Source of the DNA: Mytilus californianus
Lineage: Eukaryota
Assembly (NCBI RefSeq): GCF_021869535.1
Contig: NW_026262701.1
Coordinates: 6,510,001 to 6,574,000, forward strand
DNA length: 64,000 nt
Direction: 5' to 3'
The notes below the pieces were generated by a model. That model had not been told where the DNA came from. It did no database searches and was given only the letters and a program-made list of their open reading frames with translations. Both the position numbers and the translations under genes were made by a program. This document shows, one piece after another, positions 1 through 64,000 of this stretch. The first letter of the stretch is position 1, and every line of letters starts with the position of its first letter.

Positions 1-1
1 G

Positions 2-1385
2 GCCAATCTACAGTCATTAGAGCAGGAGACTGCAAGAATCAGAATGATGCAGAGCCAAAAGTCTTCGCCAGCAAATTTGTTATCAAATTCAGAAAGATAT
101 CATAAATTTGAAAGCTTAACACAACAAAACAAATTGCCACCAAAACCTGGGGGTCAGATTGAGGGTCAAGTTGAACAAGGACATCCTATGAATCCTGGAA
201 ATATTAATGAAATGAATAGAAGTATTTACATTTCTCGTCAAGCATATCCAGCACCTAGTCATGAATATATGTTGAATCAACACTTTTCTCAAAATATGAC
301 AGTCACTAACAACCCACATGTAATGGGAAATTCTCAACACAATTTGAATTACAAGGTTGTGAAGCAGGGTACGGATTATAATTCCACTTTGAATTACAGC
401 AGTGGTGGGGACTCGAAAAATTCCAGTCCACGGACTAGTATGATAAACTCGCACCCTCCACCTCCATATGATCAACAAAAATTTGGAAGTCCTCGGTCAA
501 GTTTAGCGAGTCCGCGTTCGAGCATTAGTGGCGCCTCATTGGAAAGTAAACATTCAAGCCCAAGAACAAGTTTAGCAGGAATGTCTGGTGTGATGTATGA
601 CAAATATCCTAGTCCAAGAACCAGTGTTGTGTTGTCACAGGATCATGGAGTACCTAATTCATATGGACATACTTTTTATCAAGGTGTTCCACAAAATGTT
701 GCACATCGGAATATGTCTTTAATGAATGAAAGTAGGTTTAATGAACATGCTCCTCCACATATGCAACAACATATATCTGGTGTTCATATGACAAATAATA
801 ATAACGAAATACTTTATCAGCATAGACAGCATTCGTCATCTCCACATAATAGTGTTTCTAATCTTGCTGGAATACCAAACGAGTCCCATATAGGACAGTC
901 CCAAACTTTTACACCACCACCTGCAATACCAGCACGAGTTCCCATTCACCAAAATGGTATTCATCAAAATCATTTGGATCCTGAACAAACCTTGGCAACA
1001 TTAACTCAACAGTTGCAGGACAATATGAGAATAACAACCTCTCGCAAAAATTCTCTAGAATCGCCAGTACCTAAAAATCCACCGCCTCCATATCATGGTC
1101 CTCATAAAACTGAACCTGTGCCAGTTATACCGCCAAGAAATCCACGTTATACACAGACATCACAACCTACTTCACAACAGAGAATGTTTGCTCCTGGGGT
1201 GGTCTCTCAGTCATCTGGTCACATTGGACGTACACCGCCGTCAGCAGCAGTTCGTCCTCAAGCTCAATTACCATACAGTGTAACACCACCTACAAAAGGT
1301 CCCACAGAAGCAGAGAAAAAAATTGCAGCATTAACTCAACAGTTGGAGGATGAATTTGAAAAGGCACCACAGGGTGAATATTTTG
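2..1385 (+). CDS. WTIP: Ajuba/LIMD1/WTIP-family LIM protein, exon 1 in window (pre-LIM low-complexity region); 5'-incomplete
   Basis: Frame is open from base 2 (ANLQSLEQETARIRMM...), so the start is probably upstream of the window. S/P/Q/H-rich, with SPR(T/S)S repeats and the AEKKIAALTQQLE helix. Ends at GEYF-G|GTAAG, donor at 1386, phase 1. Confidence 0.9.
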
Positions 1386-2357
1386 GTAAGTTTTCTATGC
1401 TCCATCAAGCTACACATATCAGGTGACAGTGTATGTATAAAGATAGTTTTCAATTAAGGTTATTTTCCTTGCCACCTTAAGCTTGTTGTAGGTGAATGGG
1501 CACAAAATCAGCTGCATTTAACTTAATATGCAAAAACCATTGAATTACATGATCCAGACTTAGGGCAGACACAAAAAGTAATGCGGTGACAATAAACAAG
1601 TACATTTTTTTTGTTTGTACATGTACATGTTTGTGAGCGCAGAGTCCTCCTTAACATGGAACAGAGGTGACACAACACAACATACAAACTGTAAAAATCA
1701 GTTGGAAATGGATTATACATATCACATGCATATAAGCCCTGGTTTAGTTTGTCAATAATATTGTTGAAGGGTCTTTTATCAGACTTGCTTGTACCACTTG
1801 TTTTAATTTGATTCTTCAAATAAGAAAATAAACCAGTTTGGCCTCATAACTGAATGTGAAATTTACACTGAAAATTTGACTCGGAAAGATTCATTATTTT
1901 TTTTTATTTTACCAGTTATTTTCAGGAAAACATACTGTTGCATTATTCATCAAAGATGTACATGCACATTACAATGTACAAATGTACATTTAATGACCAA
2001 AATGAAGAACTCCAATATAAAATTTGTTTTACATGTACTATAAACATGATAAAATTTGTACCCAATGTTGGACTGTAGTTATAATAATTATAAAATCATT
2101 TATATAATTTTCATTAAACTTGAATTGATAACTAGACTGTCCACATAGTTGACTTATTCAGAATTCTAATTCATACAAAGATTTTACATATAATTCTGCA
2201 TGTATGATACATGTATATATGTTGTGCCACTAGAATGGGTCCCTTCTTTGATAGGTCAATTTTACCAATGGGTTGCAATTTCACAATGGTAAAATGTCAA
2301 TTAAAATGAATCAGAATATTTTAATCTTTCAACTTGATACAAAATGTATCTGTATAC

Positions 2358-2358
<1 letters not shown>

Positions 2359-2394
<36 letters not shown>

Positions 2395-2404
2395 TATATA
2401 TATA
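2359..2404. repeat. (TA)n microsatellite
   Basis: About 22 TA units with one interruption, read directly. Confidence 0.95.
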
Positions 2405-4209
2405 GGTGTTTTTATCCTTTTTAATCTAATTAAGATGTTATAAATGAACAGATCACTGAGAAATATACATTTGTATTTATGGGTTGTAATTTTCACAAGC
2501 TTTTAAGACTTCAATATACATGAATGAATTGGGGTGGTTTTTTTTTAAATACAGCTGCATGCATATGTCTGCACCCAAAATCCCATGTTGAGGACCCCCC
2601 TTCCTTGTGCTATTACCTTGTTAGATTAAACGTTACAAGTCTGTCTCACTGTTGGTCTTTTGGTATCGCACATTTGAATATATTGGAAGTATGATACAAA
2701 TGAACAACACCTATCATTAATATAAATTATAAAAACATGTTTGACAAAATGGACTAACACTAAGAGTGTACTATAATCATGTACCTTCAAAAACATATAT
2801 ATATATACTGTACTACTAATTGATCTGACATGTTTATATTGGTATTGAAACAAAACCCTACAGCTAAATTTTTGTGACTGAAATATACTGCATATTTTTG
2901 AAGAAAGTACATGAATATTTAGTTCTTTAAACAAAATAAGCATTGTCCTTATGTAATTATAGCCAGACAATTGTATAATTTCTACAATTAAGCAGATAGT
3001 ATAGTTATAAAACAGATTGTAAATCCTAACAGTGAAAACTTTTACTTTAGAAAAAGTAAACATGGTTAAATTTTTAAGTGTGATAAATTGTATGCTTGCA
3101 GGAAGAAACAGACTTGACATTTTTAGAAAGGTGTCTTGCTTACAGTTATAACCTGGGGATTTAAATATATAAGTGATTAAGAGGAAAGGAATTTCCTTTA
3201 AATTTTATTTAGTCTTTTAAATTTTTTAAAACTGATCGAACGATAGCGGAACATTTACATGTATTATAATTCATTTGTTATTACCATTTAACTGTTGATA
3301 TATCGTTACATGTGCTTTGTGTCATTATACCTGACAAATTTGGGCATACCTGTTTCGTCACATTTATCTGAGGTTTCTGACTAAGTGTAAACATTACGAT
3401 TAAACCAAGGATGTGACTAAATATCAGTTCATAAGGTTCGAAAGGTAAAAAGTTTGGTGACTACTACAATAAGGGTTATTAACAATTTTATGCTCTGCCA
3501 AGCATCACTTTTTGATTTTTCAATTATATGTGTCAGCACCCCTCCTAAAATAATTGCAGGGTAGCTTGAACCCAAGATTATTTAGATTTAAAAAAGATGA
3601 ATTTAAGTGTTAGTAAAGTTATTATTAGACCCCAATAAGACTTTAACTCTTAAATTTAAATTTAACAAAAAATAACTTGCATTGACTAAGTGTACATTTT
3701 GTACAATAGTGTAACATTTTTGGATTTCAATTTTCATGATGACTTCTGGTTTCAAAATACATTGTGTCTGGCAACAATGAAAAATGATTAAACAGAAATG
3801 GCAACAATATAATTTATGTAAAATGATTAAACAGAAATATGAAATCATACAGTGTATGGTACAAAATTTTCTTGTGTAGATGATGTTAATTGTATGATGA
3901 TCATCCATATACAACAGACCAAATTATCATTGGTTTTGATATGTAGTTTATAATAGTGGCTTGTATTTCTGGCAGAAAAGGTGACAATTTTAAAATAAAA
4001 ATTGATTTCATAGCATCCTGCAAAAATGTCCTTGAAAAGTTGATTGCACAGAGATACATGTACCAGATACAGCAAAAAAAGTCAGATTTTCTGTTATATT
4101 ACATTTCTTGTATTTGATTTCTAAATGAAAATGTATGTAGGTAATTACTTTTATATGTTCTGTTAATCAAAACAGAGACGGACACAATTGTTTGCTTTTT
4201 ACACATTGT

Positions 4210-4263
4210 GACTTGGATGGAGAGTTGTCTTATTGGCACTCATACCACATCTTCTTATTTCTA
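4210..4263 (+). mobile_element. Short copy of a dispersed repeat ending ...GAGAGTTGTCTCATTGGCACTCATACCACATCTTCTTATTTCTA
   Basis: 54 bp flanked by the direct repeat TACACATTGT (4200-4209 and 4264-4273). The same end recurs at about 24175-24410, 29810-30120 (reverse), 33768-33812 (reverse) and 47692-47810 (reverse). Confidence 0.75.
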
Positions 4264-5247
4264 TACACATTGTATACCCTTCTTTATACATAGTACTAAA
4301 GAAAAGAAAGTTGGTGGTTAACATGTACTTACTTTCATATAAAAATCAAATTATATGTTTATGAGAACTTGTTTTAACATCTTTATTGTGAATCTGTCCT
4401 ACAAAATAAATGCATCAATTAATCTCATGTTCAGTGTCAACTGGTTAGTGGTAAGGATGTCAGTAGGACTGTATTTATGAATATTGTAATTCTGTCTGTT
4501 AATTCAAAAGATATTCATACTTTTTGAAATGCATAACATTATCAAAAGAATATATCAAACACCAAAATGCAAAAGTGATTATTCTATTATCGACAATAGA
4601 TCTAGTGTCACAAACAGTCGCATTCGCATTAAGTATTAAAGAATCTGAATAAAAGGAAATAATACTTAATATATATTATCAATGGAACAGCAAATTAAAA
4701 ACACAATAGAACCAGGAAATATTCATATATTTCTAAGACACATCCCATCAAAGTTCTAAATCCTACAAAAGAAAAAGCTTTTTACGGCAGAAAAAATATG
4801 TTTGTCAGATTGCTCTACCATGTCTATATTTATCAAACCAATTGCTTAAAACATTTTGTAAAAAGGCAGGGTATGATAACTTTGACCTTGGAACAAGCAG
4901 TAATTGTCTAATTAATACTTGTCCGGCAAAAAAAGTGTACATGTATACCTTACCTGTCATGAACTACTGTAGCATTGTTATATTGAAATTCTCGTACAGT
5001 GTAGCAGCATCCTGTTTCAATTTCCCTGTGCTTGATATACATTTGTACTTATGCTGTTTTGCATGTTCTGTATTTTTATAGTTATTGGTGTATTTATTCT
5101 TGAGATATTTTCTCTTATTTGTGCACATCATTCTTTCAATTTTAGGCCAGTTTGTGTACTAAAATTTTAATAAGATGCTCATCACCTATAATTCTTGGCC
5201 CTCATTCCTATCCACATTAAGTTTTTCAATTCCAACACCTTTTTTTT

Positions 5248-5270
5248 GGGGGGGGGGGGGGGGGGAGGGG
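5248..5270. repeat. poly(G) tract
   Basis: Run of G with one A, read directly. Confidence 0.9.
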
Positions 5271-5868
5271 ATCAATATACTGTTATTTATACATCAGACC
5301 GTACTGGTTACCGGAACTTTGGATACACCAAACCACATACTTTATACCTGAGAAACGAAACGGGCAATTTATGCCCTCAATTTTAGAATTCATTCATACA
5401 TGTGGTGGTGTTACATTTAAAATTGAGAATGGAGATGGGGAATGTGTTAAAGAGACAACAACCCGACCAAAGAGCAGAAAACAGCCGAAGGCCACCAATG
5501 GGTCTTTAACACAATGAGAAAATCCTGTACCCGGACAGCTGGCCCCTAAACAAAAATGTGTACTAGTTCAATGAAAATGACATTTTACAAAGTCCATTGA
5601 ATCATTTGCAAAGAATTTCCCTCAAACCGGTGCTAGAAGCCGTCTTTAACTTGCAGTGAGGTTTTTTTTTTTTTTTCTTTTTGTTTCTCCGTGTTGAACA
5701 TGTTGAAGGCCTCGCTGTGACTTTGAGATGAAGAACAGCATTAAAAGCGTGTTCCTTTGCTTTTTGTGTGTTTTTAGCTGTGCATGTACTGATTTTGTAG
5801 CATTGATGGATACCCTATATCCTTTGTTTTAGAAGAAGTTATATTAATTGTATTATTTGATTCTGTAG

Positions 5869-5970
5869 GTCAGTGCTTTAAATGTGGTGAAAGGGTTACA
5901 GGAGCCGGTGATGCGTGTCAGGCCATGAACAACTTGTACCATACCAAATGTTTTGTGTGTTGTTCTTGTG
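5869..5970 (+). CDS. WTIP: WTIP-family exon 2 (LIM1 first half)
   Basis: ttctgtag|GT...TGTG|gtaag; translates (G)QCFKCGERVTGAGDACQAMNNLYHTKCFVCCSC. Phases match exons 1 and 3. Confidence 0.95.
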
Positions 5971-6300
5971 GTAAGTTTATTTACCATAGTTATTCCAGGG
6001 GGAGTGTGGTGAGAGGGTTACAGGAGTCGGTGATGCACGTCAGGCCATGAACAACTTATACCATACCAAATGTTTTGTGTGTTGTTCTTGTGGTAAGTTT
6101 ATATACCATAGTTATTCCAGGGGGAGTGTGGTGAGAGGGTTACAGGAGCTGGTGGTAAGTTTATATACCATAGTTATTCCAGGGGGAGTGTGGTGAGAGG
6201 GTTACAGGAGCTGGTGGTAAGTTTATATGCCATAGTTATTCCAGTTGAGGAGTGTTGTCACCAGATTACAGCAGCCAGTGACTGCACCATACCATATGTT
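5971..6300 (+). repeat. Tandem degenerate duplications of exon 2 plus the start of intron 2
   Basis: 28-nt GTAAG..TTATTCCAG units at 5971-5998, 6093-6120, 6155-6182 and 6217-6244 alternate with exon-2 copies of 94, 34 and 34 nt. An older, diverged copy lies at about 6249-6300. Confidence 0.92.
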
Positions 6301-6852
6301 GTTTTTCATGTTTATATAATTGTGATTTTATACATGTAACTAAATGTTCTTCGATGCAAGACCTAGTAATAGCATAATGGTTCCATGGTCTTATATATCT
6401 GATCAGATTATATAAGAATAAAGTGTTTATGTGGTGCTGTAGTTTTAGGAAAACAGTGCTATTTCAAAAACAAACGAGAACAGACACACTTGACTGTTTC
6501 ACTGATTAAATTAAAGAACACAGTTCATTTTCTTGCCTCCTGACCTACATGCACCTTAAATCTGCATGCCTACCCAAACACATTTTGTGAACATTTTTAG
6601 TTCAGCACTGTTAATATTTCCTTACATACAATGAAGTCTTTGTAACATATTTTTCCAAAATAAATTTTTTTGATCTACTTACATAAAAATATATACTTTA
6701 TTTCTGTCGGCTAGGAGACTGGAAGTAAGTACATTGTATACATTGTATATATATTTTTGCTGACCTTAGGTTTTATGCATGCATGAAAAATGCAGTATAG
6801 TGAATTTTATAATTGACTTTGAAGAATGAATCTGAAACTGAAATTCAATTTT

Positions 6853-7190
6853 TAAACGAGAAACACTCATGAACCACATCAACAAACGACAACCACTGAA
6901 CAACAGGTTCCCGACAGGACAGGTGCAAACAAATGCAGCAGGTTTAAACGTTTTAATAGGCGCCAACCTTCACCCTCCTGAAACAATAGTGTAACATCAC
7001 AACATAGAAAGACACACTATAAAATATCAATTGAAATGGCTTAACTCAATCAAAAGACATATTAACAAAAACAAGTGAACATACACTGAACGAATAAATT
7101 TGATCTATGACACAATGTAAATACAAAATTAATAAAACAAGGGGGTTAGATGTAAAACAATATCAGAAAGACAACCATAACCTTGGACAA
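6853..7190. mobile_element. Internal fragment of the dispersed repeat family also seen at 30030-30120
   Basis: Shares AACCACATCAACAAACGACAACCACTGAA...ACAGGTTCC...GTGCAAACAAATGCAG with the 29810-30120 copy. Confidence 0.65.
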
Positions 7191-8315
7191 AATGCCGCCA
7201 AAAAAATGTCTTATCTTTGGACAGCTTTGTAACAGAAAACTATACAATTCAGCTGGAATTAGATTCAGTCTGTGTTATAATAACATTTTAATCCTGATTT
7301 GAGATAATTCAGTTGTGAACTGTCAAATCATTCATGTATTAATTATATAAACATTAACTACTTTTGATAGTGTATGTCATCATATCAAATATTTTTATAC
7401 ATAACAATTGAGAAAAAAGTAAAAACTCTCATTCAATCAAATGTTAAATTAAACATTTGTTGGTTGACAAAATATAGTTTAATATGTTGTAATTATAGAA
7501 ACTAGACATGCTAGAAGGATTTCATTTTTATCAAATAGCTAGCGGCATTATAGCTACCAAATTCATGCCAACAGAATTGACTCATATTTATAACATACTA
7601 AAATTGTATCACAATTACAACAGTTCTATATTTATAGGAAACAGTAAACAACGCTGGAATATTTATTTATAAAGTATCAACCTTTTATCAGCATATTTTT
7701 GGACTGAGTGCCATCTTAATATACAATATTTGGTTCCATAAAGAAAAGTCCTTCACAATTTCAGATTTTTTGTTCAAAGTTGGATCTTTTTTGTAATATA
7801 ATCAACAGTCCAAAACATGTCTGATGATTATTAGAGTTTCATGTAACATATCTTTATGGAATTTTGCACATTATTAAGGTCCATGAATACAAGCTCCCTT
7901 TTTATTTTGTTCATTTTAAAAAGAAAAAGGAACTTTATGAAAATAGAGGGAAGTTATGGTGTAGTAAGGCAAATTTTTTCTAATATGGTGACATTTAATT
8001 ATAAAAATAATCTTAACCAATTACCCTCATTTAAATTTTTAGGATTTTTTCAAATTATCATGTGCTGAAAGTGCAGGAGTATTTTGTAGATTTATTTAAA
8101 TGAATATAAAAATTTCCACGCAGATGGAATGAAAAAAGTAAGCATCTATGTACCGGTAATCTTAATGTAATATACATGTATTAGTCTGTATTAGTCTCGA
8201 CAGATCAGTCTGGAATTTAAGAGAAACAGATGTTTGTTCCACTAACAATAAATATTTTCGATATTGATATGTAACCAACATTTTGAGATATTTATATCTA
8301 AACTATCTTTTTTAG

Positions 8316-8383
8316 GTCGAACGTTGCGAGGGAAAGCATTCTATAATGTCCATGGAAGGGTGTATTGTGAAGAAGACTACTTA
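8316..8383 (+). CDS. WTIP: WTIP-family exon 3
   Basis: tttttag| and |gtaagt; (G)RTLRGKAFYNVHGRVYCEEDYL, a hallmark of the Ajuba subfamily. Confidence 0.95.
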
Positions 8384-8481
8384 GTAAGTAATAATACAAC
8401 TTATAATAGATATTTTTTTATAGTAAGCATCATATAAATGATATATTTCACATTCACGGAACTACCAATCATCTTCTATTA

Positions 8482-8710
8482 CTGTGGATACATTATAATT
8501 CGTTGGACACTAGTTTTTTGTCGTGGGTGCATTATAGGTAAGTGGTAAACTACAAATTTAATTTTCAAAGGAGTATAAATTTTTCGATAGGAATTTAACT
8601 GTATGTGTGTATGCAGACTTTGGCAAATCCATGAAATCAATTTTACATGAATATACAATTTTTCCTCAATCCACTATGATTGGTACCCACAAGAATAAAG
8701 GAATTTAGAG
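8482..8710. mobile_element. Diverged Tc1/mariner-like MITE (same family as 40724-40931)
   Basis: Starts TA|CTGTGGATACATT. Internal similarity to the 40724 copy (TGTATGCAGACTT, GGTACCCAC); right end eroded. Confidence 0.65.
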
Positions 8711-8873
8711 AGAACTACATAATGTGAGAGGCAAAATGTAGGCACTCACATTCCTTAGAACAGGTTAAAATGCATTATAAAATATTGATGAACAAACATA
8801 AGAACAAAGATTTGGTCAGAATATTCTTTCAGCTTTTTAACTGTTTTCATTATAGAAATAATTTTGATTTCAG

Positions 8874-8936
8874 TATTCTGGTTTTCAACAGACGGCAGAA
8901 AAATGTTGTGTTTGTGGTCATCTTATAATGGAAATG
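8874..8936 (+). CDS. WTIP: WTIP-family exon 4
   Basis: tttcag| and |gtaag; YSGFQQTAEKCCVCGHLIMEM. Confidence 0.95.
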
Positions 8937-10388
8937 GTAAGTATTTGAATGTTTTAAGAATTTTTATGTTTCATTTTGTAGTTATATTGGGTTTTAAAGC
9001 TTTTAATGAATCACATTTTGTACGAACATTTTTACAACCCTAAGGCTATAAACTACAGAAAAGAATCATTCGATTCAAATAATTACATTTTATTACTAAA
9101 ACCAGGAAATTGCAAGTTAAATCAAGCTTTACACTTGTTTTGTTTTTAAATTCCTATGCATTGTTTGTACATTGTCACAAATAGTGCACTTGTAGTCATG
9201 CATGTTGTGTAGGAAATTGATAAAACATTGGTTTAAACAATCCAAATACCATAAGATAGTTATCTGCTTATTCAAATTAAAGGTACACATTAACGATCAT
9301 AAAAATTTATGTTAAGTTAATAATTTTTTGTTATTATTAAAATAATGTGATTATATATACTGTGCCTTGACTTTACATGTTGCTCTCCACCTATTGCAGT
9401 TCATTCAAAATTCTGACCCAATTGCAATTTGTTTTATCAGACCAAACTGTTCAACTGGTCAGAAATTTTAACCAACTGCTGTCAAAAAACCACAGTCAAT
9501 TCATCAAAGTGTAGGTTGATAAAATAAAACATGCCTAGAATCCTATAAAACTTTCTTTTATCTATATATAAGACCTTAATTCCACTTCATTGTTATTATG
9601 GAAATGTTGCTAAAATTTGAATACATATTGTAATTGTAAAAATAATTGTAAAAAGTCATTCGAAAGGTGAGTGCTATAAAAAATGTCCAAATGTAAGTTT
9701 TGAATTTTTGTTCTAAAATGGTGTGTTTCTATGCATGCTACAAAGCTTTCTTTAAATGAATAACTCCAGTTTTGTCTGATCTGTCTGACATCTTATCACA
9801 TAGACTGACTGTCTGATACAATGTACCTTTGTCATACCCCATGACAAGACGAGTTAAAAATTCATTGGCTTTGTCATGTTAGACATCTGGACTGATAGCA
9901 CAGAGGAAAAATGAGGACTTTTAAAGTTTAGTTTTACAGTGTAAATATAAGTAGGTGTTGGGTAAGGCTAAATTAGGTTAAAACTTGGGGACAGATTCGT
10001 CTACAGGACAAGAGGTTATCCACCTGTTATTTTGATTTTTGATCTGTGTGATTTTTGGGGTTTCCCATACCAAAACTTTTCTGCTTATATTATTTGGCGG
10101 TGGCAGATGACACATGCTGACCTTTGAGGACTCAAACATTCAATTAGTGTAACAGAATTTTGAAATTTACCAAATTTAATGTACATGTCTTGGCTAATTT
10201 CATTTTGTCTGCTGGTACATTTATTACTAATGTTACTTTGTATAATAGAAAACTAACATATTCACCATGTTATTCACGATCAATGTAGGTGAACTGTACA
10301 AAGAAATTAAATTACCAATGGTCCTTTACATTCTGAAAGGCAAATGTATATAAAAGTTGAGTTATGATTTGTTATTGATCTTTTTCAG

Positions 10389-10519
10389 ATATTACAGGCC
10401 ATGGGTAAATCATATCATCCTGGATGTTTTAGGTGTTGTGTATGTAATGACTGTCTCGATGGAGTGCCGTTTACGATTGATGTAGACAACAAAATTTATT
10501 GTATAGAAGATTATCATAG
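10389..10519 (+). CDS. WTIP: WTIP-family exon 5 (LIM2)
   Basis: tttcag| and |gtaaat; [43 protein letters not shown](R). Confidence 0.95.
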
Positions 10520-10621
10520 GTAAATTTTCAGAAACATTTAGATATAGATAGGTTTTGGTATGATGTAATGTGGGTTTGAGTTATTTCCCTTGGCCTCCAT
10601 TTTGGAGAGGTAAATGGTTGA

Positions 10622-11447
10622 TTTATGTCTCGCCTTGACTGAGTCAAAAAGGGAGACTAAGGTATGCTGTTTCTGACAGTGGCGGCTGCTTCAACAATGT
10701 ATTAGTTTGTGATTAGGTCAATTTATGGCAAACCACTAGTGGTAGGTCAATGATATTTGGTATGCTGTTGTATTAGCATTGGAACATCTCATTTCCATGG
10801 AGATTATTTGACCCTGCCCCCTCAGTCATGGTCTATTGACTTTGAAACTTTTGCTTACTTTACATGTATTAGTTTGTTATTAGGTCAGTATAAGAGGAAC
10901 CATTAGTGGTAGGTCCATGATATTTGGTATGTAGATGCATTAGAATTGACACATCTCATTTCCATGGAAATTATTGGCGCCTAAACCTCAGTCATGGTCC
11001 ATTGACTTTGAATGTTTTGTATAGTTTACCTGTTAAGTTTGCGATTAGATCAATTTATCAGGAACCGCTAATGTTAAGTCAATGATATTTGGTATGCAGT
11101 TGTATTAGCATTTGCAAGTCTCTTTTCCATGGTGATTATATGGCCCCACCCCCTCAGCATGGTTCATTAACTTTGAAATTTTACATTGTTTACAAATTAT
11201 AGTTAGTGTTTAGGTTATTGTAAAGGGAACCACTTATGATAGGTCAATGATATTTGGTAAGCAGTTTTATAAGCATTGGCATTTTTCATTTCCATTGGGT
11301 TATTTGGGCCTGTACCATAAGTTATGGTTCATTGACTTAGAATGTTTTGCATAGTTTACATGTTTAAATATTGCCATTTTGGATTAAATATTTGCATTAT
11401 ACTATCAAATTACAAAAAGGCAGGACATATCTCTGCGTCATCAGTTT
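10622..11447 (+). mobile_element. Helentron-type non-autonomous element (HINE-like) with about four ~165-bp internal units
   Basis: T-run start, TGTCTCGCC subterminal repeat, internal tandem units and 3' GGCAGGACATATCTCTGCGTCATCAGTTT. Close relative at 53830-54814. Confidence 0.8.
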
Positions 11448-11454
11448 ATTATAT

Positions 11455-11690
11455 TTGACTAACCAAATTGAAATGAAGTCTGATAAAAGATCCTTACTAG
11501 ATCGTAGTAGTGAATCGAGAAAGGTTCAAAGAAATAAAATTTTTCAGAAAACAGCTTTTTTTAAAGTCTAGCAGTCAGTATACCAAGTTTAATTTGGCTG
11601 ATTTATGAAGGAATATGTGCATTAGGGAATTAGGGAAGTAACTCTTGCTAAAATTGTGTCAATCAAAACCTTTCTATAGGGTGAAGACTC
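11455..11690. repeat. Dispersed repeat, second copy at about 16735-16990
   Basis: TCTGATAAAAGATCCTTACTAGATCGTAGTAGTGAAT matches TCTGATAAGAGATCCTTGCTAGATCATAGCAATGAAT, with colinear downstream similarity. Confidence 0.55.
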
Positions 11691-11949
11691 ATGAACTACC
11701 AAAGAAATTACAATCAATAGAAAACATCAGAATGTCAATGTCTTTAGAAAATACACGATCAGCAGCAAGGTCACTACGAAAAATAGGAATATTATCCTTC
11801 CGACTGTGAAACTCTTGCATAATATAAAACAAGTCATGTGATTATAATAATACAAATGAATATAAAATTAATCCAGATTGCTTTATTTTCCAGTTTCTCA
11901 CTTCAATATAAAAGAAATGAAAAATTTTCATAAGTATTTAATATTTCAG

Positions 11950-12001
11950 GACATATGCACCAAAATGTGCGGCATGTGGACAAGCTATAACTCCAGTAGA
12001 G
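11950..12001 (+). CDS. WTIP: WTIP-family exon 6
   Basis: tttcag| and |gtgagt; (R)TYAPKCAACGQAITPVE. Confidence 0.95.
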
Positions 12002-12363
12002 GTGAGTCTTACAGATAAATTATTACAGGATTAAATTAAGAAACTAAATTATTCACATTGACAGTCAAATGACTTTAACTTATTATGTTATTGGATTATA
12101 AAAATTTTTGGCAACATCAAGAATACAGCAGAAGCTTAATCTTTTCTATTTGAAAGCAAACCAACTATGTAAAGACTCGCATAACAAAATTTAGTCAGAG
12201 TTTTGTAGTCCCTACAAGTGTGTTCTCATCAAGAAGTTAAAGAAATTAATTATTAATTATTTTCATGAAAAGAACATGAAAATAATTCTAAATTTATCTC
12301 TGAAAGATTGATGTATAATATTTACTGAAAGTTTCTGAATAATGTAATTTTATTGATTTGTAG

Positions 12364-12432
12364 GGTACAGAAGAAACAGTTCGTGTTGTATCTATGGACA
12401 AAGATTATCATGTTGACTGCTATCATTGTGAG
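12364..12432 (+). CDS. WTIP: WTIP-family exon 7 (LIM3)
   Basis: ttgtag| and |gtgaga; GTEETVRVVSMDKDYHVDCYHCE. Confidence 0.95.
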
Positions 12433-12690
12433 GTGAGATAACAATCTTGTTAACAGGAAGTTTCAGGGGTATTGAGGATTGTAATACTTTCAGAGGAGAT
12501 TAAAGGTTGGGCGGTTTTCAGGCTATAATTTTTTTCTTGATCTGTAATGTTTTTATATTCCCCTGCTCCGAAAGGAGTTGGTATACTGGTTTACATCTGT
12601 CCATTTTCCTCGCTTTAAGGTCAGGAACAACAAAACAGAGCTAAGTGAGAGTAAGATAAAATTGTGTGATGCCGTTTCACATCCATTGGT

Positions 12691-13355
12691 CATCATCTTC
12701 CTGTTTACCAAATACTTACAGCTAGGGTATCATAGCAGTAGTTCACATCAACTTCCTGTTTACCAAATACTTACAGCTAGAGTATCATAGCAGTAGCTCA
12801 CATCAACTTCCTGTTTACCAAATACTTACAGCTAGGGTATCATAGCAGTAGCTTAATTTACATAAATTCCTTTTTCCCAAATACTTACTGCTGGGGTATC
12901 ATAGCAGTAGCTCACATCAACTTCCTGTTTACCAAATACTTACAGCTGGGGTATCATAGCAGTAGCTCACATCAACTTCCTGTTTACCAAATACTTACAG
13001 CTGGGGTATCATAGCAGTAGCTCACATCAACTTCCTGTTTACCAAATACTTACAGCTGGGGTATCATAGCAGTAGCTCACATCAACTTCCTGTTTACCAA
13101 ATACTTACAGCTGGGGTATCATAGCAGTAGCTTACATCAACTTCCTGTTTACCAAATACTTACTGCTGGGGTTCATAGCAGTAGCTCACATCAACTTCCT
13201 GTTTACCAAATACTTACAGCTGGGGTATCATAGCAGTAGCTCACATCAACTTCCTGTTTACCAAATACTTACTGCTGGGGTATCATAGCAGTAGCTCACA
13301 TCAACTTCCTGTTTACCAAATACTTACAGCTAGGGTATCATAGCAGTAGCTCACA
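12691..13355. repeat. 55-bp minisatellite, about 12 units, in WTIP intron 7
   Basis: Unit CATCAACTTCCTGTTTACCAAATACTTACAGCTGGGGTATCATAGCAGTAGCTCA; period 55 checked (e.g. 12920, 12975, 13030, 13085). Confidence 0.97.
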
Positions 13356-14420
13356 TACATCATCTATTATTTGTGTGTATGTTGTTCTGATAATTTGACG
13401 TAGTTTGTTGTATCCAAGGTTTTATGTTGCAGCCTTTTAGTTTGTTTATTTCTGTAAAACTTTTAATTGCATTGATCAGTTTGGCCACATTACTATAACT
13501 GAAATATGAATTTTGTCAATGCAAGGTTATAAGATTAGAGTGGTTTCATGACATGCAAAACTCTTTGTATTCTATCAGACTGAGAGAAAAATAACTTGAA
13601 TCATTTTAGTTAACAAGTTTATAAGTCCAGTTTTCTATGAAAGCAAAATTTATCTTCTTATCTATTGTTGCGGTAGTTCATATTTATTAAGACATTATAA
13701 GTATAAAAATGAGTAAAATCCTTTCTAGTTTTTACAATATGGTGTTAAACTCTGATGATTAATCCTTCATTTTACTGAGACAAATTTTATGAAAAAAGGT
13801 TACTCCTAATCAAAACCATGTGGAGAGTTTTGAAAATGTTTTTGACACTTGCAAACATGATTCTAGGTATATATTAGATGTCTGTCTATTTAATAACAGG
13901 ATTTTATATCTTTTTATAAGATCATATAACATTCGATTCTATTCCAAATTAAAACAAAATTTGTTAAGATTTTTCCCTCATTGAATAGTTAGCTTTATGA
14001 CGGATGAGTCTACAACGTGTCTATGCTTTAAGATACAAGTATGATTTATAAGGAGTTTGAATGCATGGTTTATCTATGGTATGTACAATGTTTTTATTTG
14101 CTTCCACAGATATAGAGTACCATTAGACAATCAGTAAGAAAGGTTTTGCATTATGTTTAGATAGAAATATTTGTCACCGTACAGCATGAATATATTTTTT
14201 GTTTTCCAAACTTTTTGCAGTTATGTTTAAAATATTTAAATTATTAAAAGTAGATAAAGTTTTTCCAAGATCTTTTGATTAGTATTGGTATACTGATTGT
14301 GTATTATTTTTGTAGTCCTAGATTTCATATCATCATTACTTTGAAGTATTTTATTTACATAGATGCATGTAATGTATTTGGTTTATCCCTTTTGTTTATC
14401 ATCAGATAGAAACGTATTCT

Positions 14421-14575
14421 CTTTAAGCTCTATTCTGATTTAGAGCTTGTTGTATGACATTTGTCTATTTCTCTAAGCTCTATTCTGATTTAGAGCTTGC
14501 TGTATGACATTTGTCTATTTCTCTAAGCTCTATTCTGATATAGAGCTTGCTGTATGATATTGACATTTGTTTATT
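14421..14575. repeat. 50-bp tandem repeat, three units, each with an AAGCTCTA/TAGAGCTT hairpin
   Basis: Units start at 14421, 14471 and 14521. Confidence 0.9.
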
Positions 14576-15011
14576 GATCAGGATCATTTGTTTTGACCTC
14601 TAGATATCCTTTTCTTATTTTGTTTAAATTTCTTGTTGGTTTGTGTTCTCTATGACATATACCCCAAACAAAACAGACGCATTGTCGATTAGAATCGGGA
14701 GTAATTTATGTTTTATCTGTGTTGTTAAAGGAATATGTTTGACAATAAACTAAGTAAGTAATAATAATTTTGAAAACTTTATCTGTTTTTGCGAGGGAGT
14801 AGATAATAGTTTGCAGTTTTTTGTTTGTTACTTTAAATACATTTGTACTGGTTGTGGTTGTGACATTTTATCAATGTTTGATACATAGCAAAATCTTTGT
14901 TAGATTTAAAACTATGTTATTTGTAAGAAAAAAAAATAAATGAAATCTGTAAAGTTTTATTCTTTGTGTGTTGTACCCTTATGACTGATTAGTCGAGGAA
15001 TTAATCTAAAA

Positions 15012-15202
15012 AAGTGAAACCTGTTTAATCTGAACCCTTTGAGGACTGAAGATTTTGTATGAATTAGGCAGGTAACACTATTAAATATCAATACGATGCC
15101 ATGATACAGAAGTACACAGATTAGATTACTAAGTGATGACTGCCGTATGAAATGATACAGGAGTCCACTTTACTCAGGGTTCAGTTTATAAAGGTTTCAT
15201 TG
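15012..15202. mobile_element. Tc1/mariner-like MITE
   Basis: Imperfect TIRs (AGTGAAACCTGTTTAATCTGAACCCT / AGGGTTCAGTTTATAAAGGTTTCATTG); TA on the right flank only. Confidence 0.6.
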
Positions 15203-16011
15203 TATTTTGAAAATAAATAAGGAAGTAGATTTTGACTAATAATTTTGAAACTGCCACAAATATATCTAAAATCATGATTTTATTGTTAAGTCATAAGGCA
15301 GGTATGATATTTCCCTTGCAAAAATTACTATTTTTACAGAGAATGGGGACTTCGTTAAAATGGTCTGCAAATTTAAAAAAATGGGAAATCCCATAGAAAA
15401 ACTTATCCTTAAATTTTCACGTTATAAGTAAATATTCAGCAACTATGGAAAAAATTGTTATTAGTTTTATGGTTATGATAATGGAAGTTCAAAGTGCACA
15501 CACAGAATGCATGATGGAAGGGTCATAAAGTGTGTTTTTTTTTTTTGTGTGTGGAATAACTGATACATTTGAGCACTAATGAATCATTTCACTGGCTATT
15601 TGGAATGTTCCTCCTGTGTGCATTAGATTGAACAGTTTGGCTGAGGTTTTGTTTTCACTTACAAGCTGTTTTTGCTTGATTTAATGTAATTGATTTTAAC
15701 CTTTAAAAGAAAGAGCTCATCATAAAGTTTTACTGTGTTAAATCATCATTCTGTATTAACATCTATATGTCTGTTTATGCCCAATATTAGATTGTTTCAT
15801 GTCACAACTCTGAAATTAAATGAAATTACTTTGACGTTTTATTAGAAAGCAATGAAAACATATAAACCATACAACTCCCCCCAAATAACAGCTAGTCAGT
15901 ATGAAGGAATATAAGACTGACTTAAAAAAATCAATTTGATGAATTTCTAGAAATATTCATGTTTGCATTGACAACTAAGAGAACAATTTGAATAAGTTTG
16001 TATAATTTCAG

Positions 16012-16383
16012 GATTGTGGTCTCCAGCTAACAGACGAGCCAGGCAAACGTTGTTATCCAATTGAGGATCATCTGTGGTGTCATAGCTGCCATATAAAACG
16101 GCTTTCCGTCATGTTTCCAGAGGAACAGTTCTATTTTGATCCATACACTCATAATATACAGAACAAATTAACAAGTGATTCATCAGGAAAACAAAGAGAC
16201 AGCATTGCTATAATGCCAGCCTCACTGGAATCATACCCAGGCCGACCAGGACCTCCACCAATCAAGCCAACACCCAATGGAGGGAATTATGGATACAGTC
16301 CTGGTCCTTATGGCCAACAACCAATGCAACAAGGTCCACCAATGAAACGTGCATCCCATCATTATCAAGTTACAGATCTATGA
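16012..16383 (+). CDS. WTIP: WTIP-family exon 8 (end of LIM3 plus P/G/Y/Q-rich tail ending YQVTDL*)
   Basis: atttcag|; DCGLQLTDEPGKRCYPIEDHLWCHSCHIKRL...HHYQVTDL-TGA. The terminal VTDL resembles the VTEL end of vertebrate WTIP. Confidence 0.93.
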   Translation, partial: DCGLQLTDEPGKRCYPIEDHLWCHSCHIKRLSVMFPEEQFYFDPYTHNIQNKLTSDSSGKQRDSIAIMPASLESYPGRPGPPPIKPTPNGGNYGYSPGPYGQQPMQQGPPMKRASHHYQVTDL

Positions 16384-19300
16384 ACAATTTGTTGATAATA
16401 ATCTGTTTGTTAATATTTGTCGTCTTTATAGTGCTAAAGCCTGCACAAATGAAATTTATTTGGCTTTTTATTGCTTTAAAGAAACATTGTCAAATAATGG
16501 AGAGAACATTACAGCTGATATTAATCAAATTTCACCTTTTTTAAACATTTTTCATTAAGATTTTTATTTTTACTCATGAAAGATACTTACAGAGAAGTGA
16601 GAAGTCAATCAAAATTGTTTTGCATAAACAGAATTATATTTTCTAATGGTATAGATAGTTTCCAATAATCCTTTTTGAGCTGGAGTTATTTCCCTTGCCT
16701 ACCATACAGGATGGCAAACTGTTTGATTCCTTATTTAACTAATGAAGTTAAAATGTGTAGTACAAATAATTCTGATAAGAGATCCTTGCTAGATCATAGC
16801 AATGAATTATACAAGACTTAAGCGAATACAAAATTTCTAATAAAACTATGTTTTCATAAGTCTCAGCGGTTACTATATCAAGTTGAATTTAGTTGATTTA
16901 TTCAAGGAATTTATGCTGGTTGACCTCCAACAGTACTGCAAAGAGACATAACTTTTACTCAAAGTACGTCAAGAGAAAACTTTCTATTGCTGAATTTTAT
17001 TTATAAATATAAAGAAATCAAAATTTACTGCCACATTTAAAGCTTTGATTTAGTGAAAGAAACTAAAGGAAAGTCATAAGTCTTTACTTACCTGTTACAT
17101 TATCTGTTAATTTTTATATGAAGTTAGTAATTTGCATATTTGACATTATTAGTGTTATCTGTCCAATCATCAAGGTGCTTGTTGTGGCCACCTTTATTTT
17201 GTGAAACAACTCCCTTTTGGATTTAAAAGAGAAATTAGGAAAAATACATACAAAACTATTACCTGCCACATATTAGAAAAAAGATAAAACATTGCCGTAT
17301 AATTATGTAAAACTTCTGAATGTTTCTCAGTCTCACATTGAGCCTTAGTAGGGAATGTCTGTGAATATTACAATGAATTTTCACAGTTAAATTGTTTCCT
17401 TAAAAAAATGCCACTTCAAAATTAATTTGCACTTAAATGAGAGAAATTATTGATTGAACATAAATAAGGCTTAGGCAAACATCCTTGGAATTGTGAGTAC
17501 TTGGTATTGGTATTCACTATAACATATATGACTGGCAGAAAACGTTACATTTGCTTTTTATTTGCAATGAGAATATAGATCTGATATTTTGATTTGTGAT
17601 GTTCATCAACTTTTGGTAGCAGTAGATTACAAAATGTTTAATTAATAAATAAGGATCAATTAAAATTATAAACATTTTATAATTTCTCAATAACCAGATT
17701 GGAAAAGTATTTTAATATATTTTAATAACAAGAACATGATTTATGTGCTGTGTGTGTAAAAGATAGGGATGTGTGCAATGTTAAGCCACTACACAGGTCA
17801 AATGTCATGTGCTTGTCATTAGGGGTCAGTATTAAACTATAACATAGACCCATGTTCAAGTAAAATTTCTGAGATCTATTGAATGGAATACTTTCAACAA
17901 CATTTAAAAACAAAATCTACCGATTAACTGCCTGTTTGACTATGTACAAAATATGAGAAGGAATTTCTCTCACCCCCAGAATGGCAAATGTGGCATTTAA
18001 CTTGTGTTGCTTGGTTCTTGATATTATTTCATGTTTTCTGAAAGATAGATGTTTCTTTACAGCTGGCTTTCATCTCCCAAGTTTTGTATTATTTTGGAAC
18101 ATACATTAACTTCATATTTTTGGTAAGATAATTTACAACATTTATATTAAGCAATTTACTACTGTTTTTGTATTTAGACATTTGTATCAGTCAACACTTT
18201 ATTTACATGTTATTCGTCAGCCAATCAAACAAGCTTGACAGAGTATCAGCATTTTATATAACACAAGTTGTTCATTGTTGAATGTGTGCTTTTTTGGGTT
18301 TCATACCACATTAGTCATACAATGTTGAATATTTGGTTTTCAGCATTTTATATTATCAAACAAGTCCTGCAATATTAGATATTCTTATATCACACAAGCT
18401 ATACAATTTGGAGTATTTATTATTCAGAATCTTACAACTCACAAATCATTCAGCATTGAATATTTGTCAATTGACATTTGATTTACCATATTTCATACAA
18501 TGTCATATATTTATTACACAATCATACAATGTCAAATATTTATTACAGAATCATACAATGTTTACCTTTAGTCAGTGCAATCTGTCTCAAATCATAACAT
18601 GACAATATTTCTTTCCCATGATTCTTTGTTTTGTATGGATTATCTCCCCGAGGAATGATTTTTTTTTTGTTTCTTTATGAGCTAAGCTTCCTATTATTAT
18701 TTTTTGTAAAATAAAAAAAGGATAGCATGAAGCTAAATGTCATAATAAATGATATTCTTTGTACAGATTAGTTGAATTATACATATCATATTCATTAATT
18801 TTACTGAAAACTCCAAATAGTTCATGACGAATCATCAGATATAATAAGGGGGATAAACCAAAGAATGAGAATTAAGGGAAATGTCACATACATGACTATG
18901 TTTGCAATATATGTGAAATCTGGTTCAGTTGATGATAAACATGTATTTAATATGACATTCAGTGCCAAAGAATCTATTCATTACATACAATCGATCGCTT
19001 TCAGTGTTTAAATGTGGTCTCTTTTAATTCATTTTTTACATGTAATTGTAAAGGATAAAAATATCGAAATGGGAAAGTTAAATTTGATTTGTAAAAATGA
19101 ATGTATTAAATGTTTCAAATTAACAAAGTTACTAAAGGGGGATAATTCAAATAATTCTTTCTGTTCCAAGGCTCAATGAGAAAAGTTATTTTTACATCTT
19201 CCATTAGTTACCTGGTAATGGAAAGAAAAAAACTGACAGTTTCTCATGTACTGTTTAGTCAGATATTATTTGATTTATTTTAACAAATAAATGTTTTTGT

Positions 19301-22300
19301 TGTACTTATTTTTATTGGTTTATATTGTTAAGTTATGACATAATTTTCAACAACCTTAACAGTTTTTGACTACAACCTATTATTTCTGATTATTCATTCC
19401 AAAATTTTTATTTTTCTGATGATCTGCAAAATCATTCCAGAATGTCCCATTTTTCTCCTCATCTGATGTATTATTTAATAATGATTTTTTTCCCTCAACT
19501 GAAGTAATATTAGTAATATTTTCTGTATCAGGTTATTTCTCGTTTGTTTGTGAAATTGTTTGTGGCAATTCAGACAGATTTTATAATATATGATGATATT
19601 CAGAGATTAATTCATCTTGAATTTCATTTAATAAATCCAAAGATTTTCAGAATCAAAAGTTAACTCGTGCATTATTTCATAATAAAAATTATAGAATGCA
19701 ATATGTAGGGAATGTTTGAGAAATTATTTTTGAGCAATATTAGGAAATGTTATATAGAAAAATGATAAGCAATAATTGGGAATTTAAACCCATGGTTTAA
19801 TGTTTATTTTGATGTTTAAAAGCATGTCCATTCAATTTTATAGAACGTGGTGTCCACCTTTTTTATTTGTGTATTTTGTTTAAACATTAGATTCAAAGAA
19901 GGGTACATGATTATATCAGTATTTTGATGAGACATATATTTTAGTCAGTTACTTTGACAGATAGAAGATTGTCCTCAAGTAAGGAACACTCCTGCCTCCT
20001 CCACCAACAAAAAGTTACCTCCTCAAAATAGCCCAATACTACTGAAAGTGGGGTTAAACACCTGTCAATCAATCAAATTAGGAACTCTGGTTTTTGAGTC
20101 TCTGTTAGTAAATGCAATACCTTTGATACAAGTAAATTTAACACATTAAATTCTCTATCCACCTTTTTGTTTGCTGTAACAAAATATAGATGTAATGTTG
20201 TTTATCCTTGTGGATTATCAAAGCACATGTTGGTTTTAAATGTTATGCTAAATATGTGTCAATGTAATTTTTCTTTTAAAAAGGTGGAGAAAATTGTTAT
20301 GTATTGAAAGCATTTGATTAAACTTTATGTATTGCATCTCCTTGGTTCTGGATCTGTCACTGGCTGTACTGTAAATGTTTGAAAAAGTCTTACCTAGAGA
20401 AAGGATATAAAATTTGTAGTCTAATGTACCTGAGGAATTAAGTTTTGACCAGTAAGTTGTTGTATCTATCATGTGTCTCTTTATAGATGCCAGTATTGTA
20501 TTGTTGTAAGAAACAAGTCTCAACTCTGAAGGCCTTTGTTAATTTCTATTTTTTAATGTCAGTTACCTTTCTTTGGTAAATCTTATAAGTAACAATCTTC
20601 AGACAAATCTGGTCTGAAATTTTGTAGTAAAATTAGCAGTTGTTAAGAAGATAAAGAATGATTTTTTTGTTTTGACCTGATTGAATGGCTGGATAGTTCA
20701 AATTGTTACATAAATAGTACGGTTTGGTGTTATATATTCTTGTTATTTAGATATAATGTACTAAAATTCCAGGGTTTTGTTAGCTGTTAAACAGCTTTAT
20801 TTTCTCTGTAAATATTGACAGATTTAACTAATAGTTCTCTTAGAGATAATAATACAAAAACGTGTTCAAAATGACAATATCTGTGAGGTTGATGAGTTAA
20901 GGACTGTTGGTGCTAGTACTATAATATGTATAAATTCTTTTGTTTTTAGCCTTTTCTTGTTATTTATTTCTGATTTGATTTATTTATTTTGTATATTTAG
21001 TTGGATTGAAGTCTCTTGTTTATATAATCATGTTAATGTTAATTTTGTCAGTCAAATTTTGTTGATAGTGTTGCCTGACCTTCCCCCAATAGATTAGAGT
21101 TATCTCCCTTGCTGTATTTTTAATTTGCTTCCTTTGAGTTTTATTAGAATTGTCTCCCTTCCTTGTATGAATTATTCTCACAGAATCAAGATATTGCTGT
21201 TGAATTTTACAAAATCACAGTAACCTGCTCAGACTATTATAAATATACCAGTAGTTAGAAGAAAAAAGAAATCCATTGCACCAGAAAACAATTCTGAGTT
21301 TTATTTACTGTAATGAATGGTCAGTAGTTAAACGTCTATTTATATAATGAATTATAAGAATTTATTCAATTACATAATGAATTGGTTTATTTAACTGAAT
21401 TTTTTTATTATTATTTGTTTGATGTAGGAAAATTTCCCTTAAGATACATAGCAGTTTAGTGACATATGATTGAATTGCAGTTGTGAAAGCCAACAAAGAA
21501 TGTTAAAATTCATTTTGCTCAATACAAAATTATTTTCTTAGATGAAATTGCCAAAATATTGTTATTTTATTACAGTTTTACTCGTTCTACTTAAAGTTAC
21601 AAGTATAAGCTAGTTCAAGTCTGATTTCAGTCATAAATGTAGAAGTATGAATTGAAAATAACATTTTTTTTGGGATCACTATTAATCTAGTGGAATAATC
21701 TACTTAAAGACATTTTTCAATAGGAAATTTTTTTTGTTCGGTAATGTAAAATTTCCTTAATACAAGAGTTTTTGTACTGGGGGTATTTTACAGTTCAAAT
21801 GTCAATTTGGTTATTGTTTAACATATCATGTTGGCTATAATATACTTGGTTGAATTTTACCATCAAAACCTTATTATACATTGATGAAATTATTTAACCT
21901 TCAAGACTCTATTAAAATGGATCTCTATTTTCTTATTGTTACCAGCAGAAATTGATTAATCTGTATGCAGAAATTTTGGTTAACAGTTTCCAAATCCAAA
22001 AAAATTTTTAAATTAAAAAGTTTTTGTATATGTCGATCTGCATGATAAAAGTAAATAAAGTTTAGTTGATAACTAAACTTCACATAAGTTTATTGGATTT
22101 TGTTAAGAATCAACAATGTCATTAAATGTGAATTCAGATTAAAATATAGATGTATGATATTGTTTCATGGTAAATATTCACTAAAAAAAATGGAAGATTG
22201 ACAGTACGGTAGCACTGGAAGTTCAGATTAATGAAATAACTTATGTTAACAACCGTTACAATGTTTTATTAGTACTCTACAAGATCGTATTTTATTGATT

Positions 22301-22661
22301 GACAGTACCACATATAGTAGATATGATTCATTAAATATTACTAGTCTTTTTCATTTGAAAAATCTTAGGATTGAAAATTATCAACCGGATGAAATGAGTA
22401 ATGCAATTGTAATGATTCCACCCAGTGTTGATTTAAGTAAAGGTTGTACAAGATGATGTAAACATGGTTTAGTTGTTTTATTTTCCACTTTATTTTACTT
22501 TTACCACTGAAGTAGATGACAATAAAATATTTTTGAAATATAAATGGCTTTTATTTTGTGTTATTCGACAGCAAGAATTGGTGTTTATTTTACTTTGGTG
22601 TTAGAATAGACTATTTTCATGCTATCGACTCCCTAGTATATGAATGATGACTGATTACATT

Positions 22662-22895
22662 CTCTGTGGTAGGACACTCTGGTACTCTATCAAGTAAGAG
22701 CAACTAAAAGAAGTAATATCAAGCTTATAATCTTTACAATTTTCAGGAAAAATTTACCTGTTATGCAATGATTTTGTGGTGTATAGAAAACATAACAGTT
22801 AAATGTTTTCCCCCAAATTGCATCGATTGTAAGCTTAATTTTACTTCTTTTAGTTGTTCTTTCTCGACAGAGTACCATAATGTCCTACCACACAG
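22662..22895. mobile_element. MITE with ~27-bp imperfect TIRs
   Basis: CTCTGTGGTAGGACACTCTGGTACTCT versus AGAGTACCATAATGTCCTACCACACAG|TA. Confidence 0.7.
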
Positions 22896-23383
22896 TAGGT
22901 AACCTGTCAAAATATTACATATTCCGTAGTCAAATGTTTGTAATACAAAAATAGTCTACTGGCTAATGATTTGATTGTCTAACTATCGTCTAAAACCTTA
23001 GCTAGTCATCACTTGTTATCTGTACTTTCACTTTTATCTATTTGGGGGAAGGGGACCAGGATTTTGTGGTCTGTACATGAGACAATAATATCAGGAAATA
23101 CCCGAACCAGATTCATCACACATTACTTTAAACCAACTTATTTTCGTGCGTCACTCATTTTTACAACATTTTCAAGGAGAAAAATAATGTGAATATGTCA
23201 AACTTTGATCTATCCTTGTATAAGTATATCCACAAAGTTTGAAAATTATGGAAAAAATTGGAGACTAACTTGATAAAAATATAAAAAGGAATACAGTGCA
23301 TGGGTGTTGACTTTGCCTGATTTATGGCTTGGCTAAGAAAGTGTTGTGATACCTATGGTAATAGGGAGGTATCAAAATACAAT

Positions 23384-24029
23384 CAAACAAGTATAGAAAT
23401 GTCACCCTCTGGACCATTTACTGAAACATCTGGCAAGTTTGCTTTTAATTGGTTTAGTGGTTCTTTAGAAGATCTTTGAAAATCCGACCAACTAGACCCC
23501 TTTTGTCCCTTGAAGCCCTCATGACCAAAGTAACAGCACTTGGTAAGGACCCTTCAAAGAACGTTTTTGCATGGGTTGCTTTCATTTCTTTTCACTTGCA
23601 TGTACTTGGGAAAAGTAATACAAAATGTATTAACCCATTTGGTTTCAGTGTAAACTGGCGGCCATATTAAATTTCCAATTAAAGTAATAACACTTGTTTT
23701 GATTTTTCACTGGAACATAACTGGCAGTTATGATTTAAATCACATGAGTGGTTCTAGAGAAGATCTTTGGACCAATTGGATATCTTTTTGGTCCCTGGTG
23801 CCATGCTTTACTTTTCCGCAAGGCCAAAGTAATAACAAATGGCAAGTTTTAAATGGTTTATTTTCATTAGAACTGTTCTTAAAAGGAGCAGCAAGAGACC
23901 ACGTAAGCAATATCTGTGCTAAGTTTGGATTTTATTCTGGCCAGTGATTCTCTAGAATTTCAAACGTTGAAAAGCTGACGGATTGGCACCAACTGATTAC
24001 AAAAGCTCACATGACCTGAAGAGCTAAAA
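23384..24029 (-). mobile_element. HINE-like element (TTTTAGCTC...GTGAGCTT family), reverse orientation
   Basis: Reverse complement starts TTTTAGCTCTTCAGGTCATGTGAGCTTTT, resembling the 5' ends at 37382, 53189 and 56759. Confidence 0.6.
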
Positions 24030-24174
24030 TGCATGTTGAGATATATACTTTTTCTGAGCCATGGTATTTTTACACTTCACCTCTCTATTCCCTATAGATG
24101 TCAGTTATCGCGATTTGTGAGATACCAATCGGTATATGCTCCAGTAAGTATTAGAAACAAAAAATACATATATG

Positions 24175-24410
24175 TCAAGTCTGTCATATTTGTTTTTCGT
24201 AAATTGTTTTGTTATGAATTAGGCCGTTAGTTTTCTCAATTGAATTGTTTCATATTTTTCATATCTGGGCCTTTTATATCCGACTATATGGTATGGGTTT
24301 TTCTCGTTGTTGAAAGCCGTACGGTTGCCTACAATTGCTTACATCCACTTTATTTGAACTTTGATGGATAGTTGTCTCATTGGCACTCATACCTCATCTC
24401 CTTATTTCTA
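24175..24410 (+). mobile_element. Longer copy of the dispersed repeat seen at 4210
   Basis: Same 3' end; flanked by TATATG (24169-24174 and 24411-24416). Confidence 0.7.
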
Positions 24411-24419
24411 TATATGATG

Positions 24420-24820
24420 GAAAAGATAGCTGAGCACGTTTTAGTCATAGCACATTGACCCTCCTCTTTATCCCCTAGATATCATAAATTTAAAAAATCA
24501 TGGTATTTATGATACTTATTCTAGGTTTATGCTCCAACAATTATTGGAGAAAAAAAACATATTTGAGATAATTATTCTAGGTAGATGCTCAAATTAGTAT
24601 TTCGAAATAAAATAAAAAAAGATGTTCGAAAAGATAGCTGACCACGTTTCAGCCATGGCATTCTGACCACCACCCCCTTTATCCCCTAGATGTTATAAAT
24701 TCAAGTTATTACAGTATTTGAGATTCTTATTCCAGGTTTATACTCCCGCAAGTATCGGAGAAAAAAAACATGTTGGAAAAGAAAAGCTGACCACGTTATA
24801 GCTATAGTATTTTGACCCCA
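24420..24820. repeat. Three diverged tandem units starting GAAAAGATAGCTGA(G/C)CACGTT
   Basis: Unit starts at about 24420, 24628 and 24777. Confidence 0.6.
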
Positions 24821-24865
24821 CAACTATGAAAAATTGACCATATCTTAATGTCTGAATCGAGTTAA

Positions 24866-25575
24866 AACTATCTGTAATTTGAGATACTTTATCCAGTTGT
24901 AATCCTCCAGTACGCATCCTTCTCATCTTGAATTACACCTAGAAATTAACAATGAGGGTTGGTTGAGAACTAAACTTTTTGGCAAAAGAGAAGATTTCAA
25001 TTTCACCCCTTTATAACTTTCCATTTCTCTGTATCAACATTCAAGCTGCGCCTGCATATATATCTCACAATTAGTAAAATAATCTAGGCCTTAAGTTTCC
25101 TATGATTTTTTTGATTTTTTTGCTTGAAAGATCTCGAGGGTTTCTGCTCACAAGGAAGCTATTACACCAAGGGTTCCAAATGGTAAACTTTATGTGTTTC
25201 CTTCGAAAGTTTAACGGACGCTGTCATGATGTTGGTTGAAAGTTATAAAATATGTGTGTCATAGACTAACCACAAATATGATCCATTCATTGAAGTCACA
25301 TTCATGTCCCGAATTTTCTCGAATGTAATTAACTACTCCAAACGCAGTTTATCACATCATTCAATTTACCATGAGCAACATGGCGGGTGCCGTATGTAGA
25401 GCAGGAACTGTTTTCCCTTCCGGAGCACCTTAGTTCATCACGGTGTTTTTCTGTAGATCTAGGAATTACGTTTGTTTGTATTTTTCAGTTTCGTCGTTGT
25501 TCTTTTGGTCATGGTGTTGTCTGTTTTTTTTTTTTCTTTTTATGATTTATGGTTGTTCCTTTGTTATCTTCGCCG
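24866..25575 (+). mobile_element. Decayed Penelope-like retroelement fragment (RT C-terminal region plus 3' part)
   Basis: Frameshifted translation LEINNEGWLRTKLFGKREDFNF...NFPFLCINIQAAPAY..ISQL matches the TKLYDKRDDFNFPIVNFPFL motif of Penelope-like RTs, as recalled. Followed by GAGCAGGAACTG...CCTTCCGGAGCACC. Confidence 0.75.
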
Positions 25576-26184
25576 TCTTGATACACATTTGAATTATCGA
25601 TTTCATTTGAGAAAACGTTTAAGGTGAGTGTATGTATTTATAAAGGCGTCAATTGCGTCCTTTTAATAGCAGACGTGTTCCTGTATTGTTTGAGGACCTT
25701 TTATATTTCAATGCAAAATGCAGTATTAATTACACTCACCGTAATTCTTGATGACATTTTTGCTTTATATAATCACAAATTCTGTATATTTATACTGCGG
25801 AAATTTATTCAAGGGAATTGACCTCAAATAAGTCTAATATAAACAGCATTACGTGTTAGTGTCGTGGCGCTCAATCCTACCCCTGATCTGGGGCAGTTGC
25901 GTAACAGCACATTATAAGAACAAACTGTAAAAAATAATTTGAAAAGGCTTGAGTCATCATGCAGATCGACACGAAGATTAAAAATAACTAACACAAAGAT
26001 AAAAGACACACATGCAGTACCAATCGAAGAGTAATCGCAGTTACTGAAAGCTAATTTGAACCCACTCATTCAACTTAAAAAAAAATTTTTTGCATTGATT
26101 TTATTGAAAATTTTCTTCAACTTTGTCTGGTGTTATTTGTTATTTTCTAAATTAAAGAGGTGTTCTCATCACTGCAATTTTTGT

Positions 26185-26935
26185 ATTTCCACAATGCTAG
26201 GGTAATTAACAGGGACATCATCGCCGATTTTATTTCCACATTGCTAGGGTAATTAGAAGAGACATCATCGCCGATTTTGATTTCCACAATGCTAGGATAA
26301 TTAGAAGGAAAATCATCGCCGATTTTATTCCCACAGTGACAATGCTAGGGTAATTAGAAAGGACATCATCGCCGATTTTATTTCCACAATTCTAGGGTAA
26401 TTAGAAGGGACGTCATCGCCGAATTCATTTCCACAATTATGCTAGGGTATTTAGAAGGGACATCATCGCTGATTTTTATTTCCACAATGGTAAGGTCATT
26501 AGAAGGGACATCATCGCCAATTTTATTTCCACAATGCTAGGGTAATTAGAAGGGACATCGCCAATTTTATTTTCACAAAAAAATGCTAGGGTAATTTGAA
26601 GGGACATCATCGCCGATTTTATTTCCACAAATTCGAAGGGACATCATCGCCGTTTTTATTTCCACAATGCTAGGGTAATTAGAAGGGACATCATCGCCGA
26701 TTTTTATTTCCACAATGCTAGGGTAATTAGAAGGGACATCATCGCCGATTTTATTTCCACAATGCTAGGGTAATTAGAAGGGACATCATCGCCGATTTAA
26801 TTTCCACAATTATGCTAGGGTAATTAGAAGGGACATCATCGCCGATTTTTATTTCCACAATGCTTAGGTAATTAGAAGGGACATCATCGCTGATTTTTAT
26901 TTCCACAATGCTTAGGTAATTAGAAAGGACATCAT
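26185..26935. repeat. 47-48-bp tandem satellite, about 16 units
   Basis: Unit ATGCTAGGGTAATTAGAAGGGACATCATCGCCGATTTTATTTCCACA, with small indels and no unique spacers. Confidence 0.97.
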
Positions 26936-26946
26936 AAAAACTACTT

Positions 26947-29560
26947 CATGAATGAATGAATGATTTTATATTCATAAACTAGTACATAGCTATATACAGA
27001 GAAAATAACAGTTCATATATAATACATATTTTGTTTCGCATGTGTGAAAATAAATAACAATATAATAATATTACAGTTCCTCTAACCAGGAGGACAGACT
27101 TTCACTGATATGTATCGTATAAATCTACACAATTTTTCTGGTTCAACAACATTTTCAGATGAAAATATATGATTAAATTTAATAATGTTAGCATTTTTGT
27201 TACAATAATGTGGTAAAATTTTTCTCTTTCTATGTTGAAAAAATTGCATGACATTATGTAGATCATCGCCAATATCTGTAGAGCTGCAGAGGTTACAAGA
27301 CCTTTCCGATCTCGGAATAGTTTGCCACCTTCCCGTCTCCACTGGCAAACTAAAACACAAAGTATATAAAAAATTAAAAGTCAAAATCGATAAATACTTT
27401 TCACATTTAAATTCGGTCTTGTAAATTCAATAACATAAACTTTTCGAGGATTGATGTAAATCTGCAAACCAGTCTTGTCGAAATTGGTCTTTTAGCTTTT
27501 GCTCAATACTTAATTTTATCCATTTTTTGTTAAAATAATCTTGGCAATGCCATACATTTGACATGCCACATTCATCAAATATTTTCTTAATAAATAACAT
27601 CCATTTATTTCCAATACCATAATTGTTACAATTAACGTATAATAGTTTATAAAGTATACAGGATAATTTATCTTCATTTCTATTATCAAGAAGGCGACAC
27701 CAAAAGTTGATCATTCGTAGTTTAGCATATAAAGAAATAGGGTATCTCACAAGTTCTCCATAAATCATAAAATTTGGAGTCGAGTTTTTAAGTTTTAAAA
27801 TGTGCTTACAGAATTTCAAATGCACTCGCTCAAGTATATCAAAATTTTCGTATCCCCAAATTTCAGCCCCGTATAGAAGAATGGGTACAACAGCTTTATC
27901 AAACATATTTAGTTGGCATTCAATCGATAAGTGGTTTAATCTACTCTTCTTGGTAACACTGTACATAGCTTTAGTTGCTTGGTCTCGTAAATATTTCCTA
28001 GTTTCGAAAAAAGATGCATTTCTAGAGAAAATAACACCAAGGTATTTATAATGTTTAACTATCTCTATTTCTTCTTTTTCAATATAAAACTTCAAATTAT
28101 TTGATATTCTTCCTCTTGTAAAAACCATCACTTTGGTTTTTTGCTAACATTGATTCTTAATTTCCAATTATTACAATACTGTGAAAAATTATTTAAAAGT
28201 AACTGTAAATCTGAACTTGATTCAGCAAGTAAAATAGTATCATTGGCATATAATAATACAAACAGTTTAAGGTATATATTTAGTTCATTTTCTATATCCA
28301 ATGTTAAAGATTGTACACCACTAATGTTAACATTTTCTAAATACTGCTGCAAATCGTTCAAATATAGAGAGAATAACAAAGGAGAAAGATTTTCCCCTTG
28401 TCTAACACCAATTTCACTAGCAAACATGTCAGATAAATTATTATTATGTACAATACGTGATTTAACATAATCATACATATTTTTAACAATTCTAAGAAAC
28501 TTTCCTTTTACATTATTCAAAAGGAGTTTTTATAATAAAGAATTACGGTGTACAAAATCAAACGCCTTTTCAAAATCTACAAAAGCGCAAAAAAGCTTTT
28601 TCTTTTTAACACTGAGAAGTTCAAAAAGTGCATATAAAGAAAAAAATATGATCCGTAGTAGAGTAACCATGTCGGAAGCCGGCTTGATTTAAGTCAATGT
28701 GTCTTGTATACAATTCATCGAGATCTTTTTGTAAGCGAAATATAGCTTCGTTCGCAGAATCAGTATCTTCTCGAATTACCGCACATTCACCTTTGACATC
28801 TGACACATCCTTTTTCGCATCTTCAAATTTTTCGTTTATGAAATTCATACCCTGCTCAACATCATCAACTCTTTTGGACACTTTTTCTACAGTTTTTACT
28901 AAATTTTGGACGGTTCTGTCAAATGTAGAAATCTTTTTTGAAAGTTCATCAAGTGTTGACAATTTGTCACATATTATATTAACTTTTTGGGTAAGATCGT
29001 CAAGTTTGCAATTTGCGTCTAAATAAGGATTCACCATTGGCTACATAACAGAGTTTATATTCTGTGGAGTACTGGTGTAAAAACCAACTGCCGGGGAACT
29101 TGGAGATTGTTGAGTAAAATGTGGATTCTGGACTGGCTGCGTCAATGAGTAAGGTTGAAATTGCTGTCTATTTTGTGTAACTGGGGTATCGTAGACGGGA
29201 ACATTAAAAGTTGCCATATTTACATTATTGGTCGAGTATTCATTTGTTTTGTTTTTGTTTACATTACTCTTAATTTTGTTTACGTTTGACGAGGACTTTT
29301 GAGTATTAATCACTGTCTTTTTGTTTGGATTCTCACCACTCACATTCTGTGTACTTGATTTTTTCCTTTTTCTAACCTTCTTTTCTCCTTTTTTTGAATT
29401 CATAGAGAAAAACTAATGTTCCTTTTGTAAAATGTCATATTCTATCACTGTAAGTTCAATTGAAAACACCTCATATTCATTAAGTAAATTATTTTTTGAA
29501 GTAGAGAAAACAAACACGACTTTCTTTTTTCTTTTTTCACACATGCTAAATCTCCTAAAT
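26947..29560 (-). mobile_element. Internally deleted CR1/L2-group LINE (ORF1 N-terminus fused to RT; endonuclease absent)
   Basis: ORF1 piece 29403-28621 in one frame with a TAG at 29043-29041 and a coiled coil. RT motifs NQAGFR, FVDFEKAFD, GVRQGENLSPLLF, LYAND (YADD mutated), LYGAEIW and C-terminal VETGRW..ERSCNLC. (TTCA)n tail at 26948-26963. 5' boundary approximate and no TSD found. Confidence 0.88.
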
Positions 29561-29809
29561 GGCACTTCTTTCGGAGAATGAATGTTTATTTGTTGACCAG
29601 AAATTGGCTTTTTTTATCTACCCGAGCAACGTTCTAACAAAAAAAATTCATAGATTTTTTATTAAGTTTTGTTACCTAATTTCGCAGTTTTCTGAATTTC
29701 TTCCATGTCTTTTGTATTTTTTTTTTTTTTTGCTTGATATATTGTGTTATGTGCCTCTCCAAAGACAGAAACCAATATTCTATTGGTTGTCGTTAGTTGT
29801 TGCCTGTCA

Positions 29810-30120
29810 TAGAAATAAGAAGATGTGGTATGAGTGCCAATGAGACAACTCTCCATCACAAAGTGTAAAAAGTAAACGATTATAGGTCAAAGTACGGCAT
29901 TCAACACGGAGCATTGGCTAACACCGAACAGCATGCAAGCTATAAAGGGCCCCGAAATGACTAGTGTAAAACAGAGACATATACACACAACGTGAGGAAA
30001 ACCAACGGTCTAATCTATATAAAAACGAGAAACGAGAAACCTCACTTAAGAACCACATCAACAAACGACAACCACTGAAACAGGTTCCTGACTTAGGACA
30101 GCAGTGCAAACAAATGCAGA
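29810..30120 (-). mobile_element. Copy of the dispersed repeat family (reverse of 4210/24175); another fragment follows at about 30125-30425
   Basis: TAGAAATAAGAAGATGTGGTATGAGTGCCAATGAGACAACTCTCC at 29810. Confidence 0.75.
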
Positions 30121-30210
30121 TATTCGTTTATTGTTTAAGCATAACTCAGGCCGTTGGTCTTTTAAATTGTTTCACATTTTTTCATACCGGGAGGCTTTTA
30201 TGGCTTACTA

Positions 30211-30367
30211 CAGGGGCGGATCCAGCCATTTACAGAGCGGGGGGTTCCTAACCCAGGATAAAAGGGGGGGGGGGGGGTTTCCAACTATATGTCCCCATTC
30301 AAATGCATTGATCGTCAAAAAAAGGGGGGTTCCAAACCCCGGACTCCCCCCCCTGGATCCGCCACTG
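30211..30367. mobile_element. MITE with CAGGGGCGGATCCAG / CTGGATCCGCCACTG TIRs
   Basis: 15-bp TIR with one mismatch; flanked by TACTA on both sides; interrupts a dispersed repeat. Confidence 0.85.
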
Positions 30368-30510
30368 TACTATACGTATGTGTTTTTCTCACTGTTGAAG
30401 CCTTTACGGTGACCTATTGTTGTTTGACAAATATCCACGTGAGAACAAATGACAATTTAAGGATATAATACGAATATGCTACGAAAGTGGTATTTGTGAA
30501 CCGAATCAAT

Positions 30511-30550
30511 TGAGGATTTGTATAGTAAGATATTACTATACAAATCCTTG
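30511..30550. mobile_element. ~40-bp palindromic micro-element
   Basis: (T)GAGGATTTGTATAGTAAGATATTACTATACAAATCCTTG flanked by ACCGAAT(CAAT) direct repeats. Confidence 0.75.
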
Positions 30551-30914
30551 ACCGAATCAATATAAAACTTTCGTATTCGTATTCGTATTACATTCTTGTC
30601 CTTTGTTCTCTAGTAGTGGATATTTGTCTCAGTATTGACAATCATAACACATCTCCGTATTTTTTATTTATATAACTCGAAAATATATATGATCTGAAAA
30701 AATACACAAATTTATGAATTATATTCTTTGGGTTATCAGAAAAATATTCATGAGTAATCTTGCTTTCCTTATCAATATGACATTATCATTGTAGTATTTT
30801 CTTTCTTTTAATTTCTGGTTTTGCATCTAAATCATATTTCCACTTATGACATTAATTAAAAAAATAGAGAAAAAAAAATTGTTTTATCGAAAAATAATTG
30901 AAAAAAGGACGCCG

Positions 30915-31058
30915 CAATGGCGGATCCAGAACTTTTCATAAGGCTGACTGACCTAAGGGGGGCCCGCTCCAGTCATGCTTTAGTGCTGCCCTATATAATC
31001 AACCAGATTTTTCCCACAAAAGGGGCCCCCTACCCCAGGCCCCCTGGATCCGCCTATG
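30915..31058. mobile_element. hAT-like MITE with GGCGGATCCAG TIRs
   Basis: CAATGGCGGATCCAG / CTGGATCCGCCTATG; 8-bp TSD GGACGCCG/GGACGCCC with one mismatch. Confidence 0.8.
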
Positions 31059-31577
31059 GGACGCCCCAAAACTCGGACTGTACTTTTATAATTTAAATTG
31101 ATTTACCCGCCAAATTATTTATGGCGGGAAATTTTCATTGGTATGCAGAGAAAAACCCCGAGAAGTTCGAAATACATAGAACAGAAGAAGGGAAGGAGCG
31201 AAGTTACATTAATAATATTGGATGGTTCTTTGTTGACCTCATAGGTAAACAAGACAAACATATTTTGTTCGTATTATGACAACATGTACAAAAATTTACC
31301 TCACTTTAAAATTGCCGCAAAAATCTAGCATTGGCTCACAAGATGCATCTAATTACCAATATTTTATATATATTTAAATTTATTTTAATATATTTTGAAA
31401 TTCAAAAGAGTTTATTAGCGTGCCTGGTCCATAGGGTGAAGTGAGCTTTACTCATCACTTGGCGTCCGTCGTCGTCCGTTAACTTTTGCAACATTCTTCT
31501 CTGAAACTACTGGCCACACTCATTATTGGTGTATTTAGTTTTAAAAGTGTGTCAGATGACCCAACCTTCCAACCAAC

Positions 31578-31616
31578 CAAGGATTTGTATAGCATATCTT
31601 ACTATACAAATCCTTG
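31578..31616. mobile_element. 39-bp palindromic micro-element with 7-bp TSD
   Basis: CAAGGATTTGTATAGCATATCTTACTATACAAATCCTTG; AACCAAC at 31571-31577 and 31617-31623. Confidence 0.85.
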
Positions 31617-32134
31617 AACCAACATGGCAAAAAAAAAATAGATCATAGGGTTAAGATTCAAGTATTGCCTATTATCTTGAAAACCAATAAAGATAGAGAA
31701 AAGACATGCTAAAATGTTCTTAAAGTTGATCAAGATCTGCCAGCTGTCCATTAATACATAAACTGTCCGACAACTCCTAGGAGTTATTGTCAATATTGGC
31801 TATTGCCCTTATATGACTATTTTAACCAATATCTTTTTTATGTTTGTCTATTATTTTGAAATTTATACTGGTTATCATGGTTATAGTAAAACTTTTCTAA
31901 ATTGCGAAAATGATCAGGACAAGATCTAATTTGTCAACTAGGTTAATATGAGGATAGGAATGCCATTTACCTTCAGTCGTCAGACAGTTGTTTTCTGTTA
32001 CGGTTTGCGTTAAATTGGTTAAAATTTTATCGTGATTTGTCAAAATATCATTGTGATTCGTCAGAGGTCTCAAATAATTATCCATTACCATTATTTTTGG
32101 AAAGAATTTTACGTGATTTGTCAAAATCAGTTGA

Positions 32135-32792
32135 TTTTTGTCAAGCCTTCGACTTTTGTCGAAAAAGCGAGACATAGCGATCCTACATTCCGTCGGCAGC
32201 ATCCACAAATATTCACTCTGTGGTTAAAGTTTTTCAAATTTTAATAACTTTCTTAAACTATCCGTGATTTCTACCAAACTAGGACAGAAGCTTGTTTATG
32301 ATCATAAGATAGTATCCAGAAGTAAATTTTGTAAAAAAAAAATTCCATTTTTTCCGTATTTTACTTATAAATGGACTTAGTTTTTCTGCCAGGAAACATT
32401 ACATTCACTCTGTGGTTAAAGTTTAAAATTTTAATAACTTTCTTAAACTATCCTGGATTTGTACCAAACTTGGACAGAAGCTTATTTATGATCAAAAGCT
32501 AGTATCTAGAAGGAAATTTTTATTAAAATTTTGTACTTGTTTATCCATATTTTACTTATAAATGGACTTAGTTTTTCTTCCAGTTAACATTACATACAGT
32601 CTGCAGTTAAAGTTTTTAAAACATTTATTAGATTCATAAACTATCCTGAATTTTTGCTAAACTTGGACAGAAGCTTCTTACAATCAAAAGATAGTATCAA
32701 GAGGAATATTTTTACTATTTTTTTTCCTCGTTTTTGTTGAGCCTGCGATTAACAGCAAAAATAGGCGAGACACTGGGTTCCAAGGAACCCTT
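32135..32792 (+). mobile_element. HINE-like element with ~190-bp internal units
   Basis: 5' hairpin TTCGACTTTTGTCGAA plus AGCGAGACA; 3' GGCGAGACA then a perfect hairpin GGGTTCC-AA-GGAACCC. Confidence 0.8.
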
Positions 32793-34228
32793 ATGAATTT
32801 TTTATCTTCATAAAGAAAATGTACATTTTATCGTCATGACCCAAAACTTACTGTTAACATCATTTGGCAAAATTTTTTACCATTAATCGTCATGAAGGTA
32901 CCCCCATTACGACGATCTGATATCAGAGAGGTCAACTCCTAGTAAGAGTTGTTGCCCCTTAAATTATAATTTTTATAATTTTTTGCATTTTTTACCAAAA
33001 ACCAAAGAAGATTAAGAAAACTTGTAAACAGCAAAAATAACCAGTGAGACAAGATCTGCAAATGTATCAACACAGCTGAAATTTCAGTCAATTCCTAATT
33101 GGAGTTATTGCCCTTTAAAGATTTGTTTACCCATTTTTTGGCTATGTAAAAAACTATAATAGATATTGAAAATGATCTGCAATACAAGATAAAAAAAAAA
33201 AATATTTGTCATGAATTATATTCTAGTTTTAAATGTTGGTGAGTGGCCATTATTGAAAGTGCACATATATAACCAGGTGAGTGACACAGGCTCTGTAAAC
33301 CCTTTTGTGTTTTATTTAAAGTTTATATTTAACTCATGAGAAGGACTGAGCTTTTTAGATTGAGAAAATAACAAATATATATACATGACAGAAGTATTTT
33401 AATATCTAGAAACTATAAAGCATCTTTCAATGTACTATTAGACCATTTGTCAATTTAATACTATTGTCTGATTGGTTAGTCAGGGGAATTTTCGAATGTT
33501 ATTAAAAACTTTATATTATGTGGAAGGGAAGACTAAAACTAAAACTACAGATTGAAGACTAATTACCTGAAATAACACGGATTCAAAACTCAAAGAAAAT
33601 GAAATTTTTTTGAAGTTTAATGCATTTTTAGGTAAAGTCTGTTGTCAAGGGATTTTAGTAAAAATTTAAGGGGCGTCTGACTTTTTTTCAGCACACTTCA
33701 TGAATAAAATAATCATATGCCTAAATCTTAATTGAAAAATGTTTGAACAAGAATTTGAAAATGAAACAAGAAGATGTGGTATGATTACCAATGAGATAAC
33801 TCTCCACCAGATATGAAATAAGATAAGTGAGAAATACACCACAAAGTTAGAAAATTTGTAGTAGGGCCAAAAATAAAATTTAAATTGTTTGATGTTGCCA
33901 CATACCCACCTAAAAAGCAGCCTACCTGGAAAAAAATTTATGATATTTATTAATCATTTCAATTTTTATTTGAAAGATTTTTCCTGCTCTCACGTCGTTC
34001 TCTTGTCTACAAAATGTAACTCTTGTTGTTGGCCAAAAAAATTAAATCCCTACCTGCCTACCTACCCAACCCTACAAGGCAAGGTGGCCTAGCATGAAGC
34101 ATTTTTGTTAAGCACACTCACCTACTCAGTTGTTATGACTCATTTGAAAGATATTTCACTCATCCCATATTCTTTATTTCATGGTACTGTGAATTACTAA
34201 TGTTCTTATATAACATGTAGCCTTAACA

Positions 34229-35436
34229 CAGGGGTTTCATTATTTTTTTAGACTGGAGGTACCTTTGAGATTATAGGGGGAACCAAACTTAAACGGCAAG
34301 GGGTCTGGGGGCCGCTTAAGGCCCCCAGTGGGTCCAGGGCTAGCCCTGGTAGGGGGACCAGGGGGGCAAAGCCCCCCGGAAGCTCATGGATTTTAGGGAT
34401 TTCAGCCTTAATTTTTTGCTTAAAAAAATAGGGTAAAGTCTGTAATATTTGCTTCAATTTTGGGTAAGTTAACATTGAATTGTTTTTTTTCTAGACATGC
34501 TAGAGTAATCATCTGAAAATACATTGCTTATAATTATTTTGTAATCAGTTATAAAATATGTATGACCATGGAAGTATTATATTGTCAATATAATACTTCC
34601 ATGGTATGACCTATAACGCAGGGGTTTCATGTGAAATGTTGTTTAAATGTTTTGTTTGTTTTTATACTTTTATTAAATGTTTTGCATTTGTTCAATTTTG
34701 CAAATTAATCATAGGATTCTTGACTATAGTAAGTAAAAAAAAAAAAATTTTCACTTCTTCTTAGCTGTCTTTTTTTTTAATTTTAGAAGTCTTAAATCTC
34801 GTCAGATGTTATATTTTGTAAACGTAACAGTTATGTTAGTTCAGATTGTAAAATGTTTCACGATGTCTTACACTAAAAAATTCAATCACAACATAGAACA
34901 CATATCGTGAAAACGGAGATCAGTGACAACGTCCAACGGGAAACGAACTGATTTGATACGATTAACGATTTTTCTGAATTTCATAGAATGTTCACCTTTA
35001 TTAAACCTTTTATTCATAAAATAATCTGTGATACAAGCTGCTTTCCTTTTATTAGACATAATATTGCTGTTGTTGTTTAAATTCATCAACAATTTGCCGC
35101 TTGAAAATATACTGCTAAATCGTCGCATTTTAAAGCGCTCTTACGATACAGATACAGACACATGGTTTGTAATTATCACTTCTCCTACTTTGGAGGTGTG
35201 CCTAAATTGGCAGAAGATAGATCTATACTTTAACGCGGACCTCGACGAAGACACCTATAAACATACACATGAACGGCGTAGAACGGAGATTGTCAAGGAA
35301 TGAAAGAAATTAGATTTGAACGATCTTCAAAAGAATTTTACACATTTTTTTTTTGTATTTTTATTTTTTCTGCCGGTACCAGACGCTTCCGTAGGCGGGT
35401 AAAAGTACCGGGTACCGGGTATTAATGAATGCACTG
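34229..35436. mobile_element. Probable hAT-like deletion derivative
   Basis: CAGGGGTTTCATTA versus reverse CAGTGCATTCATTA; TTAACA on both flanks; second CAGGGGTTTCAT at 34619. Minus-strand MSNKRKAACITDYF resembles a transposase N-terminus (weak). Confidence 0.4.
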
Positions 35437-35498
35437 TTAACATATAGAAATAATAGAATCTGAAGTGAGATGATGTATCAAATGTTTTTGCTTTATAA

Positions 35499-35779
35499 CC
35501 TTAAAACAAGGAATTATTTGAATCTGGAATAATTTTGAATTCTGGAAAATTGATTAGAAATGTATGATGAAAACTAACCCAACTAAATAGGGTTAGCCAT
35601 GCGCGCATGGCTAAGGTTAATTTTACTTTCACTATCATTTCAGTATGAACTAACTAACCCCCCTTAGCCATGCGTGCATGGCTAACCCTATTTAGTTGGG
35701 TTAGTTTTCATCATAAATTTCTCATCAATTTTCCAGAATTAAAAATTATTCCAGATTCAAATAATTCCTTGTTTTAAGG
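35499..35779. mobile_element. Foldback element: two 118-bp inverted arms, each containing a 22-bp palindrome
   Basis: Arms 35499-35616 and 35662-35779 differ at 4 positions; TTAGCCATGCGCGCATGGCTAA lies in the left arm. Confidence 0.85.
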
Positions 35780-36223
35780 ACAAAACAGTCAACACAAAAG
35801 CACCTAAAGGCAAAAAGCTGTACTCAACTTTTGCTTCTCAATAACTTTATTGCCTATATTTAGCATTTTCCCCAAAAACTGTTTGCCGGGGGGTCAGAGA
35901 TGCAAATTAGTTCTTTAAAAGGTTCAGTCTTGTATCTGTCTGTTGAATTTATGCTTTGACATATTCAAGATCCAAATGTATTATTTGCACCTCCTATAAT
36001 CAACTGTTTTGTATATGAAAGTTTACAAATATCTCTAAGCTCCATACTATAATTTGAGTATAAACATGTATATAAGGTGCATAAAATGTCTCAATTATGC
36101 ACCAACATTAAACTTTAAAAAGCCATGGAAAAATCAAATATACCAACTTGCCCATTTTTTAAGTCACAAATTTTGAGAAATGTCTTTTGTATACACAAAC
36201 ACTCCAAAAGTATAGGTAGGAGG

Positions 36224-37279
36224 CAGGGCTTCCAAAATTATTTTTAGCCAGCCGGACATTTTATATATTAAACCGATTTTAATCCCTTAAGACTAAATAA
36301 AGAAAAGGCAATTATGGTAATCATGCAGTTGCCGAGTTGGCCATCCCAATGATTGACATTAAAAAAAAAACGATATTAAACTTTCTTTGATTCAAATTCG
36401 AAGTTCTGACGTAAACTGTTAAATTGGCAGTGCATCATTCGAAGTGTGCAACATCACCGTACTTATATCTGCCTTAGACTTTTTATTTGTGCAAAATAAC
36501 GTTGTCAAAAACTTTACTTTCGTTTTTAAATCTACCGGATGTTATCTTGACAATGGTAAAACATGGACCAGAGATGGATACGTAAACTCCGTGTACGTTT
36601 GCAAAGCATGAATGAGTGTATAAGTAGCTCATTCTACGTTATTTCTTCAAGAAAATATTCGAAATAAACGTGAGATAAAGGTATCAATGACAATTTAAGC
36701 ATTTTTTGAAGAAATTAGGATGCATAATTAAATTTCACACCTGCTCACATGCGCACACATGTACTAGTTCAAACAGAAACATGTCTCTGGTTCAAACAAA
36801 GTGGTTATGACGATTTTTCATTTTCACCTTTTTAATTTTTTCATCAAATCATATTTGTAAATGTATTTCTGATAATTTAAATCTTTTTAACTAAATTAAT
36901 CAGATTGAAACCGGTGAAATGTAAGAAAATAAGTTGAATAGACCGATCAATGTCCATTTCAAAATAGTTTACCTGTCACCTGAATAGGTCAATTTCAGCT
37001 GTTCGACAACTAATTAGCCTTGATTAAAATGAGAAGGTATTAAAGTAGGGGTTGTTTTGATAGTACTTAATGATCATGTCACTTTTATGACCGGAAATGT
37101 GTGGCTGTTAAAGGCAAGAGGTTGGGTCAAAAAGATCGCGAATTATATTAAAAATTATTGTGACTGGCTCTAAAAAAGCCTTGAAAACTAAAAAGTAGAT
37201 GACCGTTTCGTGCTTTGCCCTGCACTTTTACCGGACATTATACAAATGTCCGGAATATATGACTGTTTTGGAAGCCTTG
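36224..37279. mobile_element. Non-autonomous hAT element, 1056 bp
   Basis: TIR CAGGGCTTCCAAAA / TTTTGGAAGCCTTG (13/14); perfect 8-bp TSD GTAGGAGG at 36216-36223 and 37280-37287. Confidence 0.92.
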
Positions 37280-37381
37280 GTAGGAGGCCAATGAAATTTT
37301 GCATAGTTGTTGTGGGTGATACTTAGATGTGTTAATTATATTTTGGTGAAATTTAGCTCATCAATTTGGAAAAAAACTTAG

Positions 37382-37557
37382 TTTTTAGCTCACCTGGCCC
37401 CACATGGCCCAAAGGGCCAAGTGAGCTTTTCTCATCACTTGTCGTCCGTCGTCGTTAACTCTTTACATTTTGAACATTTAGAGAACCACTGAATGGAATG
37501 AAACCAAACATGGTATGAATGTTTCTTTTGAGGTGCTGACGAAGTGTTGTTACTTTG
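37382..37557 (+). mobile_element. 5' fragment of a HINE-like element (family of 56759-58163)
   Basis: TTTTTAGCTCACCTGGCCC...GGGCCAAGTGAGCTTTTCTCATCACTTG; similarity stops at 37557. Confidence 0.75.
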
Positions 37558-38267
37558 TGGATATTTTAACACCCTGAAGTATCCAAGTACACCCTGAGAC
37601 GCAGCCGAAGGGTGTACAGGGTACTGAAGGGTGTTAAAATATCCATATCTATGGATATGAACGTAGATAACGAATTTATCCCCGGTCTTAGTCTAAATCT
37701 GGCGATTTTTAGAGAAATTCGACCGCAAAGTTTAACGTGAAAGCAACGTTTTTTTCATTTTTTAAATATCTTTTATTGAAATTTGGGAATTTGACATATT
37801 TTTAACGGGGTGTAGGGTAGAACCCTACAGGTAGACAAATTTCAGACGTTTTTCAACTACAGACAGAGAAACTGAAATGGGTCGAATTTGGCGCGCAATG
37901 TTGTGAGAGTTGCATCATAAACGGTGTGACGTCAACGTGGGTCATTTGCATAGCTAGGTCAGTAGTACCATTCATTGACAATGTGGCTGCATATTGATGC
38001 ATTTACAAAAATGAGTGCAAATAATCGATATAAGATAAAATCGTTAGTGGATTAAGTATTTAATTATACATCATGGAAAATCTACAGAATTCGATATTTC
38101 ATAAGGAACAACCATGGAACTAAGGAAAACGCGCGTGAAATTCCCCGATGTAATGGGTAGCAACGTCCGTGGAATATGGGTTAGCAACACCCAGGGCTAT
38201 GGGTTTTGTAACGACGTGCGTTAACCAATCAAACTCCTAGAAATATACTAAGATGGGGATAAAATTC
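37558..38267. mobile_element. Unclassified element with an 88-bp terminal hairpin plus a second inverted-repeat pair
   Basis: TGGATATTTTAACACCCT (37558) / AGGGTGTTAAAATATCCA (to 37645), with inner GTACACCCT/AGGGTGTAC; GAATTTATCCCCGGTCTTAGT (37672) / ACTAAGATGGGGATAAAATTC (to 38267). Confidence 0.6.
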
Positions 38268-38358
38268 CTTGTTAACTGATGATAAGTCAATATTTTGTAT
38301 GCATTAGCATATCTCCTTTCTAAATTGCCATGGTGAAATCTTTCTACTGCACACTTGA

Positions 38359-39177
38359 TTTTTGTCTCACCTAAGACTAAAGTCCAGGAAAGCGAGACTT
38401 AGGGATTGTTTTTCTGGCGATGGTGACGGTGTCAAGAATTGTTAAGTTTTCTGCTTAAGTTAGTTTGACAGGGACAGATAGATCAATGACATTTTGTATG
38501 AAGTTGCATTGCTATCAGTACATATCACTTTGATGACTATTTTGAGGCCTTGGCCCCTAGGATATGTATGGTCCAGTTACTTTGAATTAATTATCAATTT
38601 TCAATGTTTAGTTTTCTGCTTAAGTTAGTTTGATAGGATCTACTTGTGATAGATCAATGATAAATTTGTATGAAGTTGCATTACTATCAGTACATATCAG
38701 TTTGACGACTATTTTGAGGCCCTGCCCCCTAGGACATGGCCCAGTGACTGAATTAATTATCAATTTTCAATGTTCAGTTTTCTGCTTAAGCAGTTGTTTA
38801 GTTAGTTTGATAGGATCTTCTTCTGATAGACCAATGATATTTTGAATGAAGTTGCATTACTATCAGTACATATCAGTGTGATGTCTATTTTGAGGCCCTG
38901 CCCCCTAGGACATGGTCCAGTGACTGAATTAATTAACAATTTTCAATGTTAAGTTTTCTGCTTAAGTTATATTGATAGGAACTACTTACAATAAACAACG
39001 ATATTTTTCTATAAAGTTACATTACTGTCTGTACATCTCAGTTTGTCAACCATTTTCAGGCCCTGCCCACTAGATCATAGTCCAGTAACTGAATTAATAA
39101 GCAATGTTGCTGTCCATCAGATTGTCTTTTTCTGAATTTTATGCTGATAGGCGAGACATATCTCTGCGTCAACAGTT
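38359..39177 (+). mobile_element. HINE-like element with ~165-bp internal units
   Basis: 5' TTTTTGTCTCACC, 3' GGCGAGACATATCTCTGCGTCAACAGTT; four to five tandem units. Confidence 0.8.
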
Positions 39178-40723
39178 TTTTTTATTTTTCATGTTGAAAT
39201 GTGAAATTTCATAGACAAATTATGAAAATCAAGTAACACTTGTAAGATCGATCAAGTCAATAATGATATAATAAGATATATATATTACAACTGATTTAGT
39301 TAATTAAATGCTGCGCTTAACAATTGCCAATGCTGATCTATTTTTACTTTTTGTGCAGAGGTCAAGAAACATACAGAGTATTTTTATGCCCCCCACCTTC
39401 ACCAGAGTGGGCATTAAGTGTTACCCTCGTCTGTCTGTCCAAGCGTATGTACATAAGTGTGTCCAAAAATTGGTTTCTGTTCTCAAAGTATAGTTTACCT
39501 CAACCAAATATTACGAAACTTATACACAATGCTTATTACCACAAAACACAGATCAAGTTTGAATTTGGGTGGCATCGCTTCTACCGTTCTAGAGTTATGC
39601 TCCTTTACAAATGGAACAATTGCTGAAATTTTCTTTTCCGTTTTCTAATTTAAGTTTGCCTCAACCAAATGTTATAAAACTTATACGCAATGCTTTTTAC
39701 AATTCAATTCAATTCAATATTTATTGGAAAGAGCACAATAGAGGCGTGATCCAAATACAGACAATAATAATATTAAAACAACATATAAATGAAATATAGA
39801 TGCATGTAACAGCAAGTCATAAGTAAATTCTATAGATACCATAACATTCTAAGTATATTCTAAACTCATATTAATACCATCACACATATACATCACGATT
39901 ATTCTAAATTTTCATAATCCTACTTAAAACACACAATCACCTATATAAGATATATGTGTATATGCACAAACTACTATAAAGCATTATTATCTGATGAAAC
40001 AGTATGGTGGTGGTCTCTCAAATCAGAGCTTCTTCAATATACATACAAATAAATTTTAGTTCTTTTTCAGACATAGGATTTAACATTTTGGTAAAATTTT
40101 CATCCAAATTATTTGAGTTAATATCATTGATTTTATATTTAGATCTAATTTTGTTATATTGAGGACATTCAATCAAAAAATGTATCTCATTTTCAATTTT
40201 TCCTGTGCAAAATTTACAAAATCTCTCATTAGAGGGTATTATTGGTCTTGCATACCTACCAGTTTCTATTGCTAATGAGTGTGCACTTATTCTTAATTTA
40301 GTGAGTTTTTTTCTAAGATATTTAGGAACATTAAAGTTCAAATATTCTTGTTGTTTAAATTTAGTATAAATTTTACTAAAAAATAAAAGTTTACCACAGT
40401 TTCCATCTTTTATCTTAGATGGTTCAAATATAATTTTATTTTTGTAGAAATCTTCTAGTTTCTGTTTGAAATTACTATTACAATGCCTGTTTAAGGGTAT
40501 TCCAATATATTTTAATAATTCACATAATTTATTAGACCATGAATTTTCTCTATTTGTGAGAGTTTTGTCCACTTCAAAAGCAGCCTTGAGAATTTCATGT
40601 GGACCACCAGACCGTTCACCAATATCACTGAGACGCACATAGTATTTATACATAAGCTAATAGGTAATGTGCCCAATTCGCACCGCACTGCTAGAATGGA
40701 AGACTTTCCATGAACCCCAAGTA

Positions 40724-40931
40724 CTGTGGATTCATTATTATTCGTTGGATACCAATTTTCGTGGATTTCGTGGGTACAGGTGAACCACGAAATTAAATGT
40801 TCAACGAATAACAAATTTTCTAAAGGCTTGTATGCAGACTTCGGTAAAACCACGAAATTAGATAACCACGAATATGTAAGTTTTCCTAAATCCACGAAAA
40901 TTAGTACCCACGAAAATAAATGAATCCACAG
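40724..40931. mobile_element. Tc1/mariner-like MITE, 208 bp
   Basis: TIR CTGTGGATTCATT / AATGAATCCACAG with TA on both sides; removal restores RT ...FKNI-LGVHGK.... Confidence 0.93.
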
Positions 40932-41130
40932 TATGTTTTTAAATATGGAGTTTTGTGTTTTTTCTAATTTACTTTTGTCTAATGCTTCAAAATTTGGTTT
41001 GAATTCTGATATCCATACTTCTGATCCATAAGTTAAAATAGGAATTATCATTGAATTAAAAAGCTGAAGCCAAGTTTTAACAGACAAGTTTTCACTATAT
41101 GGGAGTTTAGACTTTAATGCAAAATATGCT

Positions 41131-41971
41131 TTTTTATACGTCCGTCAAATTTTTGACGGGACGTATTATGTTATACAAATGTCCGGCGTCCGTCCGTCTG
41201 TCTGTCTGTCTGTCCGTCTGTCTGTCCGGCGTAAACATGTCGCACTGTAACTTGAGAATGACTTATCCAAATTTCATGAAACTTAACATAGTTGTTTCTT
41301 ATGATGGTCAAACGATCTGTATACTTTTTAGTGAAAATAAGATTTAAACTTTTTGAGTTACAGGACTTAGTAACTAAAACAGGTGTGTGTTTTTTTTCAC
41401 ATGTCGCGCCGTATCTCAAAAACAATTTATGATTATTGCTTAAAACTTTACACACTTCTCAGTTATATTAATCTTAAGATCTGTATACTTTTTGGTGATG
41501 ATTCAAAATTTTATTTTAGAGATATTGAGTATTTTGTTAAAAAAGGGGGAGGGGTTTTTCACATGTCGCACCGTATCTCAAAAACGATTTATGATTATTG
41601 CTTAAAATTTTACACACTTCTTAGTTATATTAATCTAAAGATCTGTATACTTTTTGGTTTTGATTCAAAATTTTATTTTTGAGATATTGATTTTTTTTTT
41701 TTAAAAGGGGGGTTTTCACATGTCGTGCCGTATCTCAAAAACGATTTATGATTATTGCTTAAAATTTTACACACTTCTTAGTTATATTAATCTAAAGATC
41801 TGTATACTTTTTGGTTTTGATTCAAAATTTTATTTTAGAGATATTGAGTTTTTTGTAAAAAAAAAAGGGGGTTTTCGCATGTCACGCCGTATGTCAGAAA
41901 CTATTTATGCTTATTGCATAAAAATTCACACACAAGACAACGGGCGTATCATGCGCTCATGGCGCAGCTGT
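41131..41971 (+). mobile_element. HINE-like element with (GTCC/GTCT)n microsatellite and about three ~160-bp units
   Basis: Inserted in a T-run without TSD; removal restores RT ...SDKANK-AYFALKSKLPYSENLSVKTW.... Subterminal ATACGTCCGT/ACGGGCGTAT repeats and 3' hairpin TGCGC-TCATG-GCGCA. Confidence 0.9.
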
Positions 41972-42090
41972 TTATTAGCTTTATCTGAGAGGCTTGACAC
42001 TGCCTGTATAAATTTTCCAGAGCTATGAAAATCAACTAAGTATTTATAACAATCAACGATTTCAATTGCATTAGAACTGTAATAAAAGTA

Positions 42091-42267
42091 TCTTTGCAAA
42101 AATATAGTGCTGAATGGAAACTGGATGTGAACTTTAAGAAAACAAAAATTATAATTTTCTCTAAAAATAAAGTTTTCTTTATTTACTTTATTTTTAGAGA
42201 AAATTATAATTTTTGTTTTCTTAAAGTTCACATCCAGTTTCCATTCAGCACTATATTTTTGCAAAGA
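42091..42267. repeat. Perfect 82-bp inverted duplication with 13-nt spacer inside the RT region
   Basis: Arms 42091-42172 and 42186-42267 are exact reverse complements on reading. Confidence 0.92.
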
Positions 42268-43470
42268 ATCAAGAGAGTTCTCGAGACCAGCTGCAGATTC
42301 AGATATCAATAATAAATTATCAGCATACAATAAATGGTTCACTTTTTGATCATGTAAATTTACTGCTCTAGTTGAGTTTGTATCTAAGTATTTTCCTATG
42401 TCATCAACAAATATATTAAATAAAGTCAGACTTAAACTGTCTCCTTGTTTGACTCCCTGATTAGCAAGAAAAGGCTTAGTAAACATATAGCAAGAAAAGG
42501 CTTAGTAAACATATTTTGATATTTACATGAATATAAGGTATTAGAGTACATGTCATGCAGTATATTATAAAATTTGCCTTGTATTCCTTTATTTTGTAAT
42601 TTTAAGAATAGAGCTGATCTCCAGACACTGTCAAAAGCCTTTTTAAAATCTACAAAAAACACATATAGTTTCTTTTTGCATTTAAACAAATATTTGTTTA
42701 TTATTGTTTTTAAAATAAAGACATGATCTATAGTTCTGTAATTTTTTCTAAAACCACCTTGATTTGAAGATAATAAATTATTTGTTTCAAGAAAATCACT
42801 AAGTCTTTTTTGTAATATGGAGGTAAAGACTTTACCAAGACAGCTTGTTATGCTTATACCTCTATAGTTCCCACAATCAGATGGGTCACCAGATTTATAA
42901 ATTGATGTCAATAGAGAAATGTTCCAAATTTTGGGAAATTTTTCTGAATTAAGTATCTTATTAAAAAGTTTTGTTAGAAGTAAAACTAGAGTGTTTGACC
43001 CTACCTTTAGAAATTCATTAATTATCAGATCAGGACCTCCAGATTTTCCCTTTTTTAACTTCTTAATGCAGTCTTTGATTTCTTTACATATAATAGGGAC
43101 ATTAAGGGATGTATTAGTAAAGTTATGGTCTTTGTTCTCTATATTTTTAATTGTTTCAATTTTATCATTTTCACTTGAAGCAAGCAAATTTTTATAATGA
43201 ATCTCCCATTCTTTGGCAGAAATAGCAGGCTCACAGTTATTATTCTTTTTTTTGTAATTATTAATGCTACCCCAAAATTCTTTTGTGTTCTTTGGATTTA
43301 TATCATTTATTTGTTTTATCAAGGATTGAAAAAAATCCTTTTTCAGTTTATTTTATAAGTTTATTGTATTCTCTTTTACAGTTGCAATAAGTCAATCTTA
43401 ATGCATTATTATTAGGGCTTTAGCTAATCTATTTCCAAGGGAACGAACTTCTTTTCTAAGGAGTAAGCAA

Positions 43471-44592
43471 TCATTTTGACATCCATACTGTTTTAGGTTT
43501 TGCCTTTTTTGTATGTCTTTGCATTATTGATTTTTTTAAATTTGCTTTAAAAGAAACTGACTTTTTTGCAGCTTCTAAATAGATTTCATTAGTTTTGGTC
43601 ACCAAGAAGTCAATATCATTGAAATTATTATCGTCAATTAGTTTGTTTAAAGATGGAATGTCTTCTACACTGTTTTCTTCTAATAAAGCATCAATATAAA
43701 TGTCCTTGTTCTGATCGGTCCATTTAAAAGTACCAGGAAGGGACCATAGTTCTTCCTTATTTATTTCTTTAGAATTTTTAAAATTAAAAATATTCAATGC
43801 TATTAAACAATGATCTGATAGATCAGTAGGTGGTTTTACCATAAAATTATTGATGGTATAAAATAAATTCTGTGATGTCAACATATAATCTACTGTGCTC
43901 TTACCATTACTATTATAAAATGTAAAGTAGCCAAGTGAGTCACCAAGGAATCTTCCGTTGACAATTCTCATTTGAGAGGACTTACAGATATTCACTAGTA
44001 AATTCCCATGTAAATTGTTTTTTTGATCTAATTGATTTCTTTCTAAGGGTAAATCAGGTGTATAATCTTCTGGTACTGGACAGTCTGTAAAATTGTCATT
44101 AACACCATCATTTTGAATAAAGTCATTTAACCCTCCTGTGCGTGCGTTAAAATCACCACTTAAAATCACCTCACCTTTAGATAAGAAAAAAGAAATATCA
44201 TTTTCCATTTTTGTGAATGTCAGTTCAGAAATATCCTTATTAATATATGGTTTGATGTAGGTAAAACATAGAAAAATGTCTTTCTCCAAATTGAGAAAAG
44301 TTCCATCTATTTTTAACCATATTGAGAAGTTGTTCTGTTTTATTTCAGAAATTACATTTTTAAATTTGGCTTTTATAAATACAAGCATGCCACCTGATGG
44401 TCTTCCACTTTTTTTTGCCTTAATAGGCTTAATTGTATAGGGAGATGTAAAACCTGGAAGATTTCCTGGAGACTCTCTCAACATTGTTTCTGCAAAACAA
44501 ACTATATCATATTTACAAACATTTTCAATAAACAAATCATCCTGAAATTTATCTTCATTCAAACCATGGATATTCCAATAGGCAATATTCAT
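43471..44592 (-). pseudogene. LINE ORF2 apurinic-like (EEP) endonuclease domain
   Basis: MNIAYWNIHGL, DIVCFAET, ILSGDFNART, STVDY, LSDH motifs; frameshift after the linker. Confidence 0.93.
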
Positions 44593-47500
44593 ATAGGTAA
44601 GTCAAAAAATCTATCTATTTACAAAGGACGTGGGGAAAGGGAAATAACTCAATTATTATTACTTTAAAGATCTTTTTGGTTAATAATATGTGCAGGGACA
44701 TATATATTTGTAAATCATTGAAATGTTTAATGTGTATTTTTCTTTTTGTTTAGTTATCCAAATAATATATAAATTTATAAGTTTCTTTTACTTTACCTTA
44801 AACCACCATAATGAGAGTCAAACATGGAACAAGGGTAGTAATTCTAAATTTTTCTGTTTCATGAAATGTATGCTAATTTAATGTATCATAAACATTGTTA
44901 GCAATATGTATGTAATAGTGCCTAAACTATAATAACCAGTATACTTTTAAAAAGTGTATATTACAATATACATGATATTATTAATGACATTTTCAAGCAA
45001 CTTAAATAAAATGAGAACATACTATTGTGATTTTTGTACAAAAATAAAAATGACAACTATAATAAATGCTTATTATTCTAATTGGCCATAATGAAAGTAT
45101 AAGTATGACTAAAGTAAATGTACTGTACTATATAGTTTTTTTCTGTTAAATCTATAACTGAATTATCGTGCAAGTTCAATAAGTCTACTGAGAAGTTGGT
45201 TCATCTCACTTTGGTTGGATCTCCCATTGTTAGCATTATGATATTGTTGACTATAATAGTTATAGGGGTTTTGGTTTCCATTGTACGTGTAGTTTTGCCT
45301 GTAAGACTGATTGTCATTGTTTTGTCGACCATAGGAGTGGTTATGTCTAAAGTTTCCGTTTGGTGTTTTACTTGTAGAATTAGAAGTCTTGTACTCATTA
45401 TAAGGTTTAAGTCCCAATTCTGGGTTAAATGTGTTTTCAAGATTCTGACGAGGCATTTTTTGCCTAATTGATTAAAGGGAAAATTCGTGATTTTTTACTT
45501 TTCATCTTATTATGTTCATAATACCATAAAAAACATATTCACCAAGTTTTATCTGGATATGAACACTAATAAAGAAGAAAATTGGGAATTAATAATTTAA
45601 TTTATTTGAACTTCCTGACTTATGTGACGTAGTTTAAGTCTTTTTGCATGCCGGGAGTGAATAAATCTCATTGTAAGTCTTGTTCGTTAATCATCTAATA
45701 ACGCGATTTAAGCGCATCGACGACTTTTGGTGTAGCTATTAACCAACTAATAATTAAGAAAGTAAAGTGATCAGCCGTGCAACTTTCAAAATTAAAATGT
45801 ACGATTTATATTTAAAGGATTTCTGATATGATCATGATGATTATAGTAATAAAAGTAAATCATACAATAGAATATATTTTTATGAATTTTTTTTTCCGAT
45901 GGATATTTTGAACAAACATATATAACTGATATTGTTTTACAAATGCATGTTTGTATTCTCACCTGAAGGCTTTTACTTCAGTCTAGCAAACATTTCCCAC
46001 TAGTACTGTGTAAATACAATGTGTATTATACTGTGACACTTAGTGACTACCTGTTGAATGCGTGGTTAAATTCAAGGTAATTAAAAGATTAGCATTCTGT
46101 AATTCTATTCTTTTGATCTTCACTCAGTGAATTTTAGCCAACATGGTTCACCGTTACAGGTGTGAACAACATTTCGTATGAATGATAAAAACATTAATTA
46201 TTTGGGGAGGAATATGGTGGCAAAATACCTGAATCACCGTTATATATATCTTTTATATTTTGCGTAAGCTTAATTTTATAATAGATAGGTGAGTATTTTG
46301 TTGTAACATCGAAATTCTGTATTACTTTCAATTAAATAATTTTATAAATAAAAAAAAAAAAAGAAGAAAAAAAAAGAAAGAGATGAACGGTAAGTCACAT
46401 CAGATTCAAATATTTATATGGTTGATTGTCGTTAACTAGAGATGTATAGTTACGTGTCTCTGCGTTAACTTATAAGAATGACAGGAAAGTATATACTTGA
46501 AATAGATTTATGATGAATAATATGCAACTGCGGCACCCCTTTTTATCAAAGTGTACATGCATGTATTTTAATGACTGTCCGTTATTTCGATTAAGAATGA
46601 CAATTGTACGTGAAATTCTATAGTTGCCAGTGAGACTTTCTTTTACCAGATATGCGACTTTTCGTATTTATATTTTCTCTCATATTACTCTCATTTAATA
46701 TTTTAATATTTTATGCATAAGTGCAATATTTGGGAATAGTTTATTCCCCCACAAGCCAACTAAATAAATTAATCAACCATCTAGCTAATCAGACGTTAAT
46801 ACAAATATTATCAGTCTATCCGGAGTGAAGTTTCTTTATTTCTTCAAATAGATTTTTGGGGGATCATTAGTGTACGGCCAGTGGCATATATATTACATGC
46901 ATGTCGGAACAGAAAAGTTAGCATAATGTACTTTTAGAACCATGTTCACATCATTATACATTATACCCATCAATTGTGGTGATGACGAATTTCTTCAACT
47001 GTTCGAGAACAATCTAAATGAAATATAAATCTGTGATTTTACTATGTCCATAACTTCGATGAACCAAAGCAAGTAAGATATCAACCTGTATTTAAATCAA
47101 ATTGGTTCTGGATGTTTCTCTGTTATATTCAAAAACATGTATATATTTTAATTGCGACTATCTATAGTTCCGTAACTTTCTATCTAGGCTTATTAACCAA
47201 TGATCGACAAGTGCGTACATTTTTGTTAAATCAATATTTGTATGTTTCAAATTGTCCATCATTATTGACAACGAGTATATACTTACATTTTCCACAATTT
47301 ACCCTTGGAAAAATTTTATCAAATCTTCGTTTGGAATTATTTAGATTTTCATAAATATCATTCTTTACATCAGAAATGTTATTTATAAACAAGCGTATGT
47401 GTTTATTAATGACTAGTATATCACTATCGGACACGCAAGACAAAGATGTATATTACACCTGATAGTTTCAAAATGGAAAGTTACAAGTTATCGGCCGTGT

Positions 47501-47691
47501 ACACTGATCAATACCCTTAGAAATGAAGGGATGCATGAACTTGCTTTATGTAATTGTGTTATAAGAGTTTTTAAGCCCGACAGGAAATCGCATGAATACC
47601 TGGACGTGTCACCTCACAATACCTCTGGGAATAATTCCTTTAGCCATGCTGGTGATCAGATAAGGGAAGGTCTGAATTTATTTAAATAATT

Positions 47692-47810
47692 AGATATAAG
47701 AAAATGTGGTATGAGTGCTAATGAGACAACTCTCCATCCAAGTCACAAATTGTTGATTTATAAAAGTAAACCATTATAGTTCAAAGTACGGTCTTCAACA
47801 CGGAGCCTTG
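47692..47810 (-). mobile_element. Copy of the dispersed repeat family nested in the Kolobok-like element
   Basis: ATAAGAAAATGTGGTATGAGTGCTAATGAGACAACTCTCCATCC. Confidence 0.75.
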
Positions 47811-47953
47811 GTTTATTACATAAAAGTTTATTACATAAAAGAATTATGAACATATTAGATTTTCGAAAACAATTATACACGGGACACTTATTTATGACTT
47901 TGACTTTTCAACTAATTCCCATATAAATTTCTTGTTTCAAAACTTAGTAAAAA

Positions 47954-47987
47954 CAAGGATTTGTATAGTAACAAATACAAATCCTTG
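47954..47987. mobile_element. 34-bp palindromic micro-element with 7-bp TSD
   Basis: CAAGGATTTGTATAGTAACAAATACAAATCCTTG; GTAAAAA at 47947-47953 and 47988-47994. Confidence 0.8.
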
Positions 47988-50325
47988 GTAAAAAAAACCC
48001 AGTTTAAATACGACAAAAATAATTACATTTTCCGTATCATGTTAGTTAGGAAAGGTTGCACAACCATGTCTATTATAATCATTTTTGTTACCCGGGAAAC
48101 TTTTTATGCTTTTCTTGTCGGATAAAACAACTGTACGCTTGACAAGATATCGACACGCAATTAGACTACGTTAGGTTACTACTGGTTTTGGTCCTTTGTG
48201 GTTTATAGATATATCGTGGTTTCTAAACCGAGAAGATGTCAAAATGGCCGCATGCAGAGAATTGATACTCTAAATTTAAAATCGATGGTGATCTCTTATA
48301 CAGCAGAATAAAACTTTAATATTTATGAATTTGTGCTTTTTTATACAGAATGAACAGAATATCAATTTTTCATTTTTTTGCGAAGTTTCCCTTTAAAATG
48401 AATGCCATCCTCTTGAAAAATGGACGTGTTATTACCACTTATGTCATTGTTCAAAATGAATTCAACATCTGATTGGTTTTCACAGTATTTCTTTATTTCT
48501 TCATTGAATTCTTTAGCTTTTCTGTTGAAATGGGGCTGTTTCACACGATCAAATGTTGGTAAAACATGTATCTTGGAACGTCTATGACTGTTTTTTTGTG
48601 TTATCTATAAGGGTTTTCATTTCATTAACACATATAGTAGTTGCTTTGATACTCAAGTCATTGCTTCCTACACCTAACACTATATGTCTGGTGTCTTTGT
48701 TTGTTGTTTCAAGAATAACCTCCCCTGCACCTTTTATATACTTCTTTCCAGGTCCGACAACCTTGATTTTGGATTGTATGTTTCTGTACAGTTTTGAAGC
48801 CAATAGACCATTGCCATGAGAGTCGATAACTATTTCTAGATCTTGAGCATATGGTTTTTCTTTAGAAATACTGTTATCATCATTTTTCTTCATTTTTTGT
48901 TCATCTCTGTTTTTTTCACTTATAAGTGTATCTGTCATGTCATCATTTTGTGAAGTTAGCTCTGCAAATCGGTTCTGTGTGCTAACGTTTGCCTTCATAT
49001 TCAATTTCAGCTACATGTACATCATGTTGTTGCTTTTCCAGATCAGATAGTTTCTTGTTTAAAAACTGGTTTTGATCCTCAAGAGCCTCATTTTGTGTTC
49101 TCAATTTTTAGTTGGATGACTCCAAATTTGTCAACGCTTTCTTTAATTCAGAATTTTCCTTCAACGTGGCAGTGTTAGTAACTTCGTTTCTTTGTAAATT
49201 TATTTTTGTCAAAATTGACTTTTCAAAGTCTACAAGTTTCTTGTCAAGGACTGCTGTACTTACATATTGTTTCTTCGTTTAATTAGATTATAACACAAGA
49301 CCATGAAGCTCTTTTTCTAATTTTTGTTGATTTTCTTTTAGGTCATTCAGATTTTGATTAAGTTCTGATATTTTGTTATTGTAGTTATTGTTATCTATAG
49401 GGTTGTCATCTTTTAAGCCTGCACAGGTGTTTGACACTTCACATATTTTGCTCTCTAATAGTTGCAATGATGCAAGAGTATTTTCTTCAGATTGTTTATT
49501 TATCACAGTAGCATGTGTTTTTGGTGTTACAATTCTAGGGGTTGACATTTTCATAGGTTTTGTCTCACTTTTGTCCAATTGAATTATGAAGTCATTATAT
49601 TCTGTGTTTGATGAATCAAGAAGACTATTGTGTTCACAATTTGTGACTGTATTGTCTAATTTAAAATGATTGTCTAGTATTGATTGAAGATATTGGAACT
49701 CTGTTTTTGCCCATGATAAATAATGTGTTCCTTGAACTGTTATGAGAAAGGTTGTTGGATATAAATGAAAAGTAAGTAATTTGTTTGAGTCAGTATTTAT
49801 TTCATCTTCAGTGCCTTTAAAAAGTTGTATAAATATTTCTCCAATTATGCCCTCTTTTGTATTTTCTTTGTCAGTCCATTTGCAAGTATAATTGTCCAAA
49901 GCCCCAAATTGAGAGTGGTATCGAAAGGCAAAAGTTTTTATCCAAAGCAGAAACCGATCTTTTGATTCAACTCGGAATGCTACCATACGCGCAGCTGGCC
50001 TGTACAACTCGTGATCAAGTTTCTCAAAAGGTGCCTATATAGCAATGCCTGTTGGCGGATTTGGTTGATCAGGCAACTTATACTTTATAAATTCAGTGTC
50101 GGGCATCCAAAGGTTGGATTGAGTAACGTTCTCAACGGCAATTTTAGGTAGATCGTCAAAAATAGACGCCATATTATTGTTAGTTTTTACAGTGACGTGA
50201 CAAGTTTCTGGTAAAAAAATGTAGATAACGGGCGCAACGGCCATAGTTGACTGTTGTGATGGATGTAATATAGATATAGCACAAAATGTGCACTTGGAAC
50301 TATTCCCTGACCTTTGTCCTTTTTA

Positions 50326-50532
50326 CTGTAAATTCAGAAATTATTGCGTGCATTTATTATTGCGATTTTTGAGGAAAGAACAAAAATGCGAGATTAATTA
50401 TTGCGATTTCAGAAACATCTGCATACAGATATGTGTATCAGATGTCAGAATGCGAGTTCTTATTATTGCGATACTCATGGAGTCGCATTATTCGCATTAA
50501 TAAGAACCTCGCAATAATTTCTGAATTTACAG
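50326..50532. mobile_element. Tc1/mariner-like MITE, 207 bp, in the LINE 5' UTR
   Basis: Perfect 23-bp TIR CTGTAAATTCAGAAATTATTGCG; TA at 50324-50325 and 50533-50534. Confidence 0.93.
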
Positions 50533-50747
50533 TATTTAGGAATTGTTTAATATCATAGTTTGCCTATTATTAAAAGTACACATGTTCCTCAACCGGAACC
50601 GGAAGTACAATAAAACTCTGATCAATTTCGAATTTGGGTGGCGTCACTTTTACCCTTCTTGGGTTATGTCCCTTTTTATACGCCTGTATACAGGACGTAT
50701 TATGGTATACCGTAGTCTGTCAACATGTTGGACAACAACTCAAAACT

Positions 50748-51587
50748 TTTTTATGCCCCACCTAGGGGCATTTTGTTTTTTGGTCTGTGCATCCGTTAGT
50801 TCGTTTGTCCGTTTGTCCTGCTTCAGGTTAAAGTTTTTGGTCAAGGTACTTAGTCCCCTACCGACGAAGTCGAGGGAGACTTTAGGTTTGCACCTCGTCT
50901 GTCTGTCTGTCCATCCGTCAGTCCGGCAAATCAGTTTTCCACACTTTTTTTCTTCCTGCTTGAAGATATTGATTTGATATTTGGTATATGCTTTTATCAT
51001 GACAAGTTATAGATTAAATTCAAATTTTGTTCCGGTTTGATGATTTTGTGCAGAGTTATGGTCCTTTGACTTAGAAAATTCACTCAAATAATCAGTTTTC
51101 CTCACTTTTTTTTGTCATGCTTGAAGATATTTATTTGAAAATTGGTATATAGTTTTATGATGACAAGTTACATATCAAATTCAAATTTTGTTCCAGTCTG
51201 ATGATTTTGTGCAGAGTTATGGTCCTTGTACTCTGAAAAATCACTTGAATAATCAGTTTTCCACACTTTTTTTGCATCATGCTTGGAAGAGATTGACTTG
51301 ATATTTGTTATATAGTTTACACCATGACAAGTTAAAGATCAATTTTTTCCAGTACAATGAATTTTTAACTGGTAAGGGACTATGTATTGCCATGCATTAC
51401 TCTCAGAATGCTTGTTTTTGATGAAGTTGAAGTCCAATCAACTTGAAACTTAGTACACATGTTCCCAATGATATGATCTTTCCTAATTTTAATGCCAAAT
51501 TAGAGTTTTGATCCCTATTTCACCGTCCACTGAACATAGAAAATGATAGTGCGAGTGGGGCATCCGTGTACTATGGACACATTCTTG
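50748..51587 (+). mobile_element. HINE-like element inserted in the poly(A) tail of LINE A
   Basis: 5' TTTTTATGCCCCAC and 3' GTGGGGCAT plus GTGT..ACAC hairpin; itself interrupted at 50849-51415. Confidence 0.78.
50849..51415 (+). mobile_element. HINE-like element nested in the 50748 element (innermost layer)
   Basis: AGTCCCCTACC / GGTAAGGGACT subterminal inverted repeats, (GTCT)n and about three tandem units; the host sequence resumes TTTTTGATGAAGTTG. Confidence 0.78.
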
Positions 51588-52943
51588 TTTTTTTTGGTGG
51601 AAGAAGACTTCAAGTCTTCTGAAAGCCTTTACTGCCGGCTGTAAAATCATTGAACCATCACCAGGATGTATGCTGTATCCCTTTCTGTGCTTTACAATTT
51701 CATAACAACCTCCGTGCCATATCTTGACACCGATGTTTACCATGTTTACACATGATCTAATCTGCATCATTTAATTTATTAGTTAGGTTGAAAAACGATC
51801 ACTATCGTTAGTGTTATAATTTCTCATGTTTTAATGTATTGATATCAACCCTTTTATTTATGTAAATTATTAGATTTCATCTCATCTTACATGAACGTTA
51901 TTTATTTACTTGTAACTGGATGTCTTTAAAGTAGGGTTTGTAGTACGCATGCATTCATTTGGTATCGGGTCGGTTCACCCTGAGTTCGTCCCCATAGAGT
52001 ACATTCACCCTGGGTTCCTTCTCCTTACTTATATCGTGGAAGTATTATATTGACTGCTTTTATCAAGGACGTTTTATATGTCCTTGCAATTATTAAAAAA
52101 TAATAATACTATGGGTATTAAAGTTTAATAAACTTATTCGGATATTTATATGGTATAAATTCATTGAAATTCAGAACCACTTTGGTAACGTATCTGCACA
52201 TGTGCACAAACGGGAAATTTAATTGTGCATCGGAAAGTTTCAAAATAATGATAAACAGAATTGCCATATATTCATACAATCTATCTTGAGTTAAAATCAA
52301 GTTTATACGTGGAGAGTACGACTTCAAATCAATGATGCTTTAAAAAATACACGGATTTAGTTGTTCCGTCTGCGTTCAGATCTTTAAAGCAATCAATTAA
52401 GTCATATTCCACTTTTAGACAACATGTGTTTTTTAAAGCGAAAGTTAGAATATTTAAGTATGTTATTGCGATAATAAAGAGTCAAGCGCACACATGAATC
52501 TGCTGGTGTTTTACACATCAAACGACGCACCGTCTGTTGACAGAAATATCAATGTACAAACTAATGTCTGTTGACGGATTCCATTTCGAGTATGTAGTTT
52601 TCATGTCGGTCATTGTCGGAATGTCCCCAATGATTGCCTTTATTACCTTAATACGTTTCAAAGTTTTAGAAGTGATAAAAAACGGGATTTAACAACTGAA
52701 TAGTCCAGCTCTTTACCGTTATTCGTCATTAAGGTACACACATTATCGAGGCTCGAGTACAGAACCAGTAATTCGTTGCAGTCAATAGTTTTATTTTCAT
52801 GAAAAATTTCAGAAAAGGGCTGTGTGACTCCTGACGGAAAATGCCATTCCTACCCTCATACTTTTGTGTAAAAATATTAGACGAAAAACAAATATGATAT
52901 ATATGGGTCAAGCACTTTAAATGAACGGGTTTGAAATGCTAAA

Positions 52944-53031
52944 AGAGTCAAGTGCACACATGATTCTGTCAACTGACTGTGCATCGTTTGATGTGTAAAA
53001 CACCAGCAGATTCACATGTGCACTTGACTCT
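52944..53031. mobile_element. 88-bp MITE; truncated inverted copy at 52478-52545
   Basis: AGAGTCAAGTGCACACATGA / TCACATGTGCACTTGACTCT termini; the interior is the reverse complement of 52478-52545. Confidence 0.75.
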
Positions 53032-53188
53032 AAATTATCGCTATAACATAGCAAGGTCATCACCTGACATGACCAGTCAATCCTTGGCCTGACACAAATC
53101 TGCATTGGATATATTTAGAATTTTTCAATATATGTTTATAATGAAAAGCCCTAGTTTAAGCAAAGTTGACTAAAATCTTGGTGGCCAG

Positions 53189-53829
53189 TTTTTAGCTCAC
53201 TGGGGCCCTTTGGCCCCATGTGAGCTTATGCCATCACTTGGCGTCCGTTGTCTGTCGTCGTTAACTATTTAAAAAATCTTCTCCTCTGAAACTACTTGGC
53301 CAAATACCTTCAAACTTTAACTAAATGTTCCTTAGGGTATCTTGTTTATAAATTGTATCCGAAGTTTGTATCCATTGACAAACATGGCCGCCATGGCTAA
53401 AAATAGAACATAAGGGTCAAATGCAGTTTTTGGCTTATTTCTCAAAAACTAAATCTTTTAGAGCAAATGTGACAGGGATAAAATTGTTCAATTGGTCAAG
53501 ATCTATCAGCTCTGAAATTTTCAGACGAATCGAACAACCCATTGTTGGGTTGCTGCCACCGAATTGGTAGTTTTAACAAAATTTTGCAGTTTTTTGTTAT
53601 TATTTTGAATATTATTATAGATATATATAAACTGTAAGCAGCAATAATGTTCAGCAAAGTAAGATCTACAAAAAAGTAAATATGACCATAATTGTCAATT
53701 GACCCCTTTAAAAGGAGTTATTGCCCTTTAAAGACAATTTTACACAATTTGTTCATCAAATTTGCTAACATTTAAAAATCTTCTCCTCTGAAATACAAGT
53801 GAGTGATTCAGGCTCTTGAGAGCCTCATG
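53189..53829 (+). mobile_element. HINE-like element
   Basis: 5' TTTTTAGCTCACTGGGGCC..GGCCCCATGTGAGCTT; 3' GTGAGTGATTCAGGCTCTTGAGAGCCT hairpin. Confidence 0.8.
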
Positions 53830-54814
53830 TTTTTGTCTCGCCTTGACGGAGTCAAAAAGCAAGACATAGGTATGCTGTTTCCGGTGTCGGCGACGGTGTC
53901 AACAATGTATTAGTTTGTGATTAGGTCTAGTTCATGGTGAACCACTAGTGGTAGGTCAATGATATTTGGTATGCAGTTGTATTAGCATTGGCACATCTCA
54001 TTACCATGGAGATTATTTGGCCCCGCCCCCTCAGTCAAGGTCTATTGACTTTGAAACTTTACATAGTTTACATGTATTAGTTTGTGATTAGGTCAATTTA
54101 TGGGGAACCACTAGTGGTAGGTCAATGATATTTGGTATGCAGTTGTATAAGCATTGGCATATCTCATTTCCATGGAGATTATTTGGCTCCGCCCCCTTAG
54201 TCATGGTCTATAGACTTTGAAAATTTTGCTAAGTTAACATGTATTAGTTTTTGATTAGGTCAATTCAAGGGGAACCATTAGTGGTAGGCCAATGTTAATT
54301 GGTGTTCATTTGTATAAGCATTAGCACATCTCATTTCCACGGAGAATATTTTGCCCCGCCCCCTCAGTCATGGCCTATTTACCTTGAAACTTTTGCTTAG
54401 TTTACATGTATTAGTTTGTGATTAGATCAGTTTAAGATGAACTGCTAATGTTAAGTCAATGATATTTGGTATGCAAATTTATTGGCAAGTATCGTTTCCA
54501 TGGAGATTATATAGCCCCATCCCTGATCATGGTTCATTGACTTTGAAACTTTTACATAGTTTACAAGTTAATGTTTGTGTTTATGTTTGTTTAAAGGGAA
54601 CGACTTATAATAAGTCAATGGTATTTGGTATGCAGTTGTATTAGCATTGGCACATCTCATTTCCATGGAGATTTTTTAGCCATGTACCTTCAGTCATGGT
54701 TCATCGACTTTGAATATTTGCATAACTTACATGTAAAAGTATTGCTATTTTAATTTCAACATTTGCATTATCAAAATTACAAAAAGGCGAGACATATCTC
54801 TGTGATAACAGTTT
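53830..54814 (+). mobile_element. HINE-like element with about five ~165-bp units (family of 10622)
   Basis: TGTCTCGCC / GGCGAGACA subterminal inverted repeats; colinear with 10622-11447. Confidence 0.85.
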
Positions 54815-55156
54815 ATTAAAGTTAACAATCTGCCTTTGACAGAAAACTTTCAAGTGAAACCAAATCAATTACTGTTATAATTGCTTGGCGAAATTGCATT
54901 GCATCAAGTTGACCATGCTGAGACGAATGTATGGAATTTAGTTATAGAAAATTTAATTTGAATCAACAGTATTTGCAGATTTTTATGTTAAGTATAGTGA
55001 GTTTTGGGTGAGTTATGAGTATTATTATTTTTGGAAGAAAAAAATACGTCGAAAGCAATAAAGGGACAAAGCAGGCTGGGTTGGTGGGGGCTGCTTTTAT
55101 TGTAATTCAAGTTACCTTTTATGCATCTTCTTCCACCTCAGATTTATCTTTTGTTT

Positions 55157-55170
55157 TCTCTCTCTCTCTC

Positions 55171-55246
<76 letters not shown>
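55157..55246. repeat. (CT)n microsatellite within the last codons of LINE A ORF2
   Basis: About 45 CT units read directly. Confidence 0.95.
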
Positions 55247-55249
<3 letters not shown>

Positions 55250-55821
55250 AAATTGGTTATTCTTTATTCTATTCTTTAACTCAACCATATTTGGATTTGT
55301 TCCATTTAATTTTACATTAATATATATAATTCTTTGTAATTATGACTAACAGATTCAATAATAAACTTTCATGTTTGCAACCAAGAAGCGCATTCTCTTT
55401 GTTTAGAACAAAGTTTATAAAAAGAGTTTCACAATATTTGAAAAAGACTGCCACAATTGAAAAATTATTGGGCATTCAAAAAAAGGTGTTCAAAGGTTTC
55501 TTCTCCAAGTTTACAAAAAGTACATAACTTGGTATCTTTTTATTTAATTTTGTACAAAAAGGTATTAGTTGCTATAATTCTATGCAAAAATTTGTATTGA
55601 AAGGTTCTTAAATAAGCATCTCTACAAAACTTTTTTGTTACCATGAAATATTCTGACCATTCTGTTGAATCAATAACCAACAGTTCAAACATTTGATTGT
55701 TGGAAGTTGAATAACATCATCTACTAAGTTTTTATATACAAATTTGGCTTTCACATTACACATGATTTTCTTTAAGAAAGTATCACCAGTGTTAGACTTA
55801 TCCAAATCATGATTTAGACAG

Positions 55822-56693
55822 TTCTCGTCGACTTCTGTCGCAGAAAGCTCGACATAGGGATAGTGATGTGGCAGTGGCGTTAAATAACTTCTTAAAAGCT
55901 TAATATTTCAGAAGGTAGAAGACTTGGATGCTTCATACTTTGTATATAGATGCCTTATGATTTGAAGTTTCTCTCTGTCATATGTCCATTGTCCTTGACC
56001 TCATTTTCATGGTTCAGTGACTACTTCAAAAAAACGTTAAGATTTTTTGTAATGTTAATTTCTCTCTTATTATGAGTAATAGGATAGCTTTATTTGGTAT
56101 GTGCGTACCTTGCAAGGTCCTCATGCCTGTCAGACAGTTTTCAGTTAACCTCTACCTCATTTCATGGATCAGTGAACAAGGTTAAGTTTTCGTGGTCAAG
56201 TCCATATATCAGACACTTTAAGCAATAGGTCTACTATATTTGGTGTGTGGAATGATTGTAAGGTGTACATGTGCAACTGACAGGTGTCATCTGACCTTGA
56301 CCTCATTTTCATGGTTCAGTGGTTAAAGTTAAGTTTTTGTGTTTTGGTCTTTTTGTCTAATACTATATGCAATAGGTCAACTATATTTGGTGTATGGAAA
56401 TATTTTACGATGTACATGTCAATCTGGTCGTTTTTATTTGACTTTGACCTCATTTTCACTGTTCATCGCTCAGTGTTAAGTTTTTGTGTTTTAGTGTTTT
56501 TCTTAAACTATAAGCAATAGGTCAACTATATTTTGTGTATGGAATGATTGTAGGGTGTACATGTATTTCCGGTTTGGTTTATCTGATCTTGGTTAAGTTT
56601 ACGTGATAGTTGTAGTAAAGCTTTATATTTAGGACTATCAACATAAAATCAATGATCAGTAAAGCAGGCGAGACATTTCAGCATGTGCACTCT
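55822..56693 (+). mobile_element. HINE-like element interrupting LINE A ORF2
   Basis: 3' GCAGGCGAGACATTTCAGCATGTGCACTCTT; internal GACCTCATTTTCATGGTTCAGTG units; LINE frame continues on both sides. Confidence 0.78.
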
Positions 56694-56758
56694 TCTTTCA
56701 TAACTGTTAGGGATTTTTGAAATCAGACCATAATATTTGTTAAATTGTTGGTTTGTAC

Positions 56759-58163
56759 TTTTAAGCTCACCTGGCCCAAAGGGCCAAGTGAGCTTTTCTC
56801 ATCACTTGGCGTCCGGCGTCGGCGTTAACTTTTTACATTTTGAACTTCTACTAGAGAACCACTGAATGGAATGAAACCAAACATGGCATGAATGTTCCTT
56901 ATGAGGTGCTGACCAAGTGTTGTTACTTTGTAGCGGATCCATCATCCAAGATGGCCGCCAGCGGGGGACTTAGTTTAACATTGGACCCTATGGGAAATAC
57001 ATACAAATGTCTTCTTTTAGAGAACCACTAAATGGAATGAAACCAAACATGGCATGAATGTTTCTTATGAGGTGCTGACCGAGTGTTGTTACTTTGAAGC
57101 CGATCCATAATCCAAGATGGCCGCCTGCAGGGGACTTAGTTTAACATGGGACCCTATGGGAAATACATACAAACGTCTTCTCATCACTTGGCGTCCGGCG
57201 TCGGCGTTAACTTTTTACATTTTGAACTTCTACTAGAGAACCACTGAATGGAATGAAACCAAACATGGCAAGAATGTTCCTTATGAGGTGCTGACCAAGT
57301 GTTGTTACTTTGAAGCTGATCCATCATCCAAGATGGCAGCCAGCGGGGGACTTAGTTTAACATAGGACCCTATGGGAAATACATACAAATGTCTTCTTTT
57401 AGAGAACCACTGAATGCAATGAAACCAAACATGGCATGAATGTTCCTTATGAGGTGCTGACCAAGTGTTATTACTATGAAGCCGATCCATAATCTAAGAT
57501 GGCCGCCAGCGGAGGACTTAGTTTAACATAGGACCCTATGAGAAATACGTACAAATGTTTTCTTTTAGAGAACCATTGAAAGGAATGAAACCAAACATGG
57601 CATGCATGTTCCTTTTGAGGTGCTGACCAAGTGTTGTTACTTTGAAGCTGATCCCTCATCCATGATGGCTACCAGATGTGGACAATGTTTAACAAAGGAC
57701 CCTATGGACAATACATACAAATGTCTTCTTTTAGAGAACCACATACTGAATGGATTGAAACCAAACATGGCATGAATGTTCCTTATGAGGTGCTGACCAA
57801 GTTTTGTTACTTTGAAGCTGATCCTTCATCCATGATGGCCGCCAATGGGGGGACTTCCTTTAACATAAGACCCTATGGGAAATACATACAAATGCTTCTT
57901 CTAGAGGTGCACTGAATGGAATGAAACCAAAACATGGGATAAATGTTTCTTATGAGGTGCTGATTAAGTGTTGCTACTTTGTTGCCGATTTACTGTTCAA
58001 GATGGCCACCAGGATTTTTTATTAAATTACAGGACCAATATTAAACCAAATTTGGCCTCACTCATTATTATGGTATCTGTTATGATTTTAATCTATTTTT
58101 ACATGATTTCCAAAACCAAAGTAGAATCAGGTGAGCGACACAGGCTCTTGAGAGCCTCTAGTT
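56759..58163 (+). mobile_element. HINE-like element with an expanded array of ~165-bp units and a duplicated leader
   Basis: 5' GCTCACCTGGCCCAAAGGGCCAAGTGAGC hairpin; leader repeated with period 383 (56801, 57184); 3' GGTGAGCGACACAGGCTCTTGAGAGCCT. Removal joins LINE A ...QFQE-KVQTNN.... Confidence 0.88.
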
Positions 58164-60200
58164 CTTGAAATTGCTCAAATTTATAAAAATTCATATTTTC
58201 ATGATTAATAAGGTCACTCACTGACTGCACACCTCCCTTTTTAGATTGAATGTAATATGGAAAATCATCCAAAGAAGAAAAGTTCAAAATATCTATAGAT
58301 AAAATGTCACTGACAGAGAAAGAATTTTTACATCTTTTAGAAATCTCAATCAGTCTTTCTTTCAGAAGATGTAAACCCCTATCACCCCTATACTGTATAA
58401 GGTCTGCCAATAACAACTGCTGCCAGCCACCACTAGGGTTTGACAGCAGTCTTTTTATCCGACTAATTTTCAAATAGATATTAAAGGAATGAAGATGTAC
58501 CATATTAATTCCACCTTATGAAATATCACCAATAAGTGTGTTACGCTTAATTCTGTCTGGTTTTCCATTCCATAAGAAATCATCAACTCAAAACTGCTTT
58601 TACTAATTTTCATGAAACTTTTGTAAATTATTTATATCTATATAAGTAAGCTCCCTTTCGCTTTTTATAAATTTTAAATTTTACCTTTCTGAGTTATGGG
58701 ATTTTATTCATAAAAACAGGGGGGATTTTCCCGTTTTTGGACTAACTCAAAAATGCTTTGAGCTGTTTTTCATCAAACTTTGATGACGGGTTTACATGGT
58801 TTATATCTATTAAAACAAGCTCCCTTTAGTTTTTTTTTTTTATAAATTTCTGATATGACATTGAGGAGTTATGGCACTTTATTTGTTGAAAAATCGACGG
58901 GCATATCATGCACTCATGGCGTAGCTCTTTATTAACGTTATATGCAAGCGGGGGCATCATCTGTGTCCCATGCACACATTCTCAATTTACTCTATATTAA
59001 TCCAATATTTTATATATATATATGTTATATTTTTACATGCCATATCTTGTTGGCAATATGCTCTTACATCTACATTTGTACATATAGTATTTAAATAGCA
59101 ACAAAATATTATTTATGGTTTTACTGTTATCAAAATCTCAGACACACCTAATATGACTTTGTTTGAGCTAAAGGGCAAGAAAATGTCATAATTTCTAATC
59201 GAGTCTATCATGGACATGATGGATAGTGAAAAATTTTGGACAACATTACATATCCAAAAAGTGTGAAAAATTCTTTCTCTGATTTCTGAACAAAAAGTAC
59301 ATTGTTCAGTTTCTTTTAATTTACATTTCAATAAAAATGAATTACATGGTAGAATCCTATGAACAATCTTGAAATGGAAATTTTGTAAAAATGAACTTCT
59401 GGTTATAATAAAAGGCATAGAGTACCCGGTAAATAGTATTCCAATCTTCAATCTGCATATTCAGATCTATTCTGGGCCATATTTATCAGTATTGTTTTCA
59501 ACTTTGAACTTATTTTGCAACTTGGAAAAATTTACCAGGATATCAATTATTAACCTGCTGTGTTTGATGCAAGCAGTGAGACATCCCAGAGATGCACTTT
59601 CATTGAACACTGTGGCCCACATACTTTTTTCCATTTTTGTGGTTCGATTGTAATGGATTTTTATCACAGAAATTTAAGTTGATAAGAAGGTAAATTGAAG
59701 AAGACAGATTAATGCTTCTTTCACTGATCATGCTGATACAGTGTAACTATGTAATTCAGTGACATTCCTTCTTTCCCTCAATCTCAAATCTAAGTTTTCC
59801 AGATTTTTTTCTTTAGGTCTACGGAAATTGAATTTAATTTTAGTACAGCAGAGGTTAATAATGACTTACAGGTGGTGTTGGCTCTTCGTTTCAGTAGACC
59901 AATTATAGCCCTTTCATAAATAAAGTACATTTCAAGACTTTTTTTTTGTCATGCCTACAGACATGACAGATTTGGATGTGAATTTTTGTACATTGTGTAT
60001 AATGATGAGTTTATACAAGCCTCATTTGTTATTCGTTGTAGTTGACTAACTGCAGGCAGGATCACTCCTGTTGAACCAGAACATCTAGTTTTAAATTTAA
60101 AAATAGTTACATTTCTAGATTATAAATAATACCTTATTTTAAGTGAAACATTGGAGCAATATTTTTCACCAAACATTTAGTTCTCACTGTTTCGTTGTAG

Positions 60201-63200
60201 ATGATGTACAGACCGAGAGGTTTTGACAGAAGAGAATGTCCTGAGCCACCACATTTACTTTTACAACAGAACAGGTTCCAGATATTGAATGCTCAGAATC
60301 AACAGAATTGTACTACTCCACTGCTGTATAAACAGACTGGAAATACTAACATGGACCTAGGTCAAGGCCACAGTACCAATATTAATATAATGCAGAACCA
60401 AGGTCAAGGATGCAGTGCAAGTGCACAGATTATTAGATGTCGTAGGATGCTTTGTCAGACTCAGGAATTCTATTATATGTTTCCATCCCCTCGGAGATCA
60501 TCCATTAGTAATCATCCTAGTGGCTTTAGAACAATGGCTCAAAGAAGACTTATGCATCAAAGACTTGACTCAAGTAGCACTGGAAATTCTAATCAACATG
60601 TCATGATTGATAATGAGGAGAATTATGAAAACTATATGCAAAATAACATGTTGCCTAGGAACACAATAAATAATCGACAGGCCAATTCATTCAAAGACAA
60701 CAATGTCGTGTGTGGGAAGCAGCAACTTGTACAAGAGTTTGAATGTAATGATAGGTTAAACAATCAAGGCATGAATGAAAGTATTGGACAAGAACTGCAG
60801 GCAAGACAGACCATGTCCCAGTCTCGTGTGGCTCTGTCTGATTTCATCAACAATAATTCTATAGAAAATGATCAAAGTTTTAATGGCTTAGATGATCATT
60901 CCTACAGTCGTAAGAACGCAGACAATTTTTCATATGAAGATGAGAATCATGTTAATGCAGCATATTACACAAACTGTCAAAGAGATTGCTCTGCTGAAAG
61001 ACTGAAAGTTCTACAAACAAATCATTCCTATCCATGTGAAGATCAAAGATTTCAAAATTCAAATGTATGCCCTTATCAGAGGAATCCATATGTTAATACA
61101 TTGAGAATAGCCAGAAATTCTAATAGCAATCACATTGTTAATACAGATAGGTCAGAAAAACAGTCGTCATGGAATCATGATGTAGAATCCAAACTGGTCA
61201 ACCAACATCTGAAGGCTAAAATTGAACAACATTCATCATTGAATCGTGAGGTAAAGTCCAAATTGGTCAAAGAGTCTACATTGTTACAGTTAGCACTAAA
61301 AGATATTATAGACAGGGAAAAAGAAAGTGAGAAAGTTCAAATCGAGTCTGCCAAAAATAAAAAGAATTTTAGAATTGAAGGCTCTGCAATTACTGAAGTT
61401 CAAGAATCTGACAAAAAATTACAGACAATTAATAAAAGTAAACAATTTGGAAGTGTTACTGATAAAACTGAATCAAATATAAAATGCCATACCAGTTCAG
61501 CTGGTAAAACTGTTCAATGTATGAATGCAAATAAAAGAAATATTCCTGAAAAAGAACCATTAGAGAAAAAGAACTTCCCTAGTTCATCCAATGTTCCAAC
61601 TGTAGAACGCAAAATTCTTGTAGAAAATGCTAAACTTGTTACTAGGAAAGCAATAGAAATTGAAAACATAAAAAAAGCAACTGTTCAGCAGCAGGTTAAT
61701 GTAAAGTCCTCATCAGAATGTTCAAGTGAAGTTAAAGTTAGGACTCAAACAGAACAAAGTGCAGAGGCATCTTATAATCTGGCTTTAGAACAATGGCAAA
61801 AACAGAATTTGTGTAAAACTAAAACCTCTGATTCACAGAAAACAAATACTGACGATCCATACCTCCAGGCACATCAACAATTGAAAACACTGAATTCTGG
61901 CAGAAGCATAAATATCCACTCCTCAAATTCAAAGAATTGTGATCCACGCCTTGAGGCACAAAAACAGAATTTGTGTAAATCTAAAACCTCTGATTCACAG
62001 CTAACAAATACTGGTGATCCATTCCTGCAGGCACACCAACAATTGAAATCACAGAATTTTGGCAGAAGCATAAATATCCACGCCTCAAATACAAAGAATC
62101 GTGATCCACGCCTTGAGGCACGTAAACAGAATTCTACCATAAGTAATGACTCACTAAATGCAAACAGCTTTGATCAAAATACTGAAATATGTACAGCAAA
62201 TGACCATAGTTACTCCCAAAGCACACCTCTGCTTCGTGATAGAAAGAATGTGGATTGTAATCTAAGTCTTGATAAGTTACAAAGTATTAACCCAGAATGT
62301 CCAACAAAAAATCCATGTGCAGAAAATAAAAGAAGTTCTGAGAACTCAAGGTTAGACAGAAAAGAGGTATCCTCAAAGGATACAGGATTTATACAGGCTC
62401 TTGTAGATGTTGTTAAAGTTATGTTTGACCTTAGGAGAAATAAACACTTTGAGGAAAAGATCATTCCAGAAGCTGGGAACCAAATTGATAAAGCGAGCAA
62501 GGATGACAACAAACTTGCAGGACAAAAGTTGAACAAAACCATTTCAGCAAACCAGGATGATTACAAACTTGTTAGACAATCAGGGAACCAGCCTAATAAA
62601 GTAAGCAAAATTGAGCACAAGCATGTCAGAAAAACGGAGAATCAGCAGATTAAACCAAACAAATCTGAGAGCAAACAGGTTGACGAGACAAGGAACCATG
62701 CCAAATCAATCGACACCAACAAAGAAAATTCCCAAAATGGAAGAGAAGATAAAGACATAAACTGTCAAGGAAGTTCAAACTTTTCAAAATCAAAGACAAG
62801 TCCTGTTCTGAGTAAAACTGTAAAAAATACAAAAGTAACAAATGAAAAGCTTGCCTCTCTTGAAACAACGAAGTCCAATGATAAACCTTTGTCGTGCAAT
62901 TCAATTGCTAATGATAGAAATATTTTTACGTGTGTATTTGAAACTGGCAGCATGAAAAAGAGGACTAGGTGTGTTGATAGTGATTTCATTGAAAACGATA
63001 ATCTCATGGATAAAAATAAATACCTGGATGAACACAGGAAAAAATCTGACTTGCTTGAAAAATCTTACTCCTCTCAGACTCCAGGCAAATTAAATGAAGA
63101 ATCTAAGTCACTTCATACTGACAAAATTACTGAAAGATCTGACTCTTTTCATACTCAGGAGAGGCTGAATGATAAATATCCATCAGTCACCAGCATCAAT

Positions 63201-64000
63201 GTGGAAAAGCAAATCCAACGTCTAGAAGAGTTTAAGGCTTGTTCAAAAGACATGTTAGCTCAACAAAAATCACAATTGATAGTTGACCAATGTGATAAAC
63301 TGGATAATGAAACTAGTTTTTCCGATAAAGGATGTCATAAACAAGGAAAAACAATCACAAATTCTGGTGAATATTGTCTTCTTTCCAGTACAGAAAATTC
63401 TGAAGATGAATATTTGCCAGAAAAGAAAGCTGGAGAGTCTGTTAAAGAAAAACATGAAGATGGACAGAAGAAATTTGAAGCTCAATGTTTAATTTCACAA
63501 GGGGACACTTCACAGAATAATTCAGCTTCAAGTAACAAGGATACAAGTTGTTACAGGAAAGGTTCCAACAATATATCTGATAGAACAGGTCTAGAAGGTA
63601 AAATCACTTGTAAGACCCCATCACCTAAAAAAAAGTCAACAAAAGTTCAATCCACTGGTAAAGATTTCAGTTTCTTAGAACTAGGATATTGTCCTCTGGC
63701 TTTACCTCTTGGTTGCTATGCCTACGAAGATGATGCAGACAAAGATGAGAACAACAACAACTCTCCCAAAAGACTAGAAAATGAGCCTGACATTGTTGCC
63801 ACAAATAAACACATGAGAAAGCTTTGTGATGAGAAATACAATCATGACAATACTGAGATTCTAAGACCATGGGTTATAAGATATCTGGATGAAATCTCAA
63901 AACCAACAATTCGCGAAGAATTTTTAGACAAGATGGACTTGGAATTAAATGAGAACAAAGCTAACCATCATGATATATTGCAAGCTTCTATAGCTTCTCC
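60201..64000 (+). CDS. Giant coding exon / ORF of unknown function, at least 1266 codons, 3'-incomplete
   Basis: Manual translation from ATGATG at 60201 (MMYRPRGFDRRECPEPP...) finds no stop to base 64000. Preceded by the acceptor-like TTCTCACTGTTTCGTTGTAG. S/N/K/E/Q-rich; no domain recognised. Confidence 0.88.
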   Translation, partial: MMYRPRGFDRRECPEPPHLLLQQNRFQILNAQNQQNCTTPLLYKQTGNTNMDLGQGHSTNINIMQNQGQGCSASAQIIRCRRMLCQTQEFYYMFPSPRRSSISNHPSGFRTMAQRRLMHQRLDSSSTGNSNQHVMIDNEENYENYMQNNMLPRNTINNRQANSFKDNNVVCGKQQLVQEFECNDRLNNQGMNESIGQELQARQTMSQSRVALSDFINNNSIENDQSFNGLDDHSYSRKNADNFSYEDENHVNAAYYTNCQRDCSAERLKVLQTNHSYPCEDQRFQNSNVCPYQRNPYVNTLRIARNSNSNHIVNTDRSEKQSSWNHDVESKLVNQHLKAKIEQHSSLNREVKSKLVKESTLLQLALKDIIDREKESEKVQIESAKNKKNFRIEGSAITEVQESDKKLQTINKSKQFGSVTDKTESNIKCHTSSAGKTVQCMNANKRNIPEKEPLEKKNFPSSSNVPTVERKILVENAKLVTRKAIEIENIKKATVQQQVNVKSSSECSSEVKVRTQTEQSAEASYNLALEQWQKQNLCKTKTSDSQKTNTDDPYLQAHQQLKTLNSGRSINIHSSNSKNCDPRLEAQKQNLCKSKTSDSQLTNTGDPFLQAHQQLKSQNFGRSINIHASNTKNRDPRLEARKQNSTISNDSLNANSFDQNTEICTANDHSYSQSTPLLRDRKNVDCNLSLDKLQSINPECPTKNPCAENKRSSENSRLDRKEVSSKDTGFIQALVDVVKVMFDLRRNKHFEEKIIPEAGNQIDKASKDDNKLAGQKLNKTISANQDDYKLVRQSGNQPNKVSKIEHKHVRKTENQQIKPNKSESKQVDETRNHAKSIDTNKENSQNGREDKDINCQGSSNFSKSKTSPVLSKTVKNTKVTNEKLASLETTKSNDKPLSCNSIANDRNIFTCVFETGSMKKRTRCVDSDFIENDNLMDKNKYLDEHRKKSDLLEKSYSSQTPGKLNEESKSLHTDKITERSDSFHTQERLNDKYPSVTSINVEKQIQRLEEFKACSKDMLAQQKSQLIVDQCDKLDNETSFSDKGCHKQGKTITNSGEYCLLSSTENSEDEYLPEKKAGESVKEKHEDGQKKFEAQCLISQGDTSQNNSASSNKDTSCYRKGSNNISDRTGLEGKITCKTPSPKKKSTKVQSTGKDFSFLELGYCPLALPLGCYAYEDDADKDENNNNSPKRLENEPDIVATNKHMRKLCDEKYNHDNTEILRPWVIRYLDEISKPTIREEFLDKMDLELNENKANHHDILQASIAS
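61797..62132 (+). repeat. In-frame 162-bp (54-aa) tandem duplication inside the giant ORF
   Basis: Units at 61797 and 61959: QKQNLCKTKTSDSQKTNTDDPYLQAHQQLK... versus QKQNLCKSKTSDSQLTNTGDPFLQAHQQLK...; a third partial RKQN follows. Confidence 0.92.

What the first reader, a model, noticed from the sequence alone, without database searches (positions are those of the whole stretch)
39178..59720. A 20-kb Russian doll: one transposon stack up to six layers deep
Junction matching gives a consistent nesting. Tx1 fragment B (ORF end split between about 58986 and 39380) contains HINE host 1 (about 440 bp net, now 19.6 kb). Host 1 contains (a) a CR1/L2 LINE (TACAAT TSD), which contains a Kolobok-like element, which contains a micro-element and a dispersed repeat; and (b) HINE host 2, which contains Tx1 element A (12-bp TSD), which contains the HINE at 50748, which contains the HINE at 50849. 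Almost every boundary is supported by a TSD or a restored reading frame. The stack gives an absolute order of activity for about ten families. Over 95% of the interval arose by serial insertion into one small target.
Basis: partly seen in the sequence, partly recalled or inferred. Interest (0 to 1): 0.72.

Follow-up and report, generated by a model that had tools for sequence, protein, structure and literature searches.

The report
Six-deep nested transposon pile, mussel
This 20-kb stretch of mussel (Mytilus) DNA really is a pile of at least 14 jumping genes inserted one inside another, up to six deep; such piles are well known and ordinary, and this one is useful mainly as a local timeline of transposon activity.

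Summary
Uninterrupted copies elsewhere in the same 1.65-Gb genome rejoin each pair of split halves, mostly at the base. An old poly(A) LINE fragment (LINE-B) is split at 39385|58992 by 19,606 bp, which is 95.4% of the interval. That insert is one 446-bp satellite-type Helentron derivative (HINE1). HINE1 holds two insertions. One is a full-length 6.65-kb LINE with a TACAAT duplication. The other is HINE2, which holds a 5'-truncated L1/Tx1-type LINE with a 12-bp duplication. That LINE holds a 270-bp HINE, which holds a 565-bp HINE. This makes six layers.

I add a second six-deep branch (Tx1-A > element X > HINE-g) and six further elements, for 14 insertions in all.

Corrections:
- The "micro-element" and "dispersed repeat" in the Kolobok-like element occur in all 39 other family copies checked. 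They are passengers, not local insertions.
- The order obtained is a partial, relative order of insertions, not an absolute order of family activity.
- Tx1-A has lost about 460 bp of its 3' region.
- The LINE clade names remain untested.

Identity to the nearest copies rises with depth, from 88% to 96%. All ten Helentron-type insertions sit at or next to oligo-T runs. Nested transposon clusters are long known, and other first-stage notes report more in this genome.

The parts
39176..39385 (-). Layer 1: LINE-B, 3' part. It is an L1/Tx1-type, A-rich-tailed, 5'-truncated old LINE fragment.
   Evidence: In 10 of 11 other genomic copies it is contiguous with the sequence matching 58992-59471. T-rich tail at 39176-39189.
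58992..59545 (-). Layer 1: LINE-B, 5' part. It carries a zf-RVT motif and lacks about 360 bp that other copies have between 59471 and 59472. Weak protein-level similarity continues to about 59630.
39386..39703 (+). Layer 2: HINE1 left module (subTIR ATGCCCCC, inverted repeat GGGCAT, GTCT/GTCC microsatellite) plus 1.45 units of its 161-bp repeat.
   Evidence: More than 4,600 first-look candidates in the genome; scored copies 85-88% identical. Structure read.
50606..50675 (+). Layer 2: HINE1, rest of the last repeat unit. It begins with the second TACAAT copy.
   Evidence: Matches the terminal unit of intact copies L015-L017.
58935..58991 (+). Layer 2: HINE1 right module, with 3' subTIR GGGGGCAT and palindrome TGTGT...ACACA.
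   Evidence: In L015-L017 it follows the last repeat unit directly.
39704..50605 (-). Layer 3a: LINE(a), full length, about 6.65 kb net. It has a 5'UTR, ORF1, ORF2 with endonuclease and reverse transcriptase, and a (TTGAA)n 3' tail. The 6-bp TSD TACAAT lies at 39698-39703 and 50606-50611.
   Evidence: Pfam Exo_endo_phos and RVT_1. Colinear with a 94-98% identical copy on contig C88 that lacks all five internal extras.
40724..40931 (.). Layer 4: MITE-1, 208 bp, with about 46-bp inverted ends and a TA duplication. It sits inside LINE(a) ORF2.
   Evidence: Absent from four other LINE(a) copies. Ends read.
41135..41977 (+). Layer 4: HINE-d, with about 160-bp repeats, inserted at a T-run inside the reverse transcriptase of LINE(a). 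Boundaries are good to about 7 bp.
   Evidence: Absent from four other LINE(a) copies; one 97% identical copy seen elsewhere. Ends read.
42091..42173 (.). Inverted duplicate, 100% identical, of the neighbouring LINE(a) segment 42185-42267. Not a transposon.
45476..48392 (.). Layer 4: Kolobok-like non-autonomous DNA transposon. TTAA duplication at 45472-45475 and 48393-48396; ends 5'-AGGGAAA...TTTCCCT-3'. It lacks about 1.0 kb that other copies have between 46354 and 46350.
   Evidence: Absent from the C88 LINE(a) copy. Both halves are 94-97% identical to many copies, in which they lie about 1.0 kb apart.
50326..50532 (.). Layer 4: MITE-2, 207 bp, with 25-bp perfect inverted ends and a TA duplication. 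It sits in the LINE(a) 5'UTR.
   Evidence: Other LINE(a) copies skip it exactly; separate copies are 94-99% identical. Ends read.
50677..50747 (+). Layer 3b: HINE2 left module (hairpin, GTCT microsatellite), ending in the left copy of the 12-bp TSD at 50736-50747.
   Evidence: Contiguous with the right part in intact copies L039, L042, L044, L046, L048, L049.
58584..58934 (+). Layer 3b: HINE2 right part. It holds the right TSD copy at 58584-58595, two units of about 160 bp, and the right module.
50748..58583 (-). Layer 4: Tx1-A, gross span. It is an L1/Tx1-type LINE, 5'-truncated. Its own pieces are tail Ts at 50748-50752 and 51588-51590, a probable 3' terminus at 55143-55160, a (CT)n run at 55157-55245, and body pieces 55246-55826, 56696-56762 and 58163-58583.
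   Evidence: Colinear pieces in L070-L084. The family 3' end lies about 490 bp beyond 55245. An intact relative encodes RVT_1 and zf-RVT, and its longer homologues add Exo_endo_phos.
50753..51587 (+). Layer 5: HINE-e, about 270 bp net (50753-50849 + 51415-51587), inserted in the T-run tail of Tx1-A.
   Evidence: 15 intact copies join the two halves.
50850..51414 (+). Layer 6: HINE-f, 565 bp, with 161-bp repeats, inserted at GGTAG^TTTTT of HINE-e.
   Evidence: Contigs from four runs show the uninterrupted 270-bp form elsewhere.
51591..55142 (+). Layer 5: element X, gross span. It is 1,934 bp net (51591-53193 + 54812-55142). It has 12-bp subterminal inverted repeats GGTGGAAGAAGA and lacks its last 19 bp. 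It is probably a repeat-less Helentron derivative.
   Evidence: Copies are 86-99% identical. The two halves abut in L085 and L086 and in about 20 other copies.
53194..54811 (+). Layer 6: HINE-g, with 167-bp repeats, inserted in a T8 run of X.
   Evidence: 94.7% identical to a copy in L021.
55827..56695 (+). Layer 5: HINE-h, with 147-bp repeats, in Tx1-A. About 12 bp of the target is lost.
56763..58162 (+). Layer 5: HINE-i, with 166-bp repeats, inserted at ACTTTT^TCTTG of Tx1-A.

Best explanation
The interval is a transposon graveyard built by ordinary serial insertion, with no function implied.

An old L1/Tx1-type LINE fragment (LINE-B) was hit at a T-run by a 446-bp satellite-carrying non-autonomous Helentron (HINE1). 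HINE1 was then hit twice. A full-length LINE with a microsatellite tail entered by target-primed reverse transcription and made a 6-bp duplication. A second HINE (HINE2) entered at another T-run.

HINE2 next received a 5'-truncated poly(A) LINE (Tx1-A) with a 12-bp duplication. Its poly(A) tail and internal T-runs then received four more Helentron-type elements (HINE-e, X, HINE-h, HINE-i). Two of these (HINE-e, X) were hit again by HINEs (HINE-f, HINE-g).

The LINE(a) branch separately collected two TA-duplicating MITEs, one HINE and one TTAA-duplicating Kolobok-like element.

What is shown: the nesting topology, the duplications and the T-run targets. What is inferred: the temporal order (inner after outer), and the idea that the HINE preference for oligo-T drives the stacking. 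Each LINE tail or HINE brings new T-runs, which could serve as further targets.
For: - Rejoined halves match single families in uninterrupted copies: LINE-B, HINE1, HINE2, Tx1-A, HINE-e, X, LINE(a) and its five extras.
- Duplications fit each class of element: TACAAT 6 bp, CAACTCAAAACT 12 bp, TTAA, and TA twice.
- None of the ten Helentron-type insertions has a duplication, and all sit at or beside oligo-T. PMC7492417 describes the same for bivalve HINEs.
- Gap-excluded identity of the window copy to its nearest relatives rises with depth: 87.8% (LINE-B), 87.7% (HINE1), 88.8% (HINE2), 90.7% (Tx1-A), 93.3% (HINE-e), 96.0% (X).
- In the other branch the inner elements are 94-99% identical to their nearest copies.
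Against: - The identity figures are pairwise values against the best-scoring copies only. They are not distances from a consensus, and layers 1 to 3 cannot be told apart by them.
- The junction between Tx1-A and X needs extra events: loss of 19 bp of X, loss of about 460 bp of the Tx1-A 3' region, and growth of a (CT)n run. The match of 55143-55160 to the Tx1-A 3' terminus is short and T-rich.
- No empty-site allele was recovered for any layer. The public runs were available only as very short contigs.
Confidence: 0.9

Rival explanations
1. Part of the stack arrived ready-made. Some inner elements were already inside their host when the host copy inserted here, as passengers. In particular, Tx1-A plus X may have entered as one chimeric retrotransposition, either by read-through from a source copy that already held X or by template switching.
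For: This is shown for one branch. The micro-element and the dispersed repeat in the Kolobok-like element occur in all 39 other family copies. For Tx1-A and X, the 12-bp duplication brackets both together, and X has no flanking duplication of its own.
Against: - Helentron-type elements make no duplication anyway.
- X copies L085 and L086 have only 5 Ts at their left end, while the window has 13. The extra Ts fit a split poly(A) tail, which exists only after retrotransposition.
- 55143-55160 resembles the Tx1-A 3' terminus.
- None of the scored X or Tx1-A copies shares the X/Tx1-A junction.
- For every other layer, uninterrupted family copies are the rule.
Confidence: 0.12
2. The nesting is an assembly artefact. 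Repeats were mis-joined, so the halves belong to different loci.
For: The region is almost entirely high-copy repeats. One perfect 83-bp inverted duplication (42091-42173 against 42185-42267) is the kind of feature assemblers can create.
Against: - Mis-joins would not produce matching 2, 4, 6 and 12-bp duplications.
- Mis-joins would not give base-exact restoration of six different families across up to 19.6 kb.
- A 184-nt contig from an independent run crosses the LINE(a)/HINE1 junction with one mismatch (record 9).
Confidence: 0.03
3. The apparent halves are separate truncated copies brought side by side by deletion or recombination, not single elements split by insertion.
For: The region does contain deletions: about 460 bp in Tx1-A, about 360 bp in LINE-B, and about 1.0 kb in the Kolobok-like element.
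Against: Each pair of halves is complementary to the base, with no overlap or gap beyond the expected duplication. Both halves of a pair have the same orientation and similar divergence.
Confidence: 0.03

Closest known systems
Nested transposon clusters and interruption-based chronologies.
   Same: Younger elements sit inside older ones. Rejoined halves and duplications define the order, and divergence rises from inner to outer layers.
   Different: Here most layers are Helentron-derived satellite carriers and non-LTR elements in a bivalve, not LTR retrotransposons. The recurrent target is an oligo-T run, not the body of the previous element.
Cg_HINE, Pearl and DINE-1: non-autonomous Helentrons carrying satellite-like repeats in bivalves (PMC7492417)
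   Same: The left module has a subTIR, a complementary inverted repeat and a GTCY microsatellite. The centre holds 147-167-bp tandem repeats. The right module has a subTIR and a palindrome. There is no duplication, and the target is oligo-T. That paper expects frequent integration into other transposons.
   Different: These are mussel families with their own sequences. HINE-e and X carry no tandem repeats. No autonomous Helentron was examined.
Kolobok superfamily of DNA transposons (PMC9587614)
   Same: TTAA duplication and 5'-RR...YY-3' ends (AG...CT). The superfamily is common in bivalves, including Mytilus.
   Different: This copy has no transposase ORF, and no long terminal direct repeats of the KolobokP type were seen. 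Superfamily membership rests on the ends alone.
L1-Tx1 and CR1/L2 LINE lineages of bivalves (PMC10294476)
   Same: Tx1-A and LINE-B relatives have APE, RT and zf-RVT domains, poly(A) tails and variable duplications. Tx1 is the only L1-superfamily clade that paper lists for bivalves. LINE(a) has EN and RT domains and a microsatellite tail, like CR1/L2-type elements.
   Different: No reference sequences were available, so no phylogenetic placement was made. The proposed ORF1 esterase of LINE(a) gave no Pfam match.

Membership tests
HINE (non-autonomous Helentron) | Left module with a 5' subTIR, a nearby complementary inverted repeat and a short GTCY-type microsatellite | tested here: met
   HINE1 has ATGCCCCCCAC...GTGGGCAT...GTCTGTCTGTCC. 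HINE-e has ATGCCCCACCTAGGGGCAT followed by GTC-rich sequence. HINE-f has AGTCCCCT...AGGGAGACT...GTCTGTCTGTCTGTCC.
HINE (non-autonomous Helentron) | Central array of satellite-like tandem repeats, 140-180 bp | tested here: met
   Repeats of 161, about 160, 161, 167, 147 and 166 bp occur in HINE1, HINE2/HINE-d, HINE-f, HINE-g, HINE-h and HINE-i. HINE-e and X have none.
HINE (non-autonomous Helentron) | Right module with a 3' subTIR followed by a short palindrome | tested here: met
   HINE1 has GCGGGGGCAT then TGTGTCCCATGCACACA. HINE-e has GTGGGGCAT then GTGTACTATGGACAC. X has TCTTCTTCCACC then AGAGCAATCAGCTCT, the last seen in L085 and L086.
HINE (non-autonomous Helentron) | No target-site duplication; insertion at oligo-T | tested here: met
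   All ten insertions (HINE-c, HINE1, HINE2, HINE-d, HINE-e, HINE-f, X, HINE-g, HINE-h, HINE-i) sit at or beside T-runs and have no duplication when compared with uninterrupted hosts.
HINE (non-autonomous Helentron) | An autonomous Helentron (Rep/helicase plus endonuclease) sharing the ends | not tested
   No autonomous partner was searched for.
Kolobok DNA transposon | TTAA target-site duplication | tested here: met
   TTAA at 45472-45475 and 48393-48396. The C88 copy of LINE(a) has the site uninterrupted.
Kolobok DNA transposon | Ends 5'-RR...YY-3' with terminal inverted repeats (piggyBac has 5'-CC...GG-3') | tested here: met
   The ends are AGGGAAAATTCG...CGAAGTTTCCCT. The criterion comes from PMC9587614.
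Kolobok DNA transposon | A Kolobok-type DDD/E transposase in autonomous relatives | not testable with these tools
   The window copy has no long ORF.
L1/Tx1-type LINE (LINE-B, Tx1-A) | ORF2 with APE endonuclease, reverse transcriptase and a C-terminal zinc-binding motif | tested here: met
   L076 has an 889-aa open frame with RVT_1 and zf-RVT. Homologues of about 1,260 aa add Exo_endo_phos. LINE-B has zf-RVT and weak similarity to Tx1-A.
L1/Tx1-type LINE (LINE-B, Tx1-A) | Poly(A) tail, 5' truncation and a duplication of variable length | tested here: met
   Family copies end in T-runs of 9-50 nt on the window's + strand. The window copy is 5'-truncated at 58583 and has a 12-bp duplication.
L1/Tx1-type LINE (LINE-B, Tx1-A) | Phylogenetic placement in the Tx1 clade and not L1 proper | not tested
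   No reference RT set was available. PMC10294476 lists Tx1 as the only L1-superfamily clade in bivalves, so Tx1 is likely by inference.
CR1/L2-type LINE (LINE(a)) | APE endonuclease and RT in ORF2; non-poly(A) microsatellite 3' tail | tested here: met
   Exo_endo_phos and RVT_1. The 3' end is (TTGAA)n next to the duplication.
CR1/L2-type LINE (LINE(a)) | ORF1 with an esterase (SGNH-like) domain; clade placement by RT phylogeny | tested here: inconclusive
   The ORF1 segment 48582-49004 has a DSHGNG-like motif but gives no Pfam match even at E<=5. No phylogeny was made.
Tc1/mariner-type MITE (MITE-1, MITE-2) | TA duplication and terminal inverted repeats; short and non-coding | tested here: met
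   Each element is flanked by TA on both sides and has 25-46-bp inverted ends. Sizes are 208 and 207 bp.

The most novel reading that the evidence does not exclude
Stacks like this may be self-reinforcing. Bivalve HINEs seek oligo-T, and every new LINE poly(A) tail or HINE brings fresh T-runs. One hit would then raise the local chance of the next, so small targets grow into multi-kb graveyards much faster than random insertion predicts. A weaker variant is that the wider repeat-only region acts as a transposon trap of the piRNA-cluster kind.
Probability: 0.3. Interest if true: 0.4.

Novelty: already known. Interest (0 to 1): 0.2.

Why it matters
The locus gives a clean, base-resolved partial order for 14 insertions from about 15 families in a mussel genome.

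- **Calibration.** The order can calibrate divergence-based dating of bivalve transposons.
- **Target preference.** Ten of ten Helentron-type insertions sit at or beside T-runs, including three or four in LINE poly(A) tails.
- **Limit of nesting order.** Passengers carried in by a host element break the rule 'inner is younger'.
- **Possibly active families.** Several families have near-identical copies and may still be active: X at up to 99%, MITE-2 at up to 99%, the Kolobok-like element at 97%, HINE-d at 97%, and LINE(a) at 97% to one copy.

Beyond this the structure is ordinary. It implies no new mechanism and no host function.

Tried and rejected
- **A second TACAAT at 45863-45868.** I first took this as the 5' end of LINE(a). 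I rejected it because HINE1 resumes at 50606 and a 94-98% identical LINE copy runs straight from the match to 45476 into the match to 48400.
- **X as a poly(A) retroposon or 3'-transduced flank of Tx1-A.** Other X copies have only 5 Ts at that end, plus subterminal inverted repeats and a 3' hairpin. This reading is kept only as a minor rival.
- **Contiguity of Tx1-A to 50748.** The last 490 bp or so of the family 3' end was searched for in the whole window at low stringency. It is absent except for a 17-bp terminal remnant and a CT-rich seed.
- **A duplication for LINE-B.** None was found between the left flank (38300-38366) and 59400-60400. Its 5' end remains undefined.
- **Reads.** All 24 runs found are kept as Logan contigs, mostly unitigs of 80-180 nt in these repeats. 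They show the uninterrupted 270-bp HINE-e form elsewhere in all four runs laid (three coded organisms), but cannot show empty-site alleles.
- **Rfam and tRNA scans** of 38.0-60.5 kb found nothing.
- **Pfam on the putative ORF1 esterase and the ORF2 C-terminus of LINE(a)** found nothing.
I used hit-table coordinates instead.
- **Consensus sequences.** None were built. Ages are given as pairwise identities.

Full report
**Setting.** The window is contig C121:6,510,001-6,574,000 of a 1.65-Gb, 175-contig genome. GC content is about 32%. One protein hit carries a Mytilus edulis label. Earlier notes of this scan call the genome the California mussel; I did not verify the species. The interval has no assembly gaps, no tRNA genes and no Rfam matches.

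**Method.** For each claimed pair of halves, I searched the window's own genome with one half by reference. I then checked whether uninterrupted copies continue into the other half. 

**Layer 1, LINE-B.**
- Window 58991-59471 has at least 66 relatives.
- In 10 of the 11 fetched copies this match abuts the match to 39385-39177; L006 has a ~32-bp gap there. Intact sequence reads ...GAGTATTTTT|CTATATTAATCC....
- So 39386-58991 (19,606 bp, 95.4% of the interval) is an insertion.
- LINE-B lies on the minus strand and has a zf-RVT motif and a T-rich tail at 39176-39189.
- It lacks about 360 bp that the other copies have at 59471/59472.
- Nucleotide similarity to the family stops at 59545 and protein-level similarity at about 59630.

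**Layer 2, HINE1.**
- It consists of 39386-39703, 50606-50675 and 58935-58991, 446 bp in total.
- The family gave more than 4,600 first-look candidates.
- Intact copies L015-L017 show the left module, 161-bp repeats, a distinct last unit and the right module in one piece.
- It has every structural mark of bivalve HINEs listed in PMC7492417: subTIR, complementary inverted repeat, GTCY microsatellite, repeats of about 160 bp, 3' subTIR, palindrome, no duplication and an oligo-T target.

**Layer 3a, LINE(a).**
- It spans 39704-50605 on the minus strand and is flanked by TACAAT.
- ORF2 has Exo_endo_phos and RVT_1. The 3' end is (TTGAA)n.
- A 94-98% identical copy on contig C88 is colinear with it but lacks five stretches:
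  - MITE-1 (40724-40931, TA duplication)
  - HINE-d (about 41135-41977, at a T-run in the reverse transcriptase)
  - an 83-bp inverted duplicate (42091-42173)
  - a Kolobok-like element (45476-48392)
  - MITE-2 (50326-50532, TA duplication)
- Net length is about 6.65 kb, so the copy is full length.
- The Kolobok-like element has a TTAA duplication and 5'-AG...CT-3' ends. This is the Kolobok signature as opposed to piggyBac (PMC9587614).
- Its two halves lie about 1.0 kb apart in other copies, so this copy is an internal-deletion derivative.
However, all 39 other family copies span them without a gap. They are passengers of the family, not insertions at this locus.

**Layer 3b, HINE2.**
- It consists of 50677-50747 and 58584-58934. 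It entered HINE1 between the last unit and the right module.
- Intact copies join the halves with a 9-12-bp overlap. This corresponds to the exact 12-bp duplication CAACTCAAAACT.

**Layer 4, Tx1-A.**
- Gross span is 50748-58583 on the minus strand, 5'-truncated at 58583.
- Pieces 58163-58583, 56696-56762 and 55246-55826 are colinear in 15 copies. The gaps are HINE-i (56763-58162, at ACTTTT^TCTTG) and HINE-h (55827-56695).
- A relative has an 889-aa frame with RVT_1 and zf-RVT. Homologues of about 1,260 aa add an APE domain.
- PMC10294476 lists Tx1 as the L1-superfamily clade of bivalves. 'Tx1' is therefore likely but untested.
- The family continues about 490 bp beyond 55245 to a poly(A) end. 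In the window this stretch is replaced by (CT)n at 55157-55245.
- The (CT)n run is preceded by TTTATCTTTTGTTTTC (55143-55160). This resembles the family's terminal TTTATCTTTTATTTGTTTTTC.

**Element X.**
- Its halves abut in other copies.
- HINE-g (53194-54811) sits in a T8 run of X and forms a second six-deep branch.
- X has 12-bp subterminal inverted repeats and, in other copies, a 3' hairpin. It looks like a Helentron derivative without repeats. The window copy lacks its last 19 bp.
- X copies L085 and L086 carry 5 Ts at the left end, while the window has 13. The best reading is therefore that X and HINE-e both landed in the poly(A) tail of Tx1-A.

**Layers 5 and 6.**
- HINE-e (50753-50849 plus 51415-51587) is uninterrupted in 15 copies.
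- HINE-f (50850-51414, 565 bp) sits at GGTAG^TTTTT of HINE-e.
- Short public contigs from four runs show the uninterrupted form elsewhere, as skips of 565-568 nt.

**Age check.** Gap-excluded identity of the window copy to its nearest relatives, by layer:

| Layer | Element | Identity to nearest copies |
|---|---|---|
| 1 | LINE-B | 87.8% |
| 2 | HINE1 | 87.7% |
| 3 | HINE2 | 88.8% |
| 4 | Tx1-A | 90.7% |
| 5 | HINE-e | 93.3% |
| 5 | X | 96.0% |

- In the LINE(a) branch the inner elements are 94-99% identical to their nearest copies.
- These are pairwise values against the best hits, not consensus distances.

**Verdict.** The stack is real and six deep, on two branches, with 14 insertions inside LINE-B. 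It is explained by ordinary serial insertion, helped by the HINE preference for oligo-T. Nested transposon clusters are long known, and other first-stage notes report several in this same genome. The finding is correct but ordinary.

Noticed in passing
window 38352-39175: Another HINE (HINE-c, 38364-39175, with repeats of about 170 bp) lies in the terminal T-run of LINE-B. The sequence left of it (ACTTGATTTTT) resembles the family's ...ACTTGTAATTTTT end. The stack therefore probably starts near 38352, not 39178.
   Followed up: partly
window 42091-42267: A perfect 83-bp inverted duplication with an 11-bp spacer lies inside the LINE(a) reverse transcriptase and is absent from four other copies. 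It is either a very recent fold-back event or an assembly artefact.
   Followed up: partly
window 55143-55245: A run of about 44 CT units replaces about 460 bp of the Tx1-A 3' region. The family has a CT-rich seed there. How the deletion and the expansion are linked is unexplained.
   Followed up: partly
window 50533-50649 (run X16, record 9): A 184-nt contig from another individual or species crosses the LINE(a)/HINE1 junction with one mismatch. Its first 67 letters do not fit MITE-2. This hints at an allele without MITE-2, so the insertion may be polymorphic or lineage-specific. Runs X1 and X3 (organism A) had no contig at 50576-50578.
   Followed up: no
window 57128-57202: HINE-i has one 216-bp spacing among its 166-bp repeats, and a second copy of its left-end motif (TCTCATCACTTGGCGTCCGGCGTC) at 57178-57202. 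It may be two tandem or nested copies of the same family.
   Followed up: no
window ~52177: Many copies of element X carry about 155 bp extra at this point. There are thus two X subfamilies, and the window copy is the short form.
   Followed up: no
window 47947-47994: A 34-bp palindromic micro-element (CAAGGATTTGTAT...ATACAAATCCTTG) is flanked by the 7-bp repeat GTAAAAA. It matches the type described in the scan's other note on this stretch. Here it is fixed in the whole Kolobok-like family.
   Followed up: partly
window 59471/59472: LINE-B lacks about 360 bp that most of the other copies examined have at this point (8 of the 11 fetched, and many further copies in the hit table).
   Followed up: no
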